The notes under the pieces are model-generated. The model was given only the letters and a program-made list of their open reading frames with translations. It searched no databases and was not told the DNA's origin. Below, one piece after another: positions 1 to 64,000 of a DNA stretch of 64,000 nt. Source of the stretch: Pseudomonadota bacterium. Lineage in GTDB: Bacteria > Pseudomonadota > Alphaproteobacteria > Rhodobacterales > Rhodobacteraceae. The DNA is taken from positions 17,240 to 81,239 of the forward strand of contig JBCCNB010000001.1 in NCBI GenBank assembly GCA_039026055.1. Reading direction: 5' to 3'. Positions within the stretch are counted from its first letter, which is position 1, and each line of letters begins with the position of its first letter. A program made the translations under genes and the position numbers.

Positions 1-778
1 CGAAGGCCGACACAATTGCGCCCGCATGACCCATCCGGCGGCCCTTCGGTGCAGAGAGGCCCGCGATATAGGCCGCCACCGGCTTGTTCATATGATCGCG
101 GATATACTCGGCGGCCTCAGCCTCCTGCGGCCCACCGATTTCACCCACCAGCACCACGGCATCCGTGTCAGGATCAGCCTCAAAAAGCTCCATGATGTCC
201 TTGAAGCTTGACCCGTTGATGGGATCGCCGCCAATGCCGATGGACGATGACACGCCAATCCCGCGCTCCGACATCTGGCTTGCCGCCTCATAGCCCAGCG
301 TACCCGACCGGCTGACAATCCCGACGCGCCCCGGTTTGTAGATGTGCGGCGGCATCAGACCCGCAAAGGCCTGACCGGGCGTAATGACACCTGCGCAGTT
401 AGGACCAATGAGGCGCATCCGCTTTTCTTCTTTGTAGCGGCGCATGTATCGCTTCACGCGGATCATATCCTGAGTGGGCAGACCGTCGGCGATGCAGACA
501 CAGGTTTTAATCCCAGCGTCGGCGGCTTCCATGATCGAGTCGGCCGCAAAGGGCGGCGGCACGAAGCTGATCACCATGTCTGCGCCCGTTTCGGCCACAG
601 CGCCTTTCACGGTGTTGAAGACCGGCAGCCCCAGATGGGTCATGCCACCTTTGCCCGGCGTCACGCCACCCACCACGTTGGTGCCATGGTTCATCATGTC
701 CTGGGCGTGGAAGGATCCAATGCGGCCGGTAAAGCCCGTGACCAGAACCTTGGTTTCTGAATTGATGATAATCGCCAT
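1..778 (-). CDS. mtkB: Malate--CoA ligase (malate thiokinase) alpha subunit, SucD family; runs off the left window edge
   Basis: Absent from the ORF track; hand translation from ATG at 778 gives [25 protein letters not shown]...GGVTPGKGG...IGPNCAG...MGHAGAIVS (phospho-His motif). TGATG overlap with the mtkA stop; next to mcl and sga. Confidence 0.85.
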
Positions 779-1962
779 CACACGGCCTCCTTCAGTTCGG
801 CTGTTTTCCACTGGCCGACCACCTTGTTGGCGGCCTCGGCCAATGTGCTTGCGGTCATGATGTTCAGGCCTGACTCCGCGATAAGCTTCTGACCTTCCTC
901 GACATTCGTGCCCGACAGGCGAACCACCAGCGGGATGTCGATCTCCAGTTCTTTGACCGCGCGGATCACACCCTCGGCGATCCAGTCGCAGCGGTTGATG
1001 CCTGCGAAGATATTGACCAAAATCGCCTCGACATTCTTGTCATTGAGCACGGCCTTGAACGACATCAGAACCCGTTCAGGGCTGGCACCGCCACCTACAT
1101 CTAGGAAGTTCGCCGGCTCGCCACCGGCCATCTTGATCATGTCGAGCGTGGCCATCGCCAAACCCGCGCCATTCACGATGCAGCCGATCTTGCCGTCGAG
1201 GCCAATGTAGTTGAGGCCACGATCCCCCGCATAGGTCTCGCGCGGGTCTTCCTGGCTCTTGTCGCGCAGCTCCGAGATGCTCGGGTGGCGGAAAAGGGCG
1301 TTTTCATCGAAGCTGAGCTTGGCGTCCAACGCCACGATGTCGTTGCCTGCGGTGACGACCAGGGGATTGATCTCCACCATCGCCGCGTCTTTTTCGCTCA
1401 TCAGCTTGTAACAGCCCATGATCGTCTTGGCGGCTTGCGTAATGAGCGGCGCATCGAGGCCCAACTGGAACGCAATCTCGCGCGCCTGGAAGGCCTGCAT
1501 GCCCACCGCCGGGTCGACAACGGAGCGGATTATCGAGTCCGGTTCGTTCTCAGAGATCTCCTCAATCTCCATCCCGCCCTGTGCCGAGGCCACAACCACC
1601 ACGCGTTCGAGCGTGCGGTCCATGACGAAGGCCAGATAGAGTTCTTGCGCGATGTTCGTCGCCTCTTCGATGTAGAGACGGTTCACAAGCTTGCCCTGTG
1701 GTCCGGTCTGATGGGTGACCAATCGACGACCAAGCATCCAAGCGGCAGCATCCTGCACTTCTTCTTCGGAGGAGCAGATGCGCACGCCACCTGCCTTGCC
1801 GCGCGCGCCAGAATGGATCTGTGCCTTCACGACCCATTTGTCGCCCGAAAGCTCCGAACAGCGATAAACCGCCTGTTCGGGGCTGTAGGCAATGCCGCCG
1901 CGGGGGACTGCCACGCCGAATTGCTTCAGCAGGTCCTTGGCCTGATATTCATGGATATCCAT
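778..1962 (-). CDS. mtkA: Malate--CoA ligase beta subunit (SucC family)
   Basis: [55 protein letters not shown]; serine-cycle context favours Mtk over SucC. Confidence 0.85.
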
Positions 1963-1979
1963 AATGTTATCCTCCTCTC

Positions 1980-2921
1980 TTAACCTTTGGCCGCAATGGC
2001 ATCGGCCACCACGATCACGTTATTAGCCATACGTTCGCTGGCCGCGTCGATCATCTTTCCATCAAGTGCTGCAGCGCCTTTCCCGGCAGCCTCCGCCTTG
2101 CGCAGCTCTTCAATGATGCGCCGCGCGCGGTCCACCTCCGCCTCGGGCGGAGAGAACACGGAGTTCGCCAGCTCAATCTGAGTCGGGTGGATCGCCCATT
2201 TGCCTTCAATCCCCAGGGTCGCGGCCCGCTTTGCCGACGCCACATAAGCATCCGGATCCGAGAAATCGCCAAACGGCCCGTCAATGGCGCGCAGGCCGTA
2301 AGCTCGGCACGCAACCGTCATACGCGACAGGGCAAAATGCCACTGATCGCCTGGATAGTCGGGGTTCAACCCGCCGATCACTACTGTGCGTGCGCGGGTC
2401 GAAGCCGCGTAATCCGCCACACCAAAATGCATGGCCTCCAGACGGCCGGGAGCGGCGGCAATCGCCTCTACATTTGCCATGCCGAGCGAGGTTTCAATGA
2501 GCGCTTCAAGGCCGATCTGGTGTTCGAAGCCCATGGCCTCTTCAATCTGGCTGACCATGGTTTCGACAGTATACAGGTCCGCAGGCACGCCCACTTTGGG
2601 CACCAGGATTGTATCCAGATGCTGGCCCGCCTGCTCCACGATCTCGACCACGTCGCGATACATGTAGTGCGTGTCGAGCCCGTTGATCCGGATCGACATG
2701 GTCTTGCCCTTGGCCTTCCAATCAATGTCGTTCAATGCCTGGATGATGTTCGACCGGGCCTGCACCTTGTCGGGCGGGGCCACGGCATCTTCGAGGTCGA
2801 GGAAGATGTAATCCACGTCTGTGTCGACGGCCTTGTCGATCATCGACGGATTCGACCCCGGCACGGCGAGTTCCGAACGCTGCAGGCGTTGTTTTTTGAG
2901 CGGGTGAAGGGTGTAGCTCAT
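1980..2921 (-). CDS. mcl: Malyl-CoA lyase (CitE/HpcH family)
   Basis: [54 protein letters not shown] motifs. Confidence 0.9.
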
Positions 2922-3348
2922 GTATTTGGTCTTTCATTCAGTACTGGTGCGTTGGCCTGATCATCGCAGGCAAGCGCACCCTCCAACACTTTCGCATGGG
3001 TAAGGATGCATGCCCGGGATGGGGCGTGGGGCCGGAACGGGTAGGGGTGTCCTACCCGTTGCCCGGTGCTTGGAATGCATTTGGACACTGAGCGGGTGGC
3101 AGGCGTCTCTCAAGGAAAACAATAGTTTACGATAGGAAACTTCGGGTGCTTGAGGCGAATCGGGTTTGGAACAGAGCGCCTTCGAATGGCCCCGGTCTGG
3201 CGATCTGACCTTTGATCTACAGCCATTTATCGTCGGGTTCCCGGACTGCATTCGTGCGATGGCCTGCAATTGCCAATTCGCCAGGCCCTGGGTGGGGCCA
3301 GGCGAAGGCGCGGCGGCGCAAGCGGCTTGGTTCCGCGCCGGTAGCAAC

Positions 3349-3376
3349 AAAAAGGGCCACGCGCGAACGTGGCCCT
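3349..3376 (-). terminator. Probable intrinsic terminator after the hpr-like gene
   Basis: Stem AGGGCCACG/CGTGGCCCT with a flanking A-run (U-run on the minus strand), about 25 nt past the stop at 3402. Confidence 0.6.
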
Positions 3377-3401
3377 CATTTCAGTTGGTTACGACGTGGC
3401 T

Positions 3402-4382
3402 TTACGTCACCAAATCGCCCGGCGTGTCACCATTCAGAAACGCCTTGAGGTTATCAATCGCGCGATACCCCATGCCGATCCGCGTGCCATCCGTCGCAGA
3501 CCCCAAATGCGGGGCCAGAACGATGTTGTCATAGTCCTTGAACCGAGGATCGAGGGCAGGCTCACCGTGATAGACGTCCAAACCGGCGGCAGACAACTGC
3601 CCAGAATCAAGCGCTGCAAAAAGCGCATCTTCATCCACCACATCGCCACGCGCAGAATTCACAAGGATCGCACCTGGCTTCAGTGCACCAAACACATCTC
3701 CGTTGATCATTTTGAACGTGTCATCCCCACCCGGCATGTGCAGCGACAGGAAATCGGACTGCGCGGCCACGTCGGCGATAGAGCCAAGCTGTTCAGCATT
3801 GCCGTTCTGGATCTTGATGTCATCGGGCACCTGCCACGCGTCCTGAAACACAACACGCATTCCAAACCCGTTATGCGCCCGGCGCGCCATGGCCTGACCA
3901 ATCCGGCCAAATCCAACAATGCCCAGCGTCGCACCTGTGACCTTCTTGCCAATCATGTGGGTCGGCCGCCAGCCTTCCCAGCCACCTGCACGGGTTTCGC
4001 GCTCACCTTCGCCAATCCGGCGCGCGGCGGTCAGCATCAGGCCCATGGCCAGATCCGCCGTGCAATCGGTCAGCACGTCCGGCGTGTTGGTCACCGCAAT
4101 ACCGTTGTCCCGGGCCGCATCGATGTTGATGTGGTTAAAGCCCACGCCATAATTGGCCATGATCTTCACCTTGCCCTTCGCCGCCGGATAAAATTCCGGC
4201 GGGATCTTGTCGGACACGGTGGGCATGATCACGTCATAGGTTTCCGCCGCCGCCATGAACTCATCTTTGCTCATGGAGGTGTCAGGATGGCGGAGTGTCA
4301 CGTCGCCCAGGTCTTGGGCGACGAGATGGTCTTCTGCTTCTTTTGGCCAGGCGCGGGTGACCAAGATCTTCGTAGTGCTCAT
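3402..4382 (-). CDS. hprA: D-2-hydroxyacid dehydrogenase, probable hydroxypyruvate/glyoxylate reductase of the serine cycle
   Basis: Start MSTTKILVTR at 4382, just after the sga stop; GVGFNHI, NTPDVLT, GIVGFGRIG, NSARG, LDVY..EP, PHLGSAT. Confidence 0.75.
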   Translation of the reverse strand: MSTTKILVTRAWPKEAEDHLVAQDLGDVTLRHPDTSMSKDEFMAAAETYDVIMPTVSDKIPPEFYPAAKGKVKIMANYGVGFNHINIDAARDNGIAVTNTPDVLTDCTADLAMGLMLTAARRIGEGERETRAGGWEGWRPTHMIGKKVTGATLGIVGFGRIGQAMARRAHNGFGMRVVFQDAWQVPDDIKIQNGNAEQLGSIADVAAQSDFLSLHMPGGDDTFKMINGDVFGALKPGAILVNSARGDVVDEDALFAALDSGQLSAAGLDVYHGEPALDPRFKDYDNIVLAPHLGSATDGTRIGMGYRAIDNLKAFLNGDTPGDLVT

Positions 4383-4387
4383 TGTAT

Positions 4388-5599
4388 TTAGGCTGCCTTC
4401 GCGCTTGCTTTCGTCGTGGCAGGCGTCGTGGCGCGGTAGCAGGCTTGCGCTGCTGCCACACCGGAGCCCGGCTCGATCTTCGCACCGGCATCGACCAGCG
4501 CCATTTCCGCCGCCGAAATCGCACCACAAAGCATCACAGGGTTCAGAGAGCCCAAGTGACCAATGCGGAACGCCTTGCCCATCAGCTTGTTGAGGCCCGT
4601 GCCAAGCGATGTCTGGTACTTGTAGTACGCCGTGGAGATCACATCCCGTGCATCCACCCCTTCGGGTGCATAGATGGCGGACACAGTATCAGAGGCCCAT
4701 TCCGGACCGCGAGACACCAGCTCACAGCCGTCCCACGCACCTACAGCCGCACGCACACCTTCGGCCAGGCGGTTGTGCCGTGCCCAGATGCTTTCCATGC
4801 CTGCCTCAAGGATCGTATCCAGTGAGCAGCGCAGACCGCGCAGCAGCTGTGTGGCGGGCGTGTACGGGAAGTAGCCCGTATCGTTAAGCTTGATCATGTC
4901 TTCAAAACTGAAATAGCAGCGCGCCATGCCGGAATTGCTGAGTGCCTTATTGGCCTCCAGCGCCTTCTCGGACACGCCGAGGAAGCCCAGACCGGCAGGC
5001 AGCATGAAGCCCTTCTGGGAGCCCGAGACTGCAAGGTCCACGCCCCACTTCTCCATCTCGAACTCGATGGATGCGATGGACGACACACCGTCAACAAACA
5101 ACATGGCCGGGTGGCCAATTTCATCCAGCACCCGGCGCACGCCCGCGATGTCAGAGGTCACGCCCGTGGCGGTTTCGTTCTGCGTGGCGAAAACGGCTTT
5201 GATCTCATGGTTCTTGTCGGCCTCAAGGCGCTTGGCATATTCCTCAAGCGGAACACCTTTGCCCCATTCCACCTCAACGCAATCAACATCGAGGCCAAGA
5301 CGTTCGGCCATATCGACCCACAACAGAGAAAACTGCCCGAAACGGGACATCAGAACCTTGTCGCCGGACTGGAGCGTGTTTTGAATGGCCGACTCCCAAG
5401 CACCGGTGCCGGACGAGGGGAAGATGAACACGCGGCCAGATTCCATGCGGTAAGCCTTTTTCATGTCGGTCAGCAGCCCGGTGACCAGATCGCCGAAATC
5501 AGGTGCGCGCATGTCCTCCATGGGCACGTTCATCGACTGACGAATGTTTTCGGGAACATTGGTCGGTCCCGGGATGAAAAGATGCTGATTGCCGTTCAT
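4388..5599 (-). CDS. sgaA: Serine--glyoxylate aminotransferase (class V PLP enzyme)
   Basis: LFIPGPTNVP, ETATGV, DGVSS, SGSQKG (PLP lysine), FRIGHLG; RBS GGAG upstream; clustered with hpr-like, mcl and mtk. Confidence 0.85.
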   Translation of the reverse strand: MNGNQHLFIPGPTNVPENIRQSMNVPMEDMRAPDFGDLVTGLLTDMKKAYRMESGRVFIFPSSGTGAWESAIQNTLQSGDKVLMSRFGQFSLLWVDMAERLGLDVDCVEVEWGKGVPLEEYAKRLEADKNHEIKAVFATQNETATGVTSDIAGVRRVLDEIGHPAMLFVDGVSSIASIEFEMEKWGVDLAVSGSQKGFMLPAGLGFLGVSEKALEANKALSNSGMARCYFSFEDMIKLNDTGYFPYTPATQLLRGLRCSLDTILEAGMESIWARHNRLAEGVRAAVGAWDGCELVSRGPEWASDTVSAIYAPEGVDARDVISTAYYKYQTSLGTGLNKLMGKAFRIGHLGSLNPVMLCGAISAAEMALVDAGAKIEPGSGVAAAQACYRATTPATTKASAKAA

Positions 5600-5847
5600 G
5601 GATGTCTCCTTCGTTTCCTGTTTGGAGGCGCTTGTCGCGCGGCACGCCCCCTTTTTCTACGCCCGAGGGGATATCTGCTGCGAACGAGTGGGAAATCAAG
5701 CGACCAACCGGGTGGTGAAACCCACCCTCCCGGGTAGCGATTCTGCCATTTTGCTTCTGACGCGGCATCGGCATGCGATTGCATACTGTCTTTTTGTTTG
5801 TTTTCAGATACTTCCGCGCCACCCTTCAGCGCAATTAGCGCAAGCTT

Positions 5848-6534
5848 TTGGAGGGGAATTTGGTGTATAGTCTCGGAATGGAAGCGCTCAGAGCAACGGC
5901 AGAATTGGCAGTGTCGCCCATCGATGACCGACCCGAAGTGATCGTGGCCGACCGCCAGTTGATTGTCTGTCAGGGCCTCGGGTCGCTGGTTTCGCAGATC
6001 GAAGAGGTGCGGTTGGGTCAGTTCGCGACCGACCTGATGGGACTGTCCAAAACGCTGTCCATGGTGAACGGGCAGGGGATATTGATCCTTGGCGTTCGCC
6101 TCAACGACGCGGATCTGACGGCCGCGCTGGATATGGTGCGCAAAGACTTCCCCCAAGTGATGGTGGTTGTTGTGGCCGAAGACACCGAGCTTGCGTTTAT
6201 TCGGACGGCGATCAAATCGGGCGCCAATTCCATCTGCATGATGAGCCAGATCCTGACCAGCCTGCCGAAGATACTTGGAAAACTGGTGGAGGGGCATTCA
6301 ATCCTACCCACCGACATCCTGCGCAAGCTGACGTCGGAGAAGACAGACAGCCTGTCCAAGCGCGAACATGAGATACTGGCGCTTTTGGTGGATGGGCTGA
6401 CGAACTTTCAGATATCAGCGCGGTTGGGCCTGTCTGAGAACACGGTGAAGTATTACCTCAAGGCGATCTACCAGAAGCTTGATGTGAACAGCCGGGGCGC
6501 GGCCATCGCGAAATATGTGGCGGGCAATTATTGA
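5848..6534 (+). CDS. LuxR/NarL-family regulator with a degenerate (pseudo-)receiver domain; start uncertain
   Basis: C-terminal [46 protein letters not shown]; N-terminal receiver-like pattern lacking the catalytic residues. Confidence 0.85.
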
Positions 6535-6570
6535 ACCGTTCAGCCGGGACACAAAATTTTTCAAAAATTT

Positions 6571-6597
6571 TGCCGCCAACGTTGGCGGCATTTTTTT
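6571..6597. terminator. Perfect 20-bp palindrome plus T-run; probable terminator between convergent genes
   Basis: TGCCGCCAAC|GTTGGCGGCA followed by TTTTTTT, with A/T tracts on the left. Confidence 0.55.
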
Positions 6598-6655
6598 GGA
6601 AAAAAATGCATACGAAATCTTGGGGAGATTTCGTTTCCCTTGATCAAGGCCATGC

Positions 6656-8146
6656 CTAAGACGGCGCATCCTCCACGCTGACCTGATGCCACCTTATGCG
6701 GTCGCTCTTGAAGCCAGGCAGGCCCTTTACGCGTGGCGACAGCCCAACAAGCTGCGTCCGGTGGAATGGGATCAGCGTACCGGACCGTTCCACCAGATAG
6801 CGCTGTGCCTCCACGTAAAAATTTCTCCGCTCGAAGAAATCCAGACTGCCGCGAGCGCGGCGCAGCATGTCGTCAAACGTGTAATCCTGGAAATAGCTTT
6901 CATTCCACTTGGCCTGGCTCTGGAACGGCTCGTTTAGCGCCTGATCACCGGGGCGTTCTCCCCAACTGGTCGCGAACGCGTCCTTCTTCATCCAGACCTC
7001 CGACCAATACCCGTCGGCGGATGCATTCACGATCTCCACCGTGATACCCGCGCCGGCCAGTTGATCCTGGAACACCAGCGCCATGGCCTCCCACGCCGCA
7101 TCCACGGCGGCCACATGCAATTTTATCGTCAGCCCGTCTGGATAGCCCGCCTGCGCCAGCAGCTCCTTGGCGCCTTCCACATCGCGGGGGCACTGCATAT
7201 CTGCGCGGTACTGATCGCCCGGCGACACTGGCGTATCACAGGACACGATCCCGCCGCCATCGAGCGCCAATTTCAGCATCTCTTCGCGGTCCACGGCCAT
7301 CCGCATCGCGCGTCGTACACGGACATTGTTGAATGGTTCAACATCGGTGCGGAATACCAAGCCCGACCAGTTGCCCGTCGGGATTTCCTGCACCACATAC
7401 GCGTCCGACCGATTGAGCGCGCGCCGCACCAGTGGTTTGATCCCGCGCTCCATATCCAGTTGCCCGGCCAGAAACGCCTGCAGTCGCGTCTTTTCATCGG
7501 GGATGCCATACACTTCCATGCGCGCCAGTTTGGGCGTGCCCTCGTAATATTCCTCAAACGCGGTCAGCACCGTGACCCCATCGGCGTCAAATTTTTCGAC
7601 CTTGAACGGCCCGGTGCCGATGCCAGTCTGGGCGATCGTGTCGCCGGACCCTTCCGGCACGATCCGCAAACGGGGGTCCATCAATTGCAAGGGCAGATCG
7701 GCGAATGTGCTCTCCAGTGTCAGCTCAACGGTCATGTCGTCCGTGGCCTCCACATCCGTCACCATCGAGATCACGGATTTCGCGGGGCTGTCAGACTTCG
7801 GGTCCAGAATGCGTTCCAGCGAATAGACCACATCGGCCGCATCAAACGTGCTGCCATCATGAAAGGTCACGCCCTCGCGCAGATCAAAGGTCCAGACCGT
7901 GCCGCTGTCATTGGCACGCCATGCGGTCGCCAGATCGGGCTGAGGGATACCCTCCACCCCTGGGCGCACAAGGCGGCTCATCAGTTTTTCGGTGATTGTC
8001 AGAATGCGGCCATTGGAAACGGGATCAAGGCTCGACAAACTGCCCGAACCCACGTCATGGGCAAAGCGGAAGGTGCCGGTGGGCTCGGCATGGGCGGGCA
8101 GGGACAGTGCACCCGCAAGGCATGCCGCAATCAGAGTTCTGGCCAT
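6656..8146 (-). CDS. ABC transporter substrate-binding protein, family 5 (DppA/OppA-like); orphan in this window
   Basis: Signal peptide MARTLIAACLAGALSLPAHA; PDLATAW, WTFDLREGVTFHDGSTFDAADVVYS, GTGPFKV, VRRAMRMAVDR. Confidence 0.9.
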   Translation of the reverse strand: MARTLIAACLAGALSLPAHAEPTGTFRFAHDVGSGSLSSLDPVSNGRILTITEKLMSRLVRPGVEGIPQPDLATAWRANDSGTVWTFDLREGVTFHDGSTFDAADVVYSLERILDPKSDSPAKSVISMVTDVEATDDMTVELTLESTFADLPLQLMDPRLRIVPEGSGDTIAQTGIGTGPFKVEKFDADGVTVLTAFEEYYEGTPKLARMEVYGIPDEKTRLQAFLAGQLDMERGIKPLVRRALNRSDAYVVQEIPTGNWSGLVFRTDVEPFNNVRVRRAMRMAVDREEMLKLALDGGGIVSCDTPVSPGDQYRADMQCPRDVEGAKELLAQAGYPDGLTIKLHVAAVDAAWEAMALVFQDQLAGAGITVEIVNASADGYWSEVWMKKDAFATSWGERPGDQALNEPFQSQAKWNESYFQDYTFDDMLRRARGSLDFFERRNFYVEAQRYLVERSGTLIPFHRTQLVGLSPRVKGLPGFKSDRIRWHQVSVEDAPS

Positions 8147-8296
8147 GTATGTTATCGATCCCCTCATGTCTTTTTGCACCGTGCCGCAGCCGCGCGCGTA
8201 AATCAACGGGCTCTTTGCACGCGGGTGTTCAAATCCCGTAGCCAAAAATCGCGAATATGCTAGGGTCCAACGAAAACAGACGCTTGGGGGAATGCC

Positions 8297-9181
8297 ATGA
8301 CGCGCAATTGCATGCATCTTTTGGGGGCAGGACTGCTTTTCGTGGCGGCCACACCGGCTGTCGCGGAGCTCAGCTTTTGCAATGAGACTGACGTGAATGC
8401 CTCCATTGCTATCGGCTATCTGGCGGGGGATGAATGGGCGTCCGAAGGGTGGTGGACCGCGCAACCGGGTCAATGCGTGACCGCCGTCGATGCCCCGCCA
8501 GCGCAGGCCTATTACTATTGGCATGCGGTCAATGAGAACGGGGAGTTCGCCGCAGACGCCTATTTCTTTTGTGCCGTGGACGACGTGTTCACCATCATCG
8601 GGGATGAGGATTGCGAAGCGCGCGGGCACAATCGCATTGCCTTCAACGAGGTGCAGATCGGCGCGGATGGAGGGCATGAGGTGCGTCTGACGGCGGCGCT
8701 CGCGCCCAAGCCGGCGGTCGTTCGCAAAACCGCAGAGCCGGAGGCGGCACCCGAACCCGCCCCAGAACTCACGCCCCAGCCTGCGGAGGCTGAAGCGGCC
8801 TCAACGTTTAACACCTTGCCGCAACCCAGTTTCACGCTCAAAACCGACATCCCCGCAGCCGAACTGTTGAACAGCAGGCCGCTCGATTTCCCCGCCATCA
8901 AAGCCGCCTTGCAAGGGGAATGGGCACAGGAGGGCAGCGCGCAGTCCACAGTCATCGATGCCAAGCGATTTGAAGATTTCGAAGATGGCTCGTCCAAAGC
9001 AACGGGCAGCTGGCGCCTTGCTGCGACCTGCCCTGATCAGGCGGGCATCGGCCCGGGGATCTTCATACGCTATGACGAAAATCCCGGGCAAAGCCTGTGC
9101 ATGATCTTGACGGCGCTCAGCGAAAACGGCTTCACCCTGCGTGATCCGTCCAGTGGCGAGGCTTTTGATTACACGCGCTGA
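8297..9181 (+). CDS. Secreted DUF1036-like protein with a Pro/Ala/Glu linker and a second Cys-containing domain
   Basis: Signal peptide, then LSFCNET...IAIGY...WASEGWW...PGQC...YYYW...FC...F.I.G...C..RG pattern; linker EPEAAPEPAPELTPQP. Confidence 0.7.
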   Translation: MTRNCMHLLGAGLLFVAATPAVAELSFCNETDVNASIAIGYLAGDEWASEGWWTAQPGQCVTAVDAPPAQAYYYWHAVNENGEFAADAYFFCAVDDVFTIIGDEDCEARGHNRIAFNEVQIGADGGHEVRLTAALAPKPAVVRKTAEPEAAPEPAPELTPQPAEAEAASTFNTLPQPSFTLKTDIPAAELLNSRPLDFPAIKAALQGEWAQEGSAQSTVIDAKRFEDFEDGSSKATGSWRLAATCPDQAGIGPGIFIRYDENPGQSLCMILTALSENGFTLRDPSSGEAFDYTR

Positions 9182-9465
9182 ACCGCGTTTTTCCTTGTCT
9201 GATCAGAATGAACGAAATCCGGGTCGTGGTGTTCGGATTGACCTGCTTTTTGCGGCGTCGCGTCTATTCTACGCAGGACGACTTAACGGCCGTGATCGCT
9301 GTGACATGCGTCACCCGGTACCAAGGCCGTTTGCGCTCTAACCTATGGTCAGGCAGACACACCTAGCTGTGTGATACGTCCAAGGTGGCAAAGAAAATTC
9401 CACCTCGCGGCAAGGTGTTCAGGCAAACATTGCCAAAGCCTTGTGCAAACGCGATAATCGCGTGC

Positions 9466-10566
9466 ATGCAATTCCTTGATGTAAGCCACAGTCCTGGACT
9501 GGTAGCCGCATCGATAGCGATCGCTATCATTTCCGGCTTTACCGGTCTCAATCTGACAAAGGACCTGTCGTCTAAAACTTACGGCCAGCGAAAGGTGGCT
9601 GTGGCGCTTGCCGCTGTGGCGCTTGGGGGCGGGATCTGGTCTATGCATTTTGTCGCGATGCTTGGCCTGCAAATGCCCATCCTGTTCTACTATGACGCGG
9701 CCATCACGCTGGCCTCAGCGCTGCTTGCGATCCTGATCGTGGCCTCCGCCCTGATCCTTTTGCATTTCACGCAGCGCACCCGTGCGCATATTTACGGAGC
9801 GGGCGCGCTTGTGGGCGTGGGGATCACCGCGATGCATTATGTCGGCATGAGCGGGCTGGAGCTCTGTCGCGCTGTCACCTCGCCGCTCAGCATGATGTCG
9901 TCTGCGGCGATTTCTGTGCTGTTGTGCATCGTGGCCTTCTACGTGGCCTATCACGAACGGTCCGATAAAAACCTGATCCTGGGCACCTTGTGTTTCGGGG
10001 CCGCCGTATCTGCCGTCCATTTCATCGCGGTTTTCAAAACACAATTTGTCGCCGTGGAAGGGTTTTCCGAATTCGGTCCCGCGATGAGCAATGAGGTGCT
10101 GGCGATCGGGGTGACGGTGTCCAGTTTCCTGATCCTCGGGACGTTTCTTTGGGTCAGCACCGCGTATCTCTCGCCCTCACCTGTGGGGGTAGGACCGACA
10201 ACCGGAACAGATGGCCCTGCCCAGCCCGTGACAGCGAAACTCCGTATCCCTTGTGAAAAAGACGGGTCCAAGATTTTCGTACCGCCGGAAGAGGTGGCGT
10301 TTGTGCGCGCCGATGGCCGCTATTCGCAGGTCTATACGGACAAGGACCGGTTCTTTTGCGCCCTGCCGATCACCATGGCTGCGGAAAGGCTGCTTCCGGC
10401 CGGTCACCTTCAGGTGCACCGCAGTTACGTGGTGAACCCCGAAAAGATCGCGTCATTTGAACGTAAAAAAGACAATGGTGTCTGCCATTTCCGGGCAGAG
10501 CATTGTCCCAAAGTTCCTGTTAGCCGCTCCAAGTTGAAAATGGTGCAGGAAAACCTGGGCATCTGA
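9466..10566 (+). CDS. coxC: MHYT membrane sensor plus LytTR DNA-binding regulator of the cox operon
   Basis: IWSMHFVAM, AMHYVGM and AVHFIA MHYT repeats; LytTR tail VRADGRYSQV...LQVHRSYVVN...VPVSRS; directly upstream of coxM. Confidence 0.85.
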   Translation: MQFLDVSHSPGLVAASIAIAIISGFTGLNLTKDLSSKTYGQRKVAVALAAVALGGGIWSMHFVAMLGLQMPILFYYDAAITLASALLAILIVASALILLHFTQRTRAHIYGAGALVGVGITAMHYVGMSGLELCRAVTSPLSMMSSAAISVLLCIVAFYVAYHERSDKNLILGTLCFGAAVSAVHFIAVFKTQFVAVEGFSEFGPAMSNEVLAIGVTVSSFLILGTFLWVSTAYLSPSPVGVGPTTGTDGPAQPVTAKLRIPCEKDGSKIFVPPEEVAFVRADGRYSQVYTDKDRFFCALPITMAAERLLPAGHLQVHRSYVVNPEKIASFERKKDNGVCHFRAEHCPKVPVSRSKLKMVQENLGI

Positions 10567-10742
10567 TCCTCTGACCGCGTTTGTTGCTGGGCGTCACGAC
10601 GTCCAAAAACCTAGTCTGACAGCCTGGGCTTTAGTGTTTTATATCAGCCGCTGACATCTGCTTTGAGACGTGAAGTCACGCCGACTGTTCTTCCGTTTCA
10701 GAAGCAAAACCTCGCCCCGGCGATAACCGCTCTCCACGTTTT

Positions 10743-10815
10743 CGCATTTCGTGTCACCTGACGCGCATTTCGTGCACGCTTTTTGTTTTTCGTAACTTTT
10801 TTGCAGCCTTCGCAC
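10743..10815 (+). promoter_or_regulatory. Direct repeats at 21-bp spacing upstream of coxM; candidate CoxC (LytTR) operator
   Basis: CGCATTTCGTG at 10743-10753 and 10764-10774; degenerate TTCG copies near 10789 and 10809. Confidence 0.6.
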
Positions 10816-10864
10816 CGAAACAAAACAACCTTTAAGCGCCAGAGTCACGACAGGGAGGAGCTCG

Positions 10865-11731
10865 ATGATTCCAGCCGCTTTTGAATATTACCGCCCCGAT
10901 TCCATCGCAGGCGTTCTTGAAATCCTGGAAGAGTACGGAGACGACGCACGGGTGATGGCCGGTGGCCACAGCCTTATTCCGATGATGAAGCTTCGGATGG
11001 CTGACGTGCCGCATCTCATCGACCTTCAAAGCGTTGGCGAGCTTATGGGCATCGATATCCGTACGGGAGAGGTGCGCCTGGGTGCGATGACAACCCAGCA
11101 TGAGATCATCCAACATGAAGAGCTGCGCGCCGCATGCCCTATCTTGCGGGAGGCCGCGTTGCAGATTGCAGACCCGCAGGTGCGCTACATGGGCACGGTG
11201 GGCGGTAACTGCGCCAATGGCGATCCCGGCAACGACATGCCCGGGTTGATGCAGTGCTTGGATGCGCAGTTTGAGCTGGTGGGTCCCGAAGGCACGCGCA
11301 CTGTAGCTGCGCGTGATTTCTATGAGGCGGCCTACATGACCGACCGCGAAGATGAAGAGATCATGATCTCGGTTACCATTCCCTTCCACGGGCGCGGTTA
11401 CGCCTATGAAAAGCAAAAGCGTAAGATCGGCGATTATGCGACGGCGGCCGCTGCGGTCACAATGACCAACGACCGGGGCGTTTGCGTCAATGCATCCATC
11501 GCGATGACCAATCTCAGTGATACGCCCATCTGGTCGGAAGACGCCGGTGACGCGCTGATCGGGACATCCGTTGGTGAGGACAACATCAAGGCGGCCGTTG
11601 ATGCAATGCTGGGCGATATTGACCCCCAGCAAGACAATCGCGGACCTGTCGAATTCAAAAAACATGTGGCCGGGATCATCCTGAAGCGCGCGATCACCCG
11701 CGCCTGGGACCGTGCCGAGGGGAGGGCCTGA
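10865..11731 (+). CDS. coxM: Aerobic CO dehydrogenase medium (FAD) subunit
   Basis: [49 protein letters not shown]; RBS GGAGG. Confidence 0.95.
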
Positions 11732-11735
11732 ACCG

Positions 11736-12236
11736 ATGGCAAAATCAAAGAAGATGCACATCAACCTCACCGTGAATGGCAAGGAAGAAGAGTTTCTGGC
11801 CGAACCACGGGAGCTTTTGATCTATACCCTGCGGGAACGCCTCAACTACACCGGGCCGCATATCGGCTGTGAGACATCCCATTGCGGGGCCTGCACGGTT
11901 GAAATCAACGGCAAGTCGGTCAAAGCCTGCACCATGTTCGTGGCCCAGGCTGATGGCGGCGACATCACGACGATCGAAGGGCTGGGAACACCTGATGACC
12001 TGCACCCGCTGCAACAGGCCTTCCGCGAACATCACGGGTTGCAATGCGGATATTGCACGCCTGGCATGATCACGCGGGCCAAGAAGCTGCTCGAAGAAAA
12101 CCCGAACCCCACCGAAGAGGAAATCCGCTTCGGCATGGCGGGCAATATCTGCCGCTGCACCGGCTATCAGAACATCGTGAAATCCATCAAAGCCGCCGCC
12201 ACCGAAATTCAGGCCGCGAGGGAGGCTGCAGAATGA
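11736..12236 (+). CDS. coxS: Aerobic CO dehydrogenase small (2Fe-2S) subunit
   Basis: [35 protein letters not shown]. Confidence 0.95.
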
Positions 12237-14662
12237 AAGATGACGTCACAACCCGCGAAGAACGTGTTGCCAACCTCAAGGGTATGGGCTGTTCGCGCAA
12301 GCGCGTCGAAGACATGCGTTTTACCCAAGGGCAGGGCAACTATGTCGACGATCTGAAAATGCCCGGGATGCTGTCAGGCGATTTCGTACGCTCCCCTTAC
12401 GCCCACGCCCGGATCAAAGACATCGACATATCCGCTGCGTTGGAGGTGCCGGGTGTTCTGGCAGTGTTGACCGCCAAGGATCTGGAGCCGCTGGGCCTGC
12501 ATTGGATGCCCACGCTGGCAGGTGACAAGCAAATGGTGCTGGCCGATGGTAAGGTCCTGTTCCAGGGACAGGAGGTTGCCTTCGTGGTGGCCGAAGACCG
12601 GTTCGCCGCCGCCGACGGGGTTGAGGCCGTCGTGGTCGATTACGAAGAGCTTCCGGTTCTCGTCGACCCGTTCAAGGCGCTCGAGTCCGACGTGGTGCTG
12701 CGCGAAGATCTGGTGGCCGAAGATGGCACAGTGCCCGATGGCGCGCACGGACCCCGCAAACATCACAATCACATCTTCACCTGGGAAGTGGGCGATCAGG
12801 CGGCCACGGAACAGGTGCTCGATGAGGCCGAAGTGGTGGCCGAAGAAATGCTCTATTACCACCGCACCCATCCGTGCCCGCTGGAAACCTGCGGATGCGT
12901 GGCCTCCATGGACAAGGTCAATGGCAAGCTGACGCTCTGGGGCACGTTTCAGGCCCCCCACGCGATCCGCACGGTTGTGTCGCTGATCTCTGGCATTGAA
13001 GAACACAACATCCGCGTGATCTCTCCCGACATTGGGGGCGGCTTTGGCAACAAGGTGGGGGCCTATCCGGGCTATGTCTGCTCTGTTGTCGCCTCCATCG
13101 TGACCGGCAAACCGGTGAAGTGGATCGAGGACCGCATGGAAAACCTCATGACCACCGCGTTTGCCCGTGACTATTGGATGAAGGGCAAGATTGCGGCCAC
13201 GAAAGAGGGCAAGATCCTCGGCCTCTGGTGCCACACAACTGCCGATCACGGCGGGTTTGATGCCTGCGCCGATCCCACCAAGTTTCCGGCCGGGTTCATG
13301 AACATCTGCACCGGGTCCTATGACATCCCCGTGGCCTATCTGGCGGTGGACGGGGTCTACACCAACAAGGCACCGGGCGGGGTCAGCTATCGCTGTTCGT
13401 TCCGCGTGACCGAGGCGGTGTATTTCATTGAACGTATGATTGAGGTTCTGGCGATTGAGCTCAACATGGATGCGGCAGAGCTGCGCCGGATCAACTTCAT
13501 CAAAAAAGAGCAATTCCCCTATCAATCCGCCCTCGGCTGGGAATATGACAGTGGCGACTACCACACCGCCTGGGACAAGGCGTTGGCCGCCGTCGACTAT
13601 GCCGGGCTGCGCGCCGAACAAGCCGAGCGGGTGGAGGCCTTCAAAAGTGGTGAAACCCGACAGCTGATGGGCATCGGCCTGACCTTCTTCACCGAAATCG
13701 TGGGCGCAGGCCCGGTGAAAAACTGTGATATTCTCGGGCTCGGCATGTTCGACAGCTGCGAAATCCGCATTCATCCCACCGGATCGGCCATCGCGCGTCT
13801 GGGCACGATCAGTCAGGGACAGGGGCATGCCACGACCTTCGCGCAAATCCTTGCCTCGGAAATTGGCCTGCCCGCCGACTCCATCACGATTGAAGAAGGC
13901 GACACCGACACAGCCCCCTACGGTCTTGGTACGTACGGCTCCCGGTCCACCCCTGTGGCGGGTGCCGCGACGGCCATGGCTGGGCGCAAAATCCGTGCCA
14001 AGGCGCAGATGATCGCGGCCTACCTGCTGGAAGTCCATGACGATGACGTAGAATTTGACGTGGACCGGTTCGTGGTCAAAGGCGCGCCGGAGCGGTTCAA
14101 GACGATGAAAGAGATCGCATTCGCCGCCTATAATCAGGCCATCCCGGGCATTGAACCGGGTCTGGAGGCGGTCAGCTATTACGATCCGCCAAATATGACC
14201 TATCCGTTTGGGGCCTATGTCTGCGTGATGGACATTGATGTCGACACTGGCGTCGTGGATATCCGCCGCTTCTATGCGCTGGATGATTGCGGCACGCGCA
14301 TCAACCCGATGGTCATCGAAGGGCAAATCCACGGCGGCCTGACGGAGGCGTTGGCCGTCGCCCTCGGGCAAGAGATTGCCTATGACGAGATGGGCAACTG
14401 CAAGACCGGCACGTTGATGGATTTCTTCCTGCCCACCGCGTGGGAAGTGCCCAATTACGAAACCGACCACACCGTCACCCCGTCGCCGCATCATCCCATC
14501 GGCGCGAAGGGCGTGGGCGAAAGCCCCCATGTGGGCGGCGTGCCGTGCTTTTCCAACGCGATACAGGATGCGTTCCGCCCCTTCGGGAATCGCCACACCC
14601 ACATGCCCCATGATCATTGGCGCATCTGGAAAACGGCCAACGACCTCGGATTGCACGGCTAA
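12233..14662 (+). CDS. coxL: Aerobic CO dehydrogenase large (Mo-Cu) subunit, form I
   Basis: Active-site loop GVSYRCSFR (form I consensus AYxCSFR), [22 protein letters not shown]; MSL gene order; ATGA overlap with coxS. Confidence 0.95.
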
Positions 14663-14667
14663 CGCCC

Positions 14668-15543
14668 ATGGGCTGGCAAGCGCTTCAATCCGACTTGGCG
14701 TCGGAGGCCTATCTGGCCTCCGATGATCTGGCCGTGGCGCTTCATCTGGCGATCAGCCTCGGTCGGCCGATCCTGCTGGAAGGGGCCGCAGGCGTGGGCA
14801 AGACGGAAGTGGCCAAAGTTCTGGCGGCCAGCCGAGGCACGCAGCTTATCCGCCTGCAATGCTATGAAGGACTTGATGCGTCTCAGGCCATCTATGAATG
14901 GAACTATCAGCGCCAATTGCTGTCGATCCGCGCCGCCGCAGAGGCGGGAGAAACCGGCCAGGACGTGGAAGCGCGCATTTTTTCCGAAGAGTTCCTGCTG
15001 GAACGCCCGTTGCTCGCCGCCATTCGTCAGCCTGAACCGCCGGTGCTTTTGATCGATGAGATCGACCGCGCTGATGAGGAATTTGAGGCCTACCTCCTCG
15101 AAGTGCTTTCTGACTTCCAGATCACGGTGCCTGAGCTTGGGACGATCAAGGCGACGTCAAAACCCATCGTGGTGCTCACGGCCAATGGCACACGCGATCT
15201 GTCTGACGCCCTGCGGCGGCGGTGTCTATACACCCATATCGGCTATCCCACGATGGAGGCCGAACTGGCGATCCTCCATGCCCGCTGTCCCGGCGTTGAG
15301 GCACATCTGGCGCGCCAGATCGTGGGTTTCGTGCAAACCCTGCGTGCGGAACCGTTGGAAAAGGTGCCTGGTGTCGCCGAAATGCTCGATTTCGCGGGCG
15401 CGATCATAGGGCTTGGTCTGGCGGATCTCACATCTGATCCCACGATTCTGCATGCCACCCTGAAAACCCTTCTCAAGACACAAGAAGATCAGGCCGCCAT
15501 CACCCATGAGGTCATGGCCCGTCTGGCAGGGCAAGCGGCATGA
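14668..15543 (+). CDS. coxD: MoxR-type AAA+ ATPase, CODH maturation
   Basis: Walker A LEGAAGVGKTE, RLQCYEG, Walker B LLIDEIDR, DALRRRC. Confidence 0.9.
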   Translation: MGWQALQSDLASEAYLASDDLAVALHLAISLGRPILLEGAAGVGKTEVAKVLAASRGTQLIRLQCYEGLDASQAIYEWNYQRQLLSIRAAAEAGETGQDVEARIFSEEFLLERPLLAAIRQPEPPVLLIDEIDRADEEFEAYLLEVLSDFQITVPELGTIKATSKPIVVLTANGTRDLSDALRRRCLYTHIGYPTMEAELAILHARCPGVEAHLARQIVGFVQTLRAEPLEKVPGVAEMLDFAGAIIGLGLADLTSDPTILHATLKTLLKTQEDQAAITHEVMARLAGQAA

Positions 15544-16739
15544 CGGCCCGGCCCAATCGTGTGACGCGCTTTGCCGGGCGTGATCCTGGCCCTGCCGCGC
15601 GGATCGCGGGGTTCTTTGGCCATCTGCGCGCCAACGGTCTGTCGCTGGGCGTGGCGGAAACGGGCCTTGCGTTGGAGGCTTTGACACAAGTTGATGCAGC
15701 CAACCCCGACCATGCCCGCCGCGCGCTCAAGGCCGTGTGCGCAGGATGCAAGGACGACGCAGACCAGTTCGACGCGCTCTTTGACGCGTTTTGGATGGAT
15801 GCAGGTCGGGTCAAGCAACGCATGGCCCCCAGCACGGGTCAAAAGGGCAATGACGCCGTTCATTCCAATCGCCATGCGCCCAGTGATCAACGCGATACGG
15901 GTGGCTCCGGCGCGATGACCGCGCCCGATGGGGGCGAGGGAGACGCGCAAAGCGACGGCGAAGGGAAACTGGTGGCGGTCAAGGCCCGCAACCTTGCCCG
16001 CAAGGACCTGCGCGATCTGGTGCGCCCCGAAGATGTGGCCGAGGCCGAAGCGGTCGCCCGTCAAATCGGCCTTGCCTTGCGTGATCAACGGTCCCGCCGA
16101 CGCATCGCATCGCAGAAGGGCCGCCACCTGCATTTCCGCCGCACCATCCGCCGCAGTCTCAGCACCGGGGGCGAACCCATCCGGCTCTTCCATCGCAAAC
16201 GCCCCGACCGGACCCGCAATATCGTGGCGCTCTGCGATGTCTCAGGCTCCATGAGCGTTTACGCGCAGGTCTTCCTTAGTTTTTTAGGGGGTTTGCTGCG
16301 CGCGGACCCGGCATCTGATGCGTATCTTTTCCACACCCGCCTTGTGCGTATCACCGAAGCGCTACGCGACAAGGACGTGATGCGCGGCATCGGGCGCATG
16401 TCACTGATGGCCGACGGGTTCGGCGGCGGATCGAAAATCGGCGCCTGCCTCGACCGATTTTCGCGAAGCTATGCCCGCACCCATGTGAATGGCCGGTCTG
16501 TCGTCATGATCTTGTCGGATGGGTTCGACACCGGACCCGCGCAGGAACTGGGCGACGCGGTAGAGCGCATTCGGCGGCGCGGGGGGCGTATCATCTGGCT
16601 CAACCCGCTCAAGGGATGGCGGGATTACGAACCCATAGCGGCCGGGATGGCCGCGGCTTTGCCCCATGTGGATGTCTTTTCAGCCGCGAACACATTGGCC
16701 GATCTTACCGCCCTTGAACCGGAACTGGTGCGCCTATGA
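15540..16739 (+). CDS. coxE: VWA-domain CODH accessory protein
   Basis: MIDAS motif CDVSGSM, FHTRL, ILSDGFDTG, IWLNPL; ATGA overlap with coxD. Confidence 0.9.
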   Translation: MTARPNRVTRFAGRDPGPAARIAGFFGHLRANGLSLGVAETGLALEALTQVDAANPDHARRALKAVCAGCKDDADQFDALFDAFWMDAGRVKQRMAPSTGQKGNDAVHSNRHAPSDQRDTGGSGAMTAPDGGEGDAQSDGEGKLVAVKARNLARKDLRDLVRPEDVAEAEAVARQIGLALRDQRSRRRIASQKGRHLHFRRTIRRSLSTGGEPIRLFHRKRPDRTRNIVALCDVSGSMSVYAQVFLSFLGGLLRADPASDAYLFHTRLVRITEALRDKDVMRGIGRMSLMADGFGGGSKIGACLDRFSRSYARTHVNGRSVVMILSDGFDTGPAQELGDAVERIRRRGGRIIWLNPLKGWRDYEPIAAGMAAALPHVDVFSAANTLADLTALEPELVRL

Positions 16740-17524
16740 TTGCTGCCCCAAACCTTGATCCCAGCCTGGCGGAGGCCGTCACGGCCCTTGAGGCCGAAGA
16801 GACACCTTTTGCTTTCGCCACGGTCGTGCGCACCGCCGGGTCGACAGCGGCCAAACCCGGCACCAAAGCGCTGTTGTCCGCTGAGGGCGAAATCATCGGG
16901 GGTTGGCTTGGTGGGGGATGTGCCAAGGCCGCCGTGCGCCGCGCCACGCTTGAGGCCCTGGCCGATGGCCAGCCAAAACTGATCTCGATCGCGCCCGAAG
17001 AAGAACTCAACAAAGGCGGTATGGAGCCGGGACAGGAACGTGATGGCGTGCGCTATGTCCGCAATGGCTGTCCGTCCAAAGGCACGATTGATATCTTCAT
17101 CGAACCTTGCCTGCCCGCGCCCGAATTGATCGTCTATGGGGCGTCCCCTGTGGCGCGAGCGCTGTCAACGCTCCCCCAGGGTTTCCAATGGGATATCCGT
17201 GTCCAGGAGGCTGTTGCCCCGCTGCCTGACAGCCAACGACGCCGCTTCATCCTGATCGCGACGCAGGGGCAGGGGGATCTGAACGCCTTGCGCAGCGCGC
17301 TTGCGACAGAGGCCGATTATGTGGGCTTTATCGGCAGCGCGCGCAAATTCGCGGCGCTCTCCGCCAAACTTCTCGAAGAGGGGGTGCCCGCAGATCGGTT
17401 GGAGGCTGTCCGTGCCCCTGCCGGCCTTCCCATTGGCGCGGTCACCCCGGAAGAGATTGCGCTGTCTGCGCTTGCTGAACTCACCCAAGTCCGCCGTGAC
17501 AAGATGCGAGCGCGCGATGCCTAG
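16736..17524 (+). CDS. coxF: XdhC/CoxF-family accessory protein
   Basis: FATVVRTAGSTAAKPG, GWLGGGC, NGCPSKGTIDIFIEP, ATQGQGD, APAGLPIGAVTPEEIALS. Confidence 0.85.
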   Translation: MIAAPNLDPSLAEAVTALEAEETPFAFATVVRTAGSTAAKPGTKALLSAEGEIIGGWLGGGCAKAAVRRATLEALADGQPKLISIAPEEELNKGGMEPGQERDGVRYVRNGCPSKGTIDIFIEPCLPAPELIVYGASPVARALSTLPQGFQWDIRVQEAVAPLPDSQRRRFILIATQGQGDLNALRSALATEADYVGFIGSARKFAALSAKLLEEGVPADRLEAVRAPAGLPIGAVTPEEIALSALAELTQVRRDKMRARDA

Positions 17525-18128
17525 ACATATGGCCGTGATATTGGCAGCGGGGCTGTCGCGTCGGATGGGCGATCAAAACAAGCTTTTGTTGCCCGTTTGG
17601 GGTGAGCCGATGATCCGCCGCACTGTGCGCGCCTACGCGGGCGCGGGGCTTGAGGTCATGGTTGTCACCGGCTTTGCCGCGCGTGATATCACCCACGCGA
17701 TCACCGATTTGCCCGTGCGCTTTGTGCACAATCCCGATTTCGAGCGCGGCCAGAAGACATCTGTCGCGGCGGGCCTGAAGGCCGCCCGGGGCGCAGACGA
17801 TGTTCTGGTCGGTTTGGGCGATCAACCGCGTCTTGGACCTTTGCAGATCAAGAACCTGATCAACGCCCATAGCGCGGCGGGCGGTGGCAAAATCTCAATA
17901 CCCCATGATGGTGATCGCCGGGGCAATCCCATTGCCATTCCCGGCGCTCTCATCGATGCGCTGCTGAGCGATCAGCAAAATCCCGGTTGCCACACATTCA
18001 CCCGCACCCGCCCGGAACTTGTCAACGCGATCCCGCTGACCGATCCGGCCTATTACAGCGATGTGGACACGCCAGAGGCCTATTCGGACCTTCTGCGCGC
18101 CGGTTCCATCGAGGCAGGTGCCACATGA
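17517..18128 (+). CDS. mocA: Molybdenum cofactor cytidylyltransferase (MocA-like NTP transferase)
   Basis: AVILAAGLSRRMG..NKLLL, NPDFERGQKTS, LGDQP, GNP, DVDTPEAY. Confidence 0.8.
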   Translation: MPRHMAVILAAGLSRRMGDQNKLLLPVWGEPMIRRTVRAYAGAGLEVMVVTGFAARDITHAITDLPVRFVHNPDFERGQKTSVAAGLKAARGADDVLVGLGDQPRLGPLQIKNLINAHSAAGGGKISIPHDGDRRGNPIAIPGALIDALLSDQQNPGCHTFTRTRPELVNAIPLTDPAYYSDVDTPEAYSDLLRAGSIEAGAT

Positions 18129-18223
18129 CCTTCGGATCCAGATTGCGCGCGCTCGCCAAGCGTCTGACGCTTTCCAACGCGCAGGCCACGCTTTTGGCAC
18201 AGATCAAGTTTCCCTGTTGTTAG
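18125..18223 (+). CDS. Small 32-aa peptide MTFGSRLRALAKRLTLSNAQATLLAQIKFPCC
   Basis: ATGA overlap with the mocA-like stop; GAGG/AGGT purine tracts upstream; the TAG stop is followed immediately by the coxG RBS (AAGGA); fills the gap exactly. Confidence 0.65.
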   Translation: MTFGSRLRALAKRLTLSNAQATLLAQIKFPCC

Positions 18224-18236
18224 AAAGGAACGCCCC

Positions 18237-18689
18237 ATGGAACTCAGCGACGAAATCACCATCAATGCGCCCAAGGATGTGGTCTATGCGGCCCTCAATG
18301 ACCCTGACGTCCTGCAACGCTGCATTCCGGGTTGCGAGGAACTGACCAAGACCTCCGACACGGATCTTGAGGCAAAGGTGGTGCTGAAAGTGGGCCCGGT
18401 TAAGGCCCGATTTGGCGGGCAGGTCACGCTGGACACTGCGGGCGCGCCGGATGCGTTTTCACTTTCGGGTCAAGGCAATGGTGGCACAGCAGGTCACGCC
18501 AAGGGCGGGGCGGATGTCACGCTGGAAACCGACGGCGATCACACCATCCTGCGCTATGAAGCCAAGGCTGAAATAGGCGGCAAGCTGGCGCAACTTGGCG
18601 GGCGGTTGATCCAAAGCACGGCCAAAAAACTCGCCTCGAAATTCTTCAAATCCTTCGCCGAGGTCATGGAAGAAGAGCGCGTTGTCTGA
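18237..18689 (+). CDS. coxG: CoxG (SRPBCC/START-like) CODH accessory protein, short form without a membrane anchor
   Basis: ALNDPDVLQRCIPGCEEL, KVGPVKARF, GGKLAQLGGRLI, KFF. Confidence 0.9.
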   Translation: MELSDEITINAPKDVVYAALNDPDVLQRCIPGCEELTKTSDTDLEAKVVLKVGPVKARFGGQVTLDTAGAPDAFSLSGQGNGGTAGHAKGGADVTLETDGDHTILRYEAKAEIGGKLAQLGGRLIQSTAKKLASKFFKSFAEVMEEERVV

Positions 18690-19626
18690 TGACATCGCCT
18701 ATATCGAGCACGCGCAGGATGTGCTTGCCAAAGCGGTCGATCTTGCCACGAAGGGAGAGCGCTTTGCGCTGGTGACGTCGGTTGATATCAAGGGCGGTAC
18801 AGCGCGGGAGCTTGGCTCTCTTGCGCTGGTGGCCGCGTCGGGACAGATGGTGGGGTATCTGTCCAACGGGTGCATCGATCAGGACATCAGGCTCAACGCA
18901 CTGGCCAGTCTGGATCAGGGCCAGCGCCAGATTATCCATTACGGCGAAGGATCGCCCTTTCCCGACCTGACACTGCCTTGTGGCGGCATGTTGAAGGTGC
19001 TGCTTGATCCTGCCCCGGACCTCAGAAAGCTCAGGGCAGCCTATAAAGACCTAAAGGCGCGCCGCCCCGCGCAACTGTCGTTTTCAACGCCATCGAATGC
19101 GCCCCTTTTGACGGTGCAGTACATGCCCAAGCCCAAGGTCACATTCGCTGGGCGCGGTGCCGTGTTTCGCGCAGCCGTCATTTTGGCCCATGCATCCGGG
19201 TTCGAAGTGACAGGCCTGTCACCGGACGAACACGATCTGGAGGCGGTGGCCATGGCCGGCGCGGCGCGGGTGTCGCATCTGGCATCACCGCAGGCGGCAT
19301 CACGGCTCGACCTTGATCCCTGGAGCGCCTTTCTCACCTTGTTTCACGACCATTCCTGGGAACCCGACCTTCTGATGGCCGCAACGCGAACACCCTGCCG
19401 CTTCATTGGCGCGTTGGGCAGCCGCCGCACCCATGATGCCCGCCGTCAGATGCTCCTGAGCATGGGCGGCACGCAGCGCGAGGTGGACCGGATCAAGGGG
19501 CCAGTTGGTCTCGTGTCTTCCCTCAGATCTGCTGACCTCATTGCGGCGTCCGTGATTGCAGAGCTCGCAGCGGCGTTCTCCAGAAGTCAGACCGTGATGA
19601 AGGAACCAGCGGTCACAGCGCACTAG
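18682..19626 (+). CDS. Second XdhC/CoxI-family accessory protein
   Basis: GYLSNGCID, YGEGSPFPDLTLPCGG, FHDHSWE, IGALGSRRTH, GPVGL. Confidence 0.85.
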   Translation: MSDDIAYIEHAQDVLAKAVDLATKGERFALVTSVDIKGGTARELGSLALVAASGQMVGYLSNGCIDQDIRLNALASLDQGQRQIIHYGEGSPFPDLTLPCGGMLKVLLDPAPDLRKLRAAYKDLKARRPAQLSFSTPSNAPLLTVQYMPKPKVTFAGRGAVFRAAVILAHASGFEVTGLSPDEHDLEAVAMAGAARVSHLASPQAASRLDLDPWSAFLTLFHDHSWEPDLLMAATRTPCRFIGALGSRRTHDARRQMLLSMGGTQREVDRIKGPVGLVSSLRSADLIAASVIAELAAAFSRSQTVMKEPAVTAH

Positions 19627-19682
19627 CCTTGCGCGCGCCTTGACGGTCCGAAACCGGCAGACATGGCTCAACGTACATCCTT

Positions 19683-21200
19683 TTAGAGCTGATCAAACAT
19701 GGGCACGACCGCCGTCTTTGCCATGAGCGCGTCATGCAGCCTTTCAATGTCATCAGACAAGGGCGCGTCAGAGGCCCGGTTTGGCGACACCTCCTGCACA
19801 AAATCAACCAATGCCTGGCTTTTTGGTGCAATCGGCAACTTTGGCTCCCGCAGCGCATGGGCCCGGCACGCCACAATCAGTTCCACCGTGGACATTTGCA
19901 GGGAATAAGCAGCAACCACGCGCAAGGCGCTGACGGCGGTGGGCGCGCCCGCCACGCAATCTTCCACGCCATTCGCACTGGCGCTCGGCCAGATCGGGGC
20001 AGGGTGCGCCGCTTGGGACAAGCGTGAAAACAGGCTCTCGTGCAGTTTCATCAGCGGGGCCAGCCCGGCAGACGCGGCACCATCCTGAACAAGATGCGCG
20101 GGCAATCCCGACAGGGCAGGGGCCATGTGTTTGCCCGTTCGCGCGATTTGCGCTGCGGCCAGATGCACAAAGGATCGGCTGAGCGTCTCAACTGCATTGC
20201 AAAGCTCAGAGGTAAAATAGAGGCCGCCAGATACGATTTCCCCATCCTCCAACAGGACCACGGGGTTGTCGCTGACCGCATTGAGGGCAGTGTTGACGGT
20301 CTCGCGGGTCGTGCGCAGGGCCGCGGCAACCGTTCCATGGATTTGCGGGATGTTGCGAAACGACAGCGGGTCCTGCAGGCGCCGCGCTGATCCCGGCTCA
20401 AAAAGCGCACTGCCTTCAAGGCGAAGCCGCAGGTCTTCGGCCGCCGCCATTTGACCCGGCATCGGACTGAGCCGCAATGCGCGGTCATCCAACGGCGAAA
20501 AATTGGCGTGAAACGCCTCTAGGCTAAGGGCTGCCGCAGATTGGGAGAGGCTGAACGCAAACGCAGCCGCATCCAGCGCAAGCGCCGCCTCACCTGTCAC
20601 CAAACCGCTGTGCGAGGCCAGCGCCAGCCCGTCGCGCGCCCCAAGCTGCAGCGGCATCAGGCCATGGGCCGCCATTATCGCCGTGGCATTATCTTCCCGG
20701 CCCGTTTTGTCGATCATCCGACCTTCGCCGATCAGGGCCAGGCCGATGCCAGAATTGGGCAGAAGGTCGGCCACACCAATAGAGCCAATGGAGCCGACCA
20801 AGGGCGTGATCTGCGCATTCAGGCAGGCGGTCAAATGCTCGGCCACTTCGGGCCGTGCGCCACTATGGCCGCGCAGCATTGTATTGACGCGTATGATCAT
20901 GGCGGCCCGCACGGCCATGACCGATGCAGGTTCACCAATGGCATGGGCACGCCCGCGCAGCGTGTGGGTGGAAAAACGCGCGATGTCGTCGTCTGTCAGC
21001 CCCTCAACAGATTTCGAACCAAGGCCCGTCGTCACGCCGTAAACTGCGTCCCCCGACGCAATCGCGCTGTCAATATGCTGTCGGGATTTTGCCATGCGCG
21101 CCAGACCCTCCGGATCAAGTGCAATCCTGACCTGAGACCCCGCCATTAAAATCAAAGAACTGACCGTCAGAGATGACCCATCGAGGACCACGTCCGTCAT
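19683..21200 (-). CDS. Aromatic amino acid ammonia-lyase superfamily protein lacking the MIO-forming ASG triad
   Basis: VYGVTTGLG, SGARPEV, RLQDPLSFR, SDNP are present, but GSIGVADL replaces GSxGASGDL. Confidence 0.85.
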   Translation of the reverse strand: MTDVVLDGSSLTVSSLILMAGSQVRIALDPEGLARMAKSRQHIDSAIASGDAVYGVTTGLGSKSVEGLTDDDIARFSTHTLRGRAHAIGEPASVMAVRAAMIIRVNTMLRGHSGARPEVAEHLTACLNAQITPLVGSIGSIGVADLLPNSGIGLALIGEGRMIDKTGREDNATAIMAAHGLMPLQLGARDGLALASHSGLVTGEAALALDAAAFAFSLSQSAAALSLEAFHANFSPLDDRALRLSPMPGQMAAAEDLRLRLEGSALFEPGSARRLQDPLSFRNIPQIHGTVAAALRTTRETVNTALNAVSDNPVVLLEDGEIVSGGLYFTSELCNAVETLSRSFVHLAAAQIARTGKHMAPALSGLPAHLVQDGAASAGLAPLMKLHESLFSRLSQAAHPAPIWPSASANGVEDCVAGAPTAVSALRVVAAYSLQMSTVELIVACRAHALREPKLPIAPKSQALVDFVQEVSPNRASDAPLSDDIERLHDALMAKTAVVPMFDQL

Positions 21201-22210
21201 GGCGACTGATCCCGATAGAGCAGGTTCTGAACCAGCTTCATCTCGCGCGCACGCTCAAGGATCTTTGCGCCAAGTGCGATATCGCCGGTGGACATCCCGC
21301 GGTGCCAAAAGAGGATCGTTTCGTCATCTGACTCTCGCCCCGGCTTCAGACCGGCGGCGATCTCTCCAATCTCGGCGTAAAAGCTTTCGGTGGTGATCTT
21401 TCCGGCGTTGATATGAGGCCGCAGCGCACCCAGATGACCAGCATTCATTTGCCCCAAATCATCCATCACGAATTTGTCGATGCCGTCGACGAAATCCAGC
21501 GGCAGGGCGCTCATCGTGCCGTAGGGCACAACAAATGCGCCGGGCCGCAACCAGCTGCGGTCAAAGAGCGGCGTAGGTTCTGTCAGACGCGTGGCTTCCA
21601 CAAGAATATCCGCCCCCGAAAGACAGCTTTCCCAATCCTCGGTCACGATGATGTCCTTGCCCAAATCACGGCGCAGTTTCTCGCCAAAGGCATCGCGGCT
21701 TTCGGTGCGGCGCGAATGGACCCTTATTTCGTCAAAATCGAACACGTGATCCAGAAGGCGCACATTCCAATAGGCCGTGCCACGCGCGCCCACATGTCCC
21801 AGTACTCTGGGCTTTTGAGGGGCGAGCCATTTGGCCCCCAGCGCCGTCAGCGCCCCGGTGCGCATGTCGGTGATCCCAGCAGCATCAATCACCGCGCGCG
21901 GCATGCCCGTCCGGGGGCAGAACAGGTTCAGCAGGGCCAATTCCGATGGCAGCCCCTGTTTGTAGTTGTTGTAAAAGTCGCCGACAATTTTGACCCCGGC
22001 ATAGTCGAGCGGTTTCACATATCCCCGCAGCACGTTGAAATGCCCATCCACCTCTGGATTGGGCGTCAGATGCATGCGCGGTTCAATCACCGTCTCGCCG
22101 CGACCAGCCGCGATCAGGCCGCCTTCGATGGCATCAAGAATGTCGTCATTGGACAGGTTAGTCTTGTCGATCTCGGGTTGGCCCAGGTATTCAATTTCTA
22201 TCTTGGTCAC
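21197..22210 (-). CDS. Ornithine cyclodeaminase/mu-crystallin family protein (start at GTG 22210 or ATG 22240)
   Basis: AGVKIVGDF..N...GLPS, ITDMRTGA, GHVGARGTA Rossmann loop, GRESDDETILF, GMSTGD; ATGA overlap with the lyase. Confidence 0.85.
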   Translation of the reverse strand: MTKIEIEYLGQPEIDKTNLSNDDILDAIEGGLIAAGRGETVIEPRMHLTPNPEVDGHFNVLRGYVKPLDYAGVKIVGDFYNNYKQGLPSELALLNLFCPRTGMPRAVIDAAGITDMRTGALTALGAKWLAPQKPRVLGHVGARGTAYWNVRLLDHVFDFDEIRVHSRRTESRDAFGEKLRRDLGKDIIVTEDWESCLSGADILVEATRLTEPTPLFDRSWLRPGAFVVPYGTMSALPLDFVDGIDKFVMDDLGQMNAGHLGALRPHINAGKITTESFYAEIGEIAAGLKPGRESDDETILFWHRGMSTGDIALGAKILERAREMKLVQNLLYRDQSP

Positions 22211-22627
22211 AGGTTTGGCCCCCTTTTTTCGTTTTGGCACAATGCCTTGCTGTCCTCGTTGCGAGGCGATCCCAAAGGCTCAAACCGTGTGGCGTATCGG
22301 AGCCTGGGTCGGCTCCTTCCATGCCCCATGCGTTAGACATGCATCCAAAGGCCCGGACCGATCATGAAACATCACCATACCCAAGCGCTTTAAAAAGCCC
22401 ATACCGAAGCCGCATCATTATGGCATCACATTTGCACCAAGCGCCGACCACGTTCGAACACTGTACCATCCCTTGCCAGCACCTTATTGGGGTTTTGGAA
22501 CAAACAGGATCATCTGTGTTCCGCATGGAATGGTCGCATTCTCAAGGAGGGACCACAGTCAACGATACGCACCTGCGTATCATCCACTGCTTCTGAAGTA
22601 GCCGTTACTTTGTAGCTGATAGTATTT

Positions 22628-22702
22628 TGGCTCCGGCGGTAGGGATCGAACCTACGACCAATTGATTAACAGTCAACTGCTCTACCGCTGAGCTACGCCG
22701 GA
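22628..22702 (-). tRNA. tRNA-Asn (GTT)
   Basis: Minus strand reads TCCGGCGTAGCTCAGCGGTAGAGCAGTTGACTGTTAATCAATTGGTCGTAGGTTCGATCCCTACCGCCGGAGCCA; cloverleaf with encoded CCA. Confidence 0.97.
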
Positions 22703-22772
22703 ACACGAGCCGCCGTATAACAAGGGTCCGGGCCTGCGTAAAGTGGATTTGTTGGGAAATATGCCTGAGCTT

Positions 22773-23681
22773 TCAGGTCTTCTGAAAGCGCGCTGTTTCG
22801 GTCAGGTCTCCAATCGAACGCACTTGATTTTTCATATATAGATCAACGAGATGGGCCAGGATATTGCGTTCGGCAGCGAACAAAAGGCGGGCCGGCGTGT
22901 CGGTGTATATGGCACGGGCCAGCTCTGATGGGGTGGCGGGGCCCTCGGTCAGCGCCTCAAGGATCGCCGCCTCGCGTGACAGGCGGTGGGTGATCAACCA
23001 CTCAAGCCGCGCCATCGGCTCCGTTATCGGCGCGCCGTGGCCTGAATGGAAAACGTCCGCGCCACGCGCTTGCAGCCGCCGGCAGGACGCCATGAAATCT
23101 GTCAGATCCCCGTCGGGGGGCGACACCAGAGAGCTGGCCCAGCCCATCACCAGATCGCCCGTGAAAACGCAGCCGTCCCACGCAAAACACAGGTGATTAC
23201 CAAGATGCCCCGGTGTCCACAAAGCCGTCAGTGACCAATTGGATCCTGCAATCTCTTCTTCATCCGACAGGCAGTGATCAGGAATAAAGGCTTCATCGAT
23301 CCCTTCACCGCGATCCGTTAGCCCCGCTGCGGTCAGTTTGGCCATGATGTCACTGCGGCCTGTGCCGGATCGGCCGTAAGCGTAAACCGGGGCGCCCGTG
23401 GCCGCGCTGAGGGGCCTGGCGAGCGGTGAATGATCCCGGTGTGAGTGGGTCACAAAGATATGGCTGATGTGCTGGCCGGGTTCCAGCGCGTCCAGAATGG
23501 CGCTCAGATGCCCTTCATTGTCCGGACCGGGATCAATCACGGCGATGTCGCGCGTGCCCAACAGATAAGTGTTCGTCCCGCGATAAGTCATGGGGGAGGG
23601 GTTGGGTGCCAAAACACGCCGCAGGCCCGGGCCCAGTTCCTCGGCCACACCTGTTTTGGGGTCAAAATCCGCATCATTCAT
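22773..23681 (-). CDS. MBL-fold metallo-hydrolase (LACTB2-like) with a C-terminal winged helix
   Basis: APNPSPMTYRGTNTY, THSHRDHS, TPGHLGNH, GDLVMG, SGHG. Confidence 0.9.
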   Translation of the reverse strand: MNDADFDPKTGVAEELGPGLRRVLAPNPSPMTYRGTNTYLLGTRDIAVIDPGPDNEGHLSAILDALEPGQHISHIFVTHSHRDHSPLARPLSAATGAPVYAYGRSGTGRSDIMAKLTAAGLTDRGEGIDEAFIPDHCLSDEEEIAGSNWSLTALWTPGHLGNHLCFAWDGCVFTGDLVMGWASSLVSPPDGDLTDFMASCRRLQARGADVFHSGHGAPITEPMARLEWLITHRLSREAAILEALTEGPATPSELARAIYTDTPARLLFAAERNILAHLVDLYMKNQVRSIGDLTETARFQKT

Positions 23682-23749
23682 GGTTCCTCTTACAAGAGCC
23701 ACCCAAACTTGTCATTGCAGCGATTGGACCATTCGCCATAATCCGTCTC

Positions 23750-25054
23750 ATGACGTTCCGATGGCTCAAAAGCTACATGCCGGGCTCGCTTTATGGGCGG
23801 GCGGCGCTGATCCTGCTGTTGCCGGTGATCACCGTTCTTCTGGTGGTGTCAATCGTCTTCGTGCAGCGCCATTTCGACGGGGTGACCACCCAGATGACCG
23901 GCTCCGTGTCTCGGGAGGTGCGGCTGATGCTGGAAAGCGGGATGCCTGTGGACGAGCTGAGCACGTCCCGAATGGCGCAGACCCTTGCGATCAATGTCAC
24001 TGCGGTGGAGCCCGCCGCCGTGCCTGGCGCGGATGGCTGGCGCTGGTTTGACTTCACCGGGGCCATCGTGGTCCGGGAAATGCGGCGCTTCTTTCCAGAT
24101 ATCCTGTCCGTGCAATTGCCCGACCACCGAATTGTCGCGCTCTATTTCGAAGGCGAAGATGGCCCGTTCGAAATGGTGTTTGATCGTCGCCGCGCCTCGG
24201 CTTCGAACCCCCATCAGTTGCTCGTCAACATGGTGGGCTTTGCCACGTTGATGACCGTAATCGCGTATCTTTACCTGCGCAATCAACTGCGCCCCATCAC
24301 CCGGCTGGCGCGCGCGGCCAAAGCCTTTGGCAAGGGGCAGCACCTCATCTATCACCCTGCAGGCGCGGTGGAAGTGCGCGCAGCAGGGCAGGCCTTCGTG
24401 GAAATGCGCGACCGGATTGAGCGGCAGATCGAACAGCGCACCCTCATGCTTTCTGGCGTGAGCCACGACCTGCGCACGCCCCTTACACGGCTCAAACTCG
24501 GCCTGTCGATGATCGATGCGGAGGACCGCCCTGAGATGGAGCGCGATGTCGAAGACATGGAACGCCTTATCACGGAATTCCTCGATTTTGCGCGCGGCGC
24601 CCAGCAGGGCGATATGGAAGATGTGGATCCCCGCGCCTTCGTCACCCAGATCGTGCAGGATGCCGAACGGGCCGGGAATGCCGTCAGCTTGCATGACGTA
24701 AAAGGGCAGGGTGCCGTGATGCTGCGCCGCGATGCCGTCCGCCGCGCAGTGGAAAACCTTATCAACAACGCTGTGCGCTATGGCGGCCGGGCGGAGGTCT
24801 CTGTCAAGCTGACGCCGCAAATGCTGATCATCCGCGTAGAAGATGACGGGCCGGGCATTCCGCAGGCACAGCGCGAAGAGGCTTTGAAACCGTTTTCTCG
24901 GCTCGACGCCGCGCGCAACCAGAACCTCGGCAGCGGTGTGGGCCTTGGCCTTGCCATCGCGGCAGATATCGCACGCAATCACGGCGGCGCAGTGCAGCTG
25001 GGGGAAAGCGCGCGTCTGGGCGGGCTCAGTGCTGAATTTCAGGTGGCGCGATGA
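23750..25054 (+). CDS. Membrane sensor histidine kinase (EnvZ-like, HAMP-HisKA-HATPase)
   Basis: Two TM segments; SGVSHDLRTPLTR, NLINNAVRY, EDDGPGI, GVGLGLAI. Confidence 0.9.
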   Translation: MTFRWLKSYMPGSLYGRAALILLLPVITVLLVVSIVFVQRHFDGVTTQMTGSVSREVRLMLESGMPVDELSTSRMAQTLAINVTAVEPAAVPGADGWRWFDFTGAIVVREMRRFFPDILSVQLPDHRIVALYFEGEDGPFEMVFDRRRASASNPHQLLVNMVGFATLMTVIAYLYLRNQLRPITRLARAAKAFGKGQHLIYHPAGAVEVRAAGQAFVEMRDRIERQIEQRTLMLSGVSHDLRTPLTRLKLGLSMIDAEDRPEMERDVEDMERLITEFLDFARGAQQGDMEDVDPRAFVTQIVQDAERAGNAVSLHDVKGQGAVMLRRDAVRRAVENLINNAVRYGGRAEVSVKLTPQMLIIRVEDDGPGIPQAQREEALKPFSRLDAARNQNLGSGVGLGLAIAADIARNHGGAVQLGESARLGGLSAEFQVAR

Positions 25055-25152
25055 TCAACCAGATCTTCGGCGAAACACGTTTGCCAAATCCCTTATACAC
25101 GTCTAAAAAACCGGCGTTTAGAGCATTTTTCCAGTGTCTTACCCAAAGGCTC

Positions 25153-25181
25153 TTGACGCCTATCCGTGCAGGCTCTAGTGA
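25153..25181 (+). promoter_or_regulatory. Candidate sigma70 promoter for the rpsM operon
   Basis: TTGACG-17 bp-TAGTGA, about 155 nt upstream of rpsM. Confidence 0.45.
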
Positions 25182-25336
25182 CCACCATCCCTAACCAGGA
25201 CTTGATTCGAATGCGCTATGGTTTTGCGTATCGCATCACAGACTGAAATTCAGCTGCGGCTCGCATGATTTATGTCGAGCCGACGTTGTGAAAAAAGGTT
25301 CTGGAGCTACGGAACCGCAACGAAAGGACAAGACAC

Positions 25337-25705
25337 GTGGCACGTATCGCCGGCGTTAATATCCCGACCAATAAACGGGTCCCAATCGCCCTCACTTATA
25401 TCACCGGAATTGGCCATGCTTCGGCCAAAGAAATCTGCGAAGCGGCTGGCATCGACCAGACCCGTCGCGTTAATGAGCTCTCTGACGCTGACCTGTTGAA
25501 GGTGCGCGAACATATCGACGCCAATTACACTGTCGAAGGCGACCTGCGCCGCGAAGTGCAGATGAACGTCAAGCGCCTGATGGATCTGGGTTGCTACCGC
25601 GGCCTGCGTCACCGCCGCAACCTGCCGGTTCGCGGTCAGCGCACGCACACCAACGCACGCACCCGCAAGGGCCCGGCGAAACCCATCGCCGGCAAGAAGA
25701 AATAA
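25337..25705 (+). CDS. rpsM: 30S ribosomal protein S13
   Basis: [10 protein letters not shown]...[26 protein letters not shown]. Confidence 0.98.
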
Positions 25706-25717
25706 GGGAGAGCGGAC

Positions 25718-26104
25718 ATGGCACGTGATACCCGTAAGAAACGTAAGGTTTCCAAGAACATCGCCACAGGCGTGGCGCATGTGAATTCGACATTTAACAA
25801 CACCAAGATTCTGATCTCCGATGTACAGGGCAATGCGATTGCCTGGTCCTCGGCCGGTACGATGGGTTTCAAAGGCTCGCGCAAATCGACGCCTTATGCC
25901 GCCCAGCTGGCTGCCGAAGATGCAGGCCGCAAGGCGCAAGAGCACGGCATGAAGACGCTGGAAGTTGAGGTTCAGGGCCCCGGTTCTGGTCGCGAAAGCG
26001 CGCTGCGTGCGCTGGCGGCTGTGGGGTTCAACATCACCTCGATCCGCGATGTCACGCCGATTGCGCATAATGGCTGCCGCCCGCCGAAGCGTCGCCGCGT
26101 CTAA
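25718..26104 (+). CDS. rpsK: 30S ribosomal protein S11
   Basis: [38 protein letters not shown]. Confidence 0.98.
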
Positions 26105-26218
26105 TTTTGGCATTTCTTTGGGGCCGCGTGTTTTTTGCACGGCCCCAATCCGCATTTTTAACCTCGGGCGTTCTCACGGCCTTTGGACATCGGGTAGAGA
26201 ACAAGAATGGAGGGTAGC

Positions 26219-27235
26219 ATGATCCACAAGAACTGGGCTGAGCTCATCAAACCAACACAATTGGACGTCAAGCCGGGCAATGACCCGCTGCGTCAGGCCA
26301 CCGTGGTGGCGGAGCCGCTGGAACGCGGCTTTGGTCTGACCATGGGCAACGCGTTGCGGCGCGTTCTGCTGTCGTCGTTGCAGGGTGGGGCGATCACCTC
26401 CGTGCAGATCGACAACGTGTTGCATGAATTTTCTTCTGTTGCCGGTGTGCGCGAAGACGTGACCGACGTGGTTCTGAACCTCAAAGGCGTGGCTCTGCGC
26501 ATGGAAGTGGAAGGGCCCAAGCGTCTGTCCATCTCTGCGAAGGGTCCGGGCGTTGTCACTGCGGGTGACATCTCCGACAGCGCAGGCATCGAGATCCTGA
26601 ACAAGGAACACGTGATCTGCCACCTCGATGACGGTGCGGATCTTTTCATGGAACTGACCGTCAACACCGGCAAAGGCTACGTGGCCGCTGACAAGAACAA
26701 GCCGGAAGATGCGCCGATTGGCTTGATCCCGGTCGATGCAATCTACTCGCCCGTGACGCGCGTGTCTTATGACGTGCAGCCCACGCGCGAAGGCCAGGTT
26801 CTGGACTATGACAAACTTACCATGAAGATCGAAACCGATGGCTCCATCACGCCGGATGATGCCGTGGCCTTCGCCGCGCGCATTCTGCAGGATCAGCTGT
26901 CCATCTTCGTTAACTTCGAAGAGCCTGAAGCGGCTGGCCGTCAGGACGAAGACGACGGTCTGGAATTCAACCCGCTTCTGCTCAAGAAAGTGGACGAACT
27001 GGAACTGTCTGTCCGTTCGGCAAACTGCCTCAAGAACGACAACATCGTCTATATCGGCGATCTGATCCAGAAGACCGAAGCCGAGATGCTGCGCACGCCG
27101 AACTTCGGCCGCAAGTCGCTCAACGAGATCAAGGAAGTGCTCTCCGGCATGGGCCTGCACCTCGGCATGGATGTCGAAGACTGGCCGCCGGACAACATCG
27201 AGGACCTCGCCAAGAAGTTCGAAGATCAATTCTAA
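26219..27235 (+). CDS. rpoA: RNA polymerase alpha subunit
   Basis: [44 protein letters not shown]. Confidence 0.98.
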
Positions 27236-27241
27236 GGAATA

Positions 27242-27264
27242 GGTGGGGTGAAACCCCACCCTAC
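27242..27264 (-). repeat. GTAG-type REP-like palindrome; degenerate relative at 5710-5730
   Basis: Minus strand GTAG-GGTGGGG-TTTCA-CCCCACC; the second copy reads GGAG-GGTGGG-TTTCA-CCACCC. Confidence 0.5.
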
Positions 27265-27399
27265 CATTCTGTACAAAATGGGGTTTGGCCGTTTCGAACT
27301 TACCCCAATTTGTACAAAACCCGGGCAATCCCGCCCCAAGGAGAGTTGGTGACACGCATCGCCAATCGGACAAAGTATAAACCGTAAGGAGACCAAACC

Positions 27400-27825
27400 A
27401 TGCGTCACGCAAGAGGCTACCGCCGCCTGAACCGAACCCATGAGCACCGCAAGGCTTTGTGGGCCAACATGGCCGGCTCGCTCATCGAACATGAGCAAAT
27501 CAAGACCACGCTGCCGAAAGCCAAAGAGCTTAAGCGCGTCGTTGAAAAGTTAATCACACTCGGCAAACGCGGCGATCTGCACGCCCGCCGCCAGGCCGCG
27601 TCGCAGCTGAAACAGGACATGCACGTCGCCAAACTCTTCGAGGTTCTGGGCCCGCGTTATGCCGAACGCTCGGGTGGTTACACCCGCGTTCTGAAGGCCG
27701 GTTTCCGCTACGGTGACATGGCCCCGATGGCGATTATCGAATTCGTGGATCGCGATGTGGACGCCAAGGGCGCCGCTGACCGTGCGCGCAATGCCGCTGA
27801 AGAAGCCGCTGAAATCGAAGAATAA
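27400..27825 (+). CDS. rplQ: 50S ribosomal protein L17
   Basis: [40 protein letters not shown]. Confidence 0.98.
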
Positions 27826-27846
27826 ATTCGGGATCACCCGGAAAAG

Positions 27847-27878
27847 AAAAACCCCGCTCAGGCCGAGCGGGGTTTTTT
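27847..27878. terminator. Bidirectional intrinsic terminator between rplQ and gap
   Basis: AAAAACCCCGCTC-AGGCC-GAGCGGGGTTTTTT. Confidence 0.85.
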
Positions 27879-27899
27879 GTTGCTTGGTCTTTGACGGGC

Positions 27900-28901
27900 T
27901 CAGCCGATCCGGCCCATCTCCACGGCCACATCTGCCATCCGGCACGAAAAGCCCCATTCATTGTCATACCAGGCCAGCACCCGAACCAAGCGGCCACCCG
28001 TGACCCGCGTCTGCGCCGGTGCAAAGATGGAGCTTTCTTCAGTATGGTTAAAGTCCACGCTGACCTTCGGCTCAGGATCATACCCCAGAACACCCTTCAG
28101 CTTGCCCGCCGCGGCCTCTGCCACCACCTCATTCACATCATCCGCAGTGACATCTTTCTTCGCCAAAAAGGTCAAATCCACCGCTGACACATTCGGCGTC
28201 GGCACACGAATAGCCGACCCATCCAGCTTACCCTTCAGGTCCGGCAACACCTCCCCCAGAGCCTTCGCCGCCCCCGTCGACGTCGGTATCATCGACATCG
28301 CCGCCGCCCGCGCGCGATAGAGATCCTTGTGGCGACGATCCAGCGTCGGCTGATCGCCCGTATAGGCGTGGATCGTGGTCATGATGCCGCTCTCGATCCC
28401 GATGCCTTCGTGCAGAACCTTGGCCACAGGCGCGAGGCAGTTGGTGGTGCAGGATCCGTTGGAGATCATCTTTTCACTCGCCTGCAGGTCCTCGTGGTTA
28501 ACGCCGTATACCACTGTCCGATCAACATTTTTCCCTGGGGCAGACAGCAAAACCTTGCCTGCGCCCTGATCCAAATGCGCCTTGGCCTTTTCGCCGTCAT
28601 TGAACTTGCCCGTGCATTCCAGCACCACGTCAACGCCGGACCAATCGAGCTCTTTCATGTCATAAGTGGAAAACATTTCCATCGGGCCGCGACCCAGATC
28701 CATGGTGCCCTCGCCAATGGTCACTTCATTGGGAAACCGACCATGCACGCTGTCATATTTGATCAGGTGCGCGGCGGTTTCCAGCGGACCGGTGGCGTTT
28801 ACCTTTACGACCTTGATGTCGTTGCGCGTCGATGTGGCGATATGGGCGAGTGTCGCCCGTCCGATGCGGCCGAAGCCATTGATGCCCACGGTGATGGTCA
28901 T
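27900..28901 (-). CDS. gap: Type I glyceraldehyde-3-phosphate dehydrogenase
   Basis: GINGFGRIGR, SNGSCTTNCLAP, PTSTGAAKA, WYDNEWGF. Confidence 0.95.
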   Translation of the reverse strand: MTITVGINGFGRIGRATLAHIATSTRNDIKVVKVNATGPLETAAHLIKYDSVHGRFPNEVTIGEGTMDLGRGPMEMFSTYDMKELDWSGVDVVLECTGKFNDGEKAKAHLDQGAGKVLLSAPGKNVDRTVVYGVNHEDLQASEKMISNGSCTTNCLAPVAKVLHEGIGIESGIMTTIHAYTGDQPTLDRRHKDLYRARAAAMSMIPTSTGAAKALGEVLPDLKGKLDGSAIRVPTPNVSAVDLTFLAKKDVTADDVNEVVAEAAAGKLKGVLGYDPEPKVSVDFNHTEESSIFAPAQTRVTGGRLVRVLAWYDNEWGFSCRMADVAVEMGRIG

Positions 28902-29110
28902 GCGCGTTGCTCCTTTTGAACAAGGGTTTGGCAGCCTTGTAGACGCCGGTTTGGGGGGCGGAAAGGTCTAAACGGGGTGGTAGCGGTAACCGTTATCGCA
29001 AAACCTGTGCCGTGTCGCTCGTCCGCCCTTGCGGGCAGTCTCGCTTGGTTTGGTCTTGCACCTTTGGCAATCCGGGTTAGAGCTAAGACCTGACAGCTTG
29101 GAGACAGGAT

Positions 29111-30082
29111 ATGAGCGGTTTACTGGCACTTCTGGATGATGTCGCGGGGTTAGTGAAGGTCGCGGCGGCCTCATTGGATGACGTTGCGGGGCAAGCGGTC
29201 AAGGCCGGGTCCAAGGCGGCGGGTGCTGTTATTGATGATGCAGCTGTGACGCCCAAATACCTCAAAGGGTTTGCGCCCGCCCGTGAATTGCCCATCGTCT
29301 GGCGCATCGCCCGCGGGTCGTTCATCAACAAACTGGTCTTTTTGCTGCCAGTGGGCCTTTTGCTCGCCAATTTCGCACCCTGGATGATCCCGCCGCTTTT
29401 GATGCTGGGCGGGGCCTATCTGTGTTTCGAAGGCGCGGAGAAGATCGTGCATGCTTTGGGCTTTGGCCATCACCATGAACATGGCCACGACACTGCCAAG
29501 CCAAAGGATCCTGCAAAACTGGAAGAAGAGCGAGTATCAGGCGCGATAAAAACGGATTTCATCCTGTCAGCCGAGATCATGACCATCGCGCTGGCGGCCA
29601 TTCCGGAAAGCAATTTCTGGATGGAGGCGGGGACATTAGCGCTTGTTGCGATCGGGATCACCGTGGCTGTCTATGGATCTGTGGCGATCATCGTGAAGGC
29701 CGATGACGTTGGGCTTTACCTTGCGCAAAATGGGCCAATTGGTCTGATACGCGGCATCGGACGGGGCATCGTCAAGTTCATGCCGACCTTCATGTGGCTG
29801 TTGATGGTGGTCGGCACGGCGGCGATGCTGTGGGTGGGCGGATCGATCATCCTGCACGCAATGTCAGAGATGGGCTATCCGGAGATTTACAAATGGATCA
29901 AGGCATTGGCGGCTGATATGGCGTCCGGTCTGGAGAGCGGCAAGGGTTTCGTGAAGTGGCTGGTAACGGCCGTGATGGATGGTCTCCTCGGGTTGGCGAT
30001 CGGCGTGCTTTTGATCCCGCTTGCCACGCGGGTGATCACACCCGTTTGGAAACAGATCACACGGTTCAACCCCATCGGGTAA
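29111..30082 (+). CDS. DUF808/YedI-family inner membrane protein
   Basis: GLLALLDDVA, VIDDAAVTP, RELPIVWRIARGS, GAIKTDFILSAEIM. Confidence 0.85.
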   Translation: MSGLLALLDDVAGLVKVAAASLDDVAGQAVKAGSKAAGAVIDDAAVTPKYLKGFAPARELPIVWRIARGSFINKLVFLLPVGLLLANFAPWMIPPLLMLGGAYLCFEGAEKIVHALGFGHHHEHGHDTAKPKDPAKLEEERVSGAIKTDFILSAEIMTIALAAIPESNFWMEAGTLALVAIGITVAVYGSVAIIVKADDVGLYLAQNGPIGLIRGIGRGIVKFMPTFMWLLMVVGTAAMLWVGGSIILHAMSEMGYPEIYKWIKALAADMASGLESGKGFVKWLVTAVMDGLLGLAIGVLLIPLATRVITPVWKQITRFNPIG

Positions 30083-30192
30083 GGGCGGTCTGGACGTTAG
30101 ACACAGCCTGCAAAACACCGTCATACTTCCGCCGTCTTTCGGAATTAACCCTGTTTTTCAGGTTGAAACCGAATGAAGTAGGAGTACCGCAG

Positions 30193-30411
30193 ATGCAGTT
30201 GATCATCCCTTTCCTGATCTTTCTGGGTGTCGCGCTTTACTTCTGGCATGCGCGCCGCAAGGACGATAGCGCATTTCTGCGCGGTTTGAAATCCTCGCTT
30301 TCCTATGCGTTTGGCCTGTTGTCGGCGCTCGCATTACTGCGGTTCATCAATTTTGTGCAATTCCGTCTCTACGCGAGGCGCATTTTCGCGCAAAGACAGC
30401 GGCGGGGTTAA
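30193..30411 (+). CDS. Small hypothetical membrane protein (72 aa, two hydrophobic segments)
   Basis: RBS GGAG at 30181; MQLIIPFLIFLGVALYFW...YAFGLLSALALL. Confidence 0.45.
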   Translation: MQLIIPFLIFLGVALYFWHARRKDDSAFLRGLKSSLSYAFGLLSALALLRFINFVQFRLYARRIFAQRQRRG

Positions 30412-30465
30412 GCTACCCGCCGGTTTCTTTTGGGGCCAAAAACAATTCGAACAACACTAAACGGG

Positions 30466-32484
30466 TCAGAGCAGGTCCTTGACCTTCTGAACAGCCGCCT
30501 CCGCCGTGATCCCGAATTTTTCAAATAGCACCTCGGCAGGGGCTGAGGCGCCGAAGCCTGACATGCCGACAAACCCGGCTTTTTCCGCCCGGCCACCATC
30601 GCCCATCAACCATCGATCCCAGCCCTGGCGGACGCCGGCCTCGATCCCCACGCGCACTTTGGGGCCGCGGCTCAGGACGCGGCGGCGGTAGGCCTCGTCT
30701 TGTTCTTCAAAAAGCTCCCAGCAGGGCATGGAGACGACGCGGGTGCCGATGCCTTGGGCCTCCAAAGTCGCGCGGGCCTCCATGGCGATGGAGACCTCGG
30801 AACCGGTGGCCAGAAGGACGGCTTTGAAATCGGCCTCTGCATCGGCCAGCACATAGGCGCCTTTGGCCGACAGATTGGCGTTCTTGTGTTCCGTGCGCAG
30901 CGTGGGCAGGCCCTGACGGGTCAGAGACAAAACCGATGGCGTTGATTTGGATGTCAGCGCCAATTCCCAAGCCTCTGCCGTTTCGACCGTGTCGCAGGGG
31001 CGGAAAACCATCGTGTTGGGCGTCGCACGCGAGATGGCCAGATGTTCCACTGGCTGGTGTGTGGGGCCGTCTTCGCCGAGACCGATACTGTCATGGGTCA
31101 TCACGAAAACCGTGGGCACCTGCATCAGGGCTGCAAGCCGCATCGAGGGGCGCGCATAATCGGTAAAGCACATGAAGGTGCCACCATAAGGCCGGATCCC
31201 GCCATGCAGCGCCATGCCGTTCATCGCTGCCGCCATCCCGTGTTCGCGCACGCCCCAATGCACGTAACGCCCCTTGCGGTTGCCGGTGTCAAAGACGGTC
31301 ATGTCCTTGGATTGCGTGTTGTTGGAGCCGGACAGGTCCGCCGATCCACCCACCGTTTCCACCATCACCGGGTTCACAGCATTGAGCACGATCTCTGAGG
31401 ATTTGCGCGTGGCAACCTTGGCCGCGTCCTCTGCGGCTGCGCGTTTGACCTGTTTGATCGCGGCGGACAGGCGCTTTGGTGCGTCACCTGCCATGATGCG
31501 GGCAAGTTCGGCCTGGCGGCGTTCGCTGACCTGGCTTAGACGCTCTGCCCAGGCTTTGTGTTCAGACACGCCGCGTGTGCCAATGGCTTCCCAGGCTGCT
31601 TTGACATCACCTGGAACCTCAAATGGTCCGCCGGTCCACCCATAGGCTTCTTTCGCGGCCTTCAACTGATCAGGATCGGTCAGCGCACCGTGGCCCTTGG
31701 AGGTGTCCTGCGCTGCGTGGCCCAGTGCGATATGTGTCTTGCAGGCGATCATCTTGGGCCGGGATCCCGATTGCGCTTGTGTAAGTGCCGCATCAATCGC
31801 GTCGGGATCATGACCGTCCACCTCGATCACCTGCCACCCGGCAGAGCGGAAACGGCGCACCTGATCGGTGCTGTCAGCGAGCTCCACCGTGCCGTCGATC
31901 GTGATGTTGTTGTTGTCCCAAAGCACGATCAACTTTCCCAACCTGTGGCGGCCTGCAAGCGTGATGGCCTCCTGGCTGACACCTTCCATCAAACACCCGT
32001 CGCCCGCGATCACATAAGTGCGGTGATCGACCAGCTTCTTGCCATAGCGGGCGCGCAAAATTTCTTCTGCCATGGCGAAACCCACAGAATTGGCGATGCC
32101 TTGCCCCAGCGGGCCTGTGGTCGTTTCAATTGCCGGGTGCAGGAAGTTTTCCGGGTGGCCTGCGGTGGGCGCTTTCCACTGGCGGAAGTTGCGCAGCGCG
32201 TCGACTTCCATGCCCTTGTAGCCTGTCAGGTGCAGCAACGAATAAAGCAGCATGGACCCGTGCCCGGCGGACAGGATGAACCGATCCCGATCCGGCCAAT
32301 CAGGGGCAGAGGCGTCAAATTTCAGGTGCTTTTCAAAGAGCACGGTGGCCACATCTGCCATGCCCATCGGCATGCCGGAATGGCCGGAATTGGCGGCGGC
32401 AACAGCATCCAGCGTCAGCGCCCGGATGGCAGCGGCTTTGATCCAGTGTTCGGGATGATTGGTGCGAAGAGCGGTAATGTCCAC
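30466..32484 (-). CDS. tkt: Transketolase
   Basis: [52 protein letters not shown]; GTG start at 32484. Confidence 0.97.
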
Positions 32485-32699
32485 GGGGCAGCAACTTTCG
32501 GCAAGAGAACGGTCAAAAAACTGCATATCAGTCACGGGCCAAAGTGCAAGCGAAGTCATGGTGGCAGTGGGGTCGTTGGCGCCCAAAGTGGGGGGAGCCT
32601 TTTTCCAAGTGATTATGTAGACTTGCGAGGAACGCTTCAGGCAGCGATTCGCGCAAGGGACCGGCGCGCTGCCCGGACGGAGGAAAGAAAGGCAGTAAC

Positions 32700-33233
32700 A
32701 TGAGCCAAATCGAAGAGCTTCAGGGACGCATTGCCAGTGCTTTGGATCGGATCAGCCAAGGGCTGGAGGTGCAGGCGACATCCCAATCCGATCCACAAGA
32801 AATGGAAGCGCTGCAGCAGTCGCTGGAGGAAGAGCGCAGCGCGGTGCAGCAATTGGAAGAACGCAACAAGGCGCTCAATGACAAGATCGCGGCCCTCGAA
32901 ATGCAGGTGACCGGCCTGAAGGCAGAGGTGAGCGCCAATTCTGCAGCCGCACCTGCGTCCATTCAGCTGCCGGACATGATGGGGCAGGTGGGGGCCACGA
33001 TTGCGCAACTGCGCGAGGCCAATGAAACCATGCAAGGCAGCAATCAGCGCCTGCGTGAGGCCCAAAGCGCAAATGTGAGCGAGCCGCATTTGATCAATTC
33101 GGGCATGATGTCTGAGTTGGAAGGTCTGAAGGCCATGCGGGAGATGGACAAGGCGGAGCTGACATCCATCCTAGAGACCCTTGAGGCCGTGCTTGGGCCG
33201 GATGACAGTGCCGCAGCGCAGGGAGGTGTGTGA
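32700..33233 (+). CDS. Coiled-coil hypothetical protein upstream of zapA
   Basis: Heptad-rich Q/E/L sequence; its stop overlaps the zapA start. Confidence 0.7.
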
Positions 33234-33628
33234 TGCCAGAGATCGATATCGAAATCGGAGGCCGCACTTTTGAAGTGTCCTGCCAGGAGGGTGAAGAGCA
33301 TTACCTGAAATTCGCCGCCAAAATGCTGGATGAGGAAGCCTCGGTGCTGACCGCCCAGATCGGGCGTATTCCAGAGGCGCGGATGCTTCTGATGGCGGGT
33401 CTGATGTTGGCGGATAAGACGGCGGCCATGCAGGACAAGCTGCGCGAGGCCGAGGACAAGATGGCCGAAAAAGAGGCCGAGCTTGACCAATTGCGCAGCG
33501 CGCCTCAGCCGGAACCCAAGACCATCGAGGTGCCCGTGGTGCCCGACGCCGTGACCGACACGATGGCCGAACTGGCCGCCCGTGCCGAAGCCCTGGCCGA
33601 ACAAATGGCCCCGGCGGACGGCATATGA
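33233..33628 (+). CDS. zapA: Cell division protein ZapA
   Basis: IEIGGRTFEVSCQEGEEHYL..AA..LD, RMLLMAGLMLAD. Confidence 0.9.
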   Translation: MPEIDIEIGGRTFEVSCQEGEEHYLKFAAKMLDEEASVLTAQIGRIPEARMLLMAGLMLADKTAAMQDKLREAEDKMAEKEAELDQLRSAPQPEPKTIEVPVVPDAVTDTMAELAARAEALAEQMAPADGI

Positions 33629-33687
33629 GGCGATTGTGGTGAGCGTTTTATTCCGCCCACCTCAATTGCAGGGCTTAGGCGCTTAAA

Positions 33688-34311
33688 ATGGATCCGGCTC
33701 TTTTCTTTGCGTTTTTGACCACCACGCTGGTTTTTGTGGCCGTGCCTGGCCCATCCGTGGCATTCGCCACGGCGCAGGCCATGCGCCATGGGCCCCGCGC
33801 TGCCTATATAGCCGTGGCCGGCGATGCGCTTGGCACCCTGGTACATGTGACCGTTGCCGTGGCAGGAGTGACGGCTTTGGTGGCCCTGTCAGAGCGGATC
33901 TTGCCGATCCTGCAAATTGTCGGGGGCGCCTTCATATTGCTCATGGCCGTGCACGCTGTGCGCCGGATCGGAAAGACCGAGCGGGCTGCGCACGCGGTAT
34001 CGGATCGCGTGACGTTCTGGGCTGGTTTTTTCGCCTGTGTGTCCAACCCCAAAGCCATTGTGTTTTTCGCAGCTTTGTTCCCGGCTTTTATCTCAACCGA
34101 ACATGGGTTGCTCTTTCAGGGGGCGGTCTATGGCGCTGTGTTCATCCTCCTCGATGGGATTTCAATTCTGGGCTACGCTTTGCTCACCTCCAGCGCCGTC
34201 AGAAGGGCAAAATCGCGTTGGCTGCGTGCTGATCTGCTAAGCGCGATAGGTTTGAGCGGGGTCGGGGTGGCGATGATCTTGAAGGGCTATCGCGCACTCC
34301 CGAGCAACTGA
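33688..34311 (+). CDS. LysE/RhtB-family amino acid exporter
   Basis: VPGPSV, G.RAA, SNPKAIVFF.ALFP.F. Confidence 0.9.
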   Translation: MDPALFFAFLTTTLVFVAVPGPSVAFATAQAMRHGPRAAYIAVAGDALGTLVHVTVAVAGVTALVALSERILPILQIVGGAFILLMAVHAVRRIGKTERAAHAVSDRVTFWAGFFACVSNPKAIVFFAALFPAFISTEHGLLFQGAVYGAVFILLDGISILGYALLTSSAVRRAKSRWLRADLLSAIGLSGVGVAMILKGYRALPSN

Positions 34312-34325
34312 TCTGGCTGCTTTTG

Positions 34326-35081
34326 TCACTGCATCCTGAGTGCGCCATCCATGCGGATCACTTCGCCGTTGAGGTAGTCGCATTCGACGATGAACCGGGC
34401 GAGGGCGGCGTATTCTTCCGGCCGACCCAGACGTTTGGGGCAGGTGACATCCTGCGCCAGCCCATCCAGTACGTCTTGCGGCAGACCCATCAGCATCGGC
34501 GTCAGAATGATACCTGGCGCAATAGCCATCACCCGAATGCCTTCGCGTGCCAGATCCCGGGCCATGGGCAGGCTGAGCCCCACAATGCCTCCTTTGGAGG
34601 CGGCATATGCTGCCTGGCCTTTTTGCCCGTCAAAGGCCGCGATGGAGGCGGTGTTGACGATCACGCCGCGCAACCCGTCTTCTGATGGTGCGTTCTGCGC
34701 AATCTCTGCCGCCGCAAGGCGCGCCACATTGAAGGAACCCACCAGATTGATGTCGATGGTGCGCTGAAACGCAGCCAGATCATGGGGGCCGTCTTTGCTC
34801 AGCACCTTGGACCCCGTGGCGATGCCCGCGCAATTGACGGCGCAGGTGATGCGGCCCATGGCGGTTTTGGCGGTGGTGATTGCGTCCGTGACGGAGGCTT
34901 CATCGGTCACATCCGTGTCCGCAAATGTCGCGCCGATGTCCTCCGCGACCTGCGGCCCGCGCGTCGTATCACGGTCCAGGATCGTCACCTGCGCGCCGGC
35001 CTCGCGGAAATGGCGGGCGGTGGCCTCGCCCAGGCCGGAGGCGCCTCCGGTGATGATGGCAGCGGTGTCTGTGAGGCGCAT
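34326..35081 (-). CDS. SDR oxidoreductase, HSD10-like 3-hydroxyacyl-CoA dehydrogenase
   Basis: [45 protein letters not shown]. Confidence 0.9.
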
Positions 35082-35127
35082 GGGCGGGTTCCTTTTGCGT
35101 CCGTGGTAAACCGGGGTCGACAGGCTG

Positions 35128-36177
35128 TCAAAGCGGGCGTCTGAAAAGCCGCGCGGTGAGGATGAGGCCCGCGACCGTGATGAGAATGCGGATAATATGG
35201 TGCAACGTCACGAATGCTGGATTGGCCTGCAGACTGAGCGCGACAAGCGACATCTCTGTCACGCCTCCGGGCGCGAAACTGATCAGCAACACGTCAAAGG
35301 GTTGCCCGGTCAGGGGGACAAGAGCGGTCGCAAAACCCGCTGACACCACAAGCATGCCCCCGACAGACAGAAGTGAAAGCCCTATACCGCGCAGAACCAG
35401 CGCGCGGGAAAGGCCTGTGAACCGCATGCCAAGGGCCGTGCCCACGATGATCTGCGCGAGTTTGATCAGCCAGTCAGGCATGTCGATCTGGAAAAACCCG
35501 CTGAGCGCGAGCGCCGCCGCCATAAGCATCGGCCCGGTGATCTGTTGCGCAGGCAGGCGGAGGATACGACCCAGAAGCAGGCCCAGCGCACCGGCCAATG
35601 CGACAATAGGAAGATCAGTCCATGGCACGTCTTGGCTCGAAAAGCTGATGCCAGCCGCCGACCCCACCGGTTCGCCCAGATAAAGCGACAGGCCGATAGG
35701 CAAGGCCGTGACGACTATGACAATGCGCAGGAATTGTTGCAGCGTCAGCCGCGCGACATCACCGCCTGCCTCTTCGCCCATGGCAAGGGATTCGAACAAC
35801 CCACCCGGAGAGCCCGCATAGAATGCGGTGGGCTTGTCATACCCCCCTAGACGGCGAAAGACCCAGTAATTGAACCCCTGACAGATCGCCACGAAAATCA
35901 TCAGGGCGGCGAAGCTGATGGCGAGGCCGGAGGCATTGGCGAACAACTCCGGCGTGACCTGAGCGCCGATGATGAGGCCGATCACCGCGATAAAGACCAA
36001 GCGCAGGCGGGCAGGGAAGCTGTAGCCTTCCGGCAGAACGTGAGGCAACGTCAAGGCCACAGCACCCACTGTCAGAAGTGGGCCAATCATGTAAGGCAGC
36101 GGCAGTCCAAGCCAGTCGGCACCAAGCCCTGCCAAAGTTCCAAGCGCGATGAGGATGATCGTGGTGAGATGGGTCAT
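35128..36177 (-). CDS. AbrB-family duplicated-domain membrane protein
   Basis: LPLPYMIGP, AGSPGGL, QFLR, FAPGGVTEM, HIIR; two homologous halves; start at 36177 or 36201. Confidence 0.85.
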   Translation of the reverse strand: MTHLTTIILIALGTLAGLGADWLGLPLPYMIGPLLTVGAVALTLPHVLPEGYSFPARLRLVFIAVIGLIIGAQVTPELFANASGLAISFAALMIFVAICQGFNYWVFRRLGGYDKPTAFYAGSPGGLFESLAMGEEAGGDVARLTLQQFLRIVIVVTALPIGLSLYLGEPVGSAAGISFSSQDVPWTDLPIVALAGALGLLLGRILRLPAQQITGPMLMAAALALSGFFQIDMPDWLIKLAQIIVGTALGMRFTGLSRALVLRGIGLSLLSVGGMLVVSAGFATALVPLTGQPFDVLLISFAPGGVTEMSLVALSLQANPAFVTLHHIIRILITVAGLILTARLFRRPL

Positions 36178-36277
36178 CTGCGGCCCATCAACCACCCCCA
36201 TCAGGCCATTGCAACAAATGGCTGGGCAAAGAGCGCGAATTGAGGTTGGGTGAGGCAACGCAAGACATGAGGGCCAA

Positions 36278-37276
36278 ATGACAACAATCGACCTTTCCCT
36301 TGAAGAGATCCACACCCTGGCGCGCGATGCGATGCTGGCCAATGGCTGTGATGACGCCAATGCGAATGCTCTGGCCGACATTGTCATGCGGGCGGAACGG
36401 GATGGGTCGCATTCTCACGGGCTTTTCCGGGTGCCGGGCTATGTAAAGGCGCTGCGCAGTGGCAAGGTGAATGGCAAGGCGAGCCCCAAAGTCACGCGAC
36501 GCACGCCGTCGGTCATCCATGTGGACGGGGGAGGGTGTTTTGCGCCTTTGGCGCAGGCCGTGGGCCTGCCGGTTCTGGCAGAGGCCGCCGCAGAGACGGG
36601 GGCTGCCGCGCTTTCGCTGACAGGCATCCACCACTTCGCGGCCCTGTGGCCGGAGACCGAATATCTGGCTGATCGTGGCCTCGTGGGCATCGCCTGCACC
36701 GCCTATATGCCCTCCGTTGCGCCTGCCGGATCAACCGAAAAACTGTTTGGAACGAACCCGATCTCCTTTGCCTGGCCACGCCCTGGGTCAAGCCCGCTTT
36801 GCTATGATATGGCCACCGCCTCGATGGCGATGGGCGATGTCCAGATCGCCGCGCGCGATGGCAAGACCGTGCCCGAAGGGACAGGCCTTGATGCTGAGGG
36901 CCAGTCCACCACGGACCCGGCTAAGATTGCGGGCGGTGGTGTTCTCCTGCCCTTTGGCGGCTACAAGGGGTCAGCCATTGCCCTGATGGTCGAACTGCTG
37001 GCGGCCGGTCTTACGGGTGAGCGTTTCAGTTTCGAAGCCGCAGAGGCCGACAATGGCGATGGTGGCCCGCCTCGCGGCGGAGAAATGGTTCTGGCCCTTT
37101 CCCCTTCGGTCATCGCGGGTGAGGGATGGGAAGCCCACGCGGAGGGTTTCGTTGACCGCTTGCGTGGGCTTGATGGCGTACGTCTTCCGGGGGAACGGCG
37201 GCACGAAAACCGGCGCGATACCGGGCCACGCGCAATTAACATTGCATTGCATGAGACCATTCAAGGATTGTGCTAG
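36278..37276 (+). CDS. Ldh_2-family NAD(P)-dependent oxidoreductase (ComC/DpkA-like)
   Basis: DGSHSHGLFR, HHFAALW, GTNPISF, DMATA, PFGGYKGS, RLPGERR. Confidence 0.85.
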   Translation: MTTIDLSLEEIHTLARDAMLANGCDDANANALADIVMRAERDGSHSHGLFRVPGYVKALRSGKVNGKASPKVTRRTPSVIHVDGGGCFAPLAQAVGLPVLAEAAAETGAAALSLTGIHHFAALWPETEYLADRGLVGIACTAYMPSVAPAGSTEKLFGTNPISFAWPRPGSSPLCYDMATASMAMGDVQIAARDGKTVPEGTGLDAEGQSTTDPAKIAGGGVLLPFGGYKGSAIALMVELLAAGLTGERFSFEAAEADNGDGGPPRGGEMVLALSPSVIAGEGWEAHAEGFVDRLRGLDGVRLPGERRHENRRDTGPRAINIALHETIQGLC

Positions 37277-37291
37277 CGCAAGTGGTACACG

Positions 37292-38878
37292 CTATGGATC
37301 CGTTGAGCGTTCCGGAGGATCAGGAAGCTGAACGGGCTTGCGTGAAAGACAGGCTTTCAACCATCTAAGAGGCTGGGTCAGACGCCATGAGGTGGAATTG
37401 ACCAGGGCGTCACGCTCCACCTTCAATTTTTTGTACTGCGTTTTAATTTCGACCCAGGCCGCTTTTGAGGCTGCAAGTGTGGCTTCATTTGCCGACAAGC
37501 TCGCTTCTGCTGCCTGAAGTTTTGCTGCAAACATGTTGTTTTGGTTCTGTTCAGTCAAGAAAAGCTCGGACATTTTGGCGACTTCTGTGTCACGCTGCTT
37601 GACGTCTTCCTCAAGCTTTTGCAGATCGTTCTCAAGCTGCTCTTGTTTGGCCTCAGCTTCCTTTGAGATTGCGGTCACCTTCGCCCGTGCGTCTTCTATA
37701 TCTGTGCGATGCTGCGTCAGGGCATCTTTGAGGGAGGATATCTCTGCCTCCATCGCGTCTTTTTCTTCGGCATGGGTTTGCGTCAGCGTCTCAATCACGT
37801 TTGTCTGTTTCGTCAGTTGGTCTTCTAGCGCGCTGAGCGCGGTTTCGGTGGCTTCATGACGGCTGGTTAGATCGGCAATGCTTGCGTCGCGTTCCTTCAG
37901 ACGCGCCTTGAGACGGGTCACTTCGGCTTGCTCGGTGGATCCTGCAGGCACCACCTCCTCTTTGTGCTGGGCCAGAGAGCCGAAGGCGATGCAACTGGTG
38001 TCAAACGCCCCGCGTATGTCATCCAAACGCCCTGCATCCTTTGCCGTCTCGACCCCCAAAGCGAGACGTTCCAGAATTGTGTAAGTATCGCGTATCCAGT
38101 GAGAAATCCTAGTGTCGTGAAATACGGTATTGTCGGGTACTTTCTGATGATGCAGATCAGGAGAAATGAAAGTCTGCAACTGTGATGCATTCTGCAGGGC
38201 CGCTTCCGGCCATGTAACATCCAGTGTATCCCGGATGCGCGCTGCAACGTCCTCCCAGTTTTCCAAAAGTGCAGCGTAGTTGGTGAACACCCGTGGCAAA
38301 TCCAGGCAAGAGGCTTCGGCATCAAGCACATGTCGCAACCAAAGAATGTTTCCAAAGTCGGTTTCAAATCCATTGCGTTCTTGCAAGGACGCAGCCACTT
38401 CCAATGGGTTTCGATGGGTGTGGACGATCAGCGGTTTGATGTTCATGTCCCGCAAAGTCTCGACCCAGAAAGGCAAAAACCGGCAAATCCTTGGGTCTTT
38501 AACCACGAACAAACTGGATTGGCCGAATTCGGCTGTGATCATCTCTTTTAGATCGTCACGGTATTGAGACGCCATCGGGGACGTCATCCAGGCGCTTGGA
38601 AAGGGCTGAGTGTCATACCATGACGATCCGGCAGCGCGCAGCACGTCATCGTGCAACTCAGAAAGGGGCCGGGATTCGAAATGCCCTTTGGGATTTTCCG
38701 CGATGATCTGCATCGGGTTTTTGGGGCCCGTGCAGCCAAGATGTTGCAGCAGACCGCTTAACGCGGACGTCCCGGATCGGTGCATCCCAACCACCAGTAT
38801 CGCGCGCCTTGGTTCGGTACGCGTCTTACCCTTGAGCGGTTTCGTACCCGGGGCCGTCTGCGCCTTTTTTTGAGCCAT
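37292..38878 (-). CDS. Sulfotransferase-domain protein with a long coiled coil and C-terminal STSWRLTQPLR motif
   Basis: 5'-PSB motif VVGMHRSGTSAL, NPKGHFES, KDPR, 3'-PB motif HRNPLEVAASL; roughly 180 aa of coiled coil. Confidence 0.8.
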   Translation of the reverse strand: MAQKKAQTAPGTKPLKGKTRTEPRRAILVVGMHRSGTSALSGLLQHLGCTGPKNPMQIIAENPKGHFESRPLSELHDDVLRAAGSSWYDTQPFPSAWMTSPMASQYRDDLKEMITAEFGQSSLFVVKDPRICRFLPFWVETLRDMNIKPLIVHTHRNPLEVAASLQERNGFETDFGNILWLRHVLDAEASCLDLPRVFTNYAALLENWEDVAARIRDTLDVTWPEAALQNASQLQTFISPDLHHQKVPDNTVFHDTRISHWIRDTYTILERLALGVETAKDAGRLDDIRGAFDTSCIAFGSLAQHKEEVVPAGSTEQAEVTRLKARLKERDASIADLTSRHEATETALSALEDQLTKQTNVIETLTQTHAEEKDAMEAEISSLKDALTQHRTDIEDARAKVTAISKEAEAKQEQLENDLQKLEEDVKQRDTEVAKMSELFLTEQNQNNMFAAKLQAAEASLSANEATLAASKAAWVEIKTQYKKLKVERDALVNSTSWRLTQPLRWLKACLSRKPVQLPDPPERSTDP

Positions 38879-39230
38879 TGGTGTGTTCCGACAGCTGACC
38901 TATGCAGTTTGTTTACCCTAAAGCCTTTCGCCTTTAAGCTGAGACATCTGCTAAAGGCGAAAGGCTTGCACCGTATCAATGTTGCGCTGCGTTTCGCGAC
39001 AAGCTGTGACTCAGGTTTGCCGCGAAACGCTTTAGCTGTGCCAAGAAAATAGGGCAAAAAGAGGCACGCCTTTGCGCGCGCGGCCCGGCGTGCGGTAGAT
39101 GGGTTGAAGTGCTGTATCGCCATGTGTCAAAGACCACGTGTCGATTAAGAAAGACGAGGCTTACAGTGTTGTTTGTGAGTTTTATGCATCGATCCGGATC
39201 AATGCGCGACATTCGCGGGAGACAGCGACA

Positions 39231-40372
39231 GTGAAAGACGTCATTCTGCACCTGGGATTGCATAAGACAGGCTCAACGTCGATCCAGGCAGCACTGCATG
39301 GCTTTGCGCAAGATAAAGTGAAGACTGTATCTTTTGCGTACGACAATCACTCGATCCCGATGTACACGATTTTTTCCAGTCGTAGGCACAACTATCACAT
39401 TTGGAAAAATGTCGGGTATGACGAACGTACGATTGACCGTGTCAGAGATGGATTTCTCAGCACATTGAATGCCGAGATGGATGATAAGAATTTTGAAACG
39501 CTGATGGTTTCCGGCGAAGATCTTAGCATTCTAGAGCCTCAAGACATAAAAGATATGGCCGCATTTTCGCGCGAAATGGGTGTCGGGTAAGGGCGGTTGC
39601 GTATGTTCGGCATCCGTCGCAATGGATTGTATCTCACATCAACCAGTTGATTTCGGGGGGTGGGTTAATTGGCAAATTTTCAACCAGGTTTAAAGAAAGG
39701 ATTCAGAATTATCAGGACGTTTTGGGGACGGAAAATGTGCACGTTTATTCTTATGAACAAGCGCTAGAAGACCACAAAAGTATTGTAGCGCACTTTGCAA
39801 AGACGCAGGCCATTGATCTCAAAGAGCCCGCTCGGGCAAATCAATCTGCCAATCCGTTGCAGATCGCTCTCTTGGCGAAACTCAATGAAGTGGGGTTCAA
39901 CACCACCCACCAAGGACGCTACGCTTTGAGAGAGAGGATCAGGCCAAAAATTCTGGAACTCTCCACCCCCGAAGCACCTTATGAGAAGACAGATAAACGA
40001 TATTACCAGTCTCTTTTGGAAGACGATGTACAAGAAGAGTGCCAATGGCTGCGAGACGAAATCGGAATAGACTATAGTGTCCCAGAGCGCGCGGACGTGG
40101 AGCCTTTAAGGTCATACTTCGACAAAATCTTAGCGGCGTCAGGCGACCAACTCAGGCAGCTTTTTTCCGAATTCGGAGTGCAATACGCGCAAGGGGACAA
40201 AATACAAAAGAAGTTTTTTGAAGTGGTATTCGAGATGGTCACCGGCCTGCGTTTTGCAGATTTTGACGCTGAAGAATACTTGGTCCTGAACCCCGACGTT
40301 AAAACTGCAAAAATGGATCCTCATACCCACTACTACACATTTGGGTTTAAAAATGGTCGACGGACCAAATGA
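39231..40372 (+). pseudogene. Sulfotransferase-like P-loop protein with one C-terminal HY..G..GR repeat; single-base frameshift at about 39578 (real or sequencing error)
   Basis: LHLGLHKTGSTSIQ...SGED in the first frame; after ATG-GG-TGT the second frame continues CRVRAVAYVRHPSQW and ends FDAEEYLVLNPDV...HYYTFGFKNGR. Confidence 0.7.
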
Positions 40373-40457
40373 GTGTTTCTTTGAAATAATCGATCCGCTG
40401 GGCTTCTTTCACGCTTAAAGTGGAATAGAAAAGACGACTTTTGGTGTCTGGCAATCC

Positions 40458-43400
40458 TTAAAAAAAGACGAAATCGTCTGCGTCCAGATTGCTTAAGGCG
40501 ACGCCCTTCAGCGCGATCGTGTTTGCCCCGTCGGTGATGGTTGTGACCCCATCCACGACCGACAGGTGATTGTCGACCAGATCGGTGAAATCTGTGATCC
40601 CTGTCACGCCGGACAGGTCGATCTCTTCGTCGTCATCCAGGGCGTTGAAATCAACGATGATGTCGTTGTCAAACCCGTCCACAAACACGAACGTATCCGA
40701 CCCCGTGCCGCCAAAGAGCACGTCATCAGCCGACCCACTGCTGAGTGTATCATCGCCGCCCATGCCCGCCAGAAGCTCGGCCTCGGTGCCGGCTGTCAGC
40801 GTGTCACCGGCCCCGGTCCCGGTCTGGCCGGTGGTGATCTCATCAAGCCCCGCGCGGTCTTCCGGCGTTCGACCGGAATTTGCGCCTGTGTTGATATAGT
40901 GAATGGTCGCGGCCTCGGCATCGGCGCCGAACACGCCAAGCAGATCCGCGTAGGTCGCAAGATAGGCGAACCCGTCAAATGTGATGCTCCGTCCTTTACT
41001 GGCGCCGGTCTGGATGTAATGCAGGGTGCCCGCATCCGCATCGGTGCCATAAAGCGCGCGCAGATCGGCGTAGGAGGCGATGTATTCGAGCCCGTCGAAC
41101 GTCACCTGCCGCCCGGCATTGGCCCCGTAGAGGATGTAGTGTTCGGTCGCGGCCTCCACATCGGTGCCAAAGATGCCGCGCAGATCCGCGTTGGAGGCAA
41201 GATACTCCAGGCCGTTGAACGTGATCTCACGGCCTTCGCCCGCGCCTATGTCGAGGAAGTGTTGTGCACCGGCCACCCGGTCCGTGCCGAAGGTGGCGCG
41301 CAGATCGGCGTAGGAGGCGATATAGTCCAGACCGTTGAAAGTGACTTCTCGCCCGGAATCCGCGCCGAATGTGATGTAGTGCCGGATGGCGGCATCAATA
41401 TCATTTCCGTAAAACGCGCGTAGATCGGAATGCGAGGCCAGGTACTCAAGGCCGTTGAAGGTAACCTCTCGCCCTTGATCCACACCTTCAAGAATATAGT
41501 GCAGGGTGCCGGCAAAACCGTTGATGCCCAAGGTTGCCCGGAGATCGGCGTAAGAGGCGATGTATTCCAAACCGTCGAACGTGATCTCACGCCCGGCATT
41601 TGCACCAAACAGGATGTAGTGCTGCGTCGCAGCTTCCACGTTTCTTCCATAGGTTGTCCTTAGGTCAGAATGGGACGCCAAATATTCCAGGCCGCTGAAG
41701 GTGATCTGCCGACCCTCATTTGCGCCTTGCAGAATGTAGTGTTCTGCGCCCGCGCTCCGATCAACTCCAAAAAGGTCGATCAGATCTGAATGTGACGCGA
41801 TGTATTCCAATCCTTTGAAGGTAACAGTGCGGCCGTCGTTGGCACCTTCAAGAATGTAGTGTTCTGCACCGGCATCCGCGTCTGCCCCGAAAAGCGCCGC
41901 CAGATCGGAATGAGACGCGAGGTATTCCATCCCGTAGAATCTAATCTCGCGTCCGGCATCCGCGCCAAATTCAATGTAGTGCTGCGTGCCTGCATCGGCA
42001 TTGGCGCCAAAGATTGCCCACAGGTCGCTGTAGGACGCCAAGTATTCCATGCCGCTGAAACTTATCTCGCGTCCTTCGTCGAGGCCTTGGGCGACATAGT
42101 GCTGCAGACCCGCCAAGCCGTCAGCGCCTAAATCCGCACGCAAATCTGCATAAGAGGCTATATAGGCCAGCGCATCAAATCCCGCGACGGCCCCGCTGGA
42201 CATTGTAATGTCGATGAATTCGAGGTTCTCGACATTCTGATAGAGATCAGTTCCATCTGTGCCGACGGTGTCATTCACAGCCACATAGCCGCCCCAGCGG
42301 GCCATGTTGTAGTCTGTGCTCATCCCAGAGAACATGCCCGTATCGGTGCCGTCGCCGCCATCGAGCATGTCATTACCGGCCCCACCCGTTACGGTGTCAT
42401 TGCCGTCGCCCGCTTCAATGATGTTGTTCGCTTCATTGCCGACAGCCGTATCATTGCCCGAACCCAGCTTCAGGTTCTCGATGATTGTGTCAATCGCGAT
42501 GCCGATGACACCGATGTTGGACCCCACATCCGAAAACGCACCATCATTGAGGTTGATGTTCAGGTTCTGGGAGTAGGGGCTCAGATCGAACAGGTCGATG
42601 CCGCCCTGATCAAAAAGCGTATAGGCCAGGAAATTGCCATTGGTGTTCGCCGTCGAATTACCCGACACCACGGAGTTGAACAGCTCGTCCATGTAGTTGC
42701 CGAGGTTGGACCCGTGGCCGAAGATTGTATCGCCCGCCGTGACGCTATTGCCGTCTGCCGCGCCATAGAAATCCTGTGCTGCGAGGATGTCGGCCATCAT
42801 GGTCGTGCCAAGCAAGGCGTAGGTCGCGTTGGTAGATGTGTTTTCGGACTGACTGAAATAGGACATGACTGACACTTGCCAGCTGTCATTCACGAAATAG
42901 GCATCAGTTGATCGTTGTGCCCGTGAAGTTGTAGTCGCCCATGTGGTTGAGGCCGATCGAATGTCCAAATTCGTGCACATACGTCTGGAAGGAATAACTG
43001 TCGATCGACGTACCGTTGTTTTGCAACCAAGCTTTCGATACGTTGAGTTCCACACCGACAGTGTTGAAACCGGGCGCGCCGTTGGTGGACCCAGCGTTGG
43101 GGAAGAAGGCAAAGGCACCGCTGTCTTCATCATCCACGGTGATCATCTCACCAGATGTCACAATCTGGAAGTCGAGGTCCACAACCATTTCCCAGGCTTC
43201 CATCGCCCAGAGTGCGAGCTGCTGGCCTTCTGCCGTCAACCCGCTGATGTTTACCGTGATCACGTTGGACGTGGTCGTGTCGTAGGTGAATGCAAACCCG
43301 TTTGTTCCGGTCTTCAGGAATTCCGCCAATTCCGCATTTGTTCCAACGCCCCCCGGGAAGGGCATGCTTTCCGTTACCGCAAGCGTGTAGGTGCCGGTAT

Positions 43401-44931
43401 TCGCCAGAAAATAGGATTCGACCTCAATATAGAACGTACTGATCGTGGCGGCCGTGTAGGTGATTTGGGCGTCAAATCCGGCCCCATCCAGATCGTCATA
43501 CTCGATGAAATTTCCATTCGCATCGTAGAGCCTGAGATCCGTATCACCTAAGGTGCCTCCGCCGCTCTGTGCGCCCAAGGCATCTATGATATAGGTTTTG
43601 CCGGCTTCAAAGGTGACAGCAATCCAATCTTCATCGCCCGCTGTTCCAATCGAGCCGACAAACGTCTCGCCCACGTTCACAGAGTAGGGCGTGGACGTGT
43701 CATCGGGCGCGTCAACACCTTCCTGACCAAGGCCTAGGTTGTTGACTGAAAGGTTGTATATGCCGGTGTTAAAGAAGACGTCAGCCTCAACCTCGATAAA
43801 GTAAGTCCCAGAGGTTGCCGCGGTGTAGGTTATACTGACGTCATTGTTTGACCCCTCAACGCTTTCAGTGATCTCGCTTCCGGATGCGTCAAACAGCTTG
43901 AGGGATGCGCCGGTCAACAATCCGTCAGGGCCGAACCGTGCGCCGGGGACGTCAATTTGGTAGGTCTGGCCAGCCACCAGTGATACAGCGATCCAATCCT
44001 TGTCACGCTCGTACGAAACGGTGCCCGTAAAGGTGCTGCCAACATCCATCAAATACGTGGAAGAAAAATCCCCTTCGGCATCTTCGAATTCGTCGGCTGC
44101 GCCGATTGTCGCCGTGGTGACCGTGTATGTTCCTGTCGCGGAGGCATCATCACCGCCAACGGCAATATAGAAGGTGCCTGTGGTTTGCGCGGTGTAGATG
44201 ATCGCGGCGTCCAGACCAATGCCGCTTTGCCGGTCGTACACCAGCAAGTTGCCGGTCGCGTCGTATAGCCAAACATCGCTGTTATCGAGCGTTTCGTCCG
44301 CTCCTGTGTCACCGATCGCATTGATCTTGTAGGTCTGACCGGCTGTCAGGGAAATTGAAATCCAATCCTGATCCCCGCCTGTCGCGATCTCACCGGCAAA
44401 TCTGTCCCCAACAACCATGGAATAGCCCGTTGTGAGGTCAGCTGACGCGTCTGCAACTTCGGGTGTTTCCTGATTGATCGTGACGACATATGTGCCAGTC
44501 GCTGAGTCACTGAACGCGTCAATCCCAAGGTAATAGGTGCCATCCGCAAATGGCTGCCAAACAAGGTTTGCGTCGTTACCTGCGCTGTCATTGTCATCAA
44601 ACGTATTCTGATTGCCTGAGCTGGAATAAAAATACAGGTCGGTGTTTTCGAGCGTGCCACCGCCGATGCTGTCGCTGCCAAGCACATTGATGATGTACCA
44701 GACATTGCCCGTGACATTGAGTTCCAATCAATCCTGGGTGTCTCCGCTGGTGATTTCGCCCACAAATGTATCGCCAACACCCACCGAGTAGACTGTCGAA
44801 GTGTCGTTCGCTGCGTCCGTCGTCTCTGAGAAGGTGGCTGAGAATGTCTACGCAATACCGTCAAACGCCGGCTTACCTGGCTCGTGCCGGTCCGGCACAA
44901 AAGTCTGGGTCATCATGCAGACATTACACAT
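40458..44931 (-). pseudogene. Large RTX/serralysin-like M10 zinc metalloprotease (4 PPC-like domains, catalytic domain, RTX motifs, 11x40-aa repeats) interrupted by two stops and a frameshift
   Basis: Start MCNVCMMTQTF at 44931; in-frame TAG 44848-50 and TGA 44728-30; HEFGHSIGLNH; frameshift near 42905 before the Met-turn SVMSY; GGAGND and GGDGTD RTX motifs; C-terminus DADDFVFF. Confidence 0.8.
40860..42179 (-). repeat. Intragenic tandem array of 11 x 120 bp (40 aa)
   Basis: Units F.G.EY(L/I)AS(Y/H).DL...G....A(A/G)..HY...GA..GR.(I/V)T, counted by hand from FDALAYIASY to GANSGRTPE. Confidence 0.9.
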
Positions 44932-44958
44932 GGTGGGGGTCTTTCCTTAGGCGCAAGT

Positions 44959-45447
44959 CTATTCTGGGTTGTTCTTGTGTTGGTTTAAAGCGGATTCCAA
45001 ACCGGGGCTGGCGTTCTCGATCATGCGTGTTGCGAAATCAACATCATCCTGACCGTCCCGTGATACGCGGTCTCCAGACCCGTCGGGCCAGGACAAGTAC
45101 CCGGCGTCTTCCGTCGTGTTCAAGCGGATCTCGAAGGCGACGTCAGGCACGGGCTCTGGATTGATGCGGAATATGCGTCCAGGAGCTTTTTGGGCCAGCA
45201 CTTGTACCAGAGCGCGGCACAAATGCAGGTTTGCGTCACACGTAATGGCCACCACAGGTCGCGGCAATTGTTTAGCGGATGCAACACTACCAACGCTCAT
45301 CAACATACCCAAAGTCGCACCAACACATGTTGTCCGCGCCAGCGCACGCCGCACGCTGAACACGCTACCATTCTGAAACGCTGCGAGAGCAGACAACACT
45401 TTGAACCGTCCCATCGTGCCCCACAGGTTGATTAACGATTCAGACAT
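44959..45447 (-). CDS. Hypothetical, possibly exported protein directly upstream of the protease gene; start uncertain
   Basis: Hydrophobic stretch ending SVASA, ITCDANLHLC Cys pair; stop lies 28 nt before the protease ATG. Confidence 0.5.
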   Translation of the reverse strand: MSESLINLWGTMGRFKVLSALAAFQNGSVFSVRRALARTTCVGATLGMLMSVGSVASAKQLPRPVVAITCDANLHLCRALVQVLAQKAPGRIFRINPEPVPDVAFEIRLNTTEDAGYLSWPDGSGDRVSRDGQDDVDFATRMIENASPGLESALNQHKNNPE

Positions 45448-45638
45448 CGTTTTTCTAGCGTAAACATTAAGGTCATTGTGTGATCAAAATACGCAGACTT
45501 GCCTTGCTTTTGTTGGGAAAAAGAGCCCGGGGGGTATCACTTTTTCCAGTCCATAATCTTGTGGGCCGTGTTTTGAGCCCATGGCCAAACGCAACGTAAG
45601 TAAATGCCGCGCGTCAAAGAAACCAAAAATGTGTGGAT

Positions 45639-45715
45639 TGGCGGACCGAGGAGGATTCGAACCCCCGACCCCCTGATTCGTAGTCAGGTACTCTATCCAG
45701 CTGAGCTATCGGTCC
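45639..45715 (-). tRNA. tRNA-Arg (ACG)
   Basis: Minus strand reads GGACCGATAGCTCAGCTGGATAGAGTACCTGACTACGAATCAGG...GGTTCGAATCCTCCTCGGTCCGCCA. Confidence 0.97.
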
Positions 45716-45783
45716 GTGAGAGCGAGGGAATAGACATCTGCGTGCGGCGATGCAAGCGCTTTTCGGGGGCCGCTGCGCTGTTC

Positions 45784-47175
45784 CTAATGTTCCGACTTTT
45801 CGCGGGGCAGGGTGAGGACAAATTGTGTGCCCTCCGGACCCGTGTATCCCAGTGATAAATCGCCGCCGTGCCCCCGCAGCAATTCGCGTGCAATCGAAAG
45901 GCCAAGACCGGTTCCGCCCTTGGTGGTGCCGCCCTGAAAGGCTTCAAAAAGGTGTTCCTGCGCCTTTGGTGGCAGGCCCGGTCCTGTGTCGCTGATCGTC
46001 ATGACATGCGTGTCTGGTGTATCCTCGGCCGCAATGCTGATTTCGCCCGGATTGCCTGTCGAGATGATGGCCTGACGCGCATTGCGTGTCATGTTGGAGA
46101 TCACGCGATAGAGTTGTTCGGCATCGGCGCAAACCGGCATGCCCACGGGCACATCCGCGGCGAAACTGACATCGGCATCGCCCACCGCAAGGCGTTCGGC
46201 GTCAATCACATCCTGCACCAGATCATCCAGGTCAATCATGGCCAATTTGGGTGCTGGTTCTTCTGCCTTTCCAAAGGCCAGCGTGCTTTCGCAAAGATGC
46301 ACAGCGCGCGTGATCGAATTCACCAGTTTGGGGGCCATGCGCTTAACGGCAGGGTCCTCGCTCATTTCGATCCGGTCGGTAAAAAGCTGCGCGGACGTTA
46401 GGATGTTGCGCAGATCGTGGCTGACCTTGGCTACGGCCCCGCCCAACTGCGCCAGGCGTTCGCGCTGTTTCAGCGCGCCGGTCATCTGGGTTTGCAGCGA
46501 CAAGAGCGCTTCTTCGGCTTCGCGCAGCTCCGACACCCCAGCAGAGGGCGAGATGCGATAACGCGCATCTTCCGGCGCATCGGCATAGGCCGCCATGGTG
46601 CCCACAACGTGCTTGATGGGCTTCACGAGAAGGGCACGTACCGCGACAAAAAGAAGGCCCGCCGTGACAATTGAAATCACGGCCGACAAGATCAGGATGC
46701 GCAACCCGTAATCCAACATCGCATCGCGCAACTCGGACGTCTCCAGCGTCACTTCGATCAAAAGCCCGCCCATCTGGCTGGGTTGACCGATCACGCGGAT
46801 CACTTCACGTTCCGGCGTGATCAGGCGGGATAGCGCATCCCGGATAAGTTCCATCGCCGTCGGGGCGCGCAAATCGAAGGTTTGGCTGATCGGTTCGGGC
46901 ATGGGCGCAGACAGGATCAACTGCCGCGCCTCATCACGCCTGAGCACAATGTTGAAGACGCCCGCGTTCATCAAAAGCTCTTCTCGCAATTCGGCGCTGA
47001 TGTCTTCGCTGGCCAGCAAGGCCAGCGATGCAATTTGTGATCGCTCCAGTTTCAGGTTCAGGAACTCTTCACGGTAGCGCGCCACGGAAGGCACGAAAAT
47101 CAGGATTTCCGCGATCATCACGAAGATCGCCGTCAGGACAAGAAACCGCCCGGAGAGTGTGCGAAGGAACTTCAT
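45784..47175 (-). CDS. Membrane sensor histidine kinase
   Basis: Two TM segments; KVSHDLRNIL, NMTRNARQA, SDTGPGLP, GTGLGLSI. Confidence 0.9.
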   Translation of the reverse strand: MKFLRTLSGRFLVLTAIFVMIAEILIFVPSVARYREEFLNLKLERSQIASLALLASEDISAELREELLMNAGVFNIVLRRDEARQLILSAPMPEPISQTFDLRAPTAMELIRDALSRLITPEREVIRVIGQPSQMGGLLIEVTLETSELRDAMLDYGLRILILSAVISIVTAGLLFVAVRALLVKPIKHVVGTMAAYADAPEDARYRISPSAGVSELREAEEALLSLQTQMTGALKQRERLAQLGGAVAKVSHDLRNILTSAQLFTDRIEMSEDPAVKRMAPKLVNSITRAVHLCESTLAFGKAEEPAPKLAMIDLDDLVQDVIDAERLAVGDADVSFAADVPVGMPVCADAEQLYRVISNMTRNARQAIISTGNPGEISIAAEDTPDTHVMTISDTGPGLPPKAQEHLFEAFQGGTTKGGTGLGLSIARELLRGHGGDLSLGYTGPEGTQFVLTLPREKSEH

Positions 47176-47208
47176 TTACGCCTGTCAGACTATCCGTTTC
47201 GTCAACCG

Positions 47209-48627
47209 TCAGGGCAGCCAGCGTTGCACCAGCCCCACGATCCGCTTGACCTTAGGGTTATCAAACAACCTCGGCGAGAAATAGGCCCCTGCAACACGTT
47301 TGTTGACCTCACCCAAAGTGGGGTAGGGGGCAACCATACTGGCGATCTGGCTCATCTTCATCTTGTTGGCGATGGCGAGCGCCCAGACACCGATCAATTC
47401 GCCCGCCTGGGGACCAGCGATGGAGGCTCCCACGGGGCGGCCTTTCACGACCATGATTTTGATCAGGCCTTGGGTTTTGCGTTCCGCGATGGCGCGGTCA
47501 TTGCCGCTGAACTCAAAGCGGGCGACTTCCAATGCTCTGCCGTGCGCTTTTCGTGCTTCAGCCTCTGTCATGCCCACTTGAGCCAGTTCGGGATCAGTAT
47601 AGGTCGCCCAGGGGATGTGATCGGTGCGCTGCTTTGCGGGCAGACCAAAGAGGGCAGAGCGGATGATGAGCCCCGCGTGATAGCCGGCCACATGCGTAAA
47701 TTGCAGACCGCCAGCCACATCGCCGATGGCATAGACGCGCTTGTTGGTGGTCTTCATCTGCGCATCCACCTCGATGCCGCGCTTGTTGGTTTTGATCCCT
47801 GCCTTGTCGAGGTCAAGCTTGTCGATATTGGATTTACGCCCCACGGCCATCAGAAGGTGGCTGCCTTTGAAGATGCGCCCGTCCTGCGTGGTGACGGTGA
47901 TGTCACCTGCTTTGCCAGAGATTTCCTGCGCCAGGGCGTCCTCCGCAATCTCCACGCCTTCAGCGCGCAGTTGGTTCAGAACGACTTCGGCCATTTCCGG
48001 ATCGTCATTGCCAAGCGCTTTCGCGCCTTCGATGACCGTGACCTTGGACCCAAGACGGATATGGGCTTGCGCCATTTCCATACCGATTGGCCCACCGCCG
48101 ATGATCAGCAGGTGCTTGGGCTGTTCGCGCAGGTCAAAGAGCGTTTCATTGGTCTCAAAAGGAACCTTGTCGAGCCCCGGGATGGGTGGCACGAAAGGCG
48201 AAGACCCCGTGGAGATCACCACGCGACGGGCCGTGATCACCGTGTCACCGGCATGCACCTCTGTCGGAGAGATGAAGCGGCCGAATTCCGTGATGACATG
48301 CACGCCAAGGCCCTCAAAGCGTTCGACGCTGTCATGAGGTTCGATCGTGGCGATCACGTCATGGACATGGTCCTTGGCCGCGGCGTAATCCACTTTCGGT
48401 GTCTGATCCGCGACGCCGTAGGGTTGGGCGTGGCCCTGGCCATAGGCGGCCTTGCCTGCGGCGATCAGCGCCTTGGACGGGACACAGCCGTAGTTCAGAC
48501 AATCACCGCCCATTTTGTGGCCTTCGAGCAGGACCACCGAGGCCCCCATCTGTACGGCACCCGCAGCCACGGACAGCCCGCCAGAGCCGGCCCCGATGAC
48601 CAGCAGATCGGTCTTAATGCGTTCCAT
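47209..48627 (-). CDS. Pyridine nucleotide-disulfide oxidoreductase (dihydrolipoamide dehydrogenase/MerA-like family)
   Basis: IGAGSGG, GGDCLNYGCVPSK, IGGGPIG.E, YAIGD, APYPTLGE. Confidence 0.85.
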   Translation of the reverse strand: MERIKTDLLVIGAGSGGLSVAAGAVQMGASVVLLEGHKMGGDCLNYGCVPSKALIAAGKAAYGQGHAQPYGVADQTPKVDYAAAKDHVHDVIATIEPHDSVERFEGLGVHVITEFGRFISPTEVHAGDTVITARRVVISTGSSPFVPPIPGLDKVPFETNETLFDLREQPKHLLIIGGGPIGMEMAQAHIRLGSKVTVIEGAKALGNDDPEMAEVVLNQLRAEGVEIAEDALAQEISGKAGDITVTTQDGRIFKGSHLLMAVGRKSNIDKLDLDKAGIKTNKRGIEVDAQMKTTNKRVYAIGDVAGGLQFTHVAGYHAGLIIRSALFGLPAKQRTDHIPWATYTDPELAQVGMTEAEARKAHGRALEVARFEFSGNDRAIAERKTQGLIKIMVVKGRPVGASIAGPQAGELIGVWALAIANKMKMSQIASMVAPYPTLGEVNKRVAGAYFSPRLFDNPKVKRIVGLVQRWLP

Positions 48628-48629
48628 GA

Positions 48630-49361
48630 TTAGATGTCCTTTTTGCCGCGAATGGCTTTGATCGCGATGGGCAGGGCGGCGAGAACGCAGAGCCCGAGGA
48701 TCGGCCCGATCACTTGCGGCTCCCACAGGATCGACAGGTTGGGGCTTTCGCCGCGGTCAAAAACCTCGCCCAAGCCCACGCCGATCCACGTAAAGACCAG
48801 CGCACCCGGGATAATACCCAAAATCGTGGTGAAGACGAAGTTCCGGAATTTTACCCCGACCAGCGCGGGCAGAAGGTTGGCCACAAAGAAGGGCACGGCA
48901 GGCACAAGACGCAGCAGGAAAAGCACGCTGATTTCATTCTCGCGCAGCCCGTCTTTCAGTTTCTTGAGGCTACCATCAGAGGCGTCCATTTTCGCTGCGA
49001 GCGCCTGGCCCAGCCCGAAGCGCGCTGCGAGGAAAATCGCGCTTGCCCCGACAGAGGCCGCGATCACGTTGAACGTGGTGCCGAGTGCGAGACCGAAGAG
49101 AAAACCCCCGGTGACCGAAGCCACGGCGGCACCGGGCAGCGAAAAGGCAACGATGACGATGTAAATGCCGATGAAGGCCGCAGCGAGCCCAATGAAGTTG
49201 CTGTCGCGGAAGGCCAGCAGCGCTTCGCGATTGTCGCGCAAGGTTTCAAAGCTCAGGTAGTCTTTCAGCGTGAAAAACCCGATCAATGCTACGAGGAGGA
49301 TTATGGCCAGCGGAGCGTGACGCAAAAGTCCCGGTTTGGAAGGTGTCTGAGTGTTGTCCAT
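48630..49361 (-). CDS. TVP38/TMEM64 (DedA-like) membrane protein
   Basis: FSLPGA, GGFLFG, LRLVPAVPFFVANL, TILGIIPG. Confidence 0.9.
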   Translation of the reverse strand: MDNTQTPSKPGLLRHAPLAIILLVALIGFFTLKDYLSFETLRDNREALLAFRDSNFIGLAAAFIGIYIVIVAFSLPGAAVASVTGGFLFGLALGTTFNVIAASVGASAIFLAARFGLGQALAAKMDASDGSLKKLKDGLRENEISVLFLLRLVPAVPFFVANLLPALVGVKFRNFVFTTILGIIPGALVFTWIGVGLGEVFDRGESPNLSILWEPQVIGPILGLCVLAALPIAIKAIRGKKDI

Positions 49362-49573
49362 GTTCGCTCTCGGTTTTTTGTCCATTTCTCTTAGACCATA
49401 GATGCGTGGATAAGGGCCGCGACGCCAGTGGTCTCACGCGGCGGTGATCGGGGGTGAACGTAACCCAGCGTCAATTACGGGTGTTTTAAGGCCTAGCCCC
49501 CCGTTTTGTCATGTTTTGTAACACGTAAGGCTGCCAAACCCTGCGTTTTGTTGCAAAACCAGAGGAAGCGGGT

Positions 49574-49602
49574 TTGACTTGGGGTAGGGCTGGGCTTATA
49601 GA
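49574..49602 (+). promoter_or_regulatory. Candidate sigma70 promoter for rpmH
   Basis: TTGACT-17 bp-TATAGA. Confidence 0.55.
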
Positions 49603-49687
49603 CCGGGCTTCATATCGGATTTTACGGGTCTGACGGGCGAATCCCGCCGCGAAAAAAAACAGACCCGACAGAGTGGAGAGCGGATCG

Positions 49688-49822
49688 ATGAAACGCACTT
49701 TTCAACCTTCCAACCTGGTGCGCAAGCGCCGTCACGGGTTTCGCGCGCGCATGGCGACCAAAGCGGGGCGCAAAATCCTGAATGCGCGTCGCGCCCGTGG
49801 TCGCAAATCGCTCAGCGCGTAA
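49688..49822 (+). CDS. rpmH: 50S ribosomal protein L34 (too short for the ORF track)
   Basis: Hand translation [44 protein letters not shown]; RBS GGAG. Confidence 0.97.
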
Positions 49823-49845
49823 GCGCGAGCGTTAAGGTCAAACAC

Positions 49846-50253
49846 ATGACACCGTCTGAGGCCTCCGCCGCGTCGGAGAATACCCCTCAGGCGGTGTCTT
49901 GCGTTTTGGTCCCAAAAATATCCGTTCTGAAAAACCGCGCTGATTATCTGGCTCTCAATCGCGCACAGCGGCAAGCCATGCCCACGATGGTGGTGCAGGG
50001 GCGCGACCGGCAGGACGGATCAGAGGATGTGCGCGTAGGCTTTACCTGTTCCAAGAAGGTCGGCAATGCCGTCGTACGCAATCGCGCCAAGCGTCGGCTG
50101 CGAGAGGTCGCGCGGCTTCATTTGGCATCTTTTGCGCAGCCAGGCTGGGACTATGCGCTGATCGGACGGGCAGGCGCCACGGCGACACGTCCCTTTTCGG
50201 AGTTGGAAACCCACTTGGAACGCGCCTTGCGCATGTTACATTCTTCCTCATGA
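49846..50253 (+). CDS. rnpA: Ribonuclease P protein component
   Basis: RVGFTCSKKVGNAVVRNRAKRRLRE. Confidence 0.95.
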   Translation: MTPSEASAASENTPQAVSCVLVPKISVLKNRADYLALNRAQRQAMPTMVVQGRDRQDGSEDVRVGFTCSKKVGNAVVRNRAKRRLREVARLHLASFAQPGWDYALIGRAGATATRPFSELETHLERALRMLHSSS

Positions 50254-50531
50254 CATTGCTTGCGCGCATACTCTCGTGGCCCGTGAAGGCCTATCGGCTG
50301 ATCGGTTCACCTTGGGTGGGTCACAATTGCCGCTACCAGCCGACCTGCAGTGCTTACGCGTTGGAAGCATTCGAAAAGCATGGCGCGCTGAAAGGCGGCT
50401 GGATGGCTTTGCGCCGCATCGGGCGTTGTAATCCATGGGGCGGGCAGGGCTATGATCCGGTGCCGGAGAAGCCGACATGCGGCTGTTGCGGATCAGAGCC
50501 TCCCCTCAGCAAGGATGATGCTGGGCGGTGA
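50250..50531 (+). CDS. yidD: Membrane protein insertion efficiency factor
   Basis: CRYQPTCSAYALEA..KHG..KG, RIGRCNPWGGQGYDPVP. Confidence 0.95.
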   Translation: MTLLARILSWPVKAYRLIGSPWVGHNCRYQPTCSAYALEAFEKHGALKGGWMALRRIGRCNPWGGQGYDPVPEKPTCGCCGSEPPLSKDDAGR

Positions 50532-51116
50532 CGTGATCGATTGGAACGGCCTTGTGCCATTCCATTCAAACCCCTGAAAATGTGTCTCTGCGACTTTGCG
50601 ATGGCCCATTTTGGTCAACACAACATGCTGGGTGGCTGCTGAAGACAGTTCACCGACGATTGCGCGGAACCCTGCAGCGCGCGCAATGGGTTGGATGTGC
50701 TCTCTCATCGCTTGGTAGGTGCCCAGGCCGCGCGCGTCTGGATGGGTGGCGGCCATGTCGACAAGCAGAACCTCACCCGGACCTAATGCGTGCTGTTTGT
50801 GGTAGGTTTGGGTGAGCGAGCGGGTCAAGGCCGCGATTTCAGGATAGGGGCCGGAAGGCGGCGCGTCGGATAGGGTCGCATACATGTCCGTGGCGATGAG
50901 GCAGCCCAACATGCGGCCGTCTGTTGTCCGGGCGGCAAGCGACAGATTTCGCGATACCATGGCCTTGAAAGATGGCCGCAAGCCCTGACGATAAGGCGCA
51001 AGCGCGACATCCAAGGCCGCATGCAAGCTGCTGGATTGCGCGAAGACCTCGGTGACAAGATCGAACGCCTCGTCGAACTGGTCGGGGGTGACAGGCGTTA
51101 TAGAAAACTCGGTCAT
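50493..51116 (-). CDS. GNAT-fold N-acetyltransferase-like protein
   Basis: ATHPDARGLG acetyl-CoA loop, AARTTDGRMLGC, SSAATQHV..KMG. Confidence 0.65.
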   Translation of the reverse strand: MTEFSITPVTPDQFDEAFDLVTEVFAQSSSLHAALDVALAPYRQGLRPSFKAMVSRNLSLAARTTDGRMLGCLIATDMYATLSDAPPSGPYPEIAALTRSLTQTYHKQHALGPGEVLLVDMAATHPDARGLGTYQAMREHIQPIARAAGFRAIVGELSSAATQHVVLTKMGHRKVAETHFQGFEWNGTRPFQSITSPPSIILAEGRL

Positions 51117-51165
51117 GAAAGCTCTATAGCTTATCATTATGCCCTTCGGGCGCGCCTTGCTTAAC

Positions 51166-51191
51166 AAGAAAGGCCACGCTTTCGCGTGGCC
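51166..51191 (-). terminator. Probable terminator after the methyltransferase gene
   Basis: GGCCACGC-TTTC-GCGTGGCC with an A-rich left flank; the stem resembles the one at 3353-3376. Confidence 0.5.
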
Positions 51192-51228
51192 CATGGTATC
51201 TGGTGGCCTCGCTGGCGCTCGGGGCCTT

Positions 51229-52313
51229 TTAAGCGCGGCGACGTCTGCGTCCGCCTGCGCGACCGCCGCGGCCTTCGCCTTCTTCACCGGGTTTGGGCGG
51301 GGCCTTGTTGAACTTGATCCAGTCGCCGCCATGGGGGTCGTTGTTGGTGAGGAAATTGGCAGCGCGAATGGCTTCCATTTCCTTGCCCGCGCGTTGCTTA
51401 GTGGACCCAAGGCCAAAGAGCTGGCAGAAGGTTTCGTCATCCATGTCGTCGGGGATGACGATGCCTGCGGCGGCGGCCTCAGCGCGTTTTGCGTCCTTGT
51501 CGGCCTGTTTCACGGCAAGTGCGACAGGGTTCATGATGGCCGATGTCATGCCAGCACCCATGGCCATGGGCAAAAACGCGTTGTTGATGCCGTGGCGGTT
51601 GGGCAAGCCGAAAGAGATGTTGGAGGCCCCGCAGGTGGTGTTGACGCCCAGTTCTTCGCGCAGTTTGCGCACCAGCGTGAAGACCTGTTGCCCGGCAGTG
51701 GCCATCGCGCCGATGGGCATCACCAGCGGATCGACCACGATGTCATGGGCTGGGATCCCGTGATCGGCGGCGCGTTCAACGATCATCTTGGCAACGGCAA
51801 AGCGGACTTCCGGGTCTTCAGAGATGCCCGTTTCGTCGTTGGAAATGGCCACCACCGGCACCTTGTACTTGGCACAGAGCGGCAGCACCTTTTCCATTTT
51901 CTCTTCTTCGCCCGTCACGGAGTTCACGAGCGGGCGGCCTTCGCAGGCTTCAAGTCCTGCTTGCAACGCTTCGGGCACCGAGCTGTCGATGCAGAGCGGC
52001 ACATCGACGATCCCCTGCACCAGGCCCACCAATTCTTTCATCAAAGGTGGTTCAACGAAGTTGTTGTCGGCGTAGCGCACATCCTCTGCCATCTTGTTCT
52101 TGAAGACAGCACCGGAGTTGATATCGAGCATGGTGGCGCCTGCTTCAACCTGGGCGAGGCATCGGATTTCACCATCTCGAAATTGCCCTGTTCGAGCTGT
52201 TCGTTCAGGATCCGGCGGCCGGTGGGGTTGATCCGTTCGCCGATCACGCAGAAGGGCTGATCAAAACCAATAATCGCGGTTTTGGATTTGGATTCGACGA
52301 TGGTGCGGGTCAT
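51229..52313 (-). CDS. Methyltetrahydrofolate:cobalamin methyltransferase (pterin-binding module of split MetH); 1-nt frameshift at about 52158, probably a sequencing error
   Basis: VIGERINPTGR in the first frame; restoring one C (GCC-CTC) gives DALAQVEAGATMLDIN...LCIDSS...NSV...VDPLVMP...GASNISFGLP. Confidence 0.8.
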
Positions 52314-52324
52314 TTAAGGATCCT

Positions 52325-53251
52325 TTAGGCGGCAGTTGCCGGTTTGGTCGATTGGCCGCCGTTTTCGATGGCCCAGTTGGCGTTGGTCTTGATGCCGCCC
52401 AGCGGGAAGAAATGGACGCTCTCGATGTTGAAATCGGGGTTGGCGGCTTTGTGGGCGGCCAGTTCCGACAGAACTTCGGTGGGTTCATAGGGCAGAAGCA
52501 GTTTCGTCACATCCATGGCGCGCTTTTGCAGGACCTTGAGAGACGCGCCCACGCCGCAAGCGATAGCAAATTTGATCAGGGTCTGAAGCTTGGCAGGCCC
52601 TGCGATGCCGATATGGACGGGAATGTCGATGCCAGCCGCCTTCAGGCTATCGGCCCAGTCGATGATCGGACCGGCTTCAAAGGCAAACTGCGTGGCGAGA
52701 GCCATCTGGGCGTCGGTTGTTTCGGAAAACTTCTGCTTCCAGCGGAGCGCGTCATCCACGTTGTTTGTGGACCCGTCGGGATCGATGTCCTTGTTGCCTT
52801 CGGGGTGACCGGCAACATGCAGGCGCTTGAAGCCCGCCTTGTCGAAGGCACCGGATTCCAAAAGTTGCATCGAGCTGTGAAAGTCGCCGTGGGGCGTGTC
52901 AACGCCGCCGGCCAACAGAAGCGCCTGATCGACGCCCGCCTCGCCCTGATATCGCGCAATCCAGTCGGTGAGTGTTGCCTCATCTTTGATGATACGGGCC
53001 GGGAAATGGGGCATCACCGGGTAGCCATCATCGGCCAAGCGCTTGGCGGTCGCAACCATGTCTTCGATGGGCGTGCCTTCGATATGGGCGATATACACCC
53101 GTGTGCCAGCAGGCAGGAGCGCGCGGAAGTCTTCAACCTTTTCGGCGGTGCGCGGCATCACCTCGATCGAATACCCTTTCAGGAAGGATTCCATCTCAGG
53201 CGTTACGGATGGCGTTGCCGCCTCACGCTTTTTGAAGTTCAAAAGTGCCAT
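52325..53251 (-). CDS. metF: Methylenetetrahydrofolate reductase-like protein
   Basis: YSIEVMP, PHFPAR, LLLAGG, VAGHPEG, TQFAF, HFFPLGG. Confidence 0.75.
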   Translation of the reverse strand: MALLNFKKREAATPSVTPEMESFLKGYSIEVMPRTAEKVEDFRALLPAGTRVYIAHIEGTPIEDMVATAKRLADDGYPVMPHFPARIIKDEATLTDWIARYQGEAGVDQALLLAGGVDTPHGDFHSSMQLLESGAFDKAGFKRLHVAGHPEGNKDIDPDGSTNNVDDALRWKQKFSETTDAQMALATQFAFEAGPIIDWADSLKAAGIDIPVHIGIAGPAKLQTLIKFAIACGVGASLKVLQKRAMDVTKLLLPYEPTEVLSELAAHKAANPDFNIESVHFFPLGGIKTNANWAIENGGQSTKPATAA

Positions 53252-53279
53252 TAAGGCCTCCCATAAGCTGCGGTCTGGA

Positions 53280-53576
53280 TCACGCCCAGCCATTGTTGGC
53301 GATCAGCTGCCTGACCCGGTCCCGATCATATTCTTCTTCAAGTCGTGTGGCCTCAGACTCGGCCACGTCGGCCGCGTCACCCTCCACCTGATAGGGCGGG
53401 GCCTTGCGCCATTCTGCCAGATAAGCATCAGAATCCTTGGCGCCAAGCCGCATGGCCGCGGCATCAATGGCTTGTTCAAAGCGCTCTGGCAGCTGTTTTT
53501 TTGCGCCTCGGCGGCCCTTGCCCACAATGACTTGGGCGGGGATATCGCGCCAGTAAACGACAGTCACGTCAACCAT
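53280..53576 (-). CDS. 'Virulence factor' family (YWRDIP) protein of the split-MetH locus
   Basis: VVYWRDIPAQVIV, LPERFEQAIDAAAM, DAYLAEWRK. Confidence 0.85.
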   Translation of the reverse strand: MVDVTVVYWRDIPAQVIVGKGRRGAKKQLPERFEQAIDAAAMRLGAKDSDAYLAEWRKAPPYQVEGDAADVAESEATRLEEEYDRDRVRQLIANNGWA

Positions 53577-53836
53577 GGATGATTCCTTTGCAAACTTGAC
53601 CCTAACTAATGCAGAGCGTGTCTCATCCGGAGTCGATTTTCGACAAAACGGAAAACGACTGCGACACCCGCGTTCTTTCAGTTCATGTGACCTCAGATGC
53701 CATAGGTTCAAGCACCACGTCACGTGAAAGCTTCTCATCATAAAGAATCAAGCGCGCTCAAGGGTGTGTGTCGGGCTTGCGTCGGCAGCATTCTGCGCCT
53801 ACCTTCAAGTTAACTCGAAATGGAAGGCGTAAAGTT

Positions 53837-54952
53837 ATGGCGCCTAAGCGTCCCGTTGGTGCGGGCGCTATCCCAAATACGGTTGAGAGCCCCGCACTGA
53901 ACCGGCCCGGAACAGCCCCGCTTTATGCAGCACTGGATCTGGGCACAAATTCTTGTCGCATGCTGGTTGCCCGACCGAATGGCAGCCAATTTGAGGTCGT
54001 GGACAGTTTCTCCAAATCTGTGCAGCTTGGATCGGGCCTTGAGAAGACCGGAAAACTGTCACGTGCCTCGATCTATCGTACAATTCAGGCGCTGCGTGTC
54101 TGCCATCAGAAGATCAAGCGCAACAAAGTCAGTCGGATGCGTTTGGTGGCGACAGAAGCTTGTCGTCGGGCCTCTAATGGAGAGGCGTTTCTGGCGCGGG
54201 TGAAGCGGGAAACGGGGCTGAAGCTTGATATCATTGAGCCACAAGAGGAGGCGCAACTGGCCGTCGTGTCATGCGCGCCACTTGTGGGTAAGCGGACCGA
54301 ACAGTTGCTGGTCGTTGATATCGGCGGTGGGTCGACGGAGCTTGTCTGGATTGACCTGACGAAGGTGCCGCCCAAGGAGCGCGCCCAGTCGATCATGCGG
54401 ATGCATAACGGGTTCGAGCCACGGGTGATGACGGATGCTGCCGCGCGGGTGGTGGATTGGATTTCGGTGCCGTTGGGCGTGGCCACGTTGCGCGATCAGT
54501 TCAATGATGTGGAAGACGACGGCGCGCGCTTTGCGCTGATGAGCTGGTTTTTCGAAGAGAACCTGTCGGAATTTGCCCCTTACAAGGATGAACCGACCCG
54601 AGAAGGGTTTCAGATCGTCGGGACATCCGGGACGGTGACGACAGTTGCGGCCAGCCATTTGGGGCTGAAACGCTATGATCGCAACAAGGTGGACGGGCTG
54701 AGGATGAGTTCTGAGGAAATCGACAAGGTCATCCGGTCTTATCTGGCACTCGGGCCTACGGGCCGTCGGAAGGATCCCCGGATCGGGACGGACCGGCAGG
54801 CGCTGATCATGTCGGGGTCGGCCATTTTGCAGGCGCTTTTGCGGTGTTGGCCAACGGACAGGTTGTCGGTGGCCGATCGTGGGCTGCGAGAGGGAATCCT
54901 GTATGCGCTCATGTCCTCAGACGGGATGCTTGCCGATGATCCGATTGATTGA
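53837..54952 (+). CDS. Ppx/GppA-family phosphatase
   Basis: AALDLGTNSCR, VATEACR, DIGGGSTE, GTSGT, DRGLREG. Confidence 0.92.
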   Translation: MAPKRPVGAGAIPNTVESPALNRPGTAPLYAALDLGTNSCRMLVARPNGSQFEVVDSFSKSVQLGSGLEKTGKLSRASIYRTIQALRVCHQKIKRNKVSRMRLVATEACRRASNGEAFLARVKRETGLKLDIIEPQEEAQLAVVSCAPLVGKRTEQLLVVDIGGGSTELVWIDLTKVPPKERAQSIMRMHNGFEPRVMTDAAARVVDWISVPLGVATLRDQFNDVEDDGARFALMSWFFEENLSEFAPYKDEPTREGFQIVGTSGTVTTVAASHLGLKRYDRNKVDGLRMSSEEIDKVIRSYLALGPTGRRKDPRIGTDRQALIMSGSAILQALLRCWPTDRLSVADRGLREGILYALMSSDGMLADDPID

Positions 54953-54961
54953 GGGCACGTA

Positions 54962-55675
54962 ATGGCCAAGACACCGGATGGAAAGAACACCTCGGGCCGT
55001 GGACAACGGGATCTGAAGGTGAAAGTGAAAACCGCGCGGGGGCGGAAATCATCCTCGACCCGCTGGCTGCAGCGGCAGTTGAACGACCCTTACGTGAAAC
55101 GCGCCCAGGCTGAAGGCTATCGTGGGCGGGCTGCGTTTAAGATCATGGAACTTGATGACAAGTTCGGGTTTCTCAGACCCGGTGCGCGGGTGGTTGATCT
55201 GGGCTGCGCACCGGGCGGGTGGTGTCAAGTGGCGGTGCCTCGTGTGAATGCGTTGGGCGATGCGGGCAAGCCGCGTGGATACATCCTGGGCATTGACCTG
55301 CAGGAGGTCGAACCCATTCCGGGGGTGGAGCTGCATCAACTGGATTTCATGCAAGACGACGCAGATCTACGCGTGAAGGAATGGTTGGGCGGCAAGGCCG
55401 ATGTGGTGATGTCGGATATGGCAGCGGCCTCCAGCGGGCATAAACAGACCGATCATTTGCGCATTATCGCGCTGTGTGAAGCGGCGGCTTATCTGGCGTT
55501 TGACGTGCTGGAGGAGGGGGGCACGTTCGTGTCGAAAGTTCTGGCGGGGGGCGCGGAAGGTGAGTTGCAGAAGATCCTGAAGCAACGCTTCACGAAGGTG
55601 GCCAATGTAAAGCCACCCGCGTCACGATCTGACAGTTCGGAAAAATTCGTGGTCGCAACCGGATTTCGCGGATAG
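54962..55675 (+). CDS. rlmE: 23S rRNA Um2552 methyltransferase
   Basis: [35 protein letters not shown]. Confidence 0.95.
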
Positions 55676-56053
55676 GCCGCACGTCGGTCCTTACGAACGG
55701 TCTCGCTCAGGCTGCGCGCAGGGACGCAAGCGCCTTCACGGTAAAAGCGGTTTCCCAATTCAGGTCGTGTTCGGCGGGCTCAAACGTGTCTTTCGCACTG
55801 CGCGCCAGATTCTCCTGGCGCAGCAGTTCAAATAGCTGAGCGTGCCGGGCAGGGGCATCGCGCATGGGTTTCTCCAAGTCAATCAAGTTGGTTTCAACAA
55901 CAAGGCGTCTTGGATAGCGGCCAAATCTGGCCGTATTGTCCCGCAAATTGGGTGATTTTGGGGTTGTTGGTGATGACGGTAACGGCGTGTCAGTATCAAC
56001 CGGTGCCGTTTGCGCGGAGACGATCTGAGATCGGTTTTATCGTTTGAAACAGC

Positions 56054-57067
56054 TCACAGAACGGTATTCCAGTCTTCCAACAGAGCCGTTGCTCTGGCGA
56101 TTTGCCAACTTTGTACTGCTGCTGCGGTGTCTTTACAGGGTTCCAAACCAACGATGAATTCATTTGCCCCGGCAGTGGTGACCGCAAAATGAGCGCATTT
56201 GAATTGGCACAAATCCAGTTTCACAAGATCCAAAAACAGATCCACGAAGCTGAGTGGCGTGAAGACCCAGCAATGGGCATCTGCATAGGCTGTCGAAGCG
56301 GCGTTTTTGCGCACCAGCTTCAACGCATCACGAGCGGTGCGCAGGTGTTCTGGCGGCGCTGACAAATAGGTGCCCAACCAGGCCTCTTTCGCGTCAACGG
56401 GCGTGTAATAAAGGAAGTTGTCAAACAGCTGCGCGGGTTCTGGACGAGACGGTTTTGAAAAGTAGGGGCCCACAACATCATCGAATTCAGAGCAGTCGCG
56501 AAGTAAGTCGAACGTAAACCGCTTATCCGGAACGACTAATCTGATCTGACCATCTTGAGCCAGTATCTCGGCAAGCGCGTTCAGCCCGCCGACTAAATCG
56601 GGGACGTGCTCAATCACATGCGATGCAACAACCAATGAAAACTTCGTTTCTGCTCCAAATATTTTTGACATGTCTGTGTCATCGATCACGAAATCGACGT
56701 CCACGATATCAGCAACATTCACATTTGCATCATGTCGGTATTTTTCTGCGATTTCGGACGTGGATGCGTGATCCGCGAACTTTGCGTTGGGATGCCCGCG
56801 CGGTAGCAACGGGTTGGTCAAAGCGCCAAACTCGACACTTGGCTTCGTTAGATCAAGGTCGGCCAGCACCCTTTGGCGTCGGTCAGGTTCAAACTCACGG
56901 CCTTCTGCGAACCCGTGGTTCACAAAATGATTAACAAGCCCATCATCCGACTGGATGCCAGACGTCTTCAGGTCGGGGTTTCGTTGCAGATATTCATGGG
57001 CATCAAAATGGATTGCCATCCACTTGGTAAGTGGGGCTGCTGCCCTAGTCCTTAGCTTGTCTACCAT
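56054..57067 (-). CDS. Class I SAM-dependent methyltransferase-like protein with one N-terminal HF..G..EGR repeat
   Basis: FDAHEYLQRNPDL...NHFVNHGFAEGR; VEFGAL; VVASHVIEHVPD; VVPDKRFTFD; DAHCWVFT. Confidence 0.75.
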   Translation of the reverse strand: MVDKLRTRAAAPLTKWMAIHFDAHEYLQRNPDLKTSGIQSDDGLVNHFVNHGFAEGREFEPDRRQRVLADLDLTKPSVEFGALTNPLLPRGHPNAKFADHASTSEIAEKYRHDANVNVADIVDVDFVIDDTDMSKIFGAETKFSLVVASHVIEHVPDLVGGLNALAEILAQDGQIRLVVPDKRFTFDLLRDCSEFDDVVGPYFSKPSRPEPAQLFDNFLYYTPVDAKEAWLGTYLSAPPEHLRTARDALKLVRKNAASTAYADAHCWVFTPLSFVDLFLDLVKLDLCQFKCAHFAVTTAGANEFIVGLEPCKDTAAAVQSWQIARATALLEDWNTVL

Positions 57068-60000
57068 TCACGACGTCCTGAATTGCTGCATACCATGCGC
57101 TGTCTTCGCTATCATGTCCTGACCAGCTTGCCATGTGTTCCCGGCCTGCTTCCAGTTTACGTTTCAGATGCTCGGGGTTGTCGACCAGTTCAGAAAGTGC
57201 ATCGAACCAAGCGCCGGGTGTGTGACCTACCTTTACAACATAGTCTCCGTCATATGTTGCATATTCCGCGTAGTCGGACACGACCGGCAGCGCACCCATT
57301 GAGATGTAATCCGCAATTTTTATGGCAGACTTGGACGCATTGAAGGTGGTCTCAACAAGCGGCCCAAGGCCGATATGCCATCTGTCCAAGCCTCGTACCC
57401 AAGACATGAACCTCAGATAGCTGCCCGCCACGTGTGGGGGAATTTCGACGCGCTGGATGTAATCTGGAAAGCCTGCTTCTGCCGTTACGCCTACAATTCC
57501 TATTTGCACAGAGGGTCCGTATTTCCGGTGCAGACGCTCCAGATCGGGAAGGATCATTTGCAAATCAGCCGTGTGCGTCATCGTGCCCATGTAAAGAATG
57601 CGCACCGGGCCCTCTACGTCCACGAAAGGCGCATTGCTAACGCAAAATTGCGGCGCCAGTGCGTTGCTTATGACTTTGGTGTCGGCTTGGAAAGACGTCG
57701 ACATCAACGACTTCAATGGCTCTGTAGAAACTGTAATCTGCATGGCTGACGATGCCAGTTTTGAAATGCGTTCGACATTGCGGTTGAGGTGGGTCGCCTC
57801 ATCATGGGTCGCAATCGGTGTTATCAAATTATCGTCCAAGTCAAAAATAATTGGAATATTGAAACGGTCTTTGTATCGCAGCAGCGCTTCAAGCCCTTCG
57901 TCCGTCGAAACTGCATTGCGTTGCGTAACGATAACATCCGGCTCGACATCAGCCAGTTCGTTATCTCGAATAATGAATGCCTCAATCAGGCCGGCCTTGT
58001 GCAATTGCATCAGGGGCAGGATCAGACGAATAAAGCCACAAGGCGAATAAAACCCGTCCAGATTACGTTCTGGTATCACGGCCACACTGGGACGCCCTGC
58101 GACTGTTGCCGAATTTTTTCGAGCATCGCTCTTGTCTGGCTCGGCAGGGCTCTTCAACCACTGATGAAAAGCCGCTTTGGCGCCGTATCCGGTCGATATT
58201 CTGGGCGTTTCTCCTATTGTGACGAAACTGGGCATAGATGCGGCTTCGATCAAAGTCGCAATCCACGTTTCTGAGGATGCTCCCAGTGGTAGAAGCGTGG
58301 CATTCTCTAAGTTTTGAAGGCGTTCAACAAATGCGCCGAGTTTTGTTGATACGATCGGAAGGCCAGAATTGATCGCTTGAGAAAGCACGTAACTGTACGT
58401 TTCCGGCCCAATCGCCGGTAGCCATAAGACATCAATATTATAGCCAGATGTAAGATCTTGTAGATCTTCCTCCTGATACTGGCCATGGATGCATATGTTG
58501 CAATCCAAAGCCCATGCCGCATCACCGTGGTAGGATCCAATGAGGACAAAATCGATATCAAGAAACCGCGATGCAAGCGCTACGTTGCGGAGCACTTCGC
58601 CGCCCTTTTGATGCGCGATGTGGCCAAGAAGGCCAACACGTACTCGGCCCTTTTGCACGTTTGGTTCTCGGCGGACGATGGGCACATCGGCATTGGTCTT
58701 TTCGTGGGGAATGGCCGTGATCGAAATGTCTTCGAAATATCGGTTAAAACGCGCTGCTGTGTCATTGGACGGGGTGACGACCCGGTCGGCCCCACGCAAA
58801 AGCTTGCGACTGATCCGCCTCCATGTGTCGATTGTACTTACGTCTGGTGACGTGAACCCAACGCATCCGTCGTAAATGTCTTCGGACGACTCCAGCCAAA
58901 ACGCGTCGCCCTGTCGGGCGATCAAGTTGATGGACGGGCAAGCCAGATAGTAATCGTGTAAGAACACTTCATATGGCGCCTGCAAATCGTTGAGAAAGTC
59001 CACCAGCCCCTTGTCTCGCCAACCAATCGTATGTTGAACGCTGATTTTCGCAAATCCAAAGGACCGTAAAAACGGCGCAAGGTCTTTGAAGTAGCGGCCG
59101 TCAATTTGGATCGTCGGATGGTCCGGAACAGAGGGAAAAGACAGTTCAAAACCACCCGGGGTGGCCGACAATACCGCAGCGTGGAGATGGCCGCTTTGCG
59201 CGTCGATGACCTGCGAAATAAATTTGGCGGTCCCGCCGCCAAGACTGTGCGATAGGAAAAGCACACTTGGCCTTGGCCCCAATCTGAACATTTCTCTGGT
59301 CGCGGCCATGAGGTATTTCAACGTCACGTTGGACTGAACGAACCGTGCAACGTTGTTCAGATAGTGAGGGTATATGTCTTCTATGGCCCGCTCTCCGCTC
59401 AGACGCGAGGATGATTTGGAGCCAAAGCTGACTTCTCCGACATGGTAGACGACGACATCGCATGCCAGGACGTGTTTCCAGCCCTTCTCTGACGCCCTCA
59501 GGCAAAAATCGACTTCTTCGCCGTAGTCTTTGCCGAACGTTACAAGATCGAAATACCCAACATCCTCCAAACATTCGCGCTTTATGTACATCGCAGACCC
59601 AACGGCCGTGGGTATCTCAATTGATTGGCGGGCAGACGCGTTATGGAAAGCAGCATCTAGTTGACCAAGGCTCACCCCCGGGGGCAGTGGGCCGCCATTG
59701 ATGTCCGGATAGCTTTAGATTGTTGCGTTGTTCGAAAAGGGCGTGACCGTGGCCACATCCTTGTCGTTCCTGGCATGCCAAGCCAATTTTTCCAGCCAGC
59801 CCGCAGGTACCTCTGTGTCACTGTTCAGCAGCACCACATCGTTTGACGACGAATATCGCATCCCACGATCTACGGACCCCACGAAGCCGAGGTTGTCCTC
59901 GTTCTCAAGCAGGATGATGTCGTCAGCTGCCGCGACCTCCCGCAGGTAATCTGTGATCTCTGGCTCCGGCGAACAGTCATTGATGACGATGATGTTGTGA

Positions 60001-60668
60001 ACCGGGCCTATTCCCCATTTGATCAGGCTTTCAATGCATCTTTTTGTATCCTCCAGCCCTCGATACACCGGAATGATAACATCGATTGCTGCGCCTTCTG
60101 CGATGTCGTCTGTCGTTGCATCAAGGCCTTTGAGGTCAGGCCGCATGCTGAGGATATCTGCGACTTCGTTGATGGGCAGCGATTGTGATTGGCCATGTTT
60201 CAAATAGTGCGCCAACGGATTTGACACGCTGTCTGGATGCGCTGTTCCATACCACGCCGCATTGAAATCAGCGCTTGGATTGCGCCCTTCATCTAAGCCG
60301 TGCAAGAGGTAGTGTTCCAACGCGGAATTGGTCCACTGGTGCAAATCTGAGTAGAATGAAAAATACCAGTTGGGGTCAAAATGCTTATTGGGTGAGCGTC
60401 CTTCACGCATGCCGTGGCTGAGGAAATGATCCCACAGATCAATATCGAGATGGGTTAGATCGGCATAATGGTTTCTGTACCAGTCTTCATCCCACAACGC
60501 CGACAAACGGTCTTCGGCAAGGGGGGTAAGGTCGACCCACGCGGCGGGTCTGCCGAGGATTTCAGGCGTTGCAGGAACACGCTTTGAAAAACTGCCGATG
60601 ACGGACCTGACAAACTTACGAGGTGAAACGCGCATTATGTAGATACCTTGCCTTAGGCCCAAGTTCAT
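57045..60668 (-). pseudogene. Multidomain glycosyltransferase (3 N-terminal repeats, GT2, then GT4-like domains) with an in-frame TAA at 59715-59717
   Basis: IDVIIPVYRG, NDCSPE, NLGFV, LLNSDTEV, TPFSNNATI*SYP continuing in the same frame to YGEEVDFCLRA..GW, HDYY..CP, QKG, PETYSYVLS, FDLDDNL, KSAIK. Confidence 0.8.
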
Positions 60669-61137
60669 TCCAACCGGGTCACGGTTTTGCCGCTCGTGTG
60701 ATGGCCCTACGCGGCCAGTTTGTCCATCAGGTTTTGTCTTCTAGCAAGGGTTGTCACGATTTCGCTGAGAGGTTTCAGGAGCGCACCACGCAATTGCAGC
60801 CGCGTTTGTAGTGCGGGCGTCCGGCTGTTCGACCTCTAATCCATGCATAATCATGGTGCCACCCGATTTTAATTTTTGACAAAGCAAGTCAGACCAACCA
60901 AATGGCTCACGGTCCTTTGCTCCTAGAACAGGGGTTTTGAATTGCCTGTTGCAAAGTGCTTACGACAAAGCCCCAACGGCGGCGGCTTCCATTTTTTGCA
61001 AAATGAAGCAGCCAAACAACATGTTCAAATGGCAACCAATATTTCGCGGCTGAAAAGATGTTGTTTGGCGGGCAGAGATGTAGAAACTTCAAACCCGCCA
61101 AAGCCCTCAAGTAGCGAAGCGGTAGGGCACTTAAAAG

Positions 61138-61227
61138 TGGCGGAGAGACAGGGATTCGAACCCTGGGAACCCGTGAAGGCTCAACGGTTTTCGAGACCGC
61201 CCCGTTCGACCACTCCGGCACCTCTCC
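61138..61227 (-). tRNA. tRNA-Ser (CGA)
   Basis: Minus strand reads GGAGAGGTGCCGGAGTGGTCGAACGGGGCGGTCTCGAAAACCG + long variable arm + GGTTCGAATCCCTGTCTCTCCGCCA; 90 nt. Confidence 0.97.
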
Positions 61228-61422
61228 GCGGGGGTCTGGGCGCTCCGTGTAATGGGCTTTGGAAGGCTGGGCAAGGACTTTGAGGGGCGTGGTTTGGGCC
61301 ACATGTTGAATTGTCGCGGGCCCGCATGCAAAGTTGTGATTGCAAGGTTTTCCCGTAACGCACTAGGATTTCCAAAAGGACAATCGGCAGTCTGGCAAAG
61401 ATCTGGCTAAGAGGAGAGCAGC

Positions 61423-62253
61423 ATGCAGCATTGGCGACACGCCGTTACCCTTTCCGCGCTCTGCGTTTTGCTTGTGCTCGCGTTGCCCGCCAAGGCAGCC
61501 GACCGGGCCAACGTGGAGGCGTTCCTGAAAATCACAGGCTTTGACGTGGCGCTTGCCGCGATTGCCCATTCGGCGGATCATGCACCTGCGCTTTTGGGGC
61601 AGGATGCTGCAGATTTTGGACCCGAATGGGTGCAGATTTCCGAAGAGGTGTTTGATGCGCCGCACATGCAAAAGATGGCGGTCGATATTCTGTCTGAGAC
61701 ATTGACGAACGAGCATCTGCACCATGCCGCTGAATTCTACGCCTCTGATCTGGGGCAGCGGCTGGTGGAGGTGGAAAATGCCTCGCACGCCACGGAAGAT
61801 CGTGATGTCAAGCGCAGCGAAGGTCAGCGCCTTTTGAAAAAGATCGACGCCAGCAGCGAACGGATGACCGCGCTTTTGCGCCTTATGGATGCGGTCGACA
61901 CCTCTGATCAGAGCGTGCGCGCGGTGCAGGAGGTGATGGTTCGCTTTCTGATGGCTGCCTCTCACACGGGTGCGCTTGGCTACACCATAGATGAGGACAC
62001 TCTGCGGGAGCTGATGCGGTCTGACGAAGCGGCGATGACGGCGGATATGGAAGAGGGCGGGCGCGCCAATGCGGCCTACACCTATCGCGACATTTCTGAC
62101 CAGGATCTGGCGGCCTATGCCGACGCGCTGGAGCATCCTTTGATGCAGGAAGTCTACGAGCTTATGAATGCAGTGCAGTATGAAATTATGGCGAACCGGT
62201 TTGAGACACTTGCCGTGCGGATGGCCGATCTGCGCCCGGCGGAGGAGTTGTGA
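61423..62253 (+). CDS. Exported DUF2059-like protein
   Basis: Signal peptide ending PAKA; FYASDLGQRLVEVE; RBS GAGGAG. Confidence 0.7.
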   Translation: MQHWRHAVTLSALCVLLVLALPAKAADRANVEAFLKITGFDVALAAIAHSADHAPALLGQDAADFGPEWVQISEEVFDAPHMQKMAVDILSETLTNEHLHHAAEFYASDLGQRLVEVENASHATEDRDVKRSEGQRLLKKIDASSERMTALLRLMDAVDTSDQSVRAVQEVMVRFLMAASHTGALGYTIDEDTLRELMRSDEAAMTADMEEGGRANAAYTYRDISDQDLAAYADALEHPLMQEVYELMNAVQYEIMANRFETLAVRMADLRPAEEL

Positions 62254-63077
62254 GCCTGCTGCGATCACTGACAGGCGCTATGGCCGGGGCCGTTTTGTGG
62301 GCTGAAGTTGCGATAGCGGATCGGTCGGAAGAATTTGCAACGCTCATGGAGGCCATTCGCCTAGCCGACACGGTTGCCATCATGCGTGATGAGGGGCTGG
62401 TGTACGGCTCGACACTGATCACGGATATGATGATCGACGCGGACACACCGGGTTGGCGCATCCGCGTGGGCCAGATTTATGACGAAACCCGCATGCTGGA
62501 GGCGCTAACCTCCGGCTTGGAGGCCGAGTTGCAAGACCTCGATCTGGAGCCGGTCCTCGCCTTTTTCGCCTCTGATCTGGGCGCTGAGATTATTGCACTG
62601 GAACTGGCCGCACGAGAGGTGTTTTCAGAAGAACAGGCGGAGTTGGACGCAAGGGATCGCTTCGAGGATCTGACAGATAACGATGATCCGCTGGTGGAAC
62701 AGATCACCACGATGATCGAAGACAGCGATCTGGTGAATTTCAATGTCATGGGGATCATGAATTCCAACATGATGCTCTATCGCGGTCTATCTGACGGGGG
62801 TGCGATTGAGCTGGGTGAAGATGACATTTTGCGGGATGTCTGGGCGTCTGAACCAAGTGTTCGGGAAGAAAGCACAGGCTGGCTGCAGGGGTATTTCCTG
62901 ACGTGTTATGAAACGCTTGAACCCGAAGAGTTGGAAACCTACGCCGCGTTCTGGCGAACGGGAGAGGGCAGGGCATTCAATGCCGCGCTCTTTGCCGTGT
63001 TTGACCAGATGTATGAGGATCTTTCCTATCTGCTGGGGCGTGCCGCCGCCGAACAGTTGAAAAGCGAAGAGCTTTAG
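62250..63077 (+). CDS. Exported DUF2059-like protein, paralog of the upstream gene
   Basis: FFASDLGAEIIALE, YAAFWRTGEG; both paralogs end in EEL; GTGA overlap. Confidence 0.7.
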   Translation: MSLLRSLTGAMAGAVLWAEVAIADRSEEFATLMEAIRLADTVAIMRDEGLVYGSTLITDMMIDADTPGWRIRVGQIYDETRMLEALTSGLEAELQDLDLEPVLAFFASDLGAEIIALELAAREVFSEEQAELDARDRFEDLTDNDDPLVEQITTMIEDSDLVNFNVMGIMNSNMMLYRGLSDGGAIELGEDDILRDVWASEPSVREESTGWLQGYFLTCYETLEPEELETYAAFWRTGEGRAFNAALFAVFDQMYEDLSYLLGRAAAEQLKSEEL

Positions 63078-64000
63078 GCGAACGCGTCTTTTTCCAAAGC
63101 GGGATAGCACAAGCCAAGCGTGACAGCCCGCGCCACAAAGCTGAGCAGAAGCGCCAGCCAGAGGCCGTGATTGCCGATAAAGGGCAAAAGGGCGGTGGCG
63201 CAGATCAAGTAGAGTGCAGCGCTCAGGATCATGGTGTTGCGCATGTCGCGCGCCCGGGTGGCGCCCACGAAAATGCCATCGATCATGTAGCAGGCCACGG
63301 ATGCCAGCGGCGTGAGGATGACGTAGATCAGATATATGCCTGCCGCCGCACGGACGGCATCTGATGTGGCCATGACGGCAATGATCGACGTTCCAAAGGC
63401 CGCAAAGCCAACTGCCAGAAGCAAAGCGACGATCCCCGCCCATTGTGCGCCAAGAATGATCGCCCTTCGCATCCGCGCGCGGTCTTTTTTGCCAATGGCC
63501 TGGCCCACCAATGTCTCCACCGCGTGGGCAAACCCATCGAGCCCGTAGGAGGTCACGAAGACGAATTGCAAAAGTACCTGATTGGCCGCCAGCGTGACAT
63601 CCCCAAGGTCGCCGCTGAAAAACAGGAAAGAGACGAAAATCACCTGAATAAAAAGCGACCGCAGCATGATGTCGCGATTGATCAGTGCCATGCGCATCAG
63701 CGGTCCGCGTGCAAAGACCCGTGCCTTGTCGCGCCAATGGGGCCCCAAAAAAACGCCGCGACAGAACCAAAGCCCGATGATCAGGCCTGCCCATTCGGCG
63801 ATGAATGTGGCCCAGGCGACGCCGGCGACCCCCATCTCCAGGCCCAGCACTAACCAGATGTTGAGCGCTATATTTAGCCCGTTCATCGCCAGCTGCTGGA
63901 TCAGCACGGCGCCCGTGCGTTCCTGCGCGATGAGCCAGCCAGTGACGCCGTAAAGTGCGATCAGGGCAGGCGCGCTCCACACCCGGATGGCCATATACTG
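63074..64000 (-). CDS. MATE-family efflux transporter (DinF-like); 5' end beyond the window
   Basis: NIALNIWLVLGLEMGVAGVAWAT, LAANQVL, LDGFAHAVE, DGIFVGAT. Confidence 0.9.
   Translation of the reverse strand, partial: QYMAIRVWSAPALIALYGVTGWLIAQERTGAVLIQQLAMNGLNIALNIWLVLGLEMGVAGVAWATFIAEWAGLIIGLWFCRGVFLGPHWRDKARVFARGPLMRMALINRDIMLRSLFIQVIFVSFLFFSGDLGDVTLAANQVLLQFVFVTSYGLDGFAHAVETLVGQAIGKKDRARMRRAIILGAQWAGIVALLLAVGFAAFGTSIIAVMATSDAVRAAAGIYLIYVILTPLASVACYMIDGIFVGATRARDMRNTMILSAALYLICATALLPFIGNHGLWLALLLSFVARAVTLGLCYPALEKDAFA

What the first reader, a model, noticed from the sequence alone, without database searches (positions are those of the whole stretch)
18125..18223. Hidden 32-aa peptide ending IKFPCC in the CODH maturation operon; candidate copper or sulfur carrier
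Seen: MTFGSRLRALAKRLTLSNAQATLLAQIKFPCC starts by ATGA overlap with the mocA-like stop, the same coupling used by coxS/L, coxD/E and coxE/F, and ends right at the coxG RBS. It has a basic amphipathic N-terminal helix and a terminal vicinal Cys-Cys. The ORF track shows it only as the tail of a 78-aa shadow ORF. Known: form I CODH needs Cu inserted into a Mo-S-Cu site by CoxD/E/F, and terminal CC pairs bind soft metals (as in MerA). The CoxF here has no His/Cys-rich tail. Inference: an overlooked micro-protein delivering Cu(I) or sulfur, or tethering the anchor-less CoxG to the membrane.
Basis: partly seen in the sequence, partly recalled or inferred. Interest (0 to 1): 0.75.

Follow-up and report, generated by a model that had tools for sequence, protein, structure and literature searches.

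The report
Cys-Cys micro-protein in CO-dehydrogenase operons
A conserved, mostly unannotated 32-residue gene ending in a cysteine pair sits inside the copper-dependent carbon monoxide dehydrogenase operons of many marine Roseobacter-type bacteria, and its product likely acts as an optional membrane-surface copper hand-off helper, which gives a concrete test for how this enzyme gets its copper.

Summary
The ORF is real and conserved. Window 18125-18223 encodes 32 aa ending KFPCC, coupled to mocA, 13 nt before coxG, in a form I CODH operon. Of 90 form I operons in a 401-genome family sample, 57 carry it intact, 5 degenerate, 20 lack it, 8 are unassessable. The last five codons show pN/pS 0.06; 126 of 128 short database homologues end in CC. 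No Pfam or NCBIfam family matches; sources call it hypothetical, and my searches found no paper on it. The CC tail also occurs fused to MocA and CoxF; other form I lineages carry a CC on the CoxG tail or a YHS domain on CoxF; 0 of 27 control CoxG have one. Best reading (0.45): an accessory Cu(I) relay on an amphipathic membrane helix. It is not essential: at least 14 changes of state on the CoxL tree, mostly losses, and the Afipia coxG mutant has normal Cu. Rivals: CoxG tether (0.2), persulfide-trimming dithiol (0.15), translational control (0.12). Translation and metal binding are untested. This scan had not reported this peptide; it had reported CoxF-YHS fusions on other DNA.

The parts
18125..18223 (+). 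Micro-protein ORF, 32 aa plus stop, ending KFPCC
   Evidence: conserved family
18128..18169 (+). Residues 2-15: variable, basic amphipathic segment, predicted helix and predicted membrane-surface binder
   Evidence: family mean hydrophobic moment 0.66 vs 0.51 shuffled, net charge +3.75, no transmembrane window; AF2 helix 3-28
18170..18208 (+). Residues 16-28: conserved helical core, consensus L-T-P-E-Q-A-E-x-L-A-x-I-K
18209..18223 (+). F-P-C-C-stop: P, C, C invariant; free C-terminal vicinal dithiol, outside the helix in the model
18224..18236 (+). coxG ribosome-binding site and spacer (10-18 nt in 145 of 167 relatives)
17517..18128 (+). mocA-like Moco cytidylyltransferase gene; its stop overlaps the peptide start
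   Evidence: TIGR03310 128 bits, below cut-off; PF12804
16736..17524 (+). coxF (XdhC family), no YHS or His/Cys tail
18237..18689 (+). coxG, 150 aa, no C-terminal anchor
12233..14662 (+). coxL form I large subunit (motif SYRCSFR)
10865..12236 (+). coxM and coxS
14617..16739 (+). coxD (AAA+) and coxE (vWA)
18682..19626 (+). second XdhC/CoxI-family gene

Best explanation
The ORF is a conserved small-protein gene of one clade of form I CO-dehydrogenase operons, and its product is likely an optional copper(I) relay that would sit on the inner membrane face by its basic amphipathic helix and would hand copper from its free C-terminal Cys-Cys pair to the CoxE/CoxF copper-insertion step. Shown: ORF, coupling, protein-level purifying selection, invariant terminal PCC, restriction to form I-type clusters in the samples, in-frame fusions of the tail to MocA and CoxF, repeated loss. 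Inferred: translation, membrane binding, cytoplasmic location (no hydrophobic core for a signal or transmembrane segment), Cu(I) binding, the partner, and a role in raising the yield of Cu-loaded enzyme rather than being required for it.
For: (1) Selection is on the cysteines as protein: last five codons pN/pS 0.06 in frame vs 6.0 and 0.68 in shifted frames, 60 sequences; 126 of 128 short homologues end CC. (2) Specificity for the Cu enzyme: 57 of 82 assessable form I operons; 117 of 119 GTDB pattern hits follow coxF or mocA; no profile hit beside 23 coxG genes outside such clusters (L008-L030). (3) The tail travels as a module, so it acts as a protein in trans or tethered: in frame with MocA in L078, L215, L347 and P0157 and with CoxF in L352. 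(4) Other form I lineages carry Cys pairs elsewhere: CC on CoxG tails in 8 clusters of another CoxL clade, YHS on CoxF in Paraburkholderia, Thermomicrobium and Natronorubrum (Deinococcus just under cut-off), a MocA ending FPICC (L364); 0 of 27 control CoxG have CC. (5) Cu is the one cofactor unique to form I, and CoxE/CoxF mutants lack it (PMC4240915). (6) A flexible C-terminal Cys pair relays a soft metal in MerA (PMC10587081 passages).
Against: Lost repeatedly while coxL and coxDEF stay intact: 20 changes on the CoxL tree, at least 14 forced by well-supported branches. 39 of 57 assessable form I clusters in a second order have no intact CC module, and a crude look found no substitute. The Afipia coxG mutant has Cu 1.48 vs 1.47 mol/mol in wild type grown alike, so that CC tail is not needed for Cu loading there. 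In G066 the peptide and coxG survive although form I coxMSLDEF are destroyed. CoxF has its own two invariant Cys. No homology between the peptide and the Afipia-type CoxG (hhalign probability 0.2), so the parallel is architectural only. No expression or binding data.
Confidence: 0.45

Rival explanations
1. The peptide is a detached stand-in for the CoxG C-terminal tail: it binds the anchor-less CoxG and brings it to the membrane for quinone exchange, with the CC pair serving attachment or a structural metal.
For: 115 of 117 GTDB hits lie directly before coxG; all 52 adjacent CoxG are 147-161 aa without tail. 19 of 27 control CoxG end in a KKGW-type basic amphipathic tail that resembles peptide N-termini such as KPGLLARLF. 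In G066 only peptide and coxG survive, and it is that genome's only coxG hit. Raw association with adjacent coxG is 52/57 vs 11/20 (Fisher p 0.0009, kin not independent). CoxG of M. smegmatis has a C-terminal transmembrane helix and shuttles quinone (10.1101/2024.01.09.574806 passages).
Against: Co-loss is not significant on independent pairs (median p 0.5, underpowered). Peptide intact with no adjacent coxG in 5 of 57 and beside a coxG pseudogene in L121. 10 peptide-less operons have equally tail-less CoxG. L342 has a free CC peptide next to a CoxG with its own hydrophobic tail. An anchor does not explain why only the CC is invariant, nor fusion to MocA and CoxF.
Confidence: 0.2
2. The CC pair is a small redox dithiol that makes the Mo-sulfur site competent for copper, for example by reducing an over-sulfurated Mo-S-SH to Mo-SH or reducing Cu(II) to Cu(I), rather than carrying the metal.
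For: Same form I specificity and CC invariance. PMC4240915 describes a Cu-incompetent Mo-S-SH species; its coxG mutant has normal Cu but more sulfane sulfur (2.17 vs 1.53) and half the specific activity (4.36 vs 8.53).
Against: The link to the CoxG tail is an analogy, not homology. No dedicated reductase partner was seen in the operon. Thioredoxin-type chemistry normally uses CxxC (recalled).
Confidence: 0.15
3. The ORF is a cis-acting leader that couples or tunes coxG translation in response to Cu or cysteine, like CutF or CruR.
For: Conservation is concentrated next to the stop codon, at a near-fixed 10-18 nt from the coxG start. Unexplained nucleotide bias: CCG used 1 of 163 times at the Pro vs 22% in the dicodon background. 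Cu-responsive leaders exist in Rhodobacter (PMC9973294 abstract).
Against: No extra structure over the coxG RBS (unpaired probability 0.59 vs 0.57 after synonymous recoding, 90 sequences). No signal peptide, CxxxC or Pro-rich arrest motif. Retained where coxG is gone. A 32-aa chain would barely leave the exit tunnel, and analogous CC motifs lie internally in CoxG tails.
Confidence: 0.12
4. Chance or neutral frame kept open only for translational coupling.
For: Frequently lost; N-terminal half poorly conserved.
Against: pN/pS 0.06 with all three stop codons and both Cys codons in use; 174 cluster representatives at 50% identity hit at E up to 0.001.
Confidence: 0.03

Closest known systems
CoxG C-terminal extension of Afipia (Oligotropha) carboxidovorans OM5 and related form I clusters
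   Same: Form I cox operon; order basic amphipathic stretch, helix, vicinal CC, at similar spacing; one relative (L350) lacks the hydrophobic stretch and ends GFFAWLLGLFG..KPACC.
   Different: Fused to CoxG, usually with a hydrophobic helix and a further H-x-H and Cys after the CC; no detectable homology; its loss leaves Cu content normal. The tail's CC is not discussed in the passages I read.
CoxF-YHS (TRASH) fusions, PF04945
   Same: Cys-based putative metal module attached to the form I maturation machinery.
   Different: A folded 45-aa domain fused to CoxF in distant lineages; the peptide has no YHS match.
C-terminal Cys-Cys pair of mercuric reductase MerA
   Same: Flexible terminal vicinal dithiol that relays a soft metal to a buried site (PMC10587081 passages).
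   Different: Part of a flavoenzyme, handles Hg(II); no sequence relation.
Cu-sensing leader CutF of Rhodobacter capsulatus
   Same: Short Cys-bearing ORF upstream of a gene, same family of hosts (PMC9973294 abstract).
   Different: CutF is exported, has a Cu motif and a Pro-rich stalling motif and opens an RBS hairpin; none of these was found here.

Membership tests
Form I (Mo-Cu) CODH operon | CoxL above TIGR02416 cut-off with Cu-ligand motif xYxCSFR | tested here: met
   1398 bits vs 991; SYRCSFR
Form I (Mo-Cu) CODH operon | coxMSL followed by coxDEF(G) | tested here: met
Any curated protein family (Pfam, NCBIfam) | Profile match of the peptide family | tested here: not met
   52 members scanned: only weak scattered hits, best E 0.009 in Pfam and 0.054 in NCBIfam
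YHS/TRASH domain | PF04945 match | tested here: not met
   positive controls
Afipia-type CoxG CC tail | Profile-profile homology | tested here: not met
   hhalign probability 0.2 against full-length CoxG alignment of 8 sequences; shallow profile
Afipia-type CoxG CC tail | Hydrophobic transmembrane helix before the CC | tested here: not met
   best 17-aa hydropathy mean 0.46 over 138 peptides (max 1.65) vs 2.12 in Afipia CoxG
CutF/CruR-type regulatory leader | RBS-sequestering stem-loop over the downstream gene | tested here: not met
CutF/CruR-type regulatory leader | Ligand-dependent ribosome stalling | not testable with these tools
   needs toeprinting or Ribo-seq
Copper metallochaperone (functional class) | Conserved solvent-exposed Cys pair | tested here: met
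Copper metallochaperone (functional class) | Cu(I) binding and transfer to a target | not testable with these tools
   needs biochemistry

The most novel reading that the evidence does not exclude
Aerobic CO dehydrogenases use a dedicated vicinal-cysteine copper relay that has arisen several times and is swapped between carriers: a free 32-aa membrane-surface micro-protein in the marine Roseobacter-type clade, a tail on MocA, CoxF or CoxG in others, and a YHS domain on CoxF in distant phyla. This would be one of the missing factors of [CuSMoO2] assembly, and among the smallest known metallochaperones.
Probability: 0.35. Interest if true: 0.85.

Novelty: new variant of a known kind. Interest (0 to 1): 0.7.

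Why it matters
How Cu(I) reaches the Mo-S site of aerobic CODH is unresolved; PMC4240915 closes by calling for the missing maturation factors (passage). Roseobacter-type bacteria are important marine CO oxidisers (recalled). A 32-aa peptide can be synthesised and mutated cheaply, so the copper-donor question becomes directly testable. The gene is missed by annotation in at least one RefSeq record although it is present in about two thirds of the family's form I operons. It may also matter for heterologous CODH production.

Tried and rejected
Complex prediction (CoxL 170-803 + CoxF 12-256 + peptide): no answer, score 0.00, neither support nor evidence against; peptide with CoxG was not modelled. 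RNA runs: no RNA holder listed. Search for longer fused forms in the 5.8-billion set found none, a weak negative contradicted by P0157 and L352. Class-wide profile search found strong hits only in 3 family genomes of 401; weak hits elsewhere (best E 3e-4) were not examined; the later order-level survey showed this draw was too thin. PDB search gave only summed repeat matches to TAL-repeat LTPEQ, with no stretch passing alone: rejected. ESM Atlas via homologue P0003: three hypothetical clusters, all under 0.9. I first took the text of PMC4240915 section 19 (coxG mutant 'deficient in copper') as support; Table 1 shows Cu equal to wild type, so I withdrew it. A Tat or Sec signal was rejected: RR is not invariant and there is no hydrophobic core. 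An RBS-occluding hairpin is not supported. A crude search for substitute Cys proteins in peptide-less operons found nothing consistent; those ORFs were not scanned against Pfam. A careful IQ-TREE run timed out; trees are FastTree plus a quick IQ-TREE on 31 rows.

Full report
1. Observation. The window has ATG at 18125 overlapping the TGA of a mocA-like gene, 32 codons ending K-F-P-C-C, TAG at 18221-18223 and coxG starting 13 nt later behind AAAGGA. The operon is MHYT-LytTR regulator, coxMSLDEF, mocA, peptide, coxG, second xdhC, and CoxL passes the form I cut-off. It is the only PCC-ending frame among 19,125 short M-to-stop frames in the genome.

2. Conservation. In an even draw of 401 family genomes, the KFPCC-stop pattern hit 45 genomes (46 matches) against 6 hits for the reversed control, and a form I CoxL motif hit 90. 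I fetched the clusters of all 90 (plus the window) and scored them with a profile of alignment A2: 57 intact (profile score at least 17 bits; variants RFPCC, YPCC, HPCC, LPCC, PPCC, FPRCC, FPKCC), 5 degenerate by eye (L083, L088, L090, L101, L102), 20 without, 8 unassessable (contig ends or no coxF). A profile search of 1.84 billion representatives gave 174 hits at E up to 0.001; of the 141 newly listed, 128 are under 100 aa and 126 of these end in CC, one is a MocA fusion, and 12 are long unrelated proteins matching by repeats. A word-index search gave 48 proteins of 29-70 aa, named only 'hypothetical' or 'uncharacterized' where named. RefSeq annotates it in Marivivens JLT3646 (WP_301547026.1); the PLSDB table for Pseudosulfitobacter SMR1 has no gene in the gap where it lies.

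3. It is selected as protein. Over 60 of 64 clusters (the four PxCC variants left out), pairwise uncorrected pN/pS is 0.06 for the last five codons, against 6.0 and 0.68 in the shifted frames, and 0.59 for the twelve codons before (pairs are not independent and the set is conditioned on the profile score). Both Cys codons and all three stops are used. 57 of 64 have a coupled start or a Shine-Dalgarno-like site; 30 of 64 use the same one-base overlap with the upstream stop. Anatomy: variable basic amphipathic N-terminus (hydrophobic moment 0.66 vs 0.51 shuffled, charge +3.75), no transmembrane window, conserved helical core, and FPCC outside the helix (AF2 helix 3-28, pLDDT 74).

4. Distribution and modularity. 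On CoxL trees the free peptide and all but one of the fused forms fall in one well-supported clade that spans the window's family and a second order. That order was centred on a genome whose record title reads Hyphomicrobiales; 59 of 351 genomes have form I, 57 were assessable, and 18 carry an intact CC module: 6 canonical free, 4 divergent free, 2 on MocA, 1 on CoxF, 5 on CoxG tails. In-frame MocA fusions are L078, L215, L347 and P0157; L078 and L347 may also have an internal start. Afipia, Bradyrhizobium and Rhizobium SL42 CoxG end in KKGW-type helix, hydrophobic helix, CC, H. Paraburkholderia, Thermomicrobium and Natronorubrum CoxF carry YHS above cut-off, Deinococcus just under. Control: 0 of 27 CoxG not adjacent to coxF have CC in the tail though 19 have the KKGW-type helix (their wider context was not checked one by one). 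The peptide and the CoxG tail show no detectable homology.

5. Results against an essential copper role. The label changes 20 times on the 106-row tree, at least 14 forced by well-supported branches, mostly as losses inside the clade. 39 of 57 clusters in the second order have no intact CC module, nor do Shinella HZN7 and Rhizobium jaguaris. In PMC4240915 (abstract, passages, sections 16 part 1 and 19 read) the coxG mutant enzyme has Cu 1.48 vs 1.47 in wild type grown alike, S 2.17 vs 1.53, activity 4.36 vs 8.53, while coxE and coxF mutants have no Cu. In G066 the form I coxMSLDEF are broken by deletions and stops, yet peptide and coxG are intact and no form I CoxL passes cut-off elsewhere; this is one case, and short genes decay slowly.

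6. Weighing mechanisms. The one invariant feature is a free terminal dithiol; it is confined to the Cu enzyme's operons; it can ride on three different accessory proteins; and unrelated Cys modules appear in other form I lineages. That fits an accessory Cu(I) relay best (0.45). The tether reading (0.2) explains gene position, the tail-less CoxG and G066, but not CC invariance, the fusions, retention without coxG (5 of 57; 4 of these 5 genomes were checked and have a coxG elsewhere) or L342; co-loss with coxG is not significant on independent pairs. A persulfide-trimming dithiol (0.15) fits the Afipia mutant data if the analogy holds. A regulatory leader (0.12) fits the position and an unexplained CCG avoidance, but no occluding hairpin was found. 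The helix and the CC may serve two of these roles at once.

7. Literature. Ten searches of the open library listed no paper on this peptide; 'KFPCC' occurs in three papers whose titles are unrelated (listing only). Subscription papers and supplements were not seen. Also consulted: 10.1101/2024.01.09.574806 (passages), PMC13240472 (passages; no coxF mention), PMC9973294 (abstract and outline), PMC10587081 (passages). Labels such as RidA-like, DUF305-like and cupin-like below are recalled, not tested. Earlier scan notes contain no KFPCC finding and no look-alike sequence; three describe CoxF-YHS fusions, which I had seen independently and checked.

8. Verdict. Real, conserved, apparently undescribed small-protein family; function inferred, not shown; accessory rather than essential. 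Interest 0.7.

Noticed in passing
L108 (G066:C56:16517-29517): Relic form I cluster: coxMSLDEF broken by deletions and stops, but peptide and coxG intact; it is the genome's only coxG hit.
   Followed up: partly
window 18212-18214 and relatives: The invariant Pro almost never uses CCG (1 of 163; 22% in Pro-before-TG background), and Lys and the first Cys favour AAA and TGT; unexplained nucleotide-level constraint.
   Followed up: partly
L122:14392-15009, L276, L277, L331, L333, L350, L360, L365: CoxG C-terminal tails with a conserved CC, often H-x-H and a further Cys, in one form I clade; not discussed in the passages I read.
   Followed up: partly
window 12233-14662: CoxL active-site motif reads SYRCSFR rather than AYRCSFR; common in this clade.
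   Followed up: no
L067, L088, L096 between coxL and coxD: An extra ORF of about 150 aa that looks RidA-like (recalled, untested).
   Followed up: no
L106 between coxL and coxD: His/Met-rich exported-looking ORF (DUF305-like, recalled) in a cluster that lacks the peptide; possible copper-binding protein.
   Followed up: no
L328, L367 between coxL and coxD: Small cupin-like ORFs (recalled, untested).
   Followed up: no
L002/L309 (G027): The peptide's C-terminal frame is intact but out of frame with the coupled ATG, near a run of A; assembly error or early decay. This genome is outside the 90-genome tally.
   Followed up: no
L121 (Roseivivax THAF197b plasmid) 12522-13784: Peptide intact while mocA is reduced to a remnant and coxG is a pseudogene.
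   Followed up: partly
L364: MocA ending in FPICC without the amphipathic helix, outside the peptide clade, beside a CoxG with a hydrophobic tail.
   Followed up: no

Follow-up and report, generated by a model that had tools for sequence, protein, structure and literature searches.

A 37-41-residue repeat shared by glycan enzymes, secreted RTX proteins and phage endolysins as a candidate surface-glycan-binding domain

Described wall- and surface-binding repeats

LysM, SLH, CWB2, choline-binding repeats and PG_binding_1 are short non-catalytic repeats, often present in three copies per protein, that occupy the termini of lysins and secreted proteins of unrelated kinds. The module considered here gave no match to any of these families in Pfam scans; it shares lysins with LysM and PG_binding_1, beside which it occurs, but differs from all of these families in that its second main host class is cytoplasmic polysaccharide synthases. 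CW_7 (Cpl-7) is similar in form, with 37-43-aa three-helix repeats located behind several lysin catalytic domains; the repeats have a conserved Arg and bind a wall glycan fragment, according to the cited part of PMC5705596. Membership of CW_7 was rejected by sequence, since the module scored at most 3.5 bits against the Cpl-7 repeats with five profiles and Pfam scans gave no CW_7 match. CW_7 structures were not among the rows of our fold searches, in which a five-repeat query hides 40-residue matches, and the module model has three helices per repeat. Unlike CW_7, the module is also carried by cytoplasmic glycan enzymes and by giant-virus enzymes.

DUF4214/Psh comprises helical domains on T1SS/RTX cargo, with varied enzymes as cargo, for which O-antigen binding was modelled, not measured, in the cited portion of the preprint (bioRxiv 10.64898/2026.09.02.748959). 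The N-terminal domain of RsaA was solved bound to LPS, according to the title of PDB entry 6t72. Both are like the module in their location on T1SS/RTX cargo, and they are proposed (DUF4214/Psh) or solved (RsaA) O-antigen binders; neither gave a Pfam match to the module, and the fold rows were insignificant.

The initial annotation had called the module uncharacterised, and this view held in profile and sequence searches of Pfam, NCBIfam, PHROG and PDB. None of the 16 copies matched Pfam at E<=10 (the HMMER filters discard most matches above about 0.1), no meaningful NCBIfam model covered the repeats, and no significant match was obtained among PDB sequences; the only matches were short and unrelated-looking (YjcQ, Form-deh_trans and three PHROG fragments). 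A literature search of openly readable articles found no account of the module. The module is real and represents a large, apparently unnamed family.

Module-bearing genes of the window

In the window (the whole stretch of 64,000 nucleotides that was analysed), the 16 module copies that had been reported on four host proteins were all confirmed at their positions by a six-frame scan and alignment. Gene content and run labels suggest that the DNA is from a marine alphaproteobacterium of roseobacter type. The module is 37-41 aa long, and Y, D, H and G are invariant across all 16 copies. However, the list was incomplete for the genome, because a 17th copy was found on a second methyltransferase elsewhere (G000:C6:13397, where G000 is this genome), near dnaN/dnaA on contig C6. 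A profile of the five enzyme copies, when searched against the six-frame translation of the genome (66,725 segments), ranked the RTX protein at E 1.3e-39, and a profile of the 11 RTX copies had the glycosyltransferase (0.0017) and the methyltransferase (0.17) as its only non-self matches at E<=1. The comparison of enzyme and RTX copies by hhalign gave 94.8%, and reversed decoys gave 0 matches in five sequence sets. As judged from sequence, with the leave-out profiles recovering each other, the copies on the enzymes belong to the same family as those on the RTX protein, and their similarity is not due to chance.

Islet 1 has a GC content of 0.536 vs 0.59-0.60 in the flanks. Its sulfotransferase-like gene (39138..40372, + strand) carries a single C-terminal copy (40259-40366, + strand) and lies in two frames, with the change near 39566; the two frames match the single 385-aa frame of the relative G033 at 74% and 63%. 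The label "sulfotransferase-like" is weak (Pfam E 0.076), and the intact relative matched no family at 5e-4. Sulfation by the module-bearing gene is a candidate activity. The clear sulfotransferase is the neighbour without a module (37292..38878, - strand), an intact protein of 528 aa with a long coiled coil (PF13469 E 5.7e-8; coiled-coil matches), which we take to resemble chain-end capping or ruler proteins and of which the orthologue adjoins the same genes in G033. The interrupted gene of a serralysin-like M10 metalloprotease (40458..44931, - strand, with a presumed start at 44931) contains a stop at 44728-44730 and a frame change near 42902-42925. The order of its parts is PPC repeats, HEXXHXXGXXH, M10_C, RTX, an array of 11 modules with a 120-nt/40-aa period (40860-42182, - strand; scan and AlphaFold) and a last RTX block, and its family matches are PF04151, PF00413, PF08548, PF00353 and NF035945. 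HEXXHXXGXXH, M10_C, RTX repeats and a T1SS in the genome assign it to the serralysin-type M10 RTX proteases; four HlyD-type loci of the genome were above the cut-off. A tRNA-Arg (45639..45715, - strand) lies near the end of islet 1.

Islet 2 (GC 0.522) contains an intact SAM methyltransferase of 337 aa (56054..57067, - strand; PF13489 E 1.1e-6; 63% to its G033 orthologue) with a single N-terminal copy (56888-57010, - strand). It overlaps the end of a multi-domain GT2+GT4 glycosyltransferase (57045..60668, - strand; PF00535 and PF13692) that has an in-frame stop at 59715-59717 and an orthologue of one 1198-aa frame in G033 (66%). The three N-terminal module copies of the glycosyltransferase (60168-60494, - strand; scan, alignment and profiles) have a 38-aa period: copy 1 at 60387-60494, copy 2 at 60273-60383 and a degenerate copy 3 at 60168-60269. 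A tRNA-Ser (61138..61227, - strand) adjoins the islet, and no target duplications were found in the window at either of the tRNA-adjacent islets.

Three of the four module-bearing genes (sulfotransferase-like, protease and glycosyltransferase) are thus interrupted, so the pathway of this strain looks decayed. In G033 these genes are uninterrupted and their order is unchanged, with two tandem protease relatives of 1052 and 1055 aa. In contrast to the interrupted islet genes, the core genes of the flanks (at least 19) gave continuous, stop-free alignments, and identity was 72-99% for the flanking core genes vs 56-74% for the islet genes. Long contigs of runs X1 and X2 (possible source runs) carry the same letters at the breaks; at the break in the protease, a single X3 contig of low depth differs. 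The occurrence of the four genes together in G033 and the breakage of three together fits one pathway; general decay of accessory genes may be the alternative. Note that the Stf0 sulfotransferase beside the C6-type methyltransferase in G033 had no match in G000 at 1e-15.

Spread, predicted fold and hosts of the family

A 57-row profile detected 39,701 clusters at 50% identity (E<=1e-3) among 1.84 billion proteins, and 6,878 clusters at E 1e-30. At class level 31 of 301 genomes contained the module, and at phylum level 35 of 301 (G000 included), as did 12-13 of 36 genus relatives. It also occurs in cyanobacteria and on 109 plasmid records; among the contexts of the latter are a cluster for capsule ABC export, another that combines a T1SS with rml genes, and a polysaccharide plasmid of a roseobacter. 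The structure of five repeats was predicted with AlphaFold from a 68-row alignment (pLDDT 97.3, pTM 0.90), and in this model each repeat has three short helices and the tandem copies are packed rigidly. PDB fold searches with the five-repeat model, a query that hides 40-residue matches, gave no significant match, which does not by itself establish a new fold. The top fold rows in BFVD were giant-virus glycosyltransferases and related enzymes (two at E<=1e-3), and a viral match named RmlD was weak (E 0.5). Single-repeat BFVD matches had an rmsd of 1.6-1.9 A, which suggests that the repeat is the folding unit.

Four kinds of host were distinguished: enzymes that transfer or decorate surface glycans, RTX proteases and adhesins secreted by the type I route, glycosylation enzymes of giant viruses, and phage endolysins. 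All four kinds retain F, Y, D, H, G, E and R; the Tyr is 99-100% conserved, and Phe is not among its common alternatives. Note that the host samples are skewed to high-scoring multi-copy proteins, and the viral sample also to the DNA patterns used. For alphaproteobacteria, the best-scoring loci of 20 genomes were taken, and a single batch covered 66 of the 72 module ORFs; another three, all of great length, were scanned later and were all RTX, and three short fragments were excluded. The 66 ORFs comprised 32 of RTX/adhesin/protease type, 16 glycosyltransferases, two PhyH and 16 without a family. Among the secreted hosts were M10 and S8 proteases, CAP, cyclophilin, 5'-nucleotidase, and Calx-beta, cadherin and Ig adhesins, with 3-5 copies in 30/32 and the module block terminal in 21/32 and internal in 11/32; database matches added GH16, GH5, SGNH and M23 cargo. 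In the 16 glycosyltransferases, the block was internal in six, and five had one copy. Enzyme hosts included GT2, GT4, RgpF, WsaF, WbsX, GT61, and pyruvyl- and methyltransferases, with up to about 24 copies per protein, at loci with capsule-export, T1SS and rml clusters. Small proteins (154-181 aa) that consist mostly of modules also occur.

Viral hosts were found with a degenerate DNA pattern that fixed the H, G, E, G and R columns. Of the 80 loci examined, 53 contained ORFs that passed E<=1e-3 (66 in total), and F, Y and D, left free by the pattern, were 97-100% conserved. Many of the contigs are labelled GVMAG. The 54 ORFs scanned comprised ten glycosyltransferases, one DUF5672, one methyltransferase, four lysins, one PAN and 37 without annotation.

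Twelve distinct lysin ORFs from viral contigs had 1-4 module copies after the catalytic domain (eight of them came from a batch of 17 scanned ORFs), behind five catalytic architectures (Amidase_2, Amidase_3, Glucosaminidase+Amidase_2, CHAP and Phage_lysozyme). The module was the sole annotated non-catalytic part in L288 and L295, and stood beside LysM in L289 and L301 and beside PG_binding_1 in L290 and L307; of the 10 lysin loci in the neighbour check, four have a holin next to them. The enzyme-only profile of the window detected all 12 lysins at E<=1.4e-4, and the RTX-only profile detected 9 of the 12 at E<1e-3. One module pair (69-100% identity) recurred, among the 120 matches listed, behind Amidase_2 in 86 and Amidase_3 in 24, so the pair was exchanged as a unit; the remaining carriers among these matches were unannotated (seven) or PF01594 (three), and some of the 120 bear Clostridium names. 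In the lysins, the module is a repeated non-catalytic part at the C-terminus, exchanged among catalytic domains that are unrelated and accompanied by holin neighbours, as is a wall-binding domain of endolysins. The C-terminal domain of a lysin can have other roles, as in some clostridial lysins. In Gram-positive phage lysins, the slot after the catalytic domain is normally that of a wall-binding domain (cited part of PMC5705596). Many lysin regions are unannotated according to the cited part of PMC8051824, and half of the bimodular lysins have an unannotated second domain according to that of PhaLP 2.0; the module is not described in these parts of either source.

Candidate function

From the observed homology, host types, lysin position and distribution, together with the predicted fold, we infer that the module is probably a non-catalytic domain that binds cell-surface polysaccharide. 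Glycan binding is the simplest common role, because a surface glycan is the only thing met by all four host classes, the enzyme, secreted and lysin hosts among them. On cytoplasmic glycosyl-, methyl- and sulfotransferases, the module would keep the enzyme attached to the chain as it grows; the 2-15 copies of type-I-secreted proteins would retain the protein at the cell surface through avidity; and in phage endolysins it would serve as a wall-binding domain that aims the lysin at the wall. The portable glycan-binding module proposed in the initial annotation thus gained strong indirect support from the endolysin slot and from the fusions to bacterial and giant-virus glycan enzymes. The further proposal, that the module links the making of the polymer, its methylation and its sulfation to a single exported protein, was not supported as a rule, as relatives often carry one class alone. 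Among the 12 positive genus relatives, the RTX array was found in G033 only; the annotated hosts of the others were glycan enzymes (two ORFs were without a family and three were not scanned). In G223, G334 and G092, which are rich in secreted copies, none of the 24 module frames carried a GT2 (the only GT family considered) and six lay within 10 kb of one. With the array restricted to G033 and 0/24 frames with GT2, the module needs no partner class in the same genome.

Peptidoglycan was ruled out as the one ligand of all hosts, because cytoplasmic and giant-virus enzymes do not meet it; either the ligand would therefore be some other polymer of the wall, or the specificities of the hosts have drifted apart. 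One candidate is a rhamnose-rich polymer, and subfamilies may differ; this lead comes from the RgpF and WsaF hosts, the rml neighbours and the rhamnose contained in mimivirus polysaccharides (cited part of PMC9614988). Since rmlC is near-universal in the genus (35/37 genomes), its presence is no test of the lead. The conserved Y, D, H, E and R may face outward or may only hold the fold. Against polymer binding are two PhyH dioxygenases and the weak RmlD-named match, with no obvious action on polymer, as well as the many viral and phage virion-like hosts in the unannotated 37/54, for which such action is not obvious either.

The PhyH and RmlD-named hosts, which are weakly supported and have no obvious action on polymer, would be accommodated by protein-protein docking, in which copies on different enzymes stack to form a complex for glycan building, or bring enzymes to a secreted substrate ahead of its export. 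The presence of a module on several genes of the same cluster, the small proteins made largely of modules and the rigid packing of five tandem copies in the model are also in its favour. However, docking leaves unexplained the endolysins, whose phages need no glycan complex; genomes often have a single host class, and about 24 copies in one enzyme fit polymer avidity better than stoichiometric docking. We consider this reading unlikely. Somewhat less probable still is binding to the membrane or a lipid-linked carrier (inner leaflet, undecaprenyl-linked glycan or LPS lipid) and not to the sugar chain: enzyme hosts work at membranes, secreted hosts remain near the envelope, and the short helices have exposed aromatics at some positions, but the lysin copies occupy a wall-binding slot beside LysM and PG_binding_1, and the conserved polar D, H, E and R point towards a specific ligand, or a network that supports the structure, more than towards bulk lipid.

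The rigid tandem model and the internal blocks of secreted and glycosyltransferase hosts (11/32 and 6/16) would also suit a mere stable spacer or ruler, between catalytic domains or from the surface. This is improbable, because single terminal copies, as on the methyltransferase and the sulfotransferase-like protein of the window (5/16 glycosyltransferases are also single-copy), space nothing, and the polar residues are retained across phyla and viruses. Tyr-linked S-layer glycans and glycogenin priming exist, and the near-complete conservation of the Tyr without common replacement by Phe, with the presence of the module in giant-virus glycan enzymes, could point to a glycan-carrier domain with the Tyr as covalent acceptor or primer; but an acceptor would serve no purpose on lysins and the Tyr may lie inside the helical core, and we regard this reading as very improbable indeed.

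If binding of surface polysaccharide is the true role, it would assign a function to a region that has no annotation in about 40,000 protein clusters, explain the cell retention of many RTX proteins in alphaproteobacteria and cyanobacteria, add a wall-binding family for the many lysins with an unannotated second domain and provide a marker for glycosylation genes in giant viruses. In a more tentative reading, possible rather than probable, a single new fold would recognise a motif common to these surface polymers (possibly rhamnose-rich) and would act on either side of the membrane: it would guide polymer-building enzymes, anchor type-I-secreted proteins on the polymer, aim the lysins of clostridial and other Gram-positive phages at it and organise the glycan factories of giant viruses. 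If true, this would amount to a general, unnamed surface-sorting code for Gram-negative T1SS cargo.

Module hosts in the genome and in a genus relative

A 17th copy of the module is carried by a methyltransferase that is encoded on another contig of the same genome (L001:8392-9228 on G000:C6), inserted between dnaN and dnaA. In the genus relative G033, the orthologue of this gene comes after a Stf0 sulfotransferase gene, for which no match was found in G000 at 1e-15. G033 has two tandem copies of the RTX protease gene (L032:503-6948, contig C66), with 9 and 8 modules versus 11 in the window gene; the module copy number of this protease differs among close relatives. A 162-aa gene with no Pfam family (44959-45447, minus strand), located between tRNA-Arg and the protease, was also kept in G033 (57%).

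Hairpins between the divergent sulfotransferase genes

The interval that separates the divergent sulfotransferase genes has two adjacent strong hairpins at 38916-39035 (-58.4 kcal/mol, z = -7.7). The element occurs once in the genome, and no match to it was found in Rfam. Differently flanked contigs matched this region in all three runs (X1, X2, and X3), which points to a possible small element, either conserved or mobile.

Module hosts at other loci, including viral contigs

Small proteins of 154-181 aa, most of whose length consists of 2-3 modules, were observed at L076, L092, L101, and L041:15740-16201; some are located within polysaccharide clusters, and they are possibly stand-alone binders or adaptors. 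At L118, L119, L120, and L129, a module triad occupies the N-terminus of large proteins (619-2149 aa) that are either of the RTX type or unannotated, a position like that of an S-layer anchor. Two neighbouring PhyH dioxygenases (L130:4904-7726), each ending in one module copy, are an exception to the pattern of transferase or secreted hosts.

On viral contigs of higher GC (L183, L202, L206, L226, and L299), 1-2 N-terminal copies were observed on long unannotated proteins, possibly virion proteins. Other viral proteins (L169, L170, L181, and L209), one of which has a PAN domain, carry Cys-flanked module variants together with a hydrophobic N-terminal stretch, and these sequence features suggest extracellular, disulfide-bonded forms of the module.
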